Source of the DNA: Heterodontus francisci
Taxonomy: Eukaryota
Direction of reading: 5' to 3'
Assembly (NCBI RefSeq): GCF_036365525.1
Contig: NC_090399.1
Coordinates: 15,189,558 to 15,253,557, forward strand
DNA: 64,000 nucleotides
Shown one piece after another: positions 1 through 64,000 of this stretch. The number at the start of each line of letters is the position of its first letter. The first letter of the stretch is position 1. The notes under the pieces are model-generated. The model did not search any database. It was not told the origin of the DNA and saw nothing but the letters and a program-made list of their open reading frames with translations. The translations under genes and the position numbers were made by a program.

Positions 1-112
1 TCAGCCGTCCAAGAAGGCAGCTCACCACCACCTTCTCAAGGGTAATTAGGGATGAGCAATAAATGCTGGCCTGGCCAGTGACACCCACATCCCCTGAATG
101 AATAAAAAAAAA
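1..112 (+). mobile_element. 3' end of a non-LTR LINE (CR1/L2-group family B)
   Basis: caccaccttctcaaggg..aattaggg..aataaatgctggcc tail, also seen at 24000-24110 and 45780-45880. Confidence 0.8.
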
Positions 113-209
113 TGTTCCATACATTGCGTTACACTCGGGCGTACGGTGATTTCCCAATCCACGCTTTCATTCCATTAGCGTATACACTCAGGTAAGCAGA
201 TGGAAACAG

Positions 210-600
210 AACACAATAAAAGGATATTGCTACGATTGAAAGAATACAGAAGAGAGTCACCAGAATGACTGAGGAGCTGGAAGGATTGAATTATGAGGAG
301 CGCTATGCAAATTGAAAAATCAAAGTTTGAGAGGGAATATGATTGATATTTTTAGAATACGACAGGGGCTGGACAATATAGACCAAGACAGGCTAGCTCA
401 CCACGTCCACAAGAGTGGAACCAAAGGACATTGTCTGTGGTTGAAGGGGGTCAACTAAAAAAAAAACTCAGTGAACAAGTGGTTAATCTATGCAACAGAC
501 TCCCGAAGTGATGGTGAAAGCAGTTAAGCAGTTAGAATTGTTCCATGCAAATGGACATTCGATAGCTTTCTTTCACAATGTGACATTTTGGGGTTCAGTA
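210..600 (+). mobile_element. Highly decayed CR1 3' fragment
   Basis: Remnants of the RIQRRxTRM / YEERL coding region. Confidence 0.55.
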
Positions 601-1261
601 TTTCAGCAATCGTGGAGATGACGTGTGGTAAATGTAACATACTTGGGAGGAACAATTTGATTTTGCGCCTATGGTTCCCAAATCTCTCCAGCACTTGGTT
701 TTCCTCGTCTTATTGTCTGGGTCTGTTATAGACGAATGGATAAACATGATTGCTGTGATTCGTCAAAACTTCCATTATCATGCGGCTACCAGGATGGCAG
801 AAGGCGAACTAGATGGACCTTGGTCTCCATTCGTTTACCAATTCTTATGTCCCTATGTGTTTCAATAGTGATTGGCTATGGTCCTCTGCTACTCTTTCAA
901 GTGTCGTTTGGTCATTTTGGAAAGCACGACAATCATAAGCTTCAGCAGTGGCCAAATTAACGTCCGGAAATTCTTCCATTGAGATTAGAACAGGCCGGCT
1001 ATCGAACCTAAGATTCTCCATTCTTTATTGCTTAAAGGTACGCCGGGCGGATGCTAAATGGGCATCAGTAAAGCCTATTGTAAGTTCTTTTTTATTATTC
1101 CAAAATCGCTCTCAAGTCACTAAGAACACTCCATTCCAGTACCGTCATACTGTTGTATAGTACACATTAATAACGTTTCTAAACGGAAACATTATTTTTT
1201 CTCAATAAATTAAGTGCTGCATCCTTGTATCCTTATTCAAGAACAAACCATTCGACTAAAC

Positions 1262-2140
1262 AATGAGGGGGAAAGCGTTAGATTACAGGACGATATAGAT
1301 GGGCTGGTAAGATGGGCAGAGAAGTGGCAAATGGAATTTAATCCTGAGAAGTGTGAGGTGATGCATTTTGGGAGGACTAACAAGGCAAGGGAATATACAA
1401 TGGATGGTAGGACCCTAATAAGTACAGAGGATCAGAGGGACCTTGGTGTACTTGTCCATAGATCACTGAAGGCAGCAGCACAGGTAGATAAGGTGGTTAC
1501 GAAGCCATATGGGATACTTGCCTTTATTAGCCGAAGCATAGAATATAAGAGCAGGGAGGTTATGATGGAGCTGTATAATACACTTGTTAGGCCACAGCTG
1601 GAGTACTGTGTACTGTTCACCACACTATAGGAAGGATGTGATTGCACTGGAGAGGGTGCAGAGGAGATTCACCAGGATATTGCCTAGGCTGGAGCATTTC
1701 AGCTATAAAGGGAGACTGGAAAGGCTAGGGTTGTTTTCCTGAGAGCAGAGAAGGCTGAGGGGAGACCTGATTGAGGTATACAAATTATGATACCTCATTG
1801 ATAGTTTAGATAGGAAGAAACTTTTTCCCTTAGCGGGGAGATTAATAACCAGGGGACATAGTTTTAAAGTAAGTGACAGCAGCTTTAGACAGGATTTGAG
1901 GAAAACAACTTTCACCTAGGGGGTGGTTGGAATCTGGAACACACTACCTGAAGGGGTGGTAGATGCAGGAACACTCACAACATTTGAGAAGCATTTTAGT
2001 GTGCACTTGAAACGCCATAGCATGCAAGGCTACAGGCCAAGTGCTGGAAAATGGGAATAGAATAGATAGGTGCTTGATGGCCAGCACGGCCATGATGGAC
2101 CGAAGGGCCTGTTTCCGTGCTGTATAACTCTATGATTCCA
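1262..2140 (+). mobile_element. CR1 (HER1-like) LINE 3' fragment
   Basis: WAEKWQMEFNPEKCEVMHFG and RPQLEYC motifs; 3' UTR gccgaagggcctgtttccgtgctgta. Confidence 0.9.
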
Positions 2141-2548
2141 TGGCTCGAAGCATTGCTGGCTCAGTCACAATCCTTGTTGTGCTGTTTCATAGTTTATGTC
2201 GCCATTTTGTCTGAAAGATGTAATTTAATCTGCATTTATAATAAAATGTTAATTATCAATAACTCTATTTGCTTTTTCTTTGACTTAAGTCAGGATGGCC
2301 AATTTGGAAACTTTTACGACAGGTCTAACAGCTCTCAACACCTGGAGTGGTGTCTATTTACGAGCAAATAACAGGGAATACATCAGCATTGAGAGCCGTT
2401 ACTGACACTTCCAATATCCTGTATTACCCAGCTCTAAATTTACCAGAGAGAATAGCTGTTATAATTTTAATATAACTTGTTAAACGTGAAAAATCTGCAT
2501 TAAAGCCAACGACCAATTCACGTTCTACAACACCAGAGTCTGTGCATG

Positions 2549-2945
2549 CTGTGTCGTCAATGCAAAGCCCACAACGAATGTCACCGGTGGAGTCAAGACT
2601 CAAGGTATTGACAGTGTTCCTTTGTAAACAACATTGCATCTAATCCCTCCTGCCGTGTGTTCATGGATCATGGTTTTAATTCACCAAATTACTTTTATAC
2701 AGCTGATTCGCTCTCTGCTAACCACAGGTTAGTTAATTTATATTATTTACTGTATACTAATCTGCTTATACTACTGGGTACCATATATTATTTAGACAAC
2801 TCGCTGCGACATAATGCTCTAGATAATTTAATCTCGTTGTTATTATATAAGACTGCGTCATTCTAAACATAATATTGAAATAAATTTAAATTAAATACTT
2901 TACACACGATTAGAATTTTGGGAAGAATCTCGGTCTGTGATTTAG
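2549..2945 (+). repeat. Unique-looking block duplicated at about 33868-34260
   Basis: Shared start ctgtgtcgtcaatgcaaagccca...tgtcaccggtggagtc and colinear to gattagaatttt. Confidence 0.85.
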
Positions 2946-3002
2946 ATGATGTAATCGTAAAAGTGCCGTCAGATGCTATCTTACTGGGATTTTCCTGTAA
3001 CA

Positions 3003-3265
3003 TATCTTCTTTGGCCTCCTTATCTCGAGAGACAATGGATAAGCGCCTGGAGGTGGTCAGTGGTTTGTGAAGCAGCGCCTGGAGTGGCTATAAAGGCCAA
3101 TTCTAGAGTGACAGGCTCTTCCACAGGTGCTGCAGAGAAATTTATTTGTCGGGGCTGTTACACAGTTGGCTCTCCCCTTGCGCTTCTGTCTTTTTTCCTG
3201 CCAACTACTAAGTCTCTTTGACTCGCCACACTTTAGCCCCGTCTTTATGGCTGCCCGCCAGCTCT
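3003..3265 (-). mobile_element. RTE-clade LINE 3' end
   Basis: C-terminal FLCSTCGRACHSRIGLYSHSRRC zinc-finger-like motif typical of RTE ORFs, followed by a short tail. Confidence 0.75.
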
Positions 3266-3484
3266 GTAACATATAACATATAAGAGTAAGGTTATTTCAC
3301 AAAATGTAAAGTGATATTGTCATTATGCTTGGACAATTTACTGTAACCTATGGAATTCAGCACACCCGATTTTCCCTCCATATCATCTGCGTCACTTTCG
3401 AAAGGTGTTTGCCTTTTTGCTTTGCGTTAACCTAATAGTCAGTAATCTCCAAAGATAATACTTAATTAATTTTTTACATTCGTT

Positions 3485-6010
3485 TGTATGAGCAACCACT
3501 CCAAAGCCCCCAATCAAAATATACGATTCTGATTCTGGATGGAGAAACACACTGTTAATTCAATCCTGTCCCTCCACAGATGGTGTAACATATCATTTAA
3601 ACTTTCCAAATTAAAGACGCAGCCAAATTGTACCATCTATTAATCCCCTGAATAAGGCTAACCAAACCAGGTTTCTTTAAATAAACAAATTAACTGTTTA
3701 ATTAGAAAAGTGAAATTCTTAAACACTACTAAGATATAAACAACATTTAAAAATAGAAAAAACTAGAGTCCTTGCATATTACGCTCCTGCCGAATCTGGA
3801 ACAGTCCAAAGTTGCTTGAAGTCCTCACAACTGTCTGATGGAGGAGAAAAAGGTTCTTCCACGGTAGAACAATCTGTAGCATAATTCAGAAGTCGAAATA
3901 GTTGCTCCTTCTCTAGCGATGAAGTTCAACAATTAACAACTTGCAAACACTTTTAATGAATCAATTTGGCTTTAGAATTTTTGAAGAATAAAAGATTGTC
4001 ACAGTCTAACTTCTCCTCCTTCTGTTTAAATCATCAGTAATCTCTGATTTGGCTTGACGTTTTAGAATTTTGAGAGAGAATAATAAATCAACAGACTAAA
4101 TTCTCTTCCTTCAGTTTAAATGGCCTGAGAGCCCTCCCTTCAGGTGCTAACACATTACTGTCTGTCTGTGTCCTGTTAGAACAGGCTGTTTTCCACAAAA
4201 AGCCAGTTCAAAGTTGAATTGCAACGCATGTATCTCTCAATTCTCAGTCCAAGTGACCGTATCCAAGGCAACAAAAATGCACTTTCTCTAACTCCTGAGG
4301 CTTGCTGGTTCCTAAAGCAGTATGGCTGATTTTTCAGCCTTAAAGGCACACCGCCCAAAAAATAACGACAGGATCATAACACCTCTGCCCCTGGCAGAAT
4401 GAAACGCCATTCCTGGAATGCATTTCATTACAATGTGCAAAAGATACAAATTGAGAAAAACGCCAACACATTTTCTTTTGCATTTACAGGCATACACTTT
4501 TCAAAAATGTTAAGACTACAGCAATAAGTTCCACCAGAACGTTTCGTCTTTAAATTTTCAAAAGGTTGTCCTAATTAATCCATTTCAAATTTACAAGTAT
4601 AGTCTTCCAATGTTTCATGTTTCCCTTCCAAGTGTCACTATTGTCCATCACCTCAACCAGGTAAACTGGACAGCTAGGAGCAGGGGCCACTCCTGGGTTC
4701 ACTATTCTCTCAGGAGTTTTTCGAGTACCCCTAACCTATGTGGCATCACATGACACTGGAAAACTCTGTCCGGTGTAACAGAAGCTGATTTTGTCTTACC
4801 CTGGAGTGTCAAAGGAATTTGTTATATTTCCTCCATCACATCTGTTTCTTTAAGACACATGGTGTTGCCCACTCTGTCCATACTGTCCTTTCAGTGAGAA
4901 TTTGGGTAGGAGTCTGCCTCCTTTACCACAGTGACTTTTCTAGAGCCTATGCAAGTTTGAGCCGACCCACCATGTTGAGACATCAAGACCATCTGCAAAC
5001 TCCAGCTGTCCTGACTAGGTTCAACTCAGCTGCCCTTCAGCATGCATTGTACCCTGCTTCCACTTGGGCCTGTCTCTTTGGACCTAAGTGACAAGAATGA
5101 TATTTTAAAGCAATCGTTCACCCTATACCCACATCATGTGTGTGTAAGGGTGTACATCCTGGCTTATCCCTACAAACCTTTTGAAACATTGTGAAAACCC
5201 TGGTTAGAGCTTCATCCTGTTTTGCCTCTAAATGTAAAAGCCTATTGTTTAATTTTCCTAGCCATTCTGTATTCGATAATTGGATAGTTGGAGGTTCAAT
5301 CTGAGAATTTTTTAGGCCTACTTCTGCCTCATGCTCACTATCCTTTTCCTTCTCAACAGTCCCGATTACCTGACTTACCTGTACTGGCTTATCCCCCTCC
5401 CTGTGGTAGTATTGTTTGAGCATATTAATATGGCACAACCGGTTCTTCTTCTGGTGATCAGAGGTGTCAATCAAGTAATCTAACTTACCCACTCTTTTGA
5501 TCACGGCATGGAACACTGAACCATGCTTTGAATGGTTCTCCCTGCAATGGCAACAACATTAATACTTCATCCCCTTGTTTTCTGGTAGGTTGTGGTCTTC
5601 CCACCATTTGACAGGTATGCCATGTCCTACAATATTGTCTCACATCCTTCCGAATTCCCCTATATCCTACAAAAGGAATGTTTTGTGCTAACCTTAATAA
5701 TCCTTGTTGATATTTAGGTGGTACCACTATCTGTTCAACAACTGTCAAGTCTTCGTCGGCAGGCCTATGAGGAGGTCTCAATTTCCTCCTCAAAATGCAG
5801 TTTGCCATATAATAGCCTTCTGGAACTCCTTTTGCCTCAGCTTGTGACAGAGCAGTCTGCACTATTCGGTATATCCCTGGATCTGCTTGATGTGCTGCAA
5901 TGATAGACGATCTGTTAAACAACTCATTTGGATTATCTACATCCCCAAATAAGGTTTCATATACTTGGCTATCCATTTGTGGTGCCCCTTTTACCTCTGA
6001 CAATGGATCC
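3485..6010 (-). mobile_element. Gmr1-like Ty3/Gypsy LTR retrotransposon relic: integrase fragments, start of RT, PPT (4382-4392) and 3' LTR (about 3485-4381)
   Basis: CRTWHTCQ zinc motif, GDEVLMLLP and CHINMLKQY integrase C-terminus precede RT-start-like DKPGCT..HDV; purine tract aggggcagagg abuts TG...CA. Confidence 0.7.
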
Positions 6011-6420
6011 TGTTTTAATATCCTGACCTGGTCAAACTGACGGAGACACAGCGGACAGATTTAATATCCTAACCTGGTTAAACTGACAGAGACACCACAG
6101 ACAGATTTAATATCCTAACCGGGTTAAACTGACCGAGACGTGGCAGACAGATTTAATATCCTGAAGCGGTAAAACCGAGCGAGAGAAGGGAGATGCTTTC
6201 TACAACATTCCGATCCGATAACACTGAAATAGACAAAGGAGAAGATGTTTAATACCATGACCCAGAAACACCAACTGAGACAATGGATACTGTACTAAAT
6301 ATTTTGATCCAGGAACACCATGCGTGGCAAGGGATTCGTTGTTAATATCTGACTTGGTGTCACCAATCGGGACAAAGGAGACGGTGTTTAATATCCTGAC
6401 CCTGTAATGCTTATTGAGAC
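6010..6420 (+). repeat. Degenerate 46-50 bp minisatellite (tttaatatcctgacc...gagac)
   Basis: Three clear units at about 6013-6160 plus diverged units. Confidence 0.75.
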
Positions 6421-7790
6421 ATCTCGAAATCTATCGATCTCCGTCTTGAACATGCTCAATGACTAAGACTTCACAGCCCGCTGGGGTAGAAAATTCTAAA
6501 GATTCACCACCCTCTGAGTGAAGAGTCTCATCCTCATCTCAGTTCTAAATGACATACTTCTTATTCTGAGGCTGTGTCGCTTGGTTCTAGATCCTTAGCC
6601 AGGGAAAACATCCTTCCTGCATCAACCCTGTCGAGCCCTGTTGTATGTTGTATGCTTCAGTGAGATCACCTCTCATTCTTCTAAACTCTGGACAATATAT
6701 ACACCGTCTCCTCAATCTCTCCTCATAGGACAATCCCGCCATCCCAAGAATGAGTCTGGTGAAGATTGTTTGCACTGCCTCTATGGAAAGTATATCCTTT
6801 CCTCGGTAAGGAAACCAAAACTTTACACAATATTCCAGGTGCGATTTGGGATTATGATACTCTTTTAAAAAAATGTATACTTAGTAAGCTTGCTATGGAA
6901 GCCAGCCTACCGAATGATAACCAAACTTTAACTAAGTGTCAAATATTATTGGTTTTTGGTGACCAATATACAGGCATGTCCACAATTTTCCACTATCCCT
7001 ATGTGAAGAAGTGCTTTCTGACATCATTGCGGAATAGACTAGTTTTGATTTTAAGGTTTTGCTTCATTGTTCTGCACTGACCCCCAGAGGAATTATTTTC
7101 TTTCTATCTACCCTATAGAATCCTTCAACCTTCTTGAACACATCAAACAGATACACCCTTAATCTCCTACATTAACGAGAAACAAGTATAGTCTGCACAA
7201 ATCGTCCTCATAATTTAAACTTTTAGCCCTAGTATCATTCTGACGAATCTGATCTGCACCTCCTCCAAGCACAATCTATCCCTTCAGTGATATTGTGCCC
7301 AGGAATTAATACAGTACACAAGATGGTGTCTAACATTGCTAGGTAGGGTAATAGCATAACTCGGGCCCTTTGTATTCCAACCGTCTTGAGATAAATGCTT
7401 TTAAAATTATTTTTTGCATTTGTCCAGTAGTTTTTAGTGATTTCTGTACTTGGACTCGTAAATCTTTCTGCTCATCCATGGCTCCGAACTTCCCACCATG
7501 TGCAAAATACTCTGATTTCTCTTTTTTATGTCCAAAGTGCATGACTTCACACTTTCCCACTCGGAACTCTGCCACAGTTTTTCCCACCCACTTAATCTAT
7601 CTGTGTCTCCTTGCAAATTTCTGGTCCCATGTACACTATTAACTGACCTCCCGAACTTGTTGTCGTTTGAAACCTAGATAATCGGACCTCTATTCCTTCA
7701 TCCAAGTCATTTATAAATGTAGTATGGTAGTATTGAACACTGGTGGGCACCACAAGCCACATCTGGCCAAATTGAGCGACAGAGAAGTTT
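6420..7790 (-). mobile_element. Two adjacent decayed CR1 fragments
   Basis: GLSYEERL, KCEVMHFG and FINDLDEG remnants. Confidence 0.8.
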
Positions 7791-7999
7791 GAGATGAGAA
7801 CTTTAAACTGTGGCATTATCCGACCTGGAGGCTATATAGGTCATTGAGTGGAGGATTGATGGATGAACTAGACTTGGCCCAACTTAGGATATTGTAGCAG
7901 AGTTCTGGATCAGTTCAGGGACGCCAGCCAGAAGAACGTTGGAATAGTCAAAGTTAGAGGTAACATAAGCATGGATGAGTGTTTGAGCTGCAGATGAAT

Positions 8000-8450
8000 G
8001 TTACTGGAGCTCCAAGGGTTAGATTACGAGGGGAGATTACATAAACATGTTTTGCATTCCTTGGAATATTAAGATGTGATTTGATGCTGTTTTTAGAATT
8101 TTGGAAGGAGCTGATAGGATTGATAAAGAGAATTTTTTATACTTGTGGAGGCGTCAAAGAGATGGGGATGGAACCTTCAAATCAGAACCAGACTATTCAG
8201 AAGAACATTTGGGAAATACTTCTTCATACAGTGGGTGGTAGATATGTGAAATTGTCTCCTATAAAAGGCAGTAGATTCTAGGTCAATTTATTATTAAAAT
8301 CTGAGATGGATAGAGTTTTGATAGACAATGGTATTAAGGGAAATGGGCCCAAGTCAGATGGATGGATTTAAGCTCCAGATCAGCCATGATCTCATTGAAT
8401 GGTGGAACAGGTTCGAGGTCTAACATGTCTATACCGTTCCTGTGTTCCTG
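8000..8450 (+). mobile_element. Decayed CR1 3' fragment shared with paralog at about 49745-50175
   Basis: 3' UTR gatcagccatgatctcattgaatgg. Confidence 0.7.
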
Positions 8451-8998
8451 TGATACTGCACAGAAAACGATGCCCTCCTAATCATAGAGAACCCCAGGTC
8501 TATTTACAGAAATGACTAGTGGCACTGAAATTGAGAAATTATCGAGTACAAAATTGAACTACTATTAACACACACTTGGTGGAAAGCTATGGTAAATTTG
8601 GAACGTAGAGTTAAGAAAATTATGTATTTTAATAATCATAAGAAACTGAAAACAGTTAATAGTAAGTAGCATATTTACATTTTGGGATAGCATTTTCTCT
8701 GATTGCTACGTTATCGGCAATATAACCACTTTGGGAAAATTACCTGGATTCTATTTCCAGAAAGACAGCAAACATATTTTCAAAAACGGTTTCATAACGT
8801 CACAGAAACACTCACATAATAATTTTTTTACTGATGCAGCTACACAATCCCTACACACATTCAGAGGACATTTTTTCCAACCTTGGTCAGTTTGCCGGGC
8901 TTGTAAACCATGTAGCCTTGTTAATGAGAGTGGAGATTCAATTGCCAAAATTTTTCAAGATGCACACCGCCTCTGCAGATTGATTAATTAAACGGTGG

Positions 8999-9004
8999 TT
9001 TATT
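8999..9004 (-). terminator. Candidate polyadenylation signal AATAAA of gene A
   Basis: About 190 nt after the stop; conserved at 50705-50710. Confidence 0.55.
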
Positions 9005-9191
9005 CTACAATTGGGAAATTAGGAACAACTGCACAATTGCACAACTTTATAGTTAACATGTTGAACAATTATTTCAATATAATAGCGAACAAGGCGGTCA
9101 GTGTGCAGAATATGCTGAGAATTCCTTGGTGAGTGAGGTTAGTATATGTGCGATCACGATTTTGAGGTCTTTCATGTTTCTTCTCATAGCT

Positions 9192-9308
9192 TCAATCGAT
9201 AGTTGTGTACTCGACATCATGTTCCTCACTGTTCAATGTCCTCGTATTCCCCTCTTGTTTTGTGTTCACTTTGAATATTTCCTCATCACTTCCGCGATTG
9301 GAACATAC
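9192..9308 (-). CDS. Gene A terminal coding exon VCSNRGSDEEIFKVNTKQEGNTRTLNSEEHDVEYTTID*
   Basis: Acceptor aattgctag; open frame and TGA position conserved with 50883-51011 apart from an in-frame 12-nt indel; terminal VEYTTI motif. Confidence 0.75.
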   Translation of the reverse strand, partial: VCSNRGSDEEIFKVNTKQEGNTRTLNSEEHDVEYTTID

Positions 9309-12300
9309 CTAGCAATTATTAGATTAAGATTAGATGCAATTCCCAATGCATGTAAATACAGCAACACCAACTTACATGTTTGTAGCATCCTTAAAGTAGA
9401 AACACGTTCCAAGATACTTGAATGACATATAATTAGAAAAGAAGGACAGAGTCATGATTACACGTTGGAGAAACAGACTGACAACACAAGGAGTGATCGA
9501 GATTGGTACTAGATAGGTTGGGCCGTAAGTGGCACACATTTTGAAGTTGAATGCACGATTTCGATGATGCCAACAAGGAGAAACGTATTGAAGGAGCAAA
9601 GATGGATCCTTTGGAGACACCCGGACTGACGGTTATGAGTAGAAAGCGCAGCCGTTGCTCGAGATGTCCTGGTTAAACTTCGATGATTATAGTAGAGCCA
9701 AGTAAGAGCTTTCCCACGGAGCTGAACTATAAAGAAGACATATTAGAGGAGGGATCGTGTGATAGACGTGTCAAAGTTTACAAGGAGGAGAAATAGCATA
9801 TCTTCGTCACGGTAGCAGCGAGTGTCACTTGTGACGTTGATCGGGATCGGAATTGTATTGTCGTACAGACAGAAAACTGGTTTGCGGGGAGATGGGTTCA
9901 GGTGTGAGAGGCGATGCACGTTAAGGGCCTTGGTGAGGAAAGGATGGTTGAAGATAGGACATGAGCTCGAAAGGATAGAAGAGTCAAAGATGCACTGCAG
10001 CAATTGGCCAAGGCTTCTTCCATAGCACCTCCTAAACCCTTACCTCTAACACCTAAAAAAACAAGGACAGCAAAAGCAGGGGAAACACCACATCTTTAAA
10101 CTCACATCCAAGCTGTACATCATTCTGACTCAGAAATATATCACCGTTCCTTCATCATTGCTGGCCCAAAGGCCTAGCACTCCCTACCTAACAGAACTGC
10201 AGATGCACCTGTGCAAGGAGTGCAGCGGTTCATGGATGCAGCTCAACACTGCCTGCTAAAGGGCAATTAGGAGTGGGTAATAAATATTGGCCTTGCCAGT
10301 GATGTCCACATCCTATAAATGAATAAATTAAAAGGTGTGATCTTAAGAAAGGGGCAACGGCAACGACTTTGAAATGTACCTATGTAAATATAATCATTTA
10401 TAATTAGTGGCTGAAATAAGTCCCAGGAAAGGAAGCTGGGTGATCAGGAGTTCAGTGGCAATGGAGGTTAAGAGAACAGGAAGCAAGTGTCATGCATGAG
10501 ATGAATTTGGAGTGGGTGTATGGAAACGGACAGAAATTAATGAGAGGCCAGATTTCAGGGAAATGATGGAGGCAGGAATGGGGAAGATTTGTCTTAGTAG
10601 ACAATGGGAAGATGGAGGTAATGATGCAATTATAGCTCCGCGAGAACGAATTCCATGAGTTACTTGCATTTTTTGTTAGAGATGAAAGCAGAGGTGGTGA
10701 GAAAAGTTCCTTATGAAGATCGTTGAGAAAATAAGACTGCAGTTATTTTTACCTGGCAGGATGATCTTAGAATAGTGTGTGGTTTCTGCTGTGGAAAGCG
10801 GAGCCCGTAAGAGTTTAATGTGGCAAGCAACATTTGGGAATAAATGGCTAATCCCGGTTGTGCCACGTACCGTCATCTTTGTCCCCGCTTGGAATTAAAG
10901 AAGCGAAGATGGAGGTCATGGCAGAGGGATCGAGTGGAATGAGAAATTGTTATGTTTGTATTGGGAAGAAGGGCACCAAATGCAAATCGGTTTATCAGGT
11001 TAGTGTTTCATGAGGTTGCCATATCGAAAACACGGCTGAAGTATTATCAGTGAAATTGTGACAAGAGGAGAAAAGGCACCACATTAAGGCATGTTTGCCT
11101 ACGCCATCATACTTAAATACTAAATGCAATGTTTGTGTTCATTGGCATGACACACGTTAATGCTATCCAACAGAATATATTACCACAATAACAATCCATG
11201 TACGATCCAATGTTTCCGGGTCAGTTGCAGTTTAATAGTCTGCAAGGTGAATTTTCCTCTACTCTGCTTAAACAACGCCCCTACACACAAAGTTCAGTAA
11301 AGGGATGCTTACTGTCCAAGTCTACTTATTTACTCTCGCACCTTATGTCCTCTGTGACTGAGATCACCAATTCAATACCAAATTGTACTTTTTGGGCGTT
11401 TTGAATGTTGTGAGTCAATGTCCATTCGGAAGTTTTGAACCCCTACAGTTAACAGAGAGAGGAATCTTTCCGTTCCTCATTCTGGGCGAGAGGTGAGTGC
11501 AGTCCATAATGCGGGCACATCAGATCTCCTTAAGCATTATTGTTGAACATAGAACATAGAACATAGAACATAGAACATAGAACATACAGCACAGAACAGG
11601 CCCTTCGGCCCACAATGTTGTGCCGATCCTTTGTCCTCTGTCAAGGACAATTTAATCTATACCCCATCATTCTCCTTTATCCATATACCTATCCAAAAGC
11701 CTTTTGAAAGTCCCTAAAGTTTCTGACTCAACAACTTCCCCGGGCAAGGCATTCCATGCCTCGACCACTCTCTGGGTAAAGAACCTTCCCCTGACATCCC
11801 CCTTATATCTCCCACCCTTCACCTTAAATTTATGACCCCTTGTAACGCTTTGCTCCACCCGGGGAAAAAGTTTCTGACTGTCTACCCTATCTATTCCCCT
11901 GATCATCTTATAAACCTCTATCATGTCACCCCTCATCCTTCTCCGTTCTAATGAGAAGAGGCCTAGAATGTTCAGCCTTTCCTCGTAAGACTTATTCTCC
12001 ATTCCAGGCAACATCCTGGTAAATCTCCTCTGCACCCTCTCCAAGGCTTCCACATCCTTCCTAAAATGAGGCGACCAGAACTGCACACAGTACTCCAAAT
12101 GAGGCCTTACCAAGGTCCTGTACAGCTGCATCATCACCTCACGGCTCTTAAATTCAATCCCTCTGCTAATGAACGCTAACACCCCATATGCCTTCTTCAC
12201 AGCCCTATCCACTTGAGTTGCAACTTTCAATGATCTATGCACATAGACCCCAAGGTCTCTCTGCTCCTCCACATGCCCAAGAACCATACCGTTAACCCAG

Positions 12301-15300
12301 TATTTTGCATTCATGTTTGTCCTTCCAAAATGGACGACCTCACACTTTTCAGGGTTAAACTCCATCTGCCACTTTTCAGCCCAGCACTGCAACCTATCCA
12401 AGTCCCTTTGCAGACGACAATAGCCCTCCTCGGTATCCACAACTCCACCAACCTTTGTATCATCTGCAAATTTACTGACCCACCCTTCGACTTCCTCATC
12501 CAAGTCGTTAATAAAAATCACAAACAGGAGAGGACCCAGAACTGATCCCTGCGGCACGCCACTGGTAACTGGGCTCCAGGCTGAGTATTTACCATCTAAG
12601 ACCACTCTCTGCCTTCTATCAGTTAGCCAATTCTTAATCCAACTGGCCACATTCCCCACTATCCCATGCCTCCTGACTTTCTCCATAAGTCTACCATGGG
12701 GGACCTTATCAAATGCCTTACTAAAATCCATGTACACCACATCCACTGGTTTACCCTCATCCACTTGCTTGGTCACCTGCTCAAAGAATTCAATCAGGCT
12801 TGTGAGGCAAGACCTACCCCTCACAAAACCGTGCTGACTGTCCCGAATCAAGCAGTGTCTTTCCAGATGCTCAGAAATCCTATCCCTCAGCACCTTTTCC
12901 ATCAACTTGCCTACCACCGAAGTAAGACTAACTGGCCTGTAATTCCCAGGGTTGTTCCTATTCCCTTTCTTGAACAGGGGCACAACATTTGCCACCCTCC
13001 AATCACCTGGTACCACCCCCGTCAGCAGAGAAGATGAAAAGATCATTGCCAGCGGCTCTGCAATTTCATCCCTTGCTTCCCATAACATCCTTGGATATAC
13101 CCCGTCAGGCCCGGGAGACTTGTCTATCTTCAAGTTATTCAAAAACCCCAACACATCTTCCCTCCTAACGAGCACTTCCTCGAGCTTACCAGTCTGCTTC
13201 CCACCGTCCTCTTCAGTAATACACCCCTTCTCATTCGTAAATACCGAAGAGAAGTACTCATTCAAAACCTCACTTATCTCTTCCGGCTCAACACACAGTC
13301 TCCCGCTATTGTCCTTGACCGGACCTACGGTCCCCCTAGTCATCCTCATATTTCTGACATACGCGTAAAAGGCCTTGGGGTTTTCTTTTATCCTACCCGC
13401 CAAGCATTTTTCATGCCCTCTCTTAGCTCTCCTAATCCCTTTCTTCAGATCCTTCCTGGCCATCTTGTATCCCTCCAGAGCTATGCCTGTGCCCTTTTTC
13501 CTCAACTTTATATACGCATCCTTCTTCTTCCTAACAAGACTCTCAACCTCTCTTGTCAACCACGGTTCCCTCACATGACCATCCCTTCCCTGTCTGACAG
13601 GGACATGCTTATCAATGGCCCCTACTATCTGCTCCTTGAAAAAGTTCCACATTTCGACCGTGCCCTTCCCTGCCAGCATATGCTCCCAACTTATGCTCCT
13701 CAGTTCCTGCCTGACAGCATCATATCTACCCTTCCCCCAATTGTAAACCTTGCCCTGTTGCACATACCTATCCCTCTCCATTACCACAGTGAATGCTACA
13801 GAATTGTGATCACTATCTCCAAAGTGCTCGCCCACCAACAGCTCTATCACTTGCCCTGGTTCATTACCTAGTACCAAATCCAATATTGCCTCCCCTCTGG
13901 TCGGGCAGTCTACATACTGAGTCAGAAAAGCTTCCTGGACATACTGCACAAACACTACCCCATCCAAACTATTCGATCTAAAGAGTTGCCAATCAATATT
14001 TGGGAAGTTGAAATCCCCCATAATTACTACCCTGTGACTTCTGCTCCTTTCCAAAATCTGTTTCCCAATCTGTTCTTCCACCTCCCTGCTGCTATTGGGG
14101 GGCCTATAGAAAACTCCCATCAAGGTGACTGCTCCTTTCCTGTTCCTGACCTCAACCCACAGTGCCTCAGTCGGCAGATCCTCCTCGAAAATTCTTTCAG
14201 CAGTTGTCATTACGTCTGGTTTCATTTTACTGCAAATAATAAGAACTTCTCTTATTTTGCAAGAAAACATAAGGAACAGAGGGAAAACTTCACAAGAATA
14301 TTTAGGATATTGAAAATACGTAGAGAAAAGAGAAATGCCAAAGTTGGAGATAATGGTTGGCGAAACAAAGATCTGTATCTCTGCGAAACACGCTGGTCGC
14401 TGTTTAACTATTACGATTTCGCTATAATGTGGGATAATTGCTCTGGCCGCAATGAGGAGCCTTAATGTTCACCGGAACCATCTAACATTGCACATACCGA
14501 ACATCTCATCATCCAATAACTCTTACTTGTGTCGTTGGCTGTATATTAGCTGCTGCTGTGAAAATGAAAGGAGAGAGAATGTGGGAGAATTACACAATGC
14601 AACACATAATAGCGCGCGCATACATATTGTAGATTCTTTCATATCAAATGAATTTGAATAAAATAATTTGCCATCGTATTTTTTAGATTTAGTTTGTTTT
14701 CATTAACCAGCAATAATAATCAACGTAGAATACATCATGGGAAGGCAATTACAACTCACGTACCACATATTATACTGGTTCCACGCTGATTCCTGTAATA
14801 ACAGAGATGATATTTGAATTTAAAATTTATGCACATTATGTTCTGAATAATCATTAATTAGATAAGATTTGCCATTTCCTGTACCTTTTCAGCCTCACGA
14901 TAACTGAAAGAAAAATAAGGTAGGCGTTAATACAACTGTTTTAAGATAATGACTTCGTGATGCTGTTCCATATTAAAATATCGTAAAATTGACTTTTCGC
15001 ACACCGACACATGAATAGATAGACCGTGCAGTGATTCTGATCACTATGTGTGCCGGCATTATAATGAATAGATGGACATTTCCTCCGATCATTATTTCTA
15101 ATGAGGTCCTAAGTGTGTTCTAAAATAATTGTTCATTCTAAACGCGTTTCCGATTACACTAGAAATGCTGACTGGCTCAAGAAAAGAATTAACTATATTG
15201 CTCATCGTAGCGGCCAGAGCAATTTTCTCGCTTTATAGCGAAAGCGTAATAGTTAAACAGGGGCCAGCGTGTTTCACGGAGATACAGACCTTTGTTTTGC

Positions 15301-18300
15301 CAAATCAGTCGAAATGCAAGAATTGTTGTGGTTATACACAGCAGCATCAACGCACGTTCCAGTAGGAGTATCAAGTTAATATTCTTGCTTTTTCCTCCCT
15401 GCATTCTTCCTGAAATAAGGAGTTGAAGTCAGTATTTTAAAATCTTACTTATTTATTGATACAGCACTGAAACAGTCCCTTCGGCCCTCCGAGTCTGTGC
15501 TGACCAACAACCACCCATTTATACTAATCCTACATTAACCCCACATTCTCTACCATTCTCCGACCACCTCTTGGGGCAATTTACAAAGGCCAATTTACCT
15601 ATCAACCTGCAAGTCTTTAGCTGTCGGCGGAAACCGGAGCACACGGTGGAAACCCATGCGGTCAAAGGGAGAGCTTGCAAACTCCACACAGGCAGTACCC
15701 ATAACCGAACCCGGGTCGCTGGAGCTATGAGGCTGCGGTGCTAATCACTGCGCCGCCCCATTTTGAGGATCCGCCGCTACTTTAGTGTAGGAAACGCGGC
15801 AGCCAAGTTGTGTACAGCAAGATTCCTCAAACAGCGATGTGAAGTGACAAGATCTTCTTTTTCGTGATGTTGATTGAGTGATAAATATTGGCCAGGACAC
15901 CGAGGATACCTTTCCTGCATTTCGTCGAGATAGCGTCATGGGATATTTTACATCCAGTTGAGTCTGCAAACGGTGTCTTGGTTTAAGGCTTCATCCAAAA
16001 CCTCCGGTACTGCAGCACTCCCTGCATACTGCACTGGGGACCACTTTGGGCTCCAGACTCTGGGGTGGGACCGTTATAACCAAAATATTAAAATGGAAAG
16101 AGGATAATTCCTACTCTACCGCGCTAGTATTAGCGCTTCAGCGATAATATAAGCAATATGGAGAACCACCCCCTACACCCCCACCACCCCCCCCCCCCCC
16201 CACCCCCAGCTCTATTACATTTCTGCATGTTCTGCTTAAAAGATTGACTCTTCATGAATTCTGGCGTCACTGGTAGCTCCCAAATGACAATTGTTTAACA
16301 TTGAGCCCAGTGGGTAAGAGTGGGCACTTGACGCAGCATCACAACCCAGCCCAGCCTGGTGGAAATGGACATTGGCCGGGACGCGGCACAAGAGTCATTG
16401 CATCCGTAGCCTGTTGTACACATGCGGTTTTCGGTTCCATTGACTTCAATGGGACTTCAATTATATTGACTTCAATAAAACAGAAAATGCGACGTGTTGT
16501 ATAACGAGCTGCATATGGGATTCACTGTGATTACTCTTGGATGCCACTTACGCCTCACTTCCAGTTTGGTGCCATTTCCATCTCTCACACCGGTTTCCGT
16601 TAAGCTTACACGACAGTAATAGGTGTCTGCGTCTTTCTCAGTCAAGTCGGAGATATTGATGAATATTCTGTTGTTGGTAAATGAATCACTGCCCGATTTT
16701 TCCAGCCGACCTTCATAAAATGGACTCTTGTCCAGTTTGTACCCATCCGGTTTACCCCGTGTCCAGTGAGCTGTGCCGATCAGGGTTACGTTTCCTTCAA
16801 AGTCCAGAGCACAGTTTAGTGTCACCGACTCCCCCTCAGCTGAAGTTAGAAAGGGAGGGAACTGGAAAACGGTGACATTCATCTTCCCACATGCTGAATG
16901 GAAACACTTTAACTTTAAAGGTGATAAGTAGTAAACGTCATTCCTCTTTAACAATTTTCGTTGGTGAAATTAATTGTCGTTTTACATTATATAGATACAG
17001 AGATCAAAAGCAAATAGCGGACATTTAAAAAGTCACACACAGAAAGTGCTGCAAATATCTATCAAATCAATCAGACTCTGAAAAAGGACAGGTTAACGTT
17101 TGGTTGTGTTGCTCCGCCCAATTGCCTTCTCTGCTGAAAAAAGAGCAAACTAATAAAATTCAATTGTAAGTCAATTACATGTGATATTGAATTCTATCAA
17201 ATTCATATTTCCGTTATCCTCGTTCATTCATTTTCTAATTCCATTTATTTTATACCAATGTGGGACAATATAGAACTTGTTTGACATTTCACCTTAGGCT
17301 TTCCTCATTTTACAAGGTACTACAGCAACATTTGTAAAATGGTGCAAATTTGAAAGAAGATCTGAACACATAGGCAGCCACTTATTTGGTTCTGCCCATA
17401 GTAGCATGTACATCTCGTGAAATCAGACGAGTAAAAAGGTCGTAAATGTTGCTTCCATGTATTGGCGGAAGGAAGTTGTTACGCTGACCCTCTGTCCTTT
17501 ATATCAATTAAGGTGATAACCCATTTATGTCGAACATGTGAATGTTTTCCCTGAAATTGAAGACAGATGCGAACACCATGTGAGCATGTGATCCCTCTCC
17601 TTACATTGTACTTATTGATGCAGCCACGTCTCACTCCACATGCGCGGATCACTGAAAGCTGGTGGACAGGGACACGCGGTAATGAAAGAGGTTAATGGAA
17701 TATTAGCCTTTATCTCAAGGAGACTGAGATAGAAAGGGAAGGATGTTATGATTCAGTTGTACAGAATCTTGCTCAGTCCTCATCTGGAGTAATTCTGGCT
17801 ATCAGGCATCAGGAAGGATGTGTTGGCCTTGAAGGTTGTGCAGCACAGATTCACTAAAATGATACTTGGGCTGTGAGGATTAAATTATATGGGGAGATTG
17901 TTTAAACGTGTCTTCCATTCCATTGACTTTAGATTATTGAGGATAGAGATGACGGAGCAGTTTAAAACGTTAAAAAGAACACAAGGGGGCAGATGCAGAG
18001 AAACTATTTCCTCTGGTGGGAGAATCTAGAACAAGGGGTATGATATTAAAATTAGAGCTAAGCCATTAAGGAGGTAAATCGGGAAGCTCTTTTTTACAGG
18101 TCATCTTTTAATTGCCGGTGGGATGATTTCCTCCGCTTTCTAAAATTTGAGAAAAAAAATGCAGCATGTGTTGCAAAGCTTAATGCTTCTGACAGAAAGG
18201 TCTATGTCAATAACTATGTTTCATCAGAAATTCCAATGCGGGAAAAATCGCACTATATTTGCGAAATCGGTACCCAGTTGGAGAGCGGAAATAATCCCCA

Positions 18301-19856
18301 GTGGACCCAAACAATGTATGAGGAAAATCTCAGAACACTAGGGGCGTAATTTTAGCTTCTGGCTATAATGGGACACAAGGGATGTTAAATTAGCTGCCCA
18401 TTATACACCTCACATATGTACACAAAATTAAAATAATAATAATGGTGTATTATTTCTTGTAGCTCATATTCCGACTCCGACTGGGTGCATGAAAGCGGAA
18501 ATTTCCCTGCACGCCCGCGCCTTCCAGTAAGTCAAAGTCAATAAACCAAATGCATGAGATGCAGCGAATGGGCGAGTTGGACATGGGGACACAGAAAGAA
18601 TGTGGACACTCCTTGCGAGTCCAATAGGGAGCGGGAAAGACAAATGTAGAAATGAACAGTGAGATACTGTAAGGAATCGAAGGATATACTGAGAAGTCAA
18701 TGAGAGAATGTGGTTGAATATCAGAGAGTGGCATTGAAAATGGGACAACAGAAGAGAAACAAAAAGGCAAGAAGGACAGGGCCAGAAAAACATAGGGTGA
18801 AAAGAAGGGGACAAGCAGTGGGACAGCTATAGGATTTAATACTGCTATATTGCTTTAATTTTGGGTATGAACAACGCGTAAGAAGAACTGCTTGTTCTGA
18901 CACTGGGAAGAGACCATTACTTACATGCAGTACAACTGGATTGGTAGAAAGATCCTACCTTCGTCAGAACATGTTGTGGAACACTTAAAGGAAAAGGCTC
19001 ACAAGGGGATGTTCACTGATGATTGCACAGTGTTGAATTCCATTGGAAATTCCTCAGATAATGAAGCAATCCGTGCGCGCGTGCAGCAAGACCTGGACAA
19101 CATCCAGGTTTGGACCAACAATTGCAAATAGCACAATTGCCAGCGAAGCTCACATACCGTGACTGAATTAAAACAAACGATTATGCGTTTATAAATAAAA
19201 AAAAACAATGAATTTGTATAGCGCCCCCATCACACCGTCGAATTATATAGAAGTATTTCATAATTACTTTTTGGAGTACAGCCGCTGCTGCTATGAAATC
19301 AAATGCAACAATCAATTTCTGTCAGTAACATCCCACAATTGGCTGGAATCGAACGAAGAGTTTCTCCTGGAATTTCTGCGGCTGGCTCGCTTCATCACCA
19401 GCCGTAACTTCGGCGGAAGATCGGTTAAAGGAAACAACAGCCGATCCTCCACCACGTTACACGCGAGTTCGAGAGAATCTCGTGGAAATTCTACATTTGT
19501 GTTCAAGTCTCGAACACACTATAATCCTGTTTAGAGGAACCTGGTCTAATTGCTCAGCACAGTGACATCACTATTTCGTAGTTAATGCGCCAACTTTCTG
19601 GAAGCTGCAGAAAAGATTGTTAACAGTTGGTACCCGTTTGCGTTTTTATGACTATTTCAAACAGCAAAGTTATCAATTAGAAGCTGGAAGTGTTTTCTTA
19701 AAAGCAAGTCTAGTTTCTGCGAAGGTTACAATTTAAATTCGACACTGTTCTCTACGCTATCGAAATTCTCCATAAGCGGCAAAAATCAATTAACTCACCC
19801 GTGCATATTGCAAAGAAACTCAACAGCATTAAAGTGAGCTGTTGACTTAATAGCAT
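9192..19856 (-). CDS. NCR3: Gene A: NKp30/NCR3-like single VJ-IgSF type I membrane receptor, about 237 aa; predicted join 19799-19856,16552-16893,15290-15409,14885-14903,14764-14792,14527-14555,9192-9308. Family-level call, not proven ortholog
   Basis: All exons bounded by AG/GT; phases chain 1,1,1,2,1,0 to a stop (714 nt). The V domain aligns by eye to human NKp30 (IGxxxWxR, GRL, DxxxYxCRV, GNGTxLxV). Exons 1-5 and 7 have paralogous counterparts in gene B. Confidence 0.75.
9540..10900. mobile_element. Decayed L2-like fragment with nested family-B 3' end (about 9985-10330)
   Basis: Purine-rich L2-like sequence; same nesting at 54170-55560. Confidence 0.55.
11547..14203 (-). mobile_element. 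Young 5'-truncated CR1 (HER1-like) LINE with uninterrupted ORF2 (APE C-terminal part plus RT) and (TATGTTC)6 tail
   Basis: ORF 11667..14270 with GDFNFP, SDHN, PQGSVLGP and FADD; empty site in paralog at about 56165. Confidence 0.97.
14361..14460 (+). repeat. Inverted copy of 15200-15299 (end of TM exon, donor and intron)
   Basis: About 86/100 identity to the reverse complement; absent at the paralogous site near 56335. Confidence 0.9.
14527..14555 (-). CDS. Gene A cytoplasmic micro-exon 6 (29 nt, AAANIQPTTQ) with tandem CAG acceptors
   Basis: Long pyrimidine tract plus cagcagcag, donor CAA|gtaaga; ends in phase 0, matching the terminal exon. Confidence 0.55.
14764..14792 (-). CDS. Gene A cytoplasmic micro-exon 5 (29 nt, NQRGTSIIC)
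   Basis: ttattacag acceptor; TG|gtac donor conserved in paralog 56844-56872. Confidence 0.55.
14885..14903 (-). CDS. Gene A cytoplasmic micro-exon 4 (19 nt, VIVRLKR)
   Basis: tttttctttcag acceptor, AAG|gtacag donor; needed for the frame chain. Confidence 0.6.
15290..15409 (-). CDS. Gene A exon 3, stalk plus TM with charged residues (LILLLERALMLLCITTTILAF)
   Basis: Acceptor ttatttcag, donor AAG|gtctgt, 120 nt, phase 1-1; paralog at 57361-57480. Confidence 0.85.
15455..15760 (-). mobile_element. tRNA-derived HE1-like (V-SINE) element
   Basis: A/B-box-like head gcagtgattagcac...gggttcg; V-domain-like core; CR1-type 3' tail; absent from paralog. Confidence 0.75.
15785..16080 (-). mobile_element. 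Deu-domain (SacSINE1-like) SINE; paralog at 57560-57960
   Basis: gcagccaa..cagcaag..cacaaacagc core, also at 20430-20760, 26700-27060 and 38290-38690. Confidence 0.65.
16552..16893 (-). CDS. Gene A exon 2, VJ-type Ig V-set domain (NKp30-like)
   Basis: Within ORF 16472..16954. B-strand Cys (VTLNC), C-strand Trp (AHWTR), DADTYYC and J-like GNGTKLEV in one 342-nt phase 1-1 exon; acceptor ttccattcag, donor C|gtaagt. Confidence 0.95.
17640..18100 (+). mobile_element. Decayed CR1 fragment shared with paralog at about 60040-60425
   Basis: Similar to CR1 3' coding region. Confidence 0.7.
19799..19856 (-). CDS. Gene A exon 1, signal peptide MLLSQQLTLMLLSFFAICT
   Basis: ATG at 19856, hydrophobic 19-mer, phase-1 donor G|gtgagt; conserved at 61641-61698. 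Confidence 0.85.
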
Positions 19857-20429
19857 CTTCTATGTATTTGTGGAGAGGTTGGAGGTGCTGAGCCCAGGGA
19901 CCAGCAACGTTAGCAAGGTGATCAGAGTATTTAGCACCAACCCACAAAGAGTGTGAATGGAATTATTTGCGGTCTCTTGTTGACGATACAGGATACACGT
20001 ACACTTTACTGCTCCGTAGGATTCTAGGCTTTCGAGCAGATTTTTTTCAAACTTCGGGAATTGTGTAAGAATGCAGCGTTGATGCTGTTTGATAAGCACA
20101 CAGCATAAGAAATACAGCATTAAACGCATCGATATTATCAATTAGCAATGCGCGGTTTGATGTTCAGACTGTAGATTTCATGTCCCCCAAGCTGTATATT
20201 GTTCAGTGACTATGGTCTTGAAGTTGAATAAAGGAGTCGAAAGCAGCGACTAGTTAGATTACAGATGTGACCCAAAGTTTCCTCTCGGCTTATCGTGGAT
20301 CCATGATTTCAGAGACAAAGTTACCAAGGTAATGCTAATGCTTTTCTACTGGGGCCAGCTACCCCCACGTATCAGCTGTTAAAAGCCAGACAGCAACCCA
20401 ACTCCTGCACAGGTTTGCAGAACCTTGGG

Positions 20430-21160
20430 AATTGTGTCAGCATCCTTGCCTCTAAATCAGGAGGTTGTGAGTTCCTTCCTCAGCAGAGCTCAGAACAAAA
20501 ATCTAGGCTGATGTTAAAGGAGAGCGGCACTGTCCGAGGTGCTGTCTTTCCGAGAACAGTTAAACCGAGACCTCGCCTGCTCCTCCTCAGGTGGACGTAA
20601 ACGATCCTCCGGCTCTAACCAATATTTATCCTCAATCACAAACAGCTTACCTGGTCATTATTACATTACTGTTTGCGAAACCTTACTGAGCTCAAATTGT
20701 TGATCCCTGCATTTCAAAAAGTGCTTCATGAGCTGTAAAGCACTGTGGAACATCGTAAGAGGCGAATCTTTTTGTCTTACGAGGAAAATTGGACAGACTA
20801 GGCTTGTATCCGTTGGAATTTAGAGGAGTAAGAAGTGACTTGATTGTAACATATAAGATCCTGAGGGGTCTTGACAGGGTGGATGTGGAAAGGATGTTTT
20901 CCCTTGTGGGAGAATCTAGAACTCGGGGTCACTGTTTAAAAATAAGGGGTCGCCCATTTAAGACAGAGATGACGAGAATTGTTTTTCCCTCAAAGGGTCG
21001 TGAGTCTTTGAAATTCTCTTCCTCAAAAGGCGGTGGAAGCAGAGTGTATGAATATTTTTAAGGCAGAGGTAGATAGATTCTTGATAAGCAAGGGCGTGAA
21101 AAGTTATCGGGGTAGGTGAAAATGTGGAGTAACCAGTTCAGCCAGGAACTTATTGAATGC
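20430..21160 (+). mobile_element. Deu-type SINE (20430-20760) followed by CR1 3' fragment (20775-21160)
   Basis: DRLGLYPLEFR, ESRTRGH motifs. Confidence 0.75.
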
Positions 21161-22555
21161 CCGAGATTTGGCGAACAATTTGCTGGTCAACTTTCCTTCA
21201 TAATCGCTGGAAGTCAGCTCAGCTCCAAGTATTGAGGTAGCAGGCGCCGACACCTGGGCGCTAATCTGCCCTTTGTTGAATCTGCCCCATTTTCAGACAA
21301 GTTCCACAACGGGTAAGTGATCCGTACCGCCAAGTTACTACCTAGTCGGTGAAGGTGAAAACAAGCCTTTGCTTCAACTTTGCCAAAAACTTCCATTGAC
21401 ATTTTTCTCCCATCCAATGTACATAAATAAATGGCGCAGGGAGGTAGCTACAAGTAATTGTAAAGGTAGAGAGAGGCAAACATATTTAGATAAACATTAT
21501 GTTGATCAGTTTGGGAGAAAACGTGGAAAATGCAATAAAGCTACTATTCTCAGTGGAGTAGGAGAGGAGAAAAGCGACTTAGAAATAAAGATGCACTTTT
21601 TTGTAAGGTCGGATTCCTGGCTTTTCATATACTGAATAAAAACAAGATATTGTTTAGGAAACAGAGGATTGAATGCAATGTTGTATATAACTTTGGAGAA
21701 AGAGTTCTGGAGCTAAACTGAACTTGCATCTCGGATTAATGGGAATATATATAAGGAATGATATGATGTAGTCACAAGGTGAGATTTAAGGCGACCTGCA
21801 GTTACTGGGGTAAACAATATTAAGGGGATCTTAAGAGCATGGAGAAGGCTTTTTCTGGAAAAGGGCTATTGAGATGTGGAATGAGCTACTAAAAGTACTT
21901 TTTGAAGCAAACCAATGCCAATATTTAGGATAAATATTTTGTGTGCTTGAAGAAAGAAGGAAAATGAAAGAAACAGCATGCAGTTAGAGAGAGTCATATT
22001 AGCTTTTTCTTAAGACATTACAAATTTACTGATTCACAATCAATTAATTATTTTTTGAAGTACAATCATTTTTGTTATGAATTTCCATAAAGCAAGACCC
22101 CATAAATGGGATGAATACGCATTTGATGTTATATGGAGTTGAAAATGTTGGTTCAGAGATTAATATTGGCCGGAACAGTGGAAGAACTCTACGTTCTGAG
22201 TTATGTTACTTTCACCCGAAGTGGAAGATTAGGTCTAGGTTTAATGACTGATTTGAAGGGCTTCACCTCTCGCAATGCAACACTTCGCTGAAGTGTCCTC
22301 GTGAATTATGGGTTTAACTCCTGCATAGGCTTTAAGTGTGCTACTAATGAAGACGAAGAGACATTATGAATGGATACAGATCAATAGGATTAGAAGATAG
22401 CTGTAATGAGGAGCTTCCACTGGCGCAGGCAAAGTAAGCGAAATTACCAAATTTTCCATCGAATTTCTACAATTCTATGGAAACAAACAAGTTCAATAGA
22501 TTATCTTTTTCTGACAATTATTTTTCTTTATTCGTTCGGACTATATCATATTTCT

Positions 22556-22582
22556 TATATATATATATATATATATATATAT
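22556..22582. repeat. (TA)n microsatellite
   Basis: Direct. Confidence 0.95.
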
Positions 22583-22584
22583 AC

Positions 22585-24110
22585 GGATATGGGCGTCGCT
22601 GGCAAGGCCAGCATTTATTGTCCATCCCTAATTGATCTTGAAACATTGGTGATGAGCCGCCTTCTTGAACCGCTGCAGTCCTTGGGGTGTAGGTACACCA
22701 ACAGTGCTGTTAGGAAGGCAGTTCCAGGATGTTGACCCAGCGACAGCGAAGAAATGGCGTTACAGTTCCAAGTCAGGATCATGTGTGGCTTGGACGGGAA
22801 CTTGCAGGTGATGGTGTTCTCATGCATCTACTGCCCTTGTTCTTCTAGGTGGTGGAGGCACTTATTCAGCCATAACCTGCTCACTGACACTGAGTTTCGG
22901 TTCCGCAAGTCTACTCAGCTCTTGACCTCATTACAGCCTTGGTCCAAACATGGACAAAAGAGCTGAACTCAAGAGGTGAGGAGAAAGTGCACTTGTCATG
23001 AAGGCATCATTTGACCGAATGTGGCATCAAGGATCTCTAGAAAACTACAGTCAATGAGAATCAGGGGAAAACTATCCACTGGTTGAAGTCACACCTAGCA
23101 CAAAGGAAGATGGTCCTGGTTGTTGGAGGTCAATCATCTCAGTCCCAGGACATCACTGCAGGGGTTCCTTAGGGTAGTGTCCTAGGCCCAACCGTTTTCA
23201 GGTGCTTCATGATAAGGTCAGAAGTGGGGATGTTCGCTGACGATTGCATAATGTTCAGCACCTTTTGTGACTCCTCAGATACTGAAGCAGTCCCTGTCCA
23301 TATGCGGCAAGACCTGGACAACATTCAAGCTTGGGCTGATAAGTGGCCAGTTACATTCTTGCCACACAAGTGCCAAGCAATGACCATCTCCAACAAGAGT
23401 GAAAATCCAACCATCTCCACTTGACATTCAATGGCTTAATGGTCGTTGAATTCCCCAGTATCAACAACCTAGGCGTTACCATTGACCAAAAATATAACTA
23501 CTGTGGCTACAAGAGCAGGTCAGCGGCTTGTAATTCTGCGGCGGGTAACTCATCTCCTGGCTGCTCAAAGCCTGTCCACCATCTACAAGGCACAAGTCAG
23601 GAGTGTGGTGGAATACTCTCCACTTGCCTGCAACTCCAACAACACTCAAGAAGCTCAAAACCATCTAGGACAAAGCAGCACGCTTGATCAGCACCCCTTC
23701 CACCACTTTCAACGTTCACTCCCTTCAGCACTGGCATATAATGGCAGCAGTGTGTACCATCTACAAGATGCACTATAGCAACTCACCAAGGCTCATTTGA
23801 CAGCGCCTTCCAAACCCGCCACCGTTTCCACCTAGAAGGGCAAGTACAGCAAACACATGGGAATACCACCACCTGCTAGTACTCTTCCGAGCCACATACC
23901 ATCCTGACTTCGAACTATATCACCGTTCCTGCACTGTTGCTGGGTCAAAATCCTGGAACTCCCTTCCTAACAGCACTATGGATGTACCGACACCACATGG
24001 ACTTCAGCGGTTCAAGAAGGTGCTCATCACCATCTTCTTAAGGGCAATTAACGGTGGACAATAAATGCTGGCCTAGCCAGCGACGCCCACATCCCATGAA
24101 AGAATAAAAA
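22585..24110. mobile_element. Family-B LINE pieces: minus-strand 3' end (22585-22858) abutting a plus-strand RT-to-tail fragment (22860-24110)
   Basis: MFADDC RT motif; both ends carry the family tail. Confidence 0.8.
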
Positions 24111-27100
24111 TGCTATGTTAAGGGAACAAAATCCTCTTTATTTTTAGACAATCAGAACTTCATACAGCACTGCAGAAGCTCTGACCAATGTCTTGTATAA
24201 CAATACATATCTTTAGACCAACATTCCATCCTCCTGCGAATACAGCTTAGTAATTACCCTTTTTTGATAATTGCACTTAAAGGTTTGCTTTTGATTTCAT
24301 GGATTATAAAATTCCTATATCTCTTTCAGGATTATCGTGCCCGTCACTGCCGTATTCATGAAATTCAGTTTCTTTGTGTTTCTTATTTCAATTTAATTTT
24401 CTTCTGTCAGTGGATGTAGCCGTGGCTGGCAAAGGCAGCAGGTATTTGCCAATCCTAATTGCCTTTAACTGGGAGGCTTGCTAGGCCATTTCAGAGAGCA
24501 GTTTAGAGTCAATCACGTTGCTGTGGGTCTGGATTCACATATAGACAAGAACGAGAAGATTTAGCTCCTTAAAGGACATTGGTGAACCAAGTGGTTCATA
24601 TGACAATCTAGTAGGATCATGGTCACCATTGAGAAGTACTAGTTGTAGATTCTAGATTTATTTATTAACTCAATTTAAATTGCGCAACTGCCCTGGAGAG
24701 TTTTGACATGTACCAGGATCTGGATCTTGGTGGGCAGATGGAGGGTTGTGGGTCGAGGAGTGCATGGAAAGGAGTGAGGTTGATTGTATAATGGCGTGAA
24801 CTCAGAGTGGAGAGGGTGACTGGCGGTAGAGTTCAGGGGAAGAACAGGTGAGCGGATATGAGTTCCACGCTGAACAACTGGGGTAGGAGAGTTGGCAAAC
24901 GCAGGAAAAGAATCATTGCGAAGGGAGGAACGGCATCTGATGGATGGCCTTCATCTTCAACTTTCCATGAGCTCATTCAAGAGTGATCACCAAGACAAAC
25001 TGAACTGAAGATAAAAGATACATTGCACTAGTTTGAAAATAAGATTGTAAAATATACAGGGCGAGATGTAATGTAAAGCATCATTTAGTGGTCAAGCGTG
25101 CATTTGTCTTCGGATTTCTATTTCGATTTCATTCTTGTTATTTAACAGAGACAGAGATCAATAACTAGGCGCTCCCCCTTCACACAAAGGGACAGGGACA
25201 TCAGTGATCAAGTTGCACCCTGTTGCTTTTGCGCAGATTCTAGTCCTGAGGTTGCATATACAGTGTTAGAGGTTGGCGGCCCAGCTTTATTGGAGACAAT
25301 GAAGGACATGTAAATGTAGGATTCAAAAATTAGTTTCCGTTTCCATATTTTAATGTTTGATTTCAGTATAATACAACGGGGAAGATGAAAATCTGTATAT
25401 TTTAGCGAGAAAGTACTTTAAAGGCCTCGAATGAGCGGGAACAATCTTGCCACGTGGTTTATTAGTCAGTTGGTGTAATATGATTGTTGTTTTAGCGTCA
25501 ATCACTATGCATCCTAAATTCTTAAAAGAATATATGGGTGTGATTGACATCTGCCAAGGTGGAAGAATCTGCTACTAAATTTAAAGTCATGCAATATTTT
25601 GATGATTCCCCCAAATTTTCCTTTAGTGCCAACATAAAGAAAGTAATTATGTCTTCAGGCATCTCTGCTCAAATATCATTATATTTCATTTGCAGCGGTT
25701 GCTTAACGAAAATCGTGGTTATATTATCAGTAAATTCCCATCCGTTAATGCAAATACAATGGTGTCACAACATATTTTTATGTCAGTGAAAGGATAACTT
25801 TAAAAAGGCATGATATTTAATGTGAATACCGTAGTAAGTTCATACTTGGTCACAATGTGGGGCAAGTTCAGTAAAGGCAGGTCTTTAAACGTGTTCAAAA
25901 GTGACTTGAAATGCTGCTGATGTTCAGATTCTCATTTTACACGTTAGCTCATTTACTTCTACAAACTTTGTAAACCGACATGCGGCTATTGTACTTCGTA
26001 CGTGACTGAGCTCAGATCAGCGTCGAGTCTGTTCAGGCTGTGTGCTGCTGGGCATGTTAGTTATTTTAGAACTAGAGTCACTATTTATAATAGGCTGAAG
26101 TATGTCCGCAAAGCGTTCACATTAGATCCGTTTATTGAACCCACTAACGGGCAGAAAATATCTATCAGAAAGAGCTCATCTTTATCAAAGTTCAGCTTCC
26201 TGCACTTAAAAAAAAATCATTCTTGGTATCCAGGTGCCACATTTAATACCCTATCCGATTATCCTCCCGTGCGGAGGAAAGGGGAAATCTCGCTAGAACT
26301 TTCTAACTTTCCAGTCTTTTCAGGCGGAAGTTTGCGTTAGTGCATTTCAGCTATTTCTTACAAAGGTCAGCTATTCACTCAAAAAGGAATGGATCAATTT
26401 AAACAGGAGTTTTCCAGACTGGAATTCTCACCGGGGCTATGGAATTCAGACACCGCTCAGCGCCAGTGAAAATGTGCTGTAAGTGGCCATTTGACGCGCG
26501 TATTAAAATATAGCACGCGAATGGCTCGACCGATCTTTACTAATTCCCCCAGTTGCGCACAAACTTCACGGGTTCGGTGTCTTTGTCACGTTGGAGACAT
26601 CCGGGTAACACAGCCGGGGGCATTTGCTAAAACATTCGCAGCTAAATAAGAAGCCGAAAAACGTGCGGCCTAATTGATAAGTCGCATATGGGATGGTATA
26701 AAATTTATTGGCAATCGTGGCTCAATGAGTAGCACTGGGTTAGAAAGTGGTTGGTCCTACTCCAGAGATTCGAGCACAACAAATTTAAACTGATATTTGA
26801 GTGCAGTACAGAGCATCCGTAAACGGCGTCTTTTAGAAGAAACATTAAAACGAGGCGCCGTCTGCTCTTTCAGATGCATGCAATTGATCCCGTGGATCTA
26901 TTTTGAAGAGTAGGGGAGCTACCCCCGGTGTCCTAATCCCTATTTATCCCCCAATCAAATTTATTACGCAAAAACAGATTATCTGGTCGTTATCATATTG
27001 CTGTTGTGGGAAATTGTAGGGCGCAAATTGGCTGTTGCGTTTCCTACATTGCAACAAGTGATTCAACGACAAAGAGTGGCTATAAACCGAGACGGGAAGT

Positions 27101-27769
27101 CATTTCCTATTTACTCTACCAATACCCTACATGTTTTTAAAACTTCTATTCAATCGATTCCTAATCTGGTCAAGTGGCCAATGGAAGGAAATATGGATCA
27201 ATGGGCGATCACGTCTACATGACCTGTTGTTTACTATCGTCAATTTAATTGACTCCATTGAATGGTGAATTCAGGTTTGCTTGACATTTTTCACTTCGTG
27301 TATCATAATTACCTACACTAGATGAACAGTAAGGTCTGCATACATTGAAACTCTGAACTAATGTTAGCTAGAGTCTCATATTGAACAAAAATAGCTTCAC
27401 ACCTTAATTACTAGAATGTAGATAAACCTTGCAGACCACAATGAATTATAGTTTATCAACTGCAATATAGGATTGTCGAAAATAAACATGGCCTGCACAC
27501 TGTGACAAAATAAAGCGACATATACTGTTCTTTAATTATTTATTCACTCTTCGCTGCCATGATTTCCGGGAAATCTTAGTTTTGATGTTGGATTATCATC
27601 TCCCAATCCACTTGCAACGATCCACCAATTCCTAAAATATATCAGAAATAGTGACCATTTATCATTATTGGATTTCCTCATCGAAAATGTTGAGCAAAAA
27701 TTTTAGGCGGGCTTATCCATGTTTAAACAGCAACTAGCTTGTCGGATAGACACTGGCCATTCTTGTCAA

Positions 27770-29170
27770 ACCAGTAAAGGCCAATCAGTCTAACTTCAGT
27801 AATGGGCAAATTATTGAAATCAATTCTGAGAGACAGAACAAACTGCTACTTCGAAAGGCACGGAATAATCAAGTGCAGTCAGCATGGATTTGTTAAAGGA
27901 AGATATTATCTGACCAACATGATTGATTTTTTTTTAAGAAGTAACAAGGAAGATAGATTAGGGTAGTGCAGTTGTTGTGGTCTACAAGGATGTTAGCAAG
28001 GCTTTTGACAAGGTCCCAAATGGCAGACTGGTTAAAAATATAAAATCCTATGGGATCCAGGGAAATGTAGCAAGATGGATACAAAATTGGCTCAGTGGCA
28101 GGAAACAACGGGTAATTGTTGATGGGCGTTTTAGCGACTGGGGGGCTGTTTCCAGTGGCGTTCCGTTGTGCTCAGTACTGGGTCCCCTGCTTTTTGTGCT
28201 ATTTATTAACGATTTAGGCGTAAATGTAGGGGGCATGATCAAGAGGTTTGCAGACGACACAAAGATTGGCCATATGCTAGATAGCAAGGAGGATATCTGC
28301 AGGCTGCAGGAAGATATTGATGGTCTGGTCAGATGGGCAGAGAAGTGGCAAATGGAATTCAACATGGAGAAGTGTGAGGTGGTGCATTTGGAGAAGTCAA
28401 ACAAGGCAAAGGAATGCAAGATTAATGGGAAAATACTGAGAAGTGCGGAGTAAGTGGGGGATCTTGGAGTGAATGTTCACAGATCCATGAAGGTTGCAAG
28501 ACAGGTTGATAAGTTGGTTAGGAAGGCATGTAGAATCCTTGCCTTTATTACCCAAGGTATAGAATATAAGAGCAGGGAGGTTATGCTGGAACTGTATAAC
28601 TCATTGGTTCGGCCACAACTTGAGTACTGTGTGCAGTTCTGGTCACCTCATTACAGAAAGTATGTAATTGCACTAGACAGAGTGCAGAGGGGATTTCCGA
28701 GGATGTTGCCAGGTCTGGATAAATGCAGCTATGAGGAAAGGTTGGATAGGCTGGGGTTGATCTCCTTGGAACAGGGAAGGCTGAAGGGAGATCTGATTGA
28801 AATGTACATAGTGTTGAGGGGCCTGGATAGTGTGGAGGTGAAAGGCCTATTTACCTTAGCAGAGAGGTCAGTGACTACGTGGCATAGATTTAAAGTGATT
28901 TGTAGAAAGATTAGAGCGGAGATGAGGAAAGATTTTTTTCACCCAGAGGGTAGCGGGGTCTGAAACTCACTGCCTGAAAGGGTAGTTCAGGCAGAAACCC
29001 AAAATTCAAAATGAGGCTGGACATGTACCTCAAGTGCTATAATCTGTAGGGCTAGGCACCACATGCTAGAAGGTAGGATTAGACTGGGTGGATTGTTTTT
29101 CAGCCGGCAGAGTCACGATGGGAAAATGGCCTCTTTCTGTGCTGTAAACTTTCTCTGATTCTATGATTCA
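27770..29170 (+). mobile_element. CR1 RT/3' fragment with stops
   Basis: KAFDKVP, FADDTK and RPQLEYCVQFW. Confidence 0.92.
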
Positions 29171-29639
29171 AAAGACAGGTGATTGTAATTGAAGGAACTA
29201 AGTGTAGCTATTTCCAACTTGGTGGTATTAAGTTAGAAGACAGGCTCCAGAACGTCTACAACTGAAGAAGGTCACTCACCTGAAACGTTAACGCTGCTTC
29301 TCTCTCCACAGATGCTACCAGACCTGAAACGTTAGCTCACTGATTTTTTTTTTAGGTTCACCCCCTTCAACTGCAGGTAATGTCCTTGTGTTCTAGTCTT
29401 CAGAACAAAGTGAACTAGCTTGTCATAGTCCAAGTTTTCCAGTCCCTGTAGTATTCTAAAAAGCTGCATTTGCTGACAACGCTATCACCAGGTCGCGCTG
29501 CAGTGGCACAAGCGTAAATGAAGCATGTGCCGCTAAAACGTCACAGCCTGTGACTTCAGGCAGCTGCCAGGACTAAAGATGGCGCTGCTCAAATAATCAC
29601 ACGAAGGCAACCTAACCTAAACACATGACAGCACACAAT

Positions 29640-31490
29640 GGTGGGAGAGAGAGAGCAAGCGAGCAAGCAGGCCGGAGATGGGGGGGGGGGTGGGGGCCGA
29701 AAATGGGGGGTGCTGGAAGCGGGCCAGAGATGGGGGGGGGGGAGCGGACCAGGGATGGGGGGGGCGCAGGCTGGGAACGGGCGGGGAGTGGGCTGGGGCC
29801 GTGGGGTGGGGAAGCGTGCCAGGGATGGGGGCGAGCGAGCGAGAGGGCTGGGGATGGGGGGGTGGTGGTGCAGAGTGGCTGGAGAGAGCAGGGAGGGGGG
29901 GAGCGGGGCGGCCAAGAGTGAGCAGCAAGGGAAGGTGTGGAGTGGCCAGAGAGCAGCGAGGGTGGAGCGGAGTAGTTGGAGAGAGCAGCGGGGGGGGGGG
30001 GGAGCGGCCTGAGAGAGCAGCGAGGTGAGCAGCAGAGCTGCCGGAGAGAACAGCGAAGGGGGGGGGGGGAGCCGCTAGAGAGAGCAGTGAGGGGGGGGGG
30101 GGGAGCAAAGCAGCCAGAAAGAGCGGAGCTGCCGGAGAGAACAGCAAGGGGGGGGGAGCGGAGAAGCCAGAAAGAGCGGAGCTGCCGGAGAGAACAGCAA
30201 GGGGGGGAGTGGAGCAGCAGGAGAGAGAAGCGAGAGGGGAGCGGAGCAGCCGGAGAGAGAAGCGAGGGGAGGGTGGAGCGATTGGAGCGAGCAGTGGGGG
30301 GGGGGGGGGGAAGCAGCCTGAGAGAGCAGCAAGGTGAGCAGCAGAGCGGCCAGAGAGAGCAGCGAAGGGGGGAGAGCCGCTAGAGAGAGCAGTGAGGGGG
30401 GGGAGCGAAGCAGCCAGAAAGAGCAGAGCTGCCGGAGAGAACAGCGAGGGTGGAACGGAGTGGTTGGAGAGAGCAGCGGGGGGGGGGGGGGGAGCGGCCT
30501 GAGAGAGCAGCGAGGTGAGCAGCAGAGCTGCCGGAGAGAACAGCGAAGGGCGGGGGGGGAGCCGCTAGAGAGAGCAGTGAGGGGAGGGGGGGGAGCAAAG
30601 CAGCCAGAAAGAGCGGAGCTGCCGGAGAGAACAGCAAGGGGGGGAGCGGAGAAGCCAGAAAGAGCAGAGCTGCCGGAGAGAACAGCAAGGGGGGGAGTGG
30701 AGCAGCAGGAGAGAGAAGCGAGAGGGGAGCGGAGCAGCCGGAGAGGGAAGCGAGGGGAGGGTGGAGCGATTGGAGCGAGCAGTGGGGGGGGGGGGGGGGA
30801 GCGGCCTGAGAGAGCAGCAAGGTGAGCAGCAGAGCGGCCGGAGAGAGCAGCGAAGGGGGGAGAGCCGCTAGAGAGAACAGCGAGGGGGGGAGCGGAGCAG
30901 CCGGAGAGAGAAGCGAGAGGGGAGGGGAGCAGCCGGAGAAAGAAGCGAGGGGGGACTGGAGCGGTTGGAGAGAGCAGCGGGGGGGGGGCGGGGTGAGCGG
31001 CCTGAGAGAGCAGCAAGGTGAGCAGCAGAGCGGCAGGAGAGAGAAGCGAGAGGGGAGCGGAGCAGCCGGAGAGAGAAGCGAGGGGGGACTGGAGCGGTTG
31101 GAGAGAGCAGCGGGGGGGCGGGGTGAGCGGCCTGAGAGAGCAGCAAGGTGAGCAGCAGAGCGGCCGGAGAGAGAAGCGAGAGGGGAGCGGAGCAGCCGGA
31201 GAGAGAAGAGAGGGGGGAGTGGAGAGGTTGGAGAGAGCAGCGGGGGGGGAGGGGGAGGGGGAACGGCCGGAGAGAACAGCGAGGGGGGGTTCGGAGCAGC
31301 CGGAGAGAGCACCGAGAGGGGGGAGCGGAGTGGCGGGAGACAGCAGCAAGGTGGGGGGAGCGGAGCGGCCGGAAAGAGCGGGGCAGTCGGAGACAGCAGC
31401 GAGGAGGGGGAGTGGAGCGGCCGGAGACAGCAGCGAGGGTTGGGGGTCGGGGGGTGGGGAGCGGAGCGGTAGGAGAGAGCAGGGAAGCTT
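29640..31490 (+). repeat. GC/purine-rich complex tandem array (about 30-bp ggagcggccggagagagcagcg(g)n units) with about 488-bp higher-order duplication
   Basis: Direct; e.g. 30203 and 30691 repeat. Confidence 0.95.
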
Positions 31491-31995
31491 GACGCATGGG
31501 TTAGCTGCATGGCTATCGCGTAAAGTGCATGCGCAGAGTCATACCAGGCCCGTTGCCTGAAGATACACACGTCACGCTAACGCAGCGCACGCGCACAGAA
31601 CAGGCGACCGTCTGCGCATATCCGCATATGTGCACCTTGGCGCTGCCTGATGACGTCAGTGGCCGGCTGCGTTGTCAGGAATCACTAATTCGAAAAACAT
31701 CAATCATATTCCCTCTCTACCTTTGGTTTTTCTACTTATACATAGCTCCTCATTATTCAATCCTTCCAGCTCCTCAATCATTCTGGTGGCTCTCTGCTGT
31801 ATCCTTTCAATAGCTGCAATATCTTTTTATTGCAAACTTTTTCATTGTGCTTACCTGAGTATATCTGCTGTAATAGAATGACAATGACGTTATTCCATAC
31901 GTTGGCTCTCCTGAAGTGCCAACGTTGCAAAGGGATGAGACATTGGCGCTACATGCTGGCACACATCATTCACACAGAGAAAAGGACACACATGT

Positions 31996-32346
31996 TAAAG
32001 GGCTGCTCGGGTCTGCAATTGAAACCCGACCCGAGCCTGACAGGACCACATCTGACCCGAGCCTGACCCAGCCCAAGTCCTATCACTTTTTCCCATGCCC
32101 AACCCAACTTGACCACCGAAATATGATCAACTTTATTGAAGTGGTTGTGCTCTACCTTGGATGGAATCGCTTATTGCAGACTAGTGCGGAGTATTTCCCA
32201 CCTTGACGTCCTGGCTGTCATTGTGTCCAACCCTGCCTGACCCAGCCCGAGCCCGAATGCCGGACCCAGAAGAGCGACCCGATCCAACCCGAACCTGACA
32301 CATGTCGTCGGGTCCCGTCGGGTTCAGGTCAGGTAGCCATGCTCTA
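31996..32346. mobile_element. hAT-type MITE with 8-bp TSD ACACATGT
   Basis: TSD at 31988-31995 and 32347-32354; acccga subterminal motifs; imperfect TIRs. Confidence 0.75.
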
Positions 32347-32589
32347 ACACATGTTGGTGAGGCACACTTAGTGAAAGACATATTTACATTGCTATGACAC
32401 TCGTGCTATCCCATTTGTGTCAGTGTGTTCTCTGTAAATGGAGAGGTTGCCCCTTCTTGGTGCGACCTCTGTGCTAGCAGCCTGACTGGAGGAAGGCTGC
32501 TGATCTGATTACTATTTGGTTGTGGATGACTTTGGCACTCGTACCCTGTGTGCACAAGGCCTAGTGGGCTCCGGCTGGCTGGAGGAATG

Positions 32590-32830
32590 CTCGTTCATCC
32601 CTTTGCAGCATTGGACCCTTTGATAGTGGATGGCCCCACGGCTATTCACCTCCTCTGTCATCTTCAGCCAGACTGTCCTGTTCAGGCGTAAGGGTCTCTT
32701 CTTACCATCACTGGTGAAAAGGACCTCCCACCTTGCCCGCACAGCCTGGAGGAGAGTGACCAGGGAAGCATCGCTGAACTGTGGGGCCACTCTAGTGTAC
32801 CCCTCTGCCATCCCTCGCTTCTTGTGTGGT
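32590..32830 (-). mobile_element. PIF/Harbinger Myb/SANT-like DNA-binding protein fragment
   Basis: APQFSDASLVTLLQAV..EVLF...W..M.EEVN...QC.K.MN pattern. Confidence 0.65.
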
Positions 32831-33867
32831 CCTTTAAATGCAAAGGTGACTCCACCATGTAACAGCTCTAACTTCTGGCTGCAAGGTTTGTCTTGCACAT
32901 GTTTGAAAACCAATGCAGGACTGGTGGGGAAATCTGTGCTGTTGGTATGGTTTTTCAACTATTACACATCGACATACGTTTATGAACACTTTGCTTCTGC
33001 AGCAACTTATCATATTTCTTGGTGTAATATGTCTAGTTGGCAATGCAACTAGAACATGAACATATTTTCCTGTTTTTAACAAAGATCGTATAATTGCAGA
33101 GACATGTATTTTCACATAACAGCAGAGAAATGAATACAGATTCAACATGCATATTAGTCTGCAGCTTTTCACAGTCAGATGAGTAGACGCTCATAGTAAG
33201 TAATTATTCTTCAATTATTTTTCTGCTGTGTATTTTCTTTTATGGTATATTTAAGTCTCACGTCCTGGAATGTGCAAAATTAAGATTACTCACCCAGGTG
33301 CAGCACGCCTACAAGAAGGAATGTTACACTTGAGTGAGAGAAGAGGATCGCAACGTCACAGGAGACGCTGGGATACAGCAGGGTAAGTATGTGGCAGTAA
33401 GACAGAAAGTGCTAGGGTAATTCAGCAGGTCAGGCAGCATCTGTGGCGAGAGAAGCAGAGTTAACTTTCAGGTCTGTGAACTTGGTCACGTTGACTCTGC
33501 TTCTCTCTCCACAGATGCTGCCTCACTTGCTGAGTTTCTCCAGCACTTTCTCCTTTGCTGCCAGATTGACAGCAGTCCCACTCTTCAGCAATCAGGTAAG
33601 TATTTATTTGACAACTGTCAAGAAGCGGGTGATGGGGCGCTTAAAATAGGGCCCCGGCACCTGCTGCACAGTTGTCAAAATGTCTCTCACTGCGCGGAAT
33701 GTCCCGACTCTCACCACGTAATGAGGGGCTGGCGGCTGGGCGCAGTGATGCTGTTGAGCCCAGTGCGAAATATTGCAGGAGCTCTGTGGCGGCAGCTAAA
33801 TGCGGGCACCCCGCTGAGTTTAAAGGGCGCCGCCGCGCATAGCTGCGCCCAAATAAATTTCAGCCCA

Positions 33868-34260
33868 CTGTGTCGTCAATGCAAAGCCCATAAATAATGT
33901 CACCGGTGGAGTCCACACTCAAGGGGTTGACAGTGTTCCTCTGTAAACAACATCACATCTAATCTCTCCTGCTGCGTGTTCATCGACCATGGTTTTAGTT
34001 CAGCAAATTAATAATATACAGCTGGTTCTTTTTCTGCTAATCACAGTTTAGTCAGCTTATAATATTTGTTATGTTACTTGTACCACTTGTTACCATATAA
34101 TATTTTAGTTAATTTAGACGACGCGCTACAATATAATGCATATTGACTTATGCTCGTCGTTATATACGACTGCGTCATTATAAATATGATATTGACATGA
34201 GTTTAAATTGAATACTTTGCGCACGATTAGAATTTTGAAAAGAATTTCAGACTGCGTTTG
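33868..34260 (+). repeat. Second copy of the block at 2549-2945
   Basis: Direct similarity by eye. Confidence 0.85.
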
Positions 34261-35269
34261 GGGACACAGGTAAGATGTGACACAACTCTGCAAGCAAACA
34301 CATATATACCATAAAAAACAAGGTGCTTCGCCACACCATGCTTGTTTCAACTAATGTTCGGAGGGGAGCGGTGTATGAGCTCAAGTGATTTCTTTTAAAT
34401 GCTGACATCCTGAAAGCTGAGTGTAAGCTGAGCGCAATTTGCTTAATCATTATTTCCCATACCATGTAAGTAAGGAATATAGTTTAATAATCCCTGACAC
34501 CGATCCCAACATGGACTGGAGGTAGCAGGGCTGGTGGACACCGACTTTGAAGAAACAACTATTCATTATATCACACATGACTTCAGTTTAGCATCCGTTT
34601 CTTGCTGCCTCTTTGAACCTTGTTCGGTGATACTGGTTGAGCGAAGCGAAATATATTGCAACAACAATAAAATACATGGTCTGAAATCACAAAAGGTTGT
34701 TAAGGAACTAACCGCATTCTCACTTTTCATTCTCCAACAGGAAACAAGATACTTGCTGCATCATCGAGGGGTTATTAACTCGTTACGAATATTACAGAAT
34801 AAATGCGTGTTTCCACAGCAGACGGATCAACACTGAATCAGTCAAAAATGAGATAATATTTCAAATCAGTAAACGTTTCTGCAAATTAACATTTAGGCGT
34901 TGTTAGCTTGAAAAGGTCAAATGCGCCCAGTGATAATCGAGGCTGCAAAGCGTTCAAAACCAAACGAAAACAAAAACATTTTGAGGGCTTGTGAACTGTT
35001 TCCGCAATGTTTTAGCTGACAAAGTCTCTCCTGAGCTGTAAAAAAAAACTATCCCCCCAATTTACTTACAACTGCACTTTCAAATTCTCAGCTGACCAGC
35101 CTCTGGCCCTCCGTTCATCACATCTCTGCAGCCACTGATTTGTTGTACCGTACCCTCACTTTCACCTTTGATACCCTAGTCTTAAAATCATTAGTCTCTC
35201 TCATCCTGCCCATTCCTCCTGATTCGTCCTTCATCTCCTCTCCTTTAAGTCCATGGCACGCAGACCTTT

Positions 35270-36195
35270 TTTTCAACTTGTTTCATTGGATGGGAACAGC
35301 ACTAGCTAGGCCAACAGTTGTTGCCCATCCTTATTTGCCCTTGAGAAGGTGGTGGTGAGCTGTCTTCTTGAACTGCTGCAGTCCATGGAGGGTAGGTATA
35401 TCCACAGTGCTATTTGGGAGGGAGTTATAGGATTTTGACCCAGTGACAGTGAAGGAACGGCGATATAGTTCCAAGTCAGGATGGTGTGTGACTTGAAGGG
35501 GAACTTGCAAGTGGTGGTGTTCCCATGCAGCTGCTGCCCTTGTCATTGCAGGTGGAAGAGGTTAGGGGGTTGGAAGGTGCTGGCGAAGGAGGCATGATGA
35601 GTTGCTGCAGTGCATCTTATAGATGGTACACATTGCTACCACTGTGCGTCGGTGGTGGAGAGAGTGAATGTTTAAAGTGGTGGATGGGATGCCAGTCAAG
35701 CGGGCTGCTTTGTCCTGAATGGTGTCGAGCTTCTTGAGTGTTGTTGGAGCTGCACCCATCCAGGCAAGTGGAGAGTATTCCATCACACTCCTGACTTCTG
35801 CCTTGTAGATGGTGGACAGGCTTTGGGAGTCAGGAGCTGAGTTACTCATCGCAGAATTCCCAGCCTCTGAACTGCCCTTGTAGCCACGGTATTAATATGG
35901 CTGGTCCAGCTCAGTTTCTGGTGAATGGTAACACCCAGGATGTTGATTGGGTTAGAGTTATAGTTAGGGTTAGTGGAGGATTCAGCAATGGTAATGTCGT
36001 TTAATGTCACGAAGAGATAGTTTGATTCTCTCTTGCTGGAGATCGTCATTGCCTGGCACTTGTTTGGCGCAAATGTTATTTGCCCCTTATCATTTCACGC
36101 CTGAGTGTTGTCCAGGTCTTGCTGCATATGGACATGGACTGCTTCAGTATCTGAGTAGTTGCAAATGATGCTGAACAATATACAATCATCAGCAG
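35270..36195 (-). mobile_element. Family-B LINE 3' fragment
   Basis: VRSVMEYSPLAW motif and family tail. Confidence 0.85.
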
Positions 36196-36269
36196 AAGGA
36201 TATGGTTGACAACTGGTTTACCCATCCACCACTAGATCTGGCTGGTCCACTTAACTGACTTAAATCCCT

Positions 36270-38065
36270 CTCCGTGTCGCCACCGCACTCATCTCCTAGA
36301 ATAACTGCCAAGAGCTCAGGAACATCTTTGTCACTAAGTTCGAGACCATTCAATCAGTTGGCTCTGCCATCAGTCCTCCCTTCCATTAGCCCGCCAGGCC
36401 AAACCTCCTCTAATGTTCTCCCCTGCTCTAGCCCTGAACTCGCATGTTTTTCTAATTTATCCCTTATCTGCCCTCATGCCCTTTCGAAGCTCATCTTGTC
36501 CAGGAGGCCCACGTCCTGCAGCCTCAATCCTCTTCCCAATCAACTGATGTCCTCCAAACTTCCCCTCCTGGTTCCCATATTAGCTGATATTTTTAACGAT
36601 TCTCTCTCGTCAGGTGTTGTCCCTCTTCGCTTTCAATCTGCCTTCATCAAGCCTTTCGTAAAAAAACAGCATTTGACTCGACCATCCCTGCAAACTACCA
36701 TCCAATCTCCTGTTCACCCTTTCCTTTCCAAAATCCTTTAACATGTTGTCGCTTGCCAAATGCATTTCCATCTTTCCTGAAACTTCATGTTTGAGTCCAT
36801 TCAATCAGGTTTCTGCCCCTGTCACAGTGCAGGAACAGCTCTTATCAAAGACACAAATGACATCCTACATGACTGTGACAAATGTAAACTATATCCCTTT
36901 TCGCCCTTCTCTACCACACCATCCTCCTTCACTGTCCTCAGTTGAGTGGGACTTCTCTCACCTGATTCCTTTCTAATTTATATCATCATAGCCAGAGAAT
37001 CACTTGCAATGGCTTCTCTTCCTGCTCCTGCACTATTAACTCTGGTGTCCCTCGAGGAACTATCTTTGGCCCCTTCTAATTCTCATCTACATGCTGCCCC
37101 TGGATGGCAAGCACAGCATTAGTTTTCACATTACACAGATGAGACCCAGCTCTACTTCCCCACTCCCTCTCTCGACTCCTCCACTGTTGCTAAAATATTT
37201 AACTTCTTATTTGGCATCCAGTACTGGATGAGCAGAAATTTCCTCAAATTAAATATTGGAAAAACTGAAGCCATCATTTCCGTCTCTGCTCCAAACTCTA
37301 TTGCCTAGTTTCCAACTCCATTCCACTCCTTGTCAACAGTCTGAGATTAGGCGATTCTATTCACAGTCATGGTATCACATTTCACCCAGAGATGAGATTC
37401 TGACATCATATTCCTGCCATCACAAAGACCGTCCATTTCTACCGCCATAACATTGCCCAAATTTGCCTTTGTCTGCTGCTGAAACCCTCATTCATGCCTT
37501 TGTTACTCTGAGCCTGACTTTTCTAATGCCCTCCTGGCTGTTCTCCCACATTCTACCCTCCATAAACTTGAGGTTATCCAGAACTCTGCTACCAGTGTCT
37601 TATGTTCAGTAAGTCCCATCCACCTATCACCTCTGTGCTCGCTGACCTGCACAGGCTCCTGCTCAAGCAACGTCCTGATTTTACAATTCCCACCCTTGTT
37701 TTCAAATCCCGCCATATCCCCCTCTTCTCTCTGTAATCTCCTCCAGCCCCTCCAAGATATCTGTGCTCTTCTAATTCTGGCCTCATGAGTATCCTCAAAT
37801 TTAATTGCTCCACCATTGGTGGCCGCGCTTTCAGTTGCCGGAGCCCTGAGCTCTGAATTAGGCCCCCTACTGCTCTCCGCCTCTCCACCTCGCTTTCCTC
37901 CTTTAAGACGCTTCTAAACACCTACCATTTTAACGAACCCTTTGTTCATCTGACCGAATAACTCCTTATGTGGCTTGATGTCATATTTAATCATGCAGCT
38001 GTGAAGCGCCTATGGACGTTATATTATGTTCAAGGCGCTATATAAATATACGTTGTTGTTGTTAT
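36270..38065 (+). mobile_element. Decayed L2-clade LINE (RT to 3' end)
   Basis: YxDxTQLY-like RT motif at about 37131; aggcgctatataaat..(gtt)n tail. Confidence 0.8.
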
Positions 38066-40404
38066 AAGTCAGAACTGAACCCTGAAATTCAATTGATGGG
38101 GCAGATGCTTGAACGAGTAATAATATTCCGAATTGCTGTACAGATTTTGTAATCACTGTTTTGTTGGTGGGCACCATAAACTTCCAATAGTTTTCACTTC
38201 TGCGTCCTGCTGGTCCCAAGGGAGAATAAGTGAGTCTCTTATGCGTAAGCGCGTTCTTCCAGGAATGTTCGGGGAAAATAACATTAAAAAATTGCATATA
38301 TATAGCACCTTTCACTGTCACCGGATGTCTCAAAGTACTTTACAGCCAAAGAAGCATTTTTTCAAACATCGTCACTATTATAATGTAAAAAACGCGGCAT
38401 CCAAAGTGCACGCAGCAAACTCCCACAAACAGCAATGTGATGATGACCAGACAATTTTTTTTATCATGTTGTTTGAGGGATACAAATTGACTAGGACACG
38501 AGGGATAATTCCCTGCTTTTCTCCTTAATCGTGCCACACGCAGATGGGACTTTAATTGACTTATTGCCTGAAGAATGACACCTCTAACAGTGCAGCATAA
38601 CACGAGCCTTGCTTTTTGTTCTGAAGCCGGAGAGTGAGTCTTGAACCCACTCTGAGACAGGAATACTAACAACTGAGCCACAGCTGACACTTCGACTGAA
38701 GTGCTGATTGAAACAGCATTTGTAACTTGCTAAGAATGTCTTTTTTTTTTACCGTTTTACAATATATTTTAGACTTATTAAATATTGCTATATGTTTCTC
38801 AATATTTTAGAAGTTTTTAATATTAGAAGCCGTTTGACAACATGAAATATAAGTATTTCAGTCTTTGCCTTTGATATTATCTATTAATTCAGTTATGAAA
38901 TGTTGCGTCATATCAATGAATGGTATTTACTAATTGGTTGTTAAATGTTGCAGGTAACAGGTTTAATTGATTTGAAATAAAAATGATCCACTTGTAACAT
39001 TAAAACGGCTTAATTTGCCTTTATACAGCTGTTTCAAAGTACAGAAATGTTCCAAGGCTCTTTAGAGGCTTCATGCAAAAACTGACACCTATCGAAAGAA
39101 ATACACATTAGGACATCTTCGTGAAAAACATAGGTGTTCAGCATAGTCTTAAACGCAGAGGGAGAGTTGAAAACATCTGGGGAGGGAATTCCAGAGCTTA
39201 GATCCCAGACTGCTGGAGGTATGGCCACCTATTGCAGGAGGAAGTAAGTGAGATGGACAAGCAGCCAGAGATAAAGGAATGTAGAGTATTTGGACTTGCG
39301 ACGGAGAGAGAGCAATGAGGTCATGGAGGGATCTGAGTAGGAAGATGAGAATTTTAAAATTAAGGCGTTGGTGGACTGGGAGTCAATGTAGGTCAAAGTG
39401 ATCACAGGGGTGATGGGTGAATGGGATTTGGTACAAGTCAGGATACTGTCCAAGATCAGTTTCACTCCACAATGCTTCCACTTATGTTGCACTATTTTAC
39501 ATGTATCGCTGATGAGGGATCACTTCAGGTGCATAACATTACTTGACGGTTACCATGCCATGACTTCTGGGCTCAGAAAAAATAAAGCTGCCTTTTCAGG
39601 CTGAAATAATTCAAAGAAATTAGCTATTACTGATCAGTCATTGCAGCTTCCTGAGAAATTCATGATTCTATCAAAATAAAAAGCTAGATTTTGCCATCAG
39701 AGGTGAAGCAGCAGTGGTTGCTGCTGACCTCGAAGAGAGCTGCCCAAAAACCCAACGATGTGCGTCCAGCTTAGCAGCAGTGATACCATCAAGCAGGGTA
39801 AACAGCCAATCGCATTTGAGTATTCTCACAGACAGTAAATCAGGAATTAAAAAACACTGAATTACCTCACTTTGAATTGTCAAATTTTGCAGATAACAAA
39901 ATAAATGATTGAGACAGGCACATTCCAAGGCCTTTCACCTCAGCTTATTGAGGCACAAACTGATACCTATTTAAAGAAGTACAAATTTGGACAGCTGACC
40001 AAAAGCTTCGTCAAATACATAAGTGTTCAGCAGAGTCTTACAGGAGGAGAGTGAGTTGAAGAGGTTTGGGGAGGGAATATACATGGGCTTAAGTTTGAAG
40101 CTAAAATACCACAAACAAACTTTAAAATTTATGCTGAAAATGTGGAATCCATTAACAGAATGGAGACATTTGACATTCAACAACTATACAATCACTCTTC
40201 CAAGGCCTGTGCTGCTGTTTAACAATGATGATGACTTTGGTAGGCCGTTAAAACCCCAATTACACTCTATTCAACAAAGTGCAAGTTTTCCAAGGGTTTT
40301 TACAATGAGACTAAGAGCGTAACAGTGGAGGTTCTCCTCAGTTCAATAACCTGTAATTGATTGCATCAAGGAGGGACTTCAACAGTGCATCCTCTAGGAC
40401 AGCA

Positions 40405-41400
40405 TAGAATAGAAACATAGAAACACAGAAAATAGGAGCAGCAGTAGGCCATTTTGCCCTTCGAGCCTGCTCAGTCATTCATTTTGATCAAGGCTGGTCA
40501 TCTAACTCAGTAACCTGTTCCCGCTTTCCCCCATATCCTTTGATCCCTTTCACACCAGGAGTTATATCTAACTCCTTCTTGAAAACATACAATCTTTCGG
40601 CCTCAACTGATTTCTGTAGTAGCAAATTCCACAAGCTCACCACTCTCTGGGTGAAGAAATGTATCCTCATCTCAGTCCTGAAAGGTTTACCCCGTATCCT
40701 TAGCCTATGACCCCTGGTTCTGGACTCCCCCACCATCGGCAACATCCTTCCTGCATCTACCTTGTCAAGTCCTGTTAGAATTTTAGAGGTTTCTGTGAGA
40801 TCCCCCTCACTCTTCTGAACTCCAGCGAATATAATCCTAACCGACTCAATCTCTCCTCATACGTCAGTCCTGCCATCCCAAGAATCAGTCTGGTAAACCT
40901 TCGCTGCACTCCCTCCATAGCAAGAACATCCTTCCTCAGATAAGGAGACCAGAACTGCACACAATATTCCAGGTGTGGCCTCACCAAGGCCCTGTATAAT
41001 TGCAGCAAGATATCCCTGCTCCTGTACTCGAATCCTCTCGGTATGAAGGCCAACATACCATTTGCACTTTTTACCACCTGTTGCACCTGCAAGCTTACCT
41101 TCAGCAACTGGTGTACAAGAACACCCAGGTCTCGTTGCATATTTCCCTCTCTCAGTTTATAGCCGTTCAGATAATAATCTGCCTTCATGCTTTTGCCACC
41201 ATAGTGGATAATCTTACATTTATCCACACTATACTGCATCTGCCATGCATTTGCCCACTCACTTAACTTGTCCAAATCACCTTGAAACCTCTCTGCATCC
41301 TTCTCACAACTCACCCTCCCACCCAGTTTTGTGTCATCTGCAAATTTGGACATATTACATTTAGATCCCTCATCTAAATCATTAATATATATTGTGGATC
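40405..41400 (-). mobile_element. CR1 3' fragment
   Basis: SKFADDTKLGG and RPHLEYCVQFWSP. Confidence 0.92.
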
Positions 41401-41509
41401 ACAAATGGAAACTTCTAGATTTGTACATTTTACTGTGCATATATGGTCACCTGGAGCTTCTGTCAGTTTCAGAGAAGTAATGATGGCACGTGATGACAGT
41501 TTTACCATC

Positions 41510-42585
41510 ATTACGACCGCAACATCTCAGCCAATGACCACAAGCTCACCACCTCCAGCATGATGCCACTACCAAACGCATCTTCCCCTCCATTCCCCTG
41601 ACAGCATTCCGAAGGGATCGTTCCCTCCACGACACCCTGGTCCACTCCTCCATTACCCCCACCACCTCGTCCCCACCCCATGGCACCTTCCACTGAAATC
41701 GCAGGAGGTGTTATACCTGCCCATTTACCTCCTCTCTCCTCACTATCCCAGGCCCCAAACACTCCTTTCAGGTGAAGCAGCGATTTACTTGTACTTCTTT
41801 CAATGTAGTATACTGTATTCGCTGCTCACAATGTGGTCTCCTCTACATTGGGGAGACCAAACGCAGACTGGGTGACCACTTTGCGGAACACCTCCGCTCA
41901 GTCCACAAGCATGACCTCGAGCTTCCGGTTGCTGGCCATTTCAACACTCCCCCCTGCTCTCATGCTCACACCTCTATCCTGGGATTGCTGCAGTGTTCCA
42001 GTGAACATCAACGCAAGCTCGAGGAACAGCATCTCATTTACTGATTAGACACACTACAGCCTGCCGGACTGAACATTGAGTTCAGTAATTTCAGAGCATG
42101 ATGGCCCCCACCCATTTTACTTATACTTTTCGTTATTTTTTCTTTTTCATATTTTTTATATTTTTTTGTATGTTTATTTTATTTCTTCTTAGTTTGTTCA
42201 GTTTGCTTACCCATTGTTTTTTTTTATGTTTGTACTTGCTGCTGTTCAATTATCAGTCCATTAACACCCTATCTGTACTAATGCTTTGTCTTTCAACACG
42301 CTGTTAACATAACGTTTGCCTTTGCTCCACGACCTTCTGGTCAGCTATACTGTGGCCTTGTCCTATCTACACATTCTCCTTTGTTATCTCCTGCCCCACC
42401 CCCACTTTACTTGCTTATAACCTTTGACATTTCTAATATTTGCCAGTTCCGAAGAAGGGACATTGTCCTGAAACATTAACTCTGCTTCTCTCTCCACAGA
42501 TGCTGCCAGACCTGTTGAGTATTTCCAGCATTTATTGTTTTTATTTCAGATTTCCAGCATCCGCAGTATTTTGCTTTTATTTTAG
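41510..42585 (+). mobile_element. Penelope-like element: GIY-YIG endonuclease region plus pLTR
   Basis: VVYCIRCSQCGLLYIGETKRRLGDHFAEH. Confidence 0.88.
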
Positions 42586-42934
42586 TAAAGGAGACTGTTG
42601 GGAAGAGTGACCATAATATGATAGAATTTTATCTTGAGCTTGAATGTGATCTAGTTAATTTAGAAACTAGTATCTTCAATCTAAGCAAAGCAGTACCATA
42701 AACTATGACATTGCCATTACTCTCCACAGTCACTTGGCAATCTTTGTATTCATGTTGCCACTTTCTCTTTTATTCCATAGGTTTAAATTTGCTGGCAATC
42801 CTGTCATTTGGACTTTATCAAACGCCTTTTGGAAGTGAATGTACACCACATCAACCGCAATGCTCTCATCAGCCTTCTCTGTTACTTTATCAAAAACTCA
42901 ATCAAGTTAGTTAAATAAAATATGCCTTTAACAA

Positions 42935-43105
42935 ATAAAAGCAAAATAGAGCAGATGCTGGAAATCTTAAATAAAAAGAAAAAGTGCTGGAAATACTCAG
43001 CAGGTTTGGCAGCATCTGTGGAGAGAGAAGCAGCATTAACGTTTCAGGTCAGTGACCTTTCATCGCCTGTCTAAGGAAAGTTCACTGACCTGAAACGTTA
43101 ACTCT
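42935..43105 (-). mobile_element. Penelope pLTR fragment with 25-bp inverted repeat
   Basis: ttaacgtttcaggtcagtgaccttt ... aaagttcactgacctgaaacgttaa. Confidence 0.7.
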
Positions 43106-43709
43106 AACTCTTTTATCATCCAATGAGCTGTGACTTCATTTTTCCTCACTTTCCGCCTCGTGGAAATGTCCCGTGACTGTACCCATAACATCTACTCTTT
43201 AAATGACAACTATTGTTCTGTTATAATTTTGCCTACCAATTCTTGATTCCAGTTTACCTGTGCCAGATCTGTTCACACCCCATTGAAATTGGCCCATGCT
43301 CGATTAATGATATTTTATCTGGTCTGGTCCTTGTTCTTTTCCATAGCTAACCTAAGACTTATGATACTATGATCACGGTCTCCTAAGTGTTCGACTTGCA
43401 CTTAATCCACTTGACCCACCACATTCCCAGAACCCGTCTCTGTCCTTTAAACTATTAATATCACAGACTATATTAGCATAATTAAAGATCCCATTCTCAA
43501 TGCTGTATAGTTTTTGCATCTGTCTGCAATTTCTTTCCAAATTTGTTCCTTTATAACTTTCCCACTAGTTGGTGGCCTACAAAGTACACCCAGTCATGTA
43601 ACGGTACCTCTATTGTTTCTTAGCTCAGAGGAAATGGATTCGGTCCTAAACCCTTCGAGGACATCACTCTCCAGCACTATAATATTGCCCTTAGTCAATA
43701 GTGCCACTC

Positions 43710-45880
43710 AGTTGTATATAACCACTACGAAGTCAATACAAAAGATCGAAACCAGACGGACCACCCGGCAGCCACCTAGGCACCGGAAATGACAACGGCA
43801 AACCCAACCCTGTCGACCCTGCAAAGTCCTCCTTATTAACATCTGGAGGCTTGTGCCAAAGTTGGGAAAGCTGTCCCACAGACTAGTCAAACCACAGACT
43901 GACATAGTCATACTCACGGAATCATACCTTACAGACAATGTCCCAGAAACTGCCATCACCATCCCTGGGCTACAACCCAGGACTACTTGCGTGCCAAACT
44001 GCATAGGCAGCATGCGTTAGACAGAGCTAAGCAATCCCATAACCAACGGATCAGATCTAAGCTCTGCAGTCCTGCCACGTCCAGCCGTGAATGGTGGTGG
44101 ACAATTAAGCAACTTACTGGAGGAGGTGGCTCCACCAATACCCCCATCCTCAATGATGGTGGAGCCCAGCACATCAGTGCAAAAGATAAGGCTGAAGCAT
44201 TGGCAACAATCTTCAGTCAGAAGTGTCGAGTTGATGATCGTCTCGGCCTCCTCCTGACGTCCAGAGCATCACAGATGCCAGACTTCAGCCAATTCGATTC
44301 ACTCCACGTGATATCAAGAAACGATATCAAGCTCTGGATACTCCAAAGGCTATGGGCCCTGATAATATTCCGACAATAGTACTGAAGACCTGTGCTCCAG
44401 AACTTGTCACTTCCCTTGCCAAGCTGTTCCAGTGCAGCTACAACACTGTCATCTACCCGGCAATGTAGAAAATTGCCCAGGTATGTCCTGTACACAAAAA
44501 GCAGGACAAGTCCAACCCAGACAATTACCGCCCCATCAGTCTTTTCCCAATCACCAGTAAAGTGATGGAAGGTGTCATCAATAGCGCCATCAAGAATCAC
44601 TTGCTCAACGACGCTCAGTTTGTGCTCCCCCAGAGCCACACAGCTCCTGACCTCATTACAACCTTGGTTCAAACATCGACAAAAGATCTGAACTCCAAAG
44701 TTAGATGAGAGTGACTGCTCTTGACATCAATGCAGGATTTGACCGAGTATGGCATCAAGGAGCCCTAGCAAAACTGAAGTCAATGGGAATCATGCAGAAA
44801 ACTCTCTGCTGGTTGGAGTCATACCTCGCACAAAGGAAGATAGTTGTGCTTGTTGGAGGTCAATAAGCTCAGCTTCACCACATCACTGCAGGAGTTCCTC
44901 AGGGTAGTGTCCTCGGCGCAGCCATCTTCAGCTGCTTCATCAATGACCTTCCTTCAATCATAAGGTCAGAAGTGGGGATGCTCGCTGATGATTGCACAAT
45001 GTTCAGCACCATTCGTGACTCCTCAGATACTGAAGCAATCCGTGTAGAAATGTAACATGACCAGGACAATATCCAGGCTTAGGCTGATAAGTGGCAAGTA
45101 ACATTTGCACCACACAAGTGCCAGGCAATGACTTTCTCAAGCAAGAGAGAATCTAACCATCTCCCCTTGACATTCAATGGTATTACAATTGCTGAATCCC
45201 CCACTACCGACATTCCGGGCGTTACCACTGACCAGAAACTAAACTTCAGTAGCCATGTAAATGCCGCGGCGACAAGAGCAGGTCAGAGGCTAGGAATCCT
45301 GCGGCGGGTAGCTCACCTCCTGACTCCCCACAGCCTGTCCACCAACTACAAGGCACAAGTCAGGAGTGTGATGGAATACTCTCCACTTGCCTGGATGGGT
45401 GCAGCTCCAACAACACTCAAGAAGCTCGACACCATCCAGAACAAAGCAGCCCGCTTGATTGGCACCCCATCTACAAACATTCACTCCCCCCATCACCGAA
45501 GCACAGTGGCAGAAGTATGTGCCATCTACAAAATGCACTGCAGTAATGCACCAAGGCGTCTTAGACATCACCTTCCAAACCCGCGACCTCTACCAACTAG
45601 AAGGACAAAGGCAGAAAATGCATGGGAACACCACTACCTGCAAGTTCCCCTTCAAGTCACACACCATCTGACTTGGAACTATATCGCCATCCCTTCACTG
45701 TTGCTGGGTCACATTCCTTGAACTCCCTTCCGAACAGCATTGTGAGTGTACTTACCGCACATGGACTGCAGTGGTTCATGAAGGCAGCTCATCACCACCT
45801 TCTCATGGGCAATTAGGGATGGGCAATAAATGCTGGCCAAGCCAGTGACTCCCACATCCCATGAATGAATACAAAAAAAT
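43710..45880 (+). mobile_element. Family-B LINE, long decayed copy with internal deletion
   Basis: APE start, NYRPIS, GVPQGS and ADDC remnants plus tail. Confidence 0.88.
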
Positions 45881-46239
45881 TACCTCCCTATCCTACCCAT
45901 GTCTGAGCTGGATCTCCGTGATCACCATGACATCATGGCCTGGATTGTGTAGTCAGCACTGAAGCGGCGGCGTCCTTTGCTGACTACAAGGTTGATATGC
46001 TGCAGCGGGACGTTCCTCTTCCTGCGGCAGCATGGGTTCCAATACGAAACCAGAGACGAGGTCAAGTCGTGATTGGCATTGTCGGCGGAGCCACGCCTCT
46101 GTTGACGTCATTAGATGAAAATACACCCCTTGAGGTCAAGGAGTAAATCAGTCAGTCAGTGTTCAGGTGCGTGCTTTGTAATGATTTTAAGCGGATTTGA
46201 ACTTTTTAAAATTTGGGGTCATGATTTTTTTTAAATTGT

Positions 46240-48850
46240 GAACTTAGTTAGCTTGCTATGGAATCCAACCTACAGAGTGATAGCCAAAGTTTAACAAGTT
46301 ATGGTGACCAATATACAGTCCTGTCCACAGGTTTCCACTATGCCTTATGTGAAGAACTGCTTTCTGACGTCATTGCTGAATGGTCTAACTCTAATTTTAA
46401 GGTACTGCTCCCTTGTTCTGGACTGGCCCACAGAGCAAATGGTTTCTTTCTGTCTACCCTATCAAATCCTTTAATCTTCTTGAACACCTCAATTAGAAAA
46501 TCCCTTGATCTCCTACATTCAAGGGAATACAAGTATAGTCTATGCAAAGTGACCTCATGATTTAAACTTTTTAGCCCTGGTGCATCTGAGCTGCACCACT
46601 AAGCACTTTAGGAGGTGTTGTGCCCAGATCTGTACACCACATCGGGTCTAAAAACGTTAGTTACGGTAATAACGTAACTCTGGCGCCTTTGTCTTCAAAC
46701 CGTCTTGAGATAAATGCCAACATATCTTTAGCTTTTTAAAATTATTTTGTACTTGTCCACCAGTTTTTAGTGATTTCTGTACTTGGACTCCTAAATCTCA
46801 CTGCTTATCAACAACTCCGAGCTTCTCACCATCTGCAAAATGCTCGGATTTCTCATTCTTTGGCCCAACTTTGGTGACTTCAAACTTTCCCACAAAAAAC
46901 GCTGCCGCAATGTTTCCCACTGACATAGGTCAGTGTCCCTTTGCAATCTTCTACTCCCATTTACACTATTTACTGACTTCCCGAACTTGGTATTGCCAGA
47001 AACTTCAAGAGACGGTCCACTATTTATTCATCCAAGTCATTTATAACTATAGTGAAAAGCTGTGGCGGTACTGATCACTGGTGGGCACCACATCCTGCCA
47101 ATTTGAATAGATACCCATTATCAATAGAATTTGTCTGCTACCTAATAACCAGTTCCTTGTTCAAGCCTATAGGTTGCCTCCAATTTCATGCATTCTCGTT
47201 CTTGTTAACAGTCTTTTATGTGGAACTTTGTCGAAACCCTTATGGAAGTGCATATAAATAACATGCATAAACATTCTCCTAACTACCACGTTATTTATCT
47301 CCACAAAGCATTCAACTAGGTTGATTAGACATCACATACCATTTAAAAATCCACGCCGGCTTTTTTCCAATCAGCTCATATTTGTCCAAATTCTCAGCCA
47401 CTCTGCCTCTAACAACAGATTCTAGTACCTTCCCCACAACTGGCATTGGACTAATAAGTCTATAATTACTTGGTTTTGTCTCTCGCACTTCATAAATATT
47501 TAGTTACATTGTTAATTTTCCAATCTAAGTGGACAATTCCTGAATCACGAGATCTTTTAAAGACCATGAAGAGCACCTCGCCTAGTTAGTGAGAATCAGA
47601 CCAAATATAATACGTTGAGAGGGACGGTGAAGTGGAAAATAGGACCTGTAAAGGTCCTGAATTTTTTATGAACTAACAGAGAAGGGATGATGGGAATGCA
47701 GTGGATGTTGTCTATATGGATTTTAAGAAAGCGTCCGACAAAGTACCACAGAGAAGGCTGATTAACAAAATCGAGTCTCAAGGAATAGGAGAGTCATTGT
47801 CCAATTGAATACAAAATTGGCTTAAGGACAGAAAACAGCGAGTCATGGTAAATGGTTGTTTTTCAGACTGGTGGATGGTAGACAGTGGTGTTCCCCAAAG
47901 GTCAATGCTAGAACCACTGTATTTTTGTGCTAGATATAAATGGCTTGGATCTTGGAATACAGAGTAGAATTTCAAAATTTCCTGATGATACCAAACTTGG
48001 AGGAGTTGTAAACAGTGAGGATGATATGAACCACCTGCAACAGGACGCAGATCAGCTAGCAGAATGGGCGGAAATGGCACAGATGGAATTTAATACAGAC
48101 AAGTGTGCAGTGATGCATTTTGGCAGAAGGAATAGGGAGAGACAATATATACTTAATGGTACAGTTCTAAAGAGTGTGCAGGAACAGAGGGACCTGGGGA
48201 TGCATGTGCATCGATCTTTGAAGGTGGCAGGACATATTGAGAATGTGGTTTGTAAAGCATATGGGATATTGCTCTTCATAAATAAAGGCATTGAGTATAA
48301 AAGCAGGGAAGTTCTGCTGAACATTTCTATAGCTCTGGTTAGGCCCCAACTGGAGCATTGAGTCCAGTTCTGGTCACGACAGTTTTGGAAGGATGTGAGG
48401 ATCCTTGAGAGGGTGCAGAGGAGATTTACCAGAATGATGGGGTTTTTACTTACAAGGTTCGGTTGGAAAAGCTGGGGTTGATCTCCTTACAACAAAGGAA
48501 GATTGAGGGGAGATTTAATAGAAGTGTACAAGATTATGACAGACTTAGGTAAGTTAGACAAGATAAAACTGTTTCCATTAACCGGTGGTACAGGTTTTAG
48601 GGGACACAGATTGAAGGTTTTGGACAAGAAATGCAGGAGACATGAGGAAGAACTGTTTTTAATAACCTGGAACTCGCTGCCCATTAGGATGGTGGAAGCG
48701 GGGACAACCAATGACTTTAAAAGGAGATTGGATGGACACTTGAAGGGCATAAACTTGCAGGGTTAAGGGGATCAAGGGGTGGAGTGGGACTGGCATGGAT
48801 TCGATGGGCCGAATGGCCTCCTTCAATGCAGTAAACGACTCTCTATGACT
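46240..48850. mobile_element. CR1 fragments: minus 46240-47570 (shared with copy 1) and plus 47660-48850
   Basis: FPDDTKLGG, KCAVMHFG and MRGDLIEVYKI. Confidence 0.85.
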
Positions 48851-50704
48851 TCTTCTAATAGGCTGTGGTGGAAATCATTACGCACTAGAGATTTATCTAT
48901 CTTTAGTCTCATTTGTTTTTCCATCCCCATTTAATAAGTATTGGATCTGGTTAGTTCCTCCACTTGATTTATTTTTCATTTGCCCTGTATCCCTGGCATT
49001 GTATCCACATCCTCTACTATAAAGGCAAACGTATTTATGTAAGTATTTAGCAATTCCGCTGTTTCCTGATTTCCAATATTGCGCGCATCTGTCATCAGGA
49101 TGCATGCATTACTACGAACGAAACCTTTATCTTTTTATTTTTGTAAAAACTTTTATTATTGTCATTGACACCATTTGCAAGCATTTTCTCCGATTGCCTG
49201 TTAACAGCTCGTTCTTTGCATTCCTTTGATGTTTTTATATCTCTCCTAGTCAGCTGGATTTATAGCTATTTGTTTTCTCCGTTCTGTTAGTTTGATACAA
49301 TCTCTCACTGCTCTTGTTGACCGAGACTGTATAATCATACAATAACAATTCACATTTAGATAGCGCCTTCAGAGTAGAGAAAAGTCTTAAGGTGCTTCCC
49401 AAGAGCGTTTTCAAACATCAGTTGACACCGAGCGACATAAAGGAATATTAGGGCAGGTGACCAACAGCTTCGTCAAAGAGGTAGGTTTTGAGGATATTCG
49501 TAAAGGAGCAAAGAGAAGTAGAGAGGCAGAGAAGCTTCAATGAGAAAGTTAAATTGAGGCGCTGTCTGACCTCGAACCAATGTAGTTCATAGAGCGGAAG
49601 GCTTATGGATGAACTGGACGATGCGAGTTAGTATATTGTTGGCAGAGTTTTGGATGAATTTAGGGACGCCAGCCAGATGAACGTTCAAATAGTCAAGTTC
49701 TGAGGTGCAAAGGCATGGAAGGGGGTTTGAGCTGCAGTGACACTTAACCAGAGCTCCAATGGTTAGATTACGAGGGTGTTTCCTTGGAATATAAAAGCTT
49801 AAGACGTGATTTGATGCTGTTTTTAGGATTAAAAGGGGTTGATCGGGCGGATTGAGAGAATTTTTTATGTTAGTGGGGGCATCTAAGAGAATTACATTAC
49901 ATTACATTCAGAACAAGACTATTCAGGAGATAATTTAGGAAACACTTCTTCATACAAAAAGTGGTAGAACTATGAAACTGTCTCACATAATAGGAAGTAG
50001 ATTCGAACTCAATGGGTTAATTAAAATCTGAGACGGAGAGATCTTTGCTAGACAAGGGTATAAGGGACATGGAGCCAAGTCAGGTGGATAGATTTAAGCC
50101 ACAGATTAGCCACGATCTCATTGAAAAGTGGTACAGGCTCAATGCTACGAAATATCTGCACCTTTTCCTGTGTCCGTGGATAGTAAACGATGCACTCCTA
50201 ATCATACAGAACTCCAGGTCCACTTACAGAAGTGACTAAATCTGAGAAAATATCAAGCACAAAATTGAACTATTTGTAACACACACTTGGTGCAAAACTA
50301 TGGTAAATCTGAAACGTATAGTTGAGGAGATTAAGAACTTTAATATTCATAACAAAGTGAAAGAAGTTAATAGTAAGTAATAACACTTTGGGATACCATT
50401 TTTTCTGATTGCGATTTGTTATCGATCAAGTAACCATATTGGGAAGATAACCTGAATTCTGCTATTGGGAACATGGCAAGTATATTTTCAAAAACGGTTT
50501 TATGATTCATCAAAAACGCTCGCGTAATGAAATTCTCACCGATGCATTTTCACAGTCCCTATCCACAGTGACCCAGAGGACCTCTTTCCCCACCTTGGAC
50601 AGTTTGTCAGGCTGGTAAAACAGAAAATTTTGATAATGAGAATGAAGATTCCATTACCAAAGGTTTCCGAAGAGACACACGGCCTCTACAGATTGAAACG
50701 GTAG

Positions 50705-50710
50705 TTTATT
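50705..50710 (-). terminator. Candidate polyadenylation signal AATAAA of gene B
   Basis: About 175 nt after the stop; conserved with gene A. Confidence 0.55.
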
Positions 50711-50882
50711 TTGCAACTGGGAAAGTAGGAACAACTTCATATTTACATACATTCATAGCCAACTGGTTGAACAATTGTTGGCAGGTTAGTAGATAAGATG
50801 GCGGTCAGTGTGCTGGATACTGGTTAGAATTGCTGAGTGAGAGGGGCGGGTTTTGAGGTCTTCCAGGTTTCTTCCCAGAGCT

Positions 50883-51011
50883 TCAGTTGATGCTGGTGTT
50901 CTCGACATGCTGTGCCTCATTGTTTACTGTCATTGTCTTCCCCTTTTGCTTTATGTTCAATTCGGCGTAATGCAGGGAAACTGCCTCATCACTGTCACGA
51001 TTGGAATATAC
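50883..51011 (-). CDS. Gene B terminal exon with ITIM: VYSNRDSDEAVSLHYAELNIKQKGKTMTVNNEAQHVENTSIN*
   Basis: Acceptor aattattag; LHYAEL fits the ITIM consensus [ILVS]xYxx[LV]. Confidence 0.8.
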   Translation of the reverse strand, partial: VYSNRDSDEAVSLHYAELNIKQKGKTMTVNNEAQHVENTSIN

Positions 51012-54000
51012 CTAATAATTATCAGAATCAGATTTAAAACAGATATAATTAACAATGCATGCAAATACATGTGCATGTTTGTAGCGTCCTTAAATTAGAA
51101 AAAAACAGTTCCATGGCATTTGAATGATGTGTAGTCAGATAATAAAACAACGCAAATGTTGGAGAATCAGTCTGGCAGCATAAGGAGCGGTGCTGATTAG
51201 TAGCGGTTCAGTAGAGCTCTCCGTTGCATACATAGTGATGTTATCGGCGAATCATAGACCAATAGAATTGTTACAGCACAGAAGGAGGTCATTGGGCCCA
51301 TCGTGTTCGTGTCGCCTCTCTGCAAGAGCAATTTACCTATTCCTAGTCTCACTATTTTCCCCGTATCACTTCATTTCTCCCCTTCAGATAATTATCCAAT
51401 TCCCTTTTGAAAGCCACGATTGAATCTGCCTTTACTACACTCTCAGGCGAATCCTAACCACTCGCTATGTAAAAAGTTTTTTTCCTCATGATATCTTTCG
51501 TACTTTTGCCATTCACCTTAAATCGGTGTCCTGTGGTTCTAGATCCTTCCTCTACTAGGAACAGTTTTTCCTGTCTAGTTTGTCCAGACCCCTCATGACT
51601 TTGAACACGTCTATCAAATCTAGGCTCAACCTTCTCTTCTATAAGGAGAATAGCCCCATGTTCTCCAATCTATCTTCGTACCTGAAGTCCCTCATGCCTG
51701 GAACCATTCCCATGAATCGTCACTGCACCCTCTTTCATGCCTTCACATCGTTCCGAAAGTGTGGCTTCCAGAATTGGACAATACTCCAGTTGAGGCTAGT
51801 AGGTGTCTTCTCAAGGTTCACCATAACCTCCTTGCTTATTTACTCTATGCATTTACTCTATGCAACTTCTTATAAAGCCCAGGATATCGTTTGCCTAATG
51901 AACCGCTTTCTCAACCTGCCCTGCCATCTTCAACGATTTGTGCAAATATCTTCTCAGGTCCATGTGTAGCTGCACCCACATTAGAATTGTACCCTTTATT
52001 GTATATTGCCTCTCCTCGTTCTTCCTCCCAAAATGAATCACTTTATATTTCTCCGCATTAAATTTCATCTTCCAGTTGTCTGCCCATTCTATCAGCCTCT
52101 CTGCGTCCTCCTGAAGACTATTTCTATGCTCCTTACATTTTACAATACTTCCACGTGTTGTTTCATATGCACATTTTGAAATTGTGCCTTGCAAACCCAA
52201 GTCCATCTCATTAATTTAGATGAAGAAAATCAGGGGTCCCAATACCAATCCTCGGGCAGCTCCACTATACACCTTGCTCCACTCTGAAAAGCAACCATTC
52301 ATCACTACTCTCTGTTTCCTGTCACTTAGCCAGCTCCATTTCCATGCTACCATTGTTCCTCTTATTTCATGGCCTTTAGCTTTGCTGACAAGCCTGTTAT
52401 GTGGTGCTTAATCAAATGCCTTTTGGAAGTCTATGTACACCACAACAACTGCATGACCTCCTTCAGCCCTCTCTGTTACCTCATCAAAAAACCCAATCAA
52501 GTTAGTTAAATGCGATTTGCCCTTAACAAATCCATGCTGAATTTCCTTAATTAACCTGCCTTTGCTGAAGTCCTATATCTCTCTTTTTATTAATCTTTAG
52601 CACATCCTGTGTCTCAACTACCTCCTATTTCACTATGACGTGGGCAGCATCAAAATAATACAATTACGAACGAGGCTGAGTATAGGATGTTCACAGTGCA
52701 TGTTAAAAAAGAAATGAGAAACAAAGAGGCAGTATGAGAAGAGACTGACAACGAACATAAAAGGGAATCCAAAAGCCTTCTATAGGCATATAAATAGTAA
52801 AAGAGTGGTAAAAGGAGGAGTGGGGCTGATTAGGCAACAAAACGGAGATTTGCACATGGAGGCAGATGCAACGTATTTATTTAGTACCTCAACCATGCCC
52901 TCTGCCTCCATGTGCAAATCTCCGTTTTGTTGCCTAATCAGCCCCACTCCTCCTTTTACCACTCTTTTACTATTTATATGCCTATAGAAGGCTTTTGGAT
53001 TCCCTTTTATGTTCGTTGTCAGTCTCTTCTCATACTGCCTCTTTGTTTCTCATTTCTTTTTTAACATGCACTGTGAACATCCTATACTCAGCCTCGTTCG
53101 TAATTGTATTATTTTACTCTCTATCACTTTTGTCATCCAGGTAGCTCTGGCGTTGTATTTTTTATCTTTCCAGAGAATGGGAATGTAGTTCGACTGTGCC
53201 GGAACAATCACCTCTTTAAAGGCAGCCCATTGTTCAGTTACAGTTTTGCCTACCAATCTTTGATTATAATTTACCTGGGCCAGGTCCATGCTCACCTATT
53301 GAAATTGGCCATCCTCCAATTAATTATTTTTACACTGGATTGCTCCTTGTTCTTTTCCATTGCTTACCAATACTTTATGGTACTATGATCACTGTTTACT
53401 AAATGTTCCTTAACTGACACTTGACCCCTCTTATTCCCTAGAACCAGATCCAAAAAATGCCTCATTCCTCATTGGACTTGAAACATATTGATCTGGAAAA
53501 CATTCCTGAACACATTTCAGAAAATTTTCTCTCTCACTGGCATTACACTATTACTATCGCAGTCTATATTCAGATAAAATCCCACATTGTAATTGCTCTG
53601 TAGTTTTTGTACCTCTCTGCAATTTATTTGCAAATCTGTTCCTCTATATCTTTCCCACTAGTTGGTGACCTGTAGAATACACCCACCTGTGTAATTGTAT
53701 CTTTATTGTTTCTTAGCTCTAACGAAATAGATTCTCTCCTTGATCTCTCCAGGACATTTCTCTCAATCAATAGTGCCAACCTTCCTCCTTTCTTTCCTTC
53801 CATATCTTTGCTGAACACTTTTTCCAGGAATATTTAGTACCTAATCATGCCTTTTTGTGAGCCAGATTTCTGTTAGCGCCACAAAATCATATTTCCACTG
53901 GACTATCTGCACCTGTAGCTCACCACCTTTATTTACCACACTCCATGTGTTCACATTCACGCACAGTAAAACTAATTTAGCCCTTAGTTAATTCACTGTT

Positions 54001-57000
54001 GCTCTGACATCACTGCCTTACTATTTTTACTCTAATACTGTCTGTGTCTCGCAATTCTTTGTGCACCTTAGTTTTCCCCTGTAATGTTATCTCCTGGTTG
54101 ACAGTCCCCTGCCAAGTTAGCTTAAAACCTCCCAAAAGCACTAGCAAACCGCCACGCAAGGACATTGGTTGAATGCATGGCTTCGATTATGCCAACAAGG
54201 AGAAGCATGTAGATGAGGGAGCAGGAGATGGATCCTTTACAGACTTCTGGGCTAACGGTTGTGGGTAGAAAGAGTCGCCATTGCTAGAGAGGTCCTGGTT
54301 AAAATTAGATGAGTATAATACAGCCAAGTAACAGCAGTCCGAGAGAGCTTAAGAACAGAGAAGAGATGTTGGAGAAAGGATCCTGTGATAGACGTGTCAA
54401 AGTTTACGGGGAGAAGAAATAACATATCATAGTCACAGGAGCAGAGAGTGCCACACGTGATGTTGATCAGGTTCGTTTTGTATTGTGGTAGAGGCAGAAA
54501 ACTGATTTGAGAGGAGATGGGTTCAGGTCTGGGAGGCGACAGCACGTTAAGGGCCTTGGTGAGGAAAGGATGGTTGAAGATAGGACATTAGCTCGAAAGT
54601 GAAGAAAGGTCAAAGATGCACTGCAGCAAATCGCTAAGGCTTCTTCCACAGCACCTCCTAAACTCGCTTCCTCTATCACCTAGAAGAACAAGGACAACAG
54701 GCGCAGGGAAACACCACCATCTTTAAAATCTGCTCCAAGCAACACATCATTCTGACTTAGAAATATATCGCTGTTCCTTCATCATTTCTGGTGCAAAAGG
54801 CAAGAACTCACTGCCCAACAGCACTGTAGATGCACGTGTACACGGACTGCAGCGGTTCATGGATGTCCCTCAGCACCACCTGCTCAAGGGCAACTCGGAG
54901 TGGGCAATAAATAGCGGCCTGGGAAGAGATGCCCATATCCTGTGAATGAATAAATAAAGTTACGAGATCTTGACAGAGGGATAATGGCAACAACTTTGAA
55001 AGGTAGGGAGACAATCCCTGCTTAAATTTAACTATTTAAAATATCGGCTAAAAATAGTGCCAGGAGGAGACGTTGGATGATCGGGAATTTAGTGGGAATT
55101 GAGGGTAGGAGATCAGGAAGTAAGTCTCATGGATTAAACTAATTTGGAAGGGGTGTGGGCAAAAGGGCAGATGCTAATGTAAGGCCAGGTGTCAGGGCAA
55201 TAATGAAGGCAGGACTGGGAAAGATATGGCTGAGTACATAAAGGGAAGATGGAGGCAGCGAAGTAGCTGAACAGATGGTCTCTACCTTCGGTAGAATGAA
55301 TTCCATGAGTTCCTCGCACTTGTTTTTAGAGATGAGAGCGGAAGTGGTGGGGTAAGCTATTTAAGGAGACCGCAATTATTGTTACCTTCCAGAATGATTC
55401 TAGAATAGTGGATTGTTTCTGCAGAAGTAAGTGGAGCCCGGAAGAGTTTAATGCGGCAAGCCACATCTAGGAGTAAATTGCTAATCTGGTTTCTGCCCAG
55501 TTCCATCATCTTTGTTCCCCCCTTAGATTTAAGGAAGCTTGGGGGTCATACCAGAGAGATCCACTGGAATAAGAAATTGAGAGGTTTGTATTGGGAAGAA
55601 GGGCACCAAATGCAAATCGCCTTTTTTTTCAGATTAGTGTTTCATGAAATTACCATATGGGCAACACGGCTAAACTATTAGTAGAGAAATTGTTTGTGAC
55701 AAAAAGAGAAAAGACACCACATTAATGTTACACCACCATTCTCCAATGATAAATGCAATGTTGAGTTCATTAGGATGACAGACATTAACGCTATCCAATC
55801 GAATATATTACCTCAATAACAATCCATTGCAGAATCCAATATTTCCGAGTCAGCTACATTATTACAGTCTGCAAGGTGAATTTTCCTCTACTCTGTATGA
55901 ACAACACCCTTACACAAAAAGCTCAGAAGCGGGATCCTACTGTCCAAGTCCATTTATTTATTCTGGTAGCTTATGACCTGTGCAATTGAGATTACCAATT
56001 CAATACAAATTGTACTTTTTGGGGTGGTTTCGAAATTGTGAGTCAACGTTTATTGGAAGGTTGTGAACCTAACAATCAACAGAGAGAGAGGAGTCTTTCA
56101 GCCTATCAGTCTGGGCAAAAGTTAATTTAGGCCATAACGTGGGCGCAGCATGTCTCTTGAAGAATTATTCTTGATTATCATTACGTTTTGTTTCATTTTC
56201 TGGCAATTATAAGCACTTCCCTTATTTTGCTAAAACATTCGTAACAGCGATAAAGCATCACAAGCAGATCGAGTATATTGAAAATACGTAGAAAACTGAA
56301 TAATTCCATCGTTGGAGATAATGGGTAGCGAATTACTGAAGCCTCATTGTTCACTGGAATTATCTATCATTGCACATACCAAACATCTGAATATTGAACA
56401 GCAGCAAGTGCAAACATGAACAGTCCGTTAACACCTTTTCTGTACTAATGCTTTGTCTTTCAACACACCATTAACATATTGTTTGCCTTTTCTCCATGAC
56501 CTTTTGGTCAGCTATGTGGCCTTGTCCAATCTGCACCTTCTCCTTTGTTATCTCTTGCCCCACCCCCGGCTCACTTACTTATAACCTGTGACATTTTTAA
56601 TATTTGTCAGTTTCGAAGAAGGGTCACTGACCCGAAATGTTAACTCTGCTTCTCTTTCTACAGATGCTGCCAGACCTGCTGAGTGGTTCCAGCATTTCTT
56701 GTTTTTATTTCAGATTTCCAGCATCCGCAGTATTTTGCTTTTAAAATAATGTGTAACTATTTTTATATGTAGTTTGTTTCCATTAACCAGCAATAATAAT
56801 CAATGTAGAATGCATCAATTGAAGGCAATTACATCTCGCGTACCATATATTGTACTGGTTCCACTGCGATTTCTGTAATGAGAGGTGATATTTGAAATTA
56901 AAAATGACGGACATTATGTTCTGAATAATTATTAATTCCGTAAGATTTGACATTTCCTGTAACTTTTCAGCCTCGGGATACCTGAAAGAAAAATAATACA

Positions 57001-60000
57001 GGTTTAATATTATTGTTTTAAGGTAATTACTTCCTGTTTGCTACCAAAAAAAAGTAAAATTGGCCTTTAGCACACCAACACATGAATCGATAGGCCGTGC
57101 AGTGATTCTGATCACTATATGTACCGGCATTATAATGAATAGATGGACATTTCCTCCGATTATTATTTCTAATGAGGTCCTAAGTATGTTCTAAAATAAT
57201 TGTTCATACTAAACGCGTTTCTGATTGCACTAAAAATGCTGACTAGCTCCAGAAAAGCATTAACTATACTGCTCCTCACCGTGGCCAGAGAAATTGTCCC
57301 ACATTATAACGAAAGCGCAATAGTTAAACAGGAATCAACCTGTTTCATAGAGATACAGACCTTTGTTTTGCCTGATCAGTCGACATCTAAGAATCGTTGT
57401 GTTTATACCCAGCAACATGAACGCACCTCCCAGTGCAAGTATCAGGTTCATATTGGCGTTCTTTCCTTGCTGCATTCTTCCTGAAATAATGAGTTGAAGA
57501 CAATAGTTGTATGTTTTAATATGATTTTGCTCGCATTAAAACAAAGAGCACGGTTGTAAAAAAAAGTCTTGCATTTCTATAGCGCCTTTTACGGCCTAAG
57601 GAAGTCCCAAAGCGCTTCACAGCCGATGAAGTTCTCGTGAACTGTATGCACTGTTGTAGGAAACGCAGCAGCCAATATGCGAACAGCAAGGTCCCACAAA
57701 CAGCAATGTGACAATGACCAGATCTTTTTATTTTAATGATGCTGATTGAGAGATAAATATTGACCAGGACTCGGAGAATACCTTCGCTGCACTTCACCGA
57801 AATAGGGTCATGGGATCATTTACTTGAGTGTCGAGAAGGGGACTTGGATTCAGGTTTCATCCAAAAGACGGCACCTCCGACAGTGCAGCACTTCCTCACA
57901 CTGCACGGGAAAGTCAGCATGGATTTTTGGGCTCCAGTCACTGGAATGGCACCATACTGAACAAAATAGCAAAGCGGAAACGGAATGTTCCTACTCTCAT
58001 GCGATGCTATTAGCACTTCAGTGACAATACAAGCAAAATCTAGAAAGCCTCCCCCTACTTCTATCAAATGTCGCTGTGCTCTCCCTAAGGTATTGCCTCT
58101 CCATGGTCTTTGGCGCCACCATGAGCTTGCAGATGGTGATTTTTTAACATTGAGCCCAGCGGATCTGCTTGTCGACTTGACTCTAAGCAGCATCACAACC
58201 TAACCCAGCCTGGTCAACATTGAACGTGGGCGAGGACGCCACGCGACACGGGCGGTATTGCATCGTACCTGTTATACACCGCGGTTTCGCTTCCTTTGAC
58301 TTCAATGGGACGTGAATTAAATTCACATCAATAAAACGGAATATCCGGCGTGTTGTATGACGGGCTGCAGGTGCGATTTAGTATGTTTTGCGCCTGCAGC
58401 TGTGTCCAATTTCAACCCCGCACCCTGCTACCCCCCCCCCCACCCCCACCCCCAGCCCCAGCCCCAGCCCCACCCCTAGATGTACACATAAATATAAATA
58501 TATTCCATTGCACAACATGCAAGATTTGAGAATGTCTGAAGGTGCTTCTCTGAACGATTTCCCTGTCCCTGGTGTCCAGTGAGCTGTGTCGATCGGGGGT
58601 AGATTTCTTTTTAAAGACCACAGCACAGTTCAGTGTCACCGGCTCCCCCTCAGCTGCAGTTAGAAAGGGAGGGAACTGGAAAACGGTGACATTCATCTTC
58701 TCACCTGCTGAATGGAAACACTGTAACTTTAAAGGTGATTTCCCCGCCCCTGGTGCCCAGATTCCTGCGGCCAATTGTCCTCTGGTCAGTTAATATATCG
58801 CAGTTTCCAAATTGACACAAGGACCTTTCTGGCCTGTGACAATCGAGTACGGCTATAAAATTAGAACACCTGCTTAATAAATGATTATTCTAAGTTTCAA
58901 CTTACGCCTCACTTCTAGTTGGGTGCCATTTCCATCTCTCACTCCTACTTTAAACAGGCGGACCCGACAGTAATAGGTGTCTGCGTCTTTTTCAGTCAAG
59001 TCGGAGATTTTGATGAATATTCTGTTGTTGGTAAATGAATCACTGTCTGATTCCTCCAGCCGACCTTCATAAAATGGATTCTTGTCCAGTTTGTACCCAT
59101 CCGGTTTACCCCGTGTCCAGTGAGCTGTGCCGATCAGGGATAGGTTTCCTCCAAAGTCCACAGCACAGTTCAGTGTCACCGACTCCCCCTCAGCTGCAGT
59201 TCGAAAGGGAGGGAACGGGAAAACGGTGACATTTATCTTCCCACCTGCTGAATGGAAACACTGCAACTTTAAATGTGATAAGTAGAAAACGTCATGCCTC
59301 TCTAACGCTGCCCGACAATTTTCGTTGGAAAAGGTAATTATCATTTTACATTAGATAGATACAGAGATCAAAAGTACAACAGCGGTCACTGAAAACGTGA
59401 AGCACATTATACATACACAGGAAGTGCTAAAATATCTAGCAAATCAGTCAGGCTCTGAAAGGGAAGGACAGGTTAGCGTTTGGTTGAGTTGCTCCGCCTT
59501 CTCGTCTGAACCAAGAGCTAAACTAATAAAATTCAAGTGTAGATCAATTACCTGTGATATTGAATTCTATGAAATTGATATTTTCATTATCCTCGTTCAT
59601 TCAACCACTGTTTTCTAATTCCAGTTGTTTTCTACCAATGTGGGACAATATAGAACTTGTTTTACATTTCGCCTTAGGCGTTCCTCACTTTACAAGGAAC
59701 TACAGCAACATTTGTAAAATGGTGCGAATTTGAAAGAAGTTCTGTGATGATATGCCGATATGTAAACACATAGTCAGCCACTTATTTGGTTCTGGCCATG
59801 GTTTCATTTACATCGCGTGAAATCTGACACGTAAAAAGAAGTTTAAAGTCGTACATGTTCCTTCTATATATTGGCGAAAGGAAGTGTAGATGTCCTTTAT
59901 TTCAATTAAGGTGTTCACTCATTTATACCGGACATGTGACTGCGTTCAGTAAAATTGAAGACAGATGTTAATACCATATCAGCAATCGCACCCTCTCCTT

Positions 60001-61698
60001 ACATTGCGCTTATTGCTACGGCCACGTCTCACTCCACATGCGTAGCTCACTGAAAGCTAATGGATGGGGACACAAGATAATGAAAGAGACTAATGGAATG
60101 TTAGTCTCAAGGGTATCAGTCCTCATCTGGAGTAATACTGGCTATCAGGTATCAGGAAGGATCTGTTGGCCTTGAAGGTTGTGTAGTACAGATTCACATA
60201 AAATGATACCTGGGCTGTGAGGATTAAATTATGATGAGTGATTGTTTCAACGTGTCTGCTATTCCCTTGAGTTTAAATGATGGAGCGGTTTAAAATGTTA
60301 AAAAGGGCACGATGGGGTAGATCCAGTGAAACTACTTCCTCTGATGGAGAATCCAGAACAAGGGGGCACGATGTTAAAATTAAAGCGAGGCCATTAAGGA
60401 CATAAATCAGGAAGCAGTTTTTTCACTGGTCATCTTTTAATTGCTAGTGGGATGATTTTCTCCGCTTTATCTCTGGTCACATTGTAATACAAATGCGTCA
60501 TGTGTTCCAATGTTTCTGGCAAAAAGTCTATCTCAGCAGATCTATAGTTTCATCAGAAGTTCTAATGAAAAAAGTCACTATGTGTGAGAAAGACAGATGC
60601 ACAGATAAACAGTGAGGTACTGAGAAATGGAATTGGAGAAGATACTAAGAAGTCGACGAGAGAATGAGGTTGAGTATCAGAGCGTGGCGTTGCGAAAGCG
60701 ACAGCAGAAGAGCAACAAAAAGACAGCGGGATGTAAAGGGTTAGGAAAAGAAAGGGGGAGAAGAAGGCGACAAGCAGCGGAACAACTCCAGGATTTACTA
60801 CTGCTATATCGGTTTAATTTTTGGGTAGGAACAACACGTAAGAAGAACTGTTTGTTCTGATAGTGGGAAGAGACCATTATTTGCATGCAGTACAATCGGA
60901 TTGGTAGAAAGATCCTGGTTTCGCCAGAACATTGTGTGCAAAATATAAAGGAAAAGAATGTTCAGTGATGATTGTACAGTGTTCAGTTCCAGGCTTGAGC
61001 TGATAATTGCAAATAACACAAGTGCCAGCAACACTCACATCCTGTGAATGGATTAAAAACAAACAATTATGCGTTTATAACTCGAATAAATGGTGAGTTC
61101 CTAAAGCGCCCCATCTCATCGTCGACTTAAACAAACTTGCTTCATAATTTTTTGGGAGTACAGCCACTACTGTTATAAAATCAAGCGCAGCAGTCAAATT
61201 TCTGTCAGGAACATCCCACAATCGTCTGAAACCTAACAAAGAGTTCCGCCTGGAATTTCTGCTCATTCCATCGACCGGCCGTAACTTCGGAGGAAGATCG
61301 GTAAAAGAAACAGCAGCCACTCTTCCACCCAAGTTACACGGGTGATCGGGAGAATCTCGCGGAAATGTTGTGTTCAAGTCTCTAACACATTGTAGTCCTG
61401 TTTCGACGAGCCTGGTCAATTGCTCAGCACAGTGACATCACTATTTCATAGTTAATGCACCAACTTTCTGTAAGCCGCAGTAAAAAAATGTTAACAGTTG
61501 GTACCCGTGAGCGTTTTTATGACTATTTCAAATAGTAAAATTACCGCTTAGAAATCAGAAATGTTTTCTTAAAAGCAAGTCTAGTTTCTGTGAAGGTTAC
61601 AATTTAAATTAATGCTGCTCGCTACCCTATCATAACTCACCCGTGTGTATTGCACAGAAAATCAATAACATTAAAGTGAGCTGTTGACTTATTAGCAT
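50883..61698 (-). CDS. NCR3: Gene B: ITIM-bearing NKp30/NCR3-like VJ-IgSF receptor, about 225 aa; predicted join 61641-61698,58906-59247,57361-57480,56844-56872,50883-51011
   Basis: Paralog of gene A; V domain differs at 18 of 114 aa (hand count); the chain is in frame (678 nt) if micro-exon 4 is skipped; ITIM LHYAEL. Confidence 0.7.
51260..54165 (-). mobile_element. Long decayed CR1 present only in copy 2 (last intron of gene B)
   Basis: GVFYRSP, EVLNKY and KFNAEKYKVIHFG remnants; paralog contiguous near 9500-9540. Confidence 0.85.
52652..53115. repeat. Perfect 215-bp inverted repeat with 34-bp spacer
   Basis: Arms 52652-52866 and 52901-53115; no mismatch seen. Confidence 0.95.
56390..56745 (+). 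mobile_element. Penelope pLTR insertion replacing the region of micro-exon 6
   Basis: Matches 42240-42585; flanks align to about 14507 and 14660 of copy 1. Confidence 0.85.
56844..56872 (-). CDS. Gene B micro-exon 5 (EIAVEPVQYM if exon 4 is skipped)
   Basis: AG/GT conserved with gene A exon 5. Confidence 0.5.
56963..56981 (-). pseudogene. Gene B micro-exon 4 with donor changed from GT to TT
   Basis: Paralog of 14885-14903; AAAAG|ttacag here versus AAAAG|gtacag in A. Confidence 0.55.
57361..57480 (-). CDS. Gene B exon 3, stalk plus uncharged TM (LILALGGAFMLLGINTTIL)
   Basis: Same splice sites and length as 15290-15409. Confidence 0.8.
58572..58739 (-). pseudogene. Truncated, frameshifted 5' half of a third V exon inside gene B intron 2
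   Basis: Encodes AGEKMNVTVFQFPPFLTAAEGEPVTLNCAVV then shifts frame; DNA homology ends near the Trp codon; acceptor retained. Confidence 0.9.
58906..59247 (-). CDS. Gene B exon 2, VJ-type Ig V-set domain
   Basis: Within ORF 58874..59344; canonical C, W, YYC and GNGTQLEV; 342 nt, phase 1-1. Confidence 0.95.
61641..61698 (-). CDS. Gene B exon 1, signal peptide MLISQQLTLMLLIFCAIHT
   Basis: End of ORF 61630..61839; donor G|gtgagt. Confidence 0.85.
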
Positions 61699-62579
61699 CT
61701 TCTGTGTATTTGTGAAGAGGTTGGAGACAATGTGCCCCGGGACCAGCAACGTTAGCGTGATCAGAGTATTTCGGACCAACCCACAAAGAGTGCGAATGGA
61801 ATTATTTGTGGTCTCCAGTTGACGACACAAGATACACACTTATTGTTGCACAGAATTAAAAGCTGTTCCACTTTGAAGCAGACCTTTTTTTAGACTTCAG
61901 GAGTTGTGTAAGAATGCAGTTTTGATGGTGTTTGACGAGAACACATCATAAGAAAGACAATGTTAAACGCACCAATAGTATTAGCCATGCTGCCATTTGC
62001 GCGGTTTTATATTTAGACTGTAGATTCCATGTCCCTAAATTGCATATTGCTCAGTGATCATGGTCTTGAAGTTGAATAAAGGGGACGAAAGCAGCCACTA
62101 GTTAGATTACAGACGTGACCCGAAGTTTCCATTCAGCTCATCGTGGGTCGGTGATTTCAGCACCGATGTTGCCGAGATAATGCTAATAGTTTCCTATTGG
62201 GGCCAGTTACCCCCATGTGCCAGCAGTTAACATCTACACAACAACCCAGCTCCTGTACAGGTTTGCAGAACTCTGGTAATTGTGTCAGCATCCTTGCCTC
62301 TAAATCAGGAGGTTGTGCGTTCCAGTTACACTTCAGCAGACTTAAGTACAAAAATCTGATGTTAATGCTGATTCACTGTCGGAGGTGCTGTCCGTCGGAC
62401 CAGCAATTAAATCGAGGCCCCGCCTGCCCCTCCTCAGGTGGACATTACAGATCCTACGGCACTAGTCTGAGCAAAGGAAGTGGCATGGTGCCCTAGCCAA
62501 TATTTATACCTCAAGCAAAAACAGCTGATGTGGTCATTACCGCATTGCTGTTTGCGAAAGCGTACTGTGCTCAAATTGT

Positions 62580-64000
62580 CATACGAACACACGAACATAG
62601 AAATCAGGAGCAGGAGTAGGCTGCTCGGCCCCTCGAGCCTGCTCTGCCATTCAATAAGATCATGGCTGATGTGGATTGTAACCTCAACTCCACATTCCCG
62701 CCTACCTCCAATACCCTTTCATCCCCGTGCTTATCAAGAATCTATCTACCTCTGCCTTAAAAATATTCAAAGATTCTGCTTCCATTGCCTTTTGAGGAAG
62801 CGAGTTCCAAAGACTCATGACCCTCTGAGAGAAAAAAATTCTCCTCATCTCTGTCTTAAATTGGCGACCGCTTATTTTTAAATAGTGACCCCTAGTTCTA
62901 GATTCTCCCGCAATGGGAAACATCCTTTCCACATCCACCCTGTCCAGACCCCTCAGGATCTTATATGTTTCAATCAAGTCGCCTCTTACTTTTCTAAACT
63001 CCAGCAGATATAAGTCTAATCTGTTCAACCTTTCCTCATAAGACAAACTGCCCATTCCAGGTATTAGTCTAGTAAACCTTCGCTGAACTGCTTCCAATGC
63101 ATATACATCCTTCCTTAAGTATGGAGACCAACACTGTACACAGTACTCCAGATATGGTCTCACCTACTTTTATATTCAATTCCCCTTGCAATAAACGATA
63201 AACTTATATTAGCTTTCCTAATTACTTGCTGTACCTGCATACTGCCCTTTTTGACATTCATGCACTAGGACACCCAGATCGCTCTGCCTCTCAGATCACT
63301 TCTATCTATCACCATTTAGATAATATGCTTCTTTTTTATTCTTACTGCCAAAATAGACAATTTCACATTTTTCCACATTATACTCCATTTGCCAGATCTT
63401 TGCCCACTCACTTAGCCTATCTAGATCCCTTTGTAATCTCCTTATGTCCTCTTTGCCACTTACTTTCCTACCTATCTTTGTGTCATCAGCAAATTTACCA
63501 ACTATACTTTCGGTCCTTTCACCCAAGTCATTTATATAAATTGTAAAAATTTGAGGCCCCGGCACACCACTCGTTACATATTTCCAAACAGAAAATGGTC
63601 CATTTATGCCTATTCTCTGTTTTCTGTTAGCTAGTCAATCTTCTATCCATGCCAATATGCTACCCCCTACACCATGAGCTTTTATTTTCCACAATAACCT
63701 TTGATGTGGCACCTTATCAAATGCCTTCTGGAAATCTAACTACAGTACGTCCACGGGTTCCCCTTTATCCACAGCATATTTTACGTCTCCAAAGAACTCC
63801 ATTAAATGGTTAAACATGATTTCCCTTTCACAAAACCATGTTGACTCTGCCTGATCACCTTGAATTTTTCTAAATGTCCTGCTATAACCTCTTTAATAAT
63901 AGTTTCTAACATTTTCCCTATGACAGATGATAAGTGAATTGGCCTGTAGTTTCCCACTTTCTATCTCCCTCCCTTTTTTAATAAAGGAGTTACACTGGCT
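62580..64000 (-). mobile_element. CR1 fragment running off the window
   Basis: GKFADDTKIG and RPYLEYCVQCWSP. Confidence 0.92.

Follow-up and report, generated by a model that had tools for sequence, protein, structure and literature searches.

Two genes of the NCR3 (NKp30) family, here called A and B, were found on the minus strand of a 64,000-nucleotide stretch of the Heterodontus francisci genome (the window). They are probably lineage-specific tandem duplicates of an inhibitory-type shark NCR3 subtype; judged from their sequence, gene A would be half-converted and gene B either remodelled or disabled. The two paralogues are collinear (A, 8069-20700; B, 49799-62579), with 74-87% nucleotide identity, position 9192 being the last base of the gene A stop codon and 61698 the A of the gene B ATG. 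The V exons are 90.6% identical as DNA and 84.1% identical as protein (95/113 residues), matching the value of about 84% given in an earlier note on this DNA, and the adjacent genes have the closely similar ectodomains expected of paired receptors. The dN/dS value between A and B was 0.52 for the V exons and 0.78 for the transmembrane (TM) exons; TM exons evolve fast in the shark NCR3 family. Neither A nor B was present as an annotated protein in a search of 5.8 billion proteins, in which the neighbouring paralogue was found. The exons of both genes are listed in Table 1.

Table 1. Exons of genes A and B and their main features (positions in the window).
Feature	Position	Strand	Description
Gene A exon 1	19799..19856	-	ATG and signal peptide MLLSQQLTLMLLSFFAICT(G); donor GG|gtgagt, phase 1; aligns with shark homologue leaders
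Gene A exon 2	16552..16893	-	single-exon VJ-type V domain, J-like GNGTKLEV; acceptor ttcag|CA, donor GGC|gtaagt
Gene A exon 3	15290..15409	-	short stalk, TM LILLLERALMLLCITTTILAF, RLIWQNK anchor; Glu-Arg, judged derived, 15359-15354
Gene A exon 4 (cyt1)	14885..14903	-	19-nt micro-exon, (V)IVRLK(R); donor AG|gtacag intact; RNA joints 15290>14903, 14884>14791
Gene A exon 5 (cyt2)	14764..14792	-	29 nt, NQRGTSIIC; spliced in RNA contig
Gene A exon 6 (cyt3)	14527..14555	-	29 nt, (A)AANIQPTTQ; donor CAA|gtaaga; RNA joint 14764>14555
Gene A exon 7	9192..9308	-	tail VCSNRGSDEEIFKVNTKQEGNTRTLNSEEHDVEYTTID, stop; 12-bp in-frame deletion at 9276/9275; VEYTTI 9215-9198
Gene B exon 1	61641..61698	-	leader MLISQQLTLMLLIFCAIHT(G)
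Gene B exon 2	58906..59247	-	VJ-type V domain, open frame; FG loop RLFKV (SLTET in A)
Gene B exon 3	57361..57480	-	stalk and TM LILALGGAFMLLGINTTILRC; Gly-Gly, judged ancestral, 57430-57425
Gene B cyt1 micro-exon	56963..56981	-	donor GT changed to TT (56962-56961)
Gene B cyt2 exon	56844..56872	-	29 nt
Gene B terminal exon	50883..51011	-	VYSNRDSDEAVSLHYAELNIKQKGKTMTVNNEAQHVENTSIN, stop; LHYAEL 50975-50958; distal tyrosine lost, VENTSI 50906-50889

Gene A is an intact, transcribed gene of seven exons (sum 714 nt, 237 codons), all of which are open and flanked by canonical AG/GT sites. The TM exon is separated from the tail exon by three micro-exons of 19, 29 and 29 nt; the corresponding segments, cyt1, cyt2 and cyt3, are visible in homologue proteins, and all were located in gene A. 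The tail frame requires these micro-exons, as direct splicing of the TM exon to the tail exon would give ...GMFQSRK and a stop in A and ...GIFQS and a stop in B. The leader-VJ-TM-tail plan of the earlier note included neither these micro-exons nor the distal VEYTTI of A. RNA mapping, which that note had proposed as a check, gave a 176-nt spliced contig (run X1) that aligned with 0 mismatches to 15395-15290 > 14903-14884 > 14791-14764 > 14555, with zero depth in the intron bins and joints reading CT..AC on the plus strand, i.e., GT..AG on the gene strand. The contig covers 15290-15395 of the TM exon, the Glu-Arg (ER) codons included, and joins it to cyt1, cyt2 and cyt3, but it ends 22 nt into cyt3, before the terminal exon, so that the V and tail exons lie beyond its span; it is a single contig of low depth (2.9) from one sample. 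The splice from cyt3 to exon 7 is predicted from the homologues, and the V and TM exons are presumably joined within one molecule.

By their V domains, both genes belong to the NCR3 family, as had been proposed. The Pfam V-set model matched both V exons (E = 4e-11 for A, E = 1e-9 for B), each of which encodes a single-exon, non-rearranging VJ-type domain with a J-like motif (GNGTQLEV in B). In PDB searches four human NKp30 chains ranked on top, both with the gene A V exon (E = 5e-10) and with a shark-subtype profile (E = 1e-10); with the latter, NKp30 led the next match by about 5 bits and SIRP and VNAR by about 10. The V domain is accordingly nearer to NKp30 than to other V-set proteins, the margin of 5-10 bits over antibody and SIRP V domains being modest. 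SIRP V domains were the next non-antibody matches in the PDB after NKp30. The closest proteins were the horn shark NCR3-like proteins XP_067865596-600 (91% over the V domain), and the nurse shark "Natural cytotoxicity triggering receptor 3" (NCR3) was 75% identical to the V domains of A and B. In the V tree, which lacks mammalian NCR3, CD28/PD-1, CD300 and NITR sequences, A, B, nurse shark NCR3 and the horn shark NCR3-like proteins all fell into one clade, within which A, B and horn shark XP_067865596 grouped together (support 85/95).

The shark NCR3 genes (nurse shark NCR3, reportedly treated by Kinlein et al. in 2021, and horn shark XP_067865596-600) follow the same plan of leader, single-exon VJ domain, TM, micro-exons and tail as A and B, with V domains 75-91% identical to theirs and shared tail motifs. 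All the members of the subtype retrieved have a Gly-Gly TM, whereas gene A has Glu-Arg and has lost the proximal ITIM to the 12-bp deletion; gene B differs from them by the loss of cyt3 and of the cyt1 donor.

The TM of gene A reads LILLL-ER-ALM (15374-15345; E, GAA 15359-15357; R, CGT 15356-15354) and that of gene B LILAL-GG-AFM (57445-57416; GGA GGT), all on the minus strand and with the motifs and codons originally described. The Gly-Gly was invariant in six of six homologues (Heterodontus, Ginglymostoma, Chiloscyllium, Scyliorhinus, Mustelus and Heptranchias), and the Arg was missing from gene B and from all six. Since Gly-Gly is invariant in six species, and A, B and XP_067865596 form one clade, this comparison indicates that the ER of gene A is derived within its subtype and not ancestral. 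The earlier suggestion that the Arg could be ancestral was therefore abandoned, and the direction of change is now resolved. The approximate hydrophobicity sum of the gene A TM was +0.29 with ER and about -3.5 with Gly-Gly restored, the homologues ranging from -0.9 to -3.8; outside the E and R, its hydrophobicity equals that of the homologues. The Arg is located 14 residues above the RLxxQxK anchor, as compared with 15 both in the horn shark Arg-TM subtype (XP_067865589) and in Xenopus OCT67900. It is directly adjoined by the Glu, which could neutralise it or have another purpose.

The tails of the two genes differ as well. In agreement with the earlier description, LHYAEL is present in B and the proximal ITIM is missing from A, owing to an in-frame 12-bp deletion relative to B. 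In cyt2, gene A has Cys where several homologues have Tyr, and two of its three tail tyrosines are lost. The distal VEYTTI, which fits the ITIM consensus and occupies the place of the tail motif that is best conserved in the subtype, is kept in A, B reading VENTSI at the same place. An activating member would combine a basic TM residue with an ITIM-free tail; gene A has the Arg but keeps VEYTTI. Loss of the proximal motif alone is no sign of activation, because the nurse shark orthologue is without the proximal tyrosine and has kept the Gly-Gly TM. The tail motifs of the horn shark paralogue (SQQYAKV and AEYATI) are not canonical ITIMs, and the notion of an inhibitory ancestor therefore rests on other species.

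Gene B shows the Gly-Gly TM and LHYAEL expected of an inhibitory member, but its cyt1 donor reads TT, and the whole of 49001-58000 yielded no counterpart of cyt3. Only when cyt1 is skipped does LHYAEL come into frame; this skip (19 nt) and the missing cyt3 (29 nt) together remove 48 nt, and the tail thereby stays in frame. At a nucleotide divergence of about 10-20%, the approximately 225 codons of the gene contain neither a stop nor a frameshift. Its V domain forms the longest branch of the V tree and its TM is the least hydrophobic of the compared set, both of which fit decay. With the distal tyrosine, the cyt1 donor and cyt3 lost and the tail nevertheless in frame, gene B may have been disabled recently, or it may be an inhibitory receptor in remodelled form.

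In the history proposed for this pair, the ancestral subtype would have been inhibitory in type, with a leader, a single-exon VJ-type V domain and an uncharged TM with an invariant Gly-Gly, followed by three cytoplasmic micro-exons and a tail exon bearing xxYAKV as its proximal ITIM and xEYATI as its C-terminal motif. In gene A, Glu-Arg would have entered the outer third of the otherwise well preserved hydrophobic TM by two point changes (GGA GGT to GAA CGT), and the gene would have been left without the cyt2 tyrosine and, through the 12-bp deletion, without the proximal ITIM, VEYTTI still standing at its end. Gene A, having gained a charged TM and lost tyrosines while retaining one ITIM-like motif, would thus be a transitional or bifunctional receptor and not a purely activating one; its Arg may recruit an Asp-bearing ITAM adaptor of the FcR-gamma/CD3-zeta type, and its VEYTTI may still recruit SH2 phosphatases. 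Gene B would have kept the ancestral TM and the proximal LHYAEL, but neither the distal tyrosine nor the cyt1 donor nor cyt3. A bolder form of this history, held only tentatively, is that in gene A the NKp30-type membrane Arg was recently and independently invented anew within an inhibitory subtype of NCR3, at nearly the depth that it has in shark and frog NCR3 relatives with an Arg TM, the tyrosine motifs then being split between the copies and Glu-Arg serving as a functional site of adaptor binding or dimerisation.

It is rather doubtful that birth-and-death drift in a large multigene family accounts for the ER of A and for the lesions of B, which would then be neutral or slightly deleterious changes of redundant copies, with no new signalling mode and with B a pseudogene or becoming one. 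The ER could be tolerated drift, since the TM exons of this family evolve fast, but the rest of the gene A TM is fully hydrophobic, which makes the two charged residues a specific change and not general decay. The low depth of gene A expression, and the lack of annotation of both genes where the neighbouring paralogue is annotated, are in line with drift; against it stand the seven open, canonically spliced exons of A, their splicing in RNA and the V-exon dN/dS. For gene B, the long V branch, the weak TM, the dead donor, the lost exon and the lost conserved C-terminal tyrosine have to be set against its uninterrupted codons and two lesions that cancel in frame.

A clean division of labour, in which A would signal solely via an adaptor on its TM Arg and B solely via its ITIM, is unlikely. 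The depth of the Arg gained by A is that usual for receptors coupled to FcR-gamma/CD3-zeta, and two of the three tail tyrosines are gone, yet the tail is full-length, ends in the most conserved motif of the subtype and is accompanied by a Glu next to the Arg. B retains Gly-Gly and a canonical ITIM, the latter in frame only by exon skipping; the nurse shark NCR3 without the proximal tyrosine, despite its Gly-Gly TM, also speaks against such a division, while the 84% identity of the ectodomains and the occurrence of both short-tailed forms with R/K in the TM and ITIM forms in the wider family would suit it. Of the activating/inhibitory NCR3 pair with opposite signalling signatures that the earlier note had envisaged, there remain recent NCR3 paralogues with similar ectodomains and differing TM and tail signatures; the opposition itself is not supported as proposed, A having a tail motif that fits the ITIM consensus and an acidic TM residue, and B depending on exon skipping for the frame of its ITIM, with a dead cyt1 donor and no cyt3. 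That Glu-Arg mediates TM-TM association (e.g., through reciprocal E-R salt bridges, either within a homodimer or to a second NCR3 paralogue) in place of binding an ITAM adaptor is speculative and quite improbable: in frog relatives with an Arg TM a Glu does precede the Arg by three residues (MEVLR, MEVVR, VEITR), and classical adaptor-coupled receptors usually have a lone basic TM residue, but the frog E-x-x-R forms have tails of 3-4 residues, typical of adaptor-dependent receptors.

The half-converted state proposed for gene A may be compared with several known systems. In KIR, Ly49, SIRP alpha/beta and CD33-Siglecs, as in A and B, similar ectodomains are combined with differing TM and tail modules, and an inhibitory ancestor gave rise to the form with the charged TM, as read here for A. 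Their activating members lack any ITIM and usually the whole tail, whereas gene A keeps both its tail and an ITIM-like motif. A basic TM residue and a retained ITIM-type tyrosine motif occur in one chain in KIR2DL4, NKp44 and chicken CHIR-AB, the combination found in gene A; these receptors belong to unrelated Ig families (LRC, TREM-like), and we know of none with an acidic residue adjacent in the TM, unlike A. Closer in kind are the amphibian and bichir NKp30-like (XMIV-type) genes (Xenopus OCT67900, Spea XP_053330074, Mixophyes XP_075042038 and Polypterus XP_039594836), with single VJ domains and with Arg-TM forms with tails of 3-8 residues as well as ITIM forms (LHYAEI, INYAEI). They show a paired logic like that of A and B within one family, but are distant from them in sequence and their activating forms are truly tailless, whereas A and B would be a young duplicate caught midway.

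Human NKp30 shares with A and B the VJ-type V domain with GNGT(R/K)L, and its TM Arg, like that of A, follows an LLL run in the outer portion of the helix. This Arg pairs with CD3-zeta/FcR-gamma, as the Lys of NKp44 does with DAP12, a lone basic TM residue being usual for adaptor coupling in the NCRs (PMC5371597). The V domain of human NKp30 is only about 30% identical to those of A and B and its tail is without an ITIM of their kind; the Arg of A, in contrast, would have arisen independently from Gly-Gly and has a neighbouring Glu.

The locus reveals no new kind of system. Both receptors with Arg or Lys in the TM and ITIM-bearing ones already occur among the annotated relatives of horn shark, frog and bichir. 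NKp30 is, to our knowledge, the only natural-killer receptor that can be followed through all jawed vertebrates, and the shark NCR3 genes are already known as a diverse multigene family. To these the locus adds a young duplicate pair of readable polarity, from Gly-Gly to Glu-Arg with a stepwise loss of tyrosine motifs, and a gene model in which the frame of the tail is set by three micro-exons, a point of importance when genes of this family are annotated. With this pair, one can also ask in a simple way if two point mutations suffice for an inhibitory-type receptor to become coupled to an ITAM adaptor. If the bolder history given above is true, A, B and XP_067865596 would form a step-by-step series from inhibitory to adaptor-coupled receptors in the oldest jawed vertebrates.

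A six-frame motif search recovered all the transmembrane (TM) and ITIM motifs that the earlier note had quoted for the two NCR3 (NKp30)-like genes A and B, and all lay on the minus strand. The reported feature is bounded at 9192 by the stop codon of gene A and at 61698 by the start codon (ATG) of gene B, and no N runs were found across the window. Comparison of the window with itself showed a collinear tandem duplication (8069–20700 against 49799–62579) with an identity of 74–87%, which confirmed the paralogy of the two genes. Neither gene contained stops or frameshifts, and the dN/dS values between A and B were 0.52 for the V exon (dS 0.16) and 0.78 for the TM exon. The region 29600–31400, between the two genes, is occupied by a purine-rich, strongly G-skewed minisatellite with a unit of about 32 bp (GAGAGAGCAGCGA followed by a G-run), higher-order periods of 130–488 bp and a local GC content of up to 63%.

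Homology searches were run exon by exon. The V exons of A and B have canonical splice sites (acceptor ttcag/CA, donor GGC/gtaagt) and match the Pfam V-set model. A protein search with the V ORF of gene A gave as closest match the horn shark "natural cytotoxicity triggering receptor 3-like" proteins XP_067865596-600 (91% over the V domain), followed by nurse shark NCR3 (75% identity) and proteins of Chiloscyllium, Scyliorhinus and Mustelus; A and B themselves were not returned as annotated proteins in this search. When the A V exon was searched against the PDB, the four best matches were human NKp30 chains (E = 5e-10), and a profile built from five shark homologues ranked the same four chains first (E = 1e-10), ahead of an antibody chain by about 5 bits and of SIRP and shark VNAR domains by about 10 bits. 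The NCR3-family assignment was upheld by these matches, and A and B constitute a real, young gene pair of this family. Shark NCR3 is reportedly linked to the MHC, a linkage attributed to Kinlein in 2021.

The TM exon is entered and also left in phase 1, and the tail exon needs entry in phase 0, so that direct TM-to-tail splicing would truncate the protein six or seven residues further on (GMFQSRK and stop in A, GIFQS and stop in B). The four-exon leader-VJ-TM-tail plan of the earlier note was rejected on this ground and, for gene A, also because three micro-exons, cyt1, cyt2 and cyt3 (19, 29 and 29 nt), intervene and a spliced RNA contig runs through the first two into the third. The proteins of the shark homologues bear VILRLKR, RNxSGTxxxY and xxNxQPxTQ between TM and tail. 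With the micro-exons included, the seven exons of gene A total 714 nt, that is, 237 codons and a stop.

Positions of motifs and cytoplasmic micro-exons in genes A and B
Feature	Position	Strand	Basis
Gene A TM, LILLL/ERALM	15374-15345	minus	six-frame motif search
Gene A cyt1	14903-14885	minus	tblastn and inspection; AG/GT sites
Gene A cyt2	14792-14764	minus	tblastn and inspection; AG/GT sites
Gene A cyt3	14555-14527	minus	tblastn and inspection; AG/GT sites
Gene B TM, LILAL/GGAFM	57445-57416	minus	six-frame motif search
Gene B cyt1	56981-56963	minus	
Gene B cyt2	56872-56844	minus	
Gene B LHYAEL	50975-50958	minus	six-frame motif search

Three sequencing runs of one sample cover part of the window, and their reads were aligned to positions 14450–20000 of gene A. 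A contig from run X1, 176 nt long at depth 2.9 and free of mismatches, spans 15395–15290, 14903–14884, 14791–14764 and 14555. The ends of every skipped segment read CT..AC on the plus strand and GT..AG in the sense of the gene. The depth in the intron bins was zero except at high-copy repeats, so the sequenced material behaves as RNA. The ER-bearing (Glu-Arg) TM exon of gene A is therefore transcribed, its splicing matches the homologue-based model exactly, and the RNA confirms part of the seven-exon structure. Of the splicing between TM and terminal exons that the earlier note had envisaged, the contig contains the joined series from the TM exon through cyt1 and cyt2 into cyt3, but it stops before exon 7 and, at its other end, short of the V exon. 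A contig of run X3 (16551–16634) carried three mismatches, did not continue into the TM exon of A and probably derives from a paralogue. Within intron 2 of A, the contig depth at 15380–15750 and 16124–16309 was extreme in all three runs, with a maximum near 3e5; these stretches probably represent SINE-like repeats that are either strongly expressed or present in very high copy number. Much of the 5.2-kb intron 6 of A consists of an uninterrupted LINE ORF of 933 codons (11670–14468, minus strand, gene-sense orientation) encoding an endonuclease and a reverse transcriptase (RVT_1, E = 2e-36; Exo_endo_phos_2, E = 1e-10).

The earlier note had left open the direction of the TM change and allowed that the Arg might be ancestral. 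In the V-domain tree, A, B and the annotated horn shark paralogue C (XP_067865596) formed one clade (support 85/95), A and C being nearest (92%) and B having the longest branch. Since the other members of this clade and the other sharks have Gly-Gly (GG), the ER pair is derived in A, where it amounts to two nucleotide changes (GGA GGT to GAA CGT), and within this subtype an ancestral Arg is contradicted. The absence of a proximal ITIM from A, as described in the earlier note, was confirmed and is due to a deletion. The losses of tyrosine motifs are reciprocal between A and B.

States of the TM doublet and tail motifs in genes A and B, paralogue C and other sharks
Character	A	B	C	Other sharks	Derived in
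TM doublet	ER	GG	GG	GG in 5/5	A
cyt2 tyrosine site	Cys	Tyr	Tyr	vary	A
Proximal motif	lost by 12-bp deletion	LHYAEL	SQQYAKV	I/V/L-x-YAKV; nurse shark SICNAKV	A
C-terminal motif	VEYTTI	VENTSI	AEYATI	xEYATI	B

On an approximate hydrophobicity scale, the TM of A gave a sum of +0.29 as it stands; putting GG back in place of ER would bring it to about −3.5, a value that the homologues also span (−0.9 to −3.8). This indicates that the two charges are a specific change and that the helix has otherwise been maintained; the sum of B, +1.96, was the weakest. The FG (CDR3-like) loop differs in four of five residues between B (58939–58966, RLFKV) and A (16585–16612, SLTET), and since C has SLMET the change is placed on the lineage of B.

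In gene B, the donor of cyt1 has changed from GT to TT, cyt2 is intact, and no counterpart of cyt3 was found by blastn with word size 7 in 49001–58000. The two lesions cancel in frame: omission of the 19 nt of cyt1 and the 29 nt of cyt3 shortens the message by 48 nt, so that the tail exon, LHYAEL included, remains in frame, and cyt2 is read in a different frame as EIAVEPVQYM. A cryptic downstream donor for cyt1 (AAAT/gtcaaa) was discarded, as it would put a TAA at the cyt2 junction. Gene B may be an inhibitory receptor that has been remodelled, or else a copy in decay.

The 5′ half of the V exon recurs as an additional, incomplete copy at 58572–58739 (minus strand, acceptor ttccattcag), in the intron of B that separates the V and TM exons. 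The copy shares 91% identity with the V exon of A and likewise with that of B; it then diverges and reaches a (GGGGCT)n-like, G-rich tract near 58420–58480. It could act as a decoy exon or be a relic of unequal exchange. Upstream of the terminal exon, a B-specific insertion of 3.2 kb includes two ORFs on opposite strands (52718–53049) with the same peptide (ETKRQYEKRLTTNIKGNPKAFYRHINSKRVVKGG...), which points to a retroelement fragment duplicated in inverted orientation. Short minus-strand ORF segments read MNEDNENINFIEFNIT in B (59553–59600) and MNEDNGNMNLIEFNIT in A (17180–17227). The B segment is identical in 16 of 16 residues to the alternative first exon of the horn shark NCR3-like isoforms X2/X3 (XP_067865597/599), and on this basis A and B may each have an alternative leaderless exon 5′ of the V exon.

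With respect to signalling, the Arg of A is placed 14 residues above the RLxxQxK anchor on the cytoplasmic side, against 15 residues in the Arg-TM relatives of horn shark and Xenopus. An outer-third TM position is typical of FcR-gamma/CD3-zeta-coupled receptors (NCRs are covered in PMC5371597), and the Arg of A would be expected to bind an Asp-bearing adaptor. LHYAEL and VEYTTI would recruit SH2 phosphatases. The activating/inhibitory pair proposed in the earlier note agrees with the TM Arg of A and with GG and LHYAEL in B, but fits less well with the VEYTTI and full tail of A and with a B frame that needs cyt1 skipping. Since A has kept its full tail together with an ITIM-consensus motif, it resembles KIR2DL4, NKp44 and CHIR-AB more than a classical activating partner.

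An exhaustive profile search gave 458 relatives, ten of them identified by name. The same 74.5-Mb contig carries additional NCR3-like genes of horn shark, among them XP_067865594, with a Lys in the TM and a tail without motifs, and XP_067865589, whose TM contains an Arg. In Polypterus, an NCR3-like protein combines a TM Arg with an 8-residue tail, and proteins of Xenopus and other frogs have either an E-x-x-R TM with tails of 3–4 residues or ITIMs, for example LHYAEI. In public annotation, forms with a charged TM and forms with an ITIM thus already coexist across the NCR3-like family. The intact inhibitory-type partner in the H. francisci genome may be the annotated paralogue C.

Follow-up and report, generated by a model that had tools for sequence, protein, structure and literature searches.

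Two NCR3/NKp30-like paralogs in tandem

The window, a stretch of 64,000 nucleotides, carries two NCR3/NKp30-like paralogs on its minus strand, here called genes A and B. Each has a leader, one V exon, a transmembrane (TM) exon, micro-exons and a terminal exon. Self-comparison of the window showed a tandem duplication, with ∼6.4-20.7 kb matching 46-62.6 kb at 70-84% identity. A G+A-rich tandem repeat of ∼1.6 kb (29850-31490) lies between the genes. The exons of gene A are as follows.

19799..19856, minus strand: exon 1, leader
16552..16893, minus strand: V exon, 92% identity to Heterodontus
15290..15409, minus strand: TM exon; E and R at the position of the GG shared by B and all homologs
14885..14903, minus strand: micro-exon 4, 19 nt, GT donor intact but weak
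14764..14792, minus strand: micro-exon 5, 29 nt, with a derived TAA in the shifted frame
14527..14555, minus strand: micro-exon 6, 29 nt, absent from B
9192..9308, minus strand: coding part of the terminal exon; a 12-nt in-frame deletion took the proximal tyrosine motif, the distal VEYTTI is kept, and AATAAA lies at 9004

The predicted A product has 237 aa and follows the 7+9+10 layout of the shark homologs. Downstream of exon 6, only A has a ∼104-bp inverted copy of intron 3 (15200-15303), at 14357-14460, which could pair across exons 4-6. The last intron of A also holds a ∼2.6-kb retroelement insertion (11570-14200), presumably CR1-like by its appearance, which B does not have. The exons of gene B are as follows.

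61641..61698, minus strand: exon 1, leader, 58 nt, phase 1, with ATG and GT donor; 76% identity to the Heterodontus leader over 17 aa
58906..59247, minus strand: exon 2, VJ-type V domain, 342 nt; PF07686, NCR3/NKp30 in PDB, 84% identity to Heterodontus NCR3-like
57361..57480, minus strand: exon 3, stalk and TM, 120 nt, ending in phase 1; no charge at the GG position
56963..56981, minus strand: micro-exon 4, 19 nt; intact acceptor and dead donor, L>P, and T>G at the first base, creating AG|GT
56844..56872, minus strand: micro-exon 5, 29 nt; acceptor and donor intact, reading EIAVEPVQYM in the shifted frame that skipping of exon 4 would impose
50883..51011, minus strand: coding part of the terminal exon (exon 7), phase 0; ITIM-like LHYAEL kept, distal tyrosine gone (VENTSI), AATAAA at 50710

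The leader, V, TM, fifth and seventh exons of gene B contain no stop, frameshift or further splice-site loss. Its terminal (ITIM) exon lies outside the interval treated in the preliminary description of this DNA. Another placement of the terminal exon, at 11240 in A and 55870 in B, was dropped, an indel there making the two frames differ.

The introns of B hold several other features. A partial copy of the start of the V exon lies in intron 2 (58572-58739, minus strand), with ∼90% identity to both genes and an intact acceptor. The last intron contains a perfect 215-nt inverted repeat with a 34-nt spacer (52652-53115), either a recent fold-back or an assembly artefact. Upstream of exon 4, a B-specific pyrimidine-rich acceptor and a weak donor delimit a possible 10-nt cryptic exon, out of frame (57040-57031, minus strand). 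An intron-1 segment on the minus strand (59600-59553 in B, 17227-17180 in A) translates like the alternative first exon of Heterodontus isoform X2. It is identical at 16/16 aa in B, with the CAG|GT donor kept, and at 13/16 aa in A, with CAT|GT; a leaderless isoform is possible.

The V domains of both genes match the PF07686 profile (E=4.5e-10 for the V exon of B). The J-like G strand is coded in the V exon itself, with a GNGT motif inside the 342-nt exon, indicative of a single V-set domain of VJ type. In a structure search, the best 4 of 143 PDB matches were NCR3 (human NCR3/NKp30), and both homologs returned by a sequence search were shark NCR3 (Heterodontus and nurse shark). In a tree of 10 proteins, built after the micro-exon residues were taken out, A, B and the Heterodontus gene formed one clade (support 96/94), within which the branching is not settled; the window is accordingly from a shark. 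In mammalian NKp30, a charged transmembrane residue serves adaptor pairing. No such residue was found in B, which has GGA, as do six shark homologs; E and R occur only in A. The charged residue is no feature of this shark subtype.

Exon 6 and the exon-4 donor in gene B

Two lesions distinguish the tail region of B from that of A. They are listed here with the features needed to read them.

56389..56743, plus strand: lesion 1, a 355-bp Penelope-like 3'-end fragment (56421-56743 direct, 56393-56420 inverted), replacing 154 bp including exon 6
41697..42579, plus strand: longer retroelement copy, a GIY-YIG-like ORF remnant followed by a 3' segment matching the B insert
56961..56962, minus strand: lesion 2, exon-4 donor dinucleotide GT>TT; a shifted GT begins one base earlier, at 56963
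56873..56962, minus strand: intron 4, 90 nt

The A segment that holds exon 6 (14660-14507, 154 bp) corresponds in B to 355 bp (56743-56389), and no match to A exon 6 was found in B or elsewhere in the window. The preliminary description, by which a retroelement had replaced the segment of this 29-nt exon in B, is borne out. The insert is 88% identical over 326 bp to the copy at 42254-42579, and its 28-bp end (56393-56420) matches the adjoining element sequence, 42223-42250, in reverse. About 200 bp upstream of the matching copy lies the GIY-YIG-like ORF remnant (41697-42041), whose match to PF01541 (E=0.002, 18.8 bits) is under the Pfam cut-off of 22.6. The insert had been called a Penelope pLTR. 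Partial repeats of the terminal segment are indeed present, inverted over 28 bp at the end of the B insert and as inverted copies at 42936-43065 and 33422-33551. The Penelope label itself is likely but not proven, given the GIY-YIG match below the cut-off. A hammerhead ribozyme motif is found in many Penelope-like clades, though not all; Rfam gave 0 matches at E≤1 in 56300-56850, and hammerhead variants may lie beyond its models.

From what is generally known of target-primed insertion, the inverted end and the lost target DNA fit one single retro-insertion. A term search of PMC11167929 found no passage on deletions. The insert carries 6 private differences from the other copies in 123 columns, or 4.9% (CI 1.8-10.3%), counted where at least two copies agree and with copies from this window only. 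Introns of A and B diverge by 17.6%, and the figure for the insert is about half of the part of this that falls to B.

Lesion 2 is a donor change. After exon 4, B reads 'ttacag' where A reads 'gtacag', in agreement with the GT>TT change reported at the outset. The TM exon ends in phase 1 and exon 7 begins in phase 0. Joining B exons 3, 5 and 7 gives an open product of 225 aa in the ITIM frame, so the earlier claim that losing exons 4 and 6 together restores this frame also holds. Exons 3, 4, 5 and 7 give 194 aa, out of frame, with a stop in the last exon. Thus either lesion alone shifts the frame, and both together remove 48 nt and restore it, as expected of a compensatory pair. Both changes are derived on the B branch, A and six species retaining exons 4 and 6.

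Donors were scored by exact matches to the U1-pairing consensus, a crude measure. The 10 intact donors score 5-8, the lowest (5) being the A exon-4 and B exon-5 donors; the former has the fewest matches among A's 6 donors. The B TT site and the shifted site score 4 each. This shifted donor, which retains 18 nt of exon 4, had also been proposed to work. It does so by frame, since exons 3, 18 nt, 5 and 7 give 231 aa in the ITIM frame, but its U1 match is no better than that of the dead TT. The 18-nt route is unlikely because the site scores below all intact donors.

Ancestral layout, tail motifs and constraint

Proteins of six species (Heterodontus, Ginglymostoma, Chiloscyllium, Mustelus, Heptranchias and Scyliorhinus) have blocks of 7+9+10 residues between the TM and terminal exons, matching micro-exons of 19, 29 and 29 nt. 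Because these species' proteins carry matching blocks, the micro-exons are not chance, and the gene model first proposed (leader, V, TM, 19, 29, 29, terminal exon) is confirmed. The Heterodontus isoform X4 (XP_067865600.1), a predicted RefSeq model, joins the TM exon to exon 5 as EITVGPTQCM and continues into exons 6-7 out of frame. RefSeq predicted isoforms usually rest on RNA-seq. Since this isoform already skips exon 4, the skipping route is likely older than the lesions, and a gene with every exon intact apparently uses the junction required by B, in a minor form lacking the ITIM.

Other annotated isoforms vary the same region. Those of Scyliorhinus that skip the TM exon begin at exon 4, and in one of Heptranchias the exon-6 donor is read through. 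Splicing of this gene's tail region is loose in other sharks (annotated isoforms P0010, P0162 and P0163). In another shark subtype (Heptranchias P0170, Pristiophorus P0013), the terminal exon is the same but is preceded by residues for a single micro-exon; natural tails shorter by 16 residues therefore exist. Skipping of exon 4 in A had been suggested to give a short-tailed isoform. This is plausible: the predicted product has 180 aa, and it is predicted to escape nonsense-mediated decay (NMD) because its stop lies 35 nt before the last junction.

The two frames of Heterodontus exon 5 allowed its nucleotide sequence to be solved, with one solution. Compared with it over 29 positions, B differs at 6 and A at 10, 5 of these being common to both. 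Specific changes number 1 in B and 5 in A, the latter including the T of A's TAA. In the shifted frame, a stop is impossible in 3/7 homolog proteins, while 4/7 leave it undetermined; nine random codons lack a stop 65% of the time. That exon 5 is open in B and interrupted by TAA in A, as the preliminary description had it, stands as a fact of sequence. As a sign of compensation it does not, because the outgroup frame is open and A's TAA is derived. B's open exon-5 frame is evidently inherited, not a compensating change.

Exon 4 of B presents a different picture. Its first base is changed T>G (V>G) and a second change gives L>P, in a peptide that is near-invariant elsewhere. Together with the donor change, these two radical derived changes fall within 21 nt, versus 1 B-specific change in the 29 nt of exon 5. 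Exon 4 of B looks freed from coding.

The ancestral terminal exon had two tyrosines, each present in 6/7 homolog proteins. The ITIM consensus is (I/L/V/S)xYxx(L/V/I). Predicted motifs that match it are LHYAEL in the in-frame exon 7 of B and VEYTTI in A. B kept the proximal motif, with YAKV changed to YAEL, and lost the distal tyrosine; A is the reverse, with the proximal motif deleted and VEYTTI kept. Treating 'the ITIM' as one motif shared by the genes, as was done at first, was mistaken: the motif kept is not the same in A and B, and the tyrosine missing from B is the more conserved of the two. Any rescue of the ITIM in B would be partial at best. Two close paralogs with opposite motif losses were found in none of the other species covered by our homolog searches. 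The E and R in the TM exon of A and the loss of opposite tail tyrosines raise the possibility of paired-receptor divergence.

To what extent is gene B constrained? In exon 7, 28/114 aligned bases differ between A and B, which is not below the introns (13-21%), and derived residues over 38 columns number 8 in B and 10 in A. A dN/dS of 0.46 for this exon was rejected as a measure of constraint: pS comes from 22 sites, and pN (0.21) is the same as the divergence of introns. The V exons differ at 32/342 bases, versus 13-21% in introns, with a pooled dN/dS of 0.6. We also estimated neutral survival, taking the indel rate from 3707 aligned intron bases and the age of the insert as the time. The probability that B's whole frame, ATG and remaining splice sites would survive neutrally is 0.005 (0.16 at the lower dating bound). 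For leader, V and TM alone it is 0.02 (0.25 at the lower bound), and for the tail alone 0.29 (0.07-0.63). These data suggest that B is probably functional and no pseudogene. Its tail is without clear purifying constraint, and the survival figure does not show the tail in use.

A search for sequencing runs gave 5, with shares of 0.04-0.06 and no RNA run among them, and no transcript of B was found. Contigs of 4 of these runs, compared with 56760-59300, gave mostly SINE matches and did not cover exons 4-5. One 763-nt contig spans the V exon with 33 differences, and 23 of the 29 differences shown equal gene A. This contig is from an A-like gene of another organism and says nothing about the splicing of B.

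Splicing of gene B and its relation to known systems

We consider it fairly probable that gene B uses a pre-existing exon-4-skipping route, turned in frame by the loss of exon 6. B would likely splice the TM exon to exon 5 and exon 5 to exon 7, giving a predicted 225-residue receptor with one predicted ITIM. A single insertion with deletion, roughly midway along the branch of B, would have removed exon 6. Its loss would have flipped the isoforms: the former major form, with exon 4, would become short and ITIM-less, and the former minor form, without it, would come into frame. Decay of exon 4 (T>G at its first base, L>P, and GT>TT in the donor) could have followed, the skip being fixed by selection or drift. 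From the AG|GT at exon 4, a second splice to exon 5 might yield an identical end product, though the regenerated donor is predicted to be weak (5 matches).

Either single-lesion intermediate has its stop in the last exon and is predicted to escape NMD and to give a membrane-anchored receptor, with paralog A as a buffer. No deep fitness valley or strong selection is needed, because these states would escape NMD and stay membrane-anchored. For the same reason, either order of the lesions is compatible with the sequence. With two micro-exons left, a random second lesion restores the frame about half the time: loss of exon 4 does so, and loss of exon 5 does not. Selection as the cause of the second lesion and inhibition by the tail are hypotheses. 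A bolder scenario holds that the retroelement inverted a CEACAM1-like long/short splice switch, leaving an out-of-frame minor isoform that already existed as the sole functional one; that selection then abolished the exon-4 donor and created a zero-length AG|GT site; and that the duplicates divided the ancestral signals, A acquiring charged TM residues and retaining the distal motif, B retaining the proximal ITIM, as a nascent activating/inhibitory NKp30 pair. We regard this as speculative and rather doubtful.

A real rival, which the preliminary description left out, is that intron 4 is retained. Loss of a donor in a short intron often gives retention, and this intron is just 90 nt, flanked by an intact exon-4 acceptor and an intact exon-5 donor. 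The resulting 138-nt exon would add 16 residues up to a stop, which lies 88 nt ahead of the last junction. Transcripts would then be predicted NMD targets, mostly degraded or encoding a short tail, and B would, if working, be an ITIM-less receptor or decoy. The tail's lack of clear constraint and its missing distal tyrosine are in keeping with this. Yet the exon-5 acceptor, the exon-7 frame, the stop position and the ITIM-like motif have all been kept, and Heterodontus has an annotated exon-4 skip. Survival of the ectodomain (P=0.02 at the point estimate) also speaks against heavy NMD. We judge retention to be unlikely.

Alternatively, B could be a decaying or silent duplicate whose lesions cancel by coincidence. 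The prior for such cancellation is near one half, and neutral survival reaches P=0.16 at the lower dating bound. B also has more derived residues than A (V 11 versus 6, TM 8 versus 3), and its introns hold the partial V-exon copy and the 215-nt inverted repeat. What argues against decay is the state of the gene: coding exons free of stops and frameshifts, no other splice-site loss, AATAAA kept, and V divergence of 32/342 against 13-21% in introns, at the pooled dN/dS of 0.6. Coincidental cancellation in a dying gene is, in our view, quite improbable.

There is only a slim chance that B still includes exon 4 by way of a non-canonical donor, either the TT itself (19 nt, out of frame, 194 aa) or the shifted GT (18 nt, in frame, 231 aa). 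Both products are open and the exon-4 acceptor is intact, but each site has 4 U1-consensus matches, under all 10 intact donors (5-8), and V>G and L>P have altered an otherwise near-invariant exon-4 peptide. Finally, it is very unlikely that the TT, one base in one assembly, is an error or a single allele, or that a cryptic exon is used, so that the pairing is not fixed: a crude screen of the interval from exon 5 to exon 7 did give 3 candidate cryptic exons (one of 33 nt, open), yet none lies inside the insert, and two more derived changes in exon 4 point to real decay.

If B is spliced through exons 3, 5 and 7 as predicted, it would be a clean, datable case of an out-of-frame minor form pre-adapting a gene to an exon deletion. 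It would also illustrate how the tails of NK-receptor duplicates are rewired in the most ancient lineage that possesses adaptive immunity. Neither the gene family nor splicing in general is seen differently as a result. The main paper on NCR3 genes of sharks is Kinlein 2021 (cited in PMC12272517), in which tail variants may be described. We found no description of this locus in the openly accessible literature covered.

Among known receptors, the nearest are shark NCR3/NKp30 proteins (nurse shark QTT61901.1; Heterodontus XP_067865596-600), which, like A and B, have one VJ-type V exon, a TM exon, a micro-exon tail and tyrosine motifs. Homologs of this subtype, where full-length, all use exons 4-5-6-7; for B, use of 5-7 is predicted, exon 5 being read in a different frame. 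No protein with the B architecture was found among the homolog matches (2, 6 and 15) or among 5 new ones from 150 of 242 profile matches, searches of limited reach.

Several systems outside sharks share parts of this logic. Recursive splice sites (AG|GT; PMC8605326, PMC8184009), like exon 4 of B, place a GT right after the acceptor; unlike them, B has short introns and a weak regenerated donor (5 matches). In CEACAM1-L/-S, one cytoplasmic exon, in or out, shifts the frame and toggles the ITIM tail (PMC2490704). Exon 4 of A and of Heterodontus resembles this toggle; B would have it the other way round, the long tail resulting from skipping. Biba et al. describe compensatory frameshift pairs made of 1-2 nt coding indels (PMC8935012). 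As in B, two frame breaks on one branch cancel and the middle is re-read in a new frame. In B, however, the units are whole micro-exons, one lost in DNA and one at the splice level. In KIR2DL4 9A alleles, an alternative splice brings back the frame and the cytoplasmic tail of a frameshifted NK-receptor gene (PMC6288254), as is predicted for B. That case involves a 1-nt allele and optional inclusion of an intron, whereas B would combine a whole-exon deletion with hard-wired donor loss. Frame rescue by splicing is already known; gene B would add to it a case with whole micro-exons as the compensating units.
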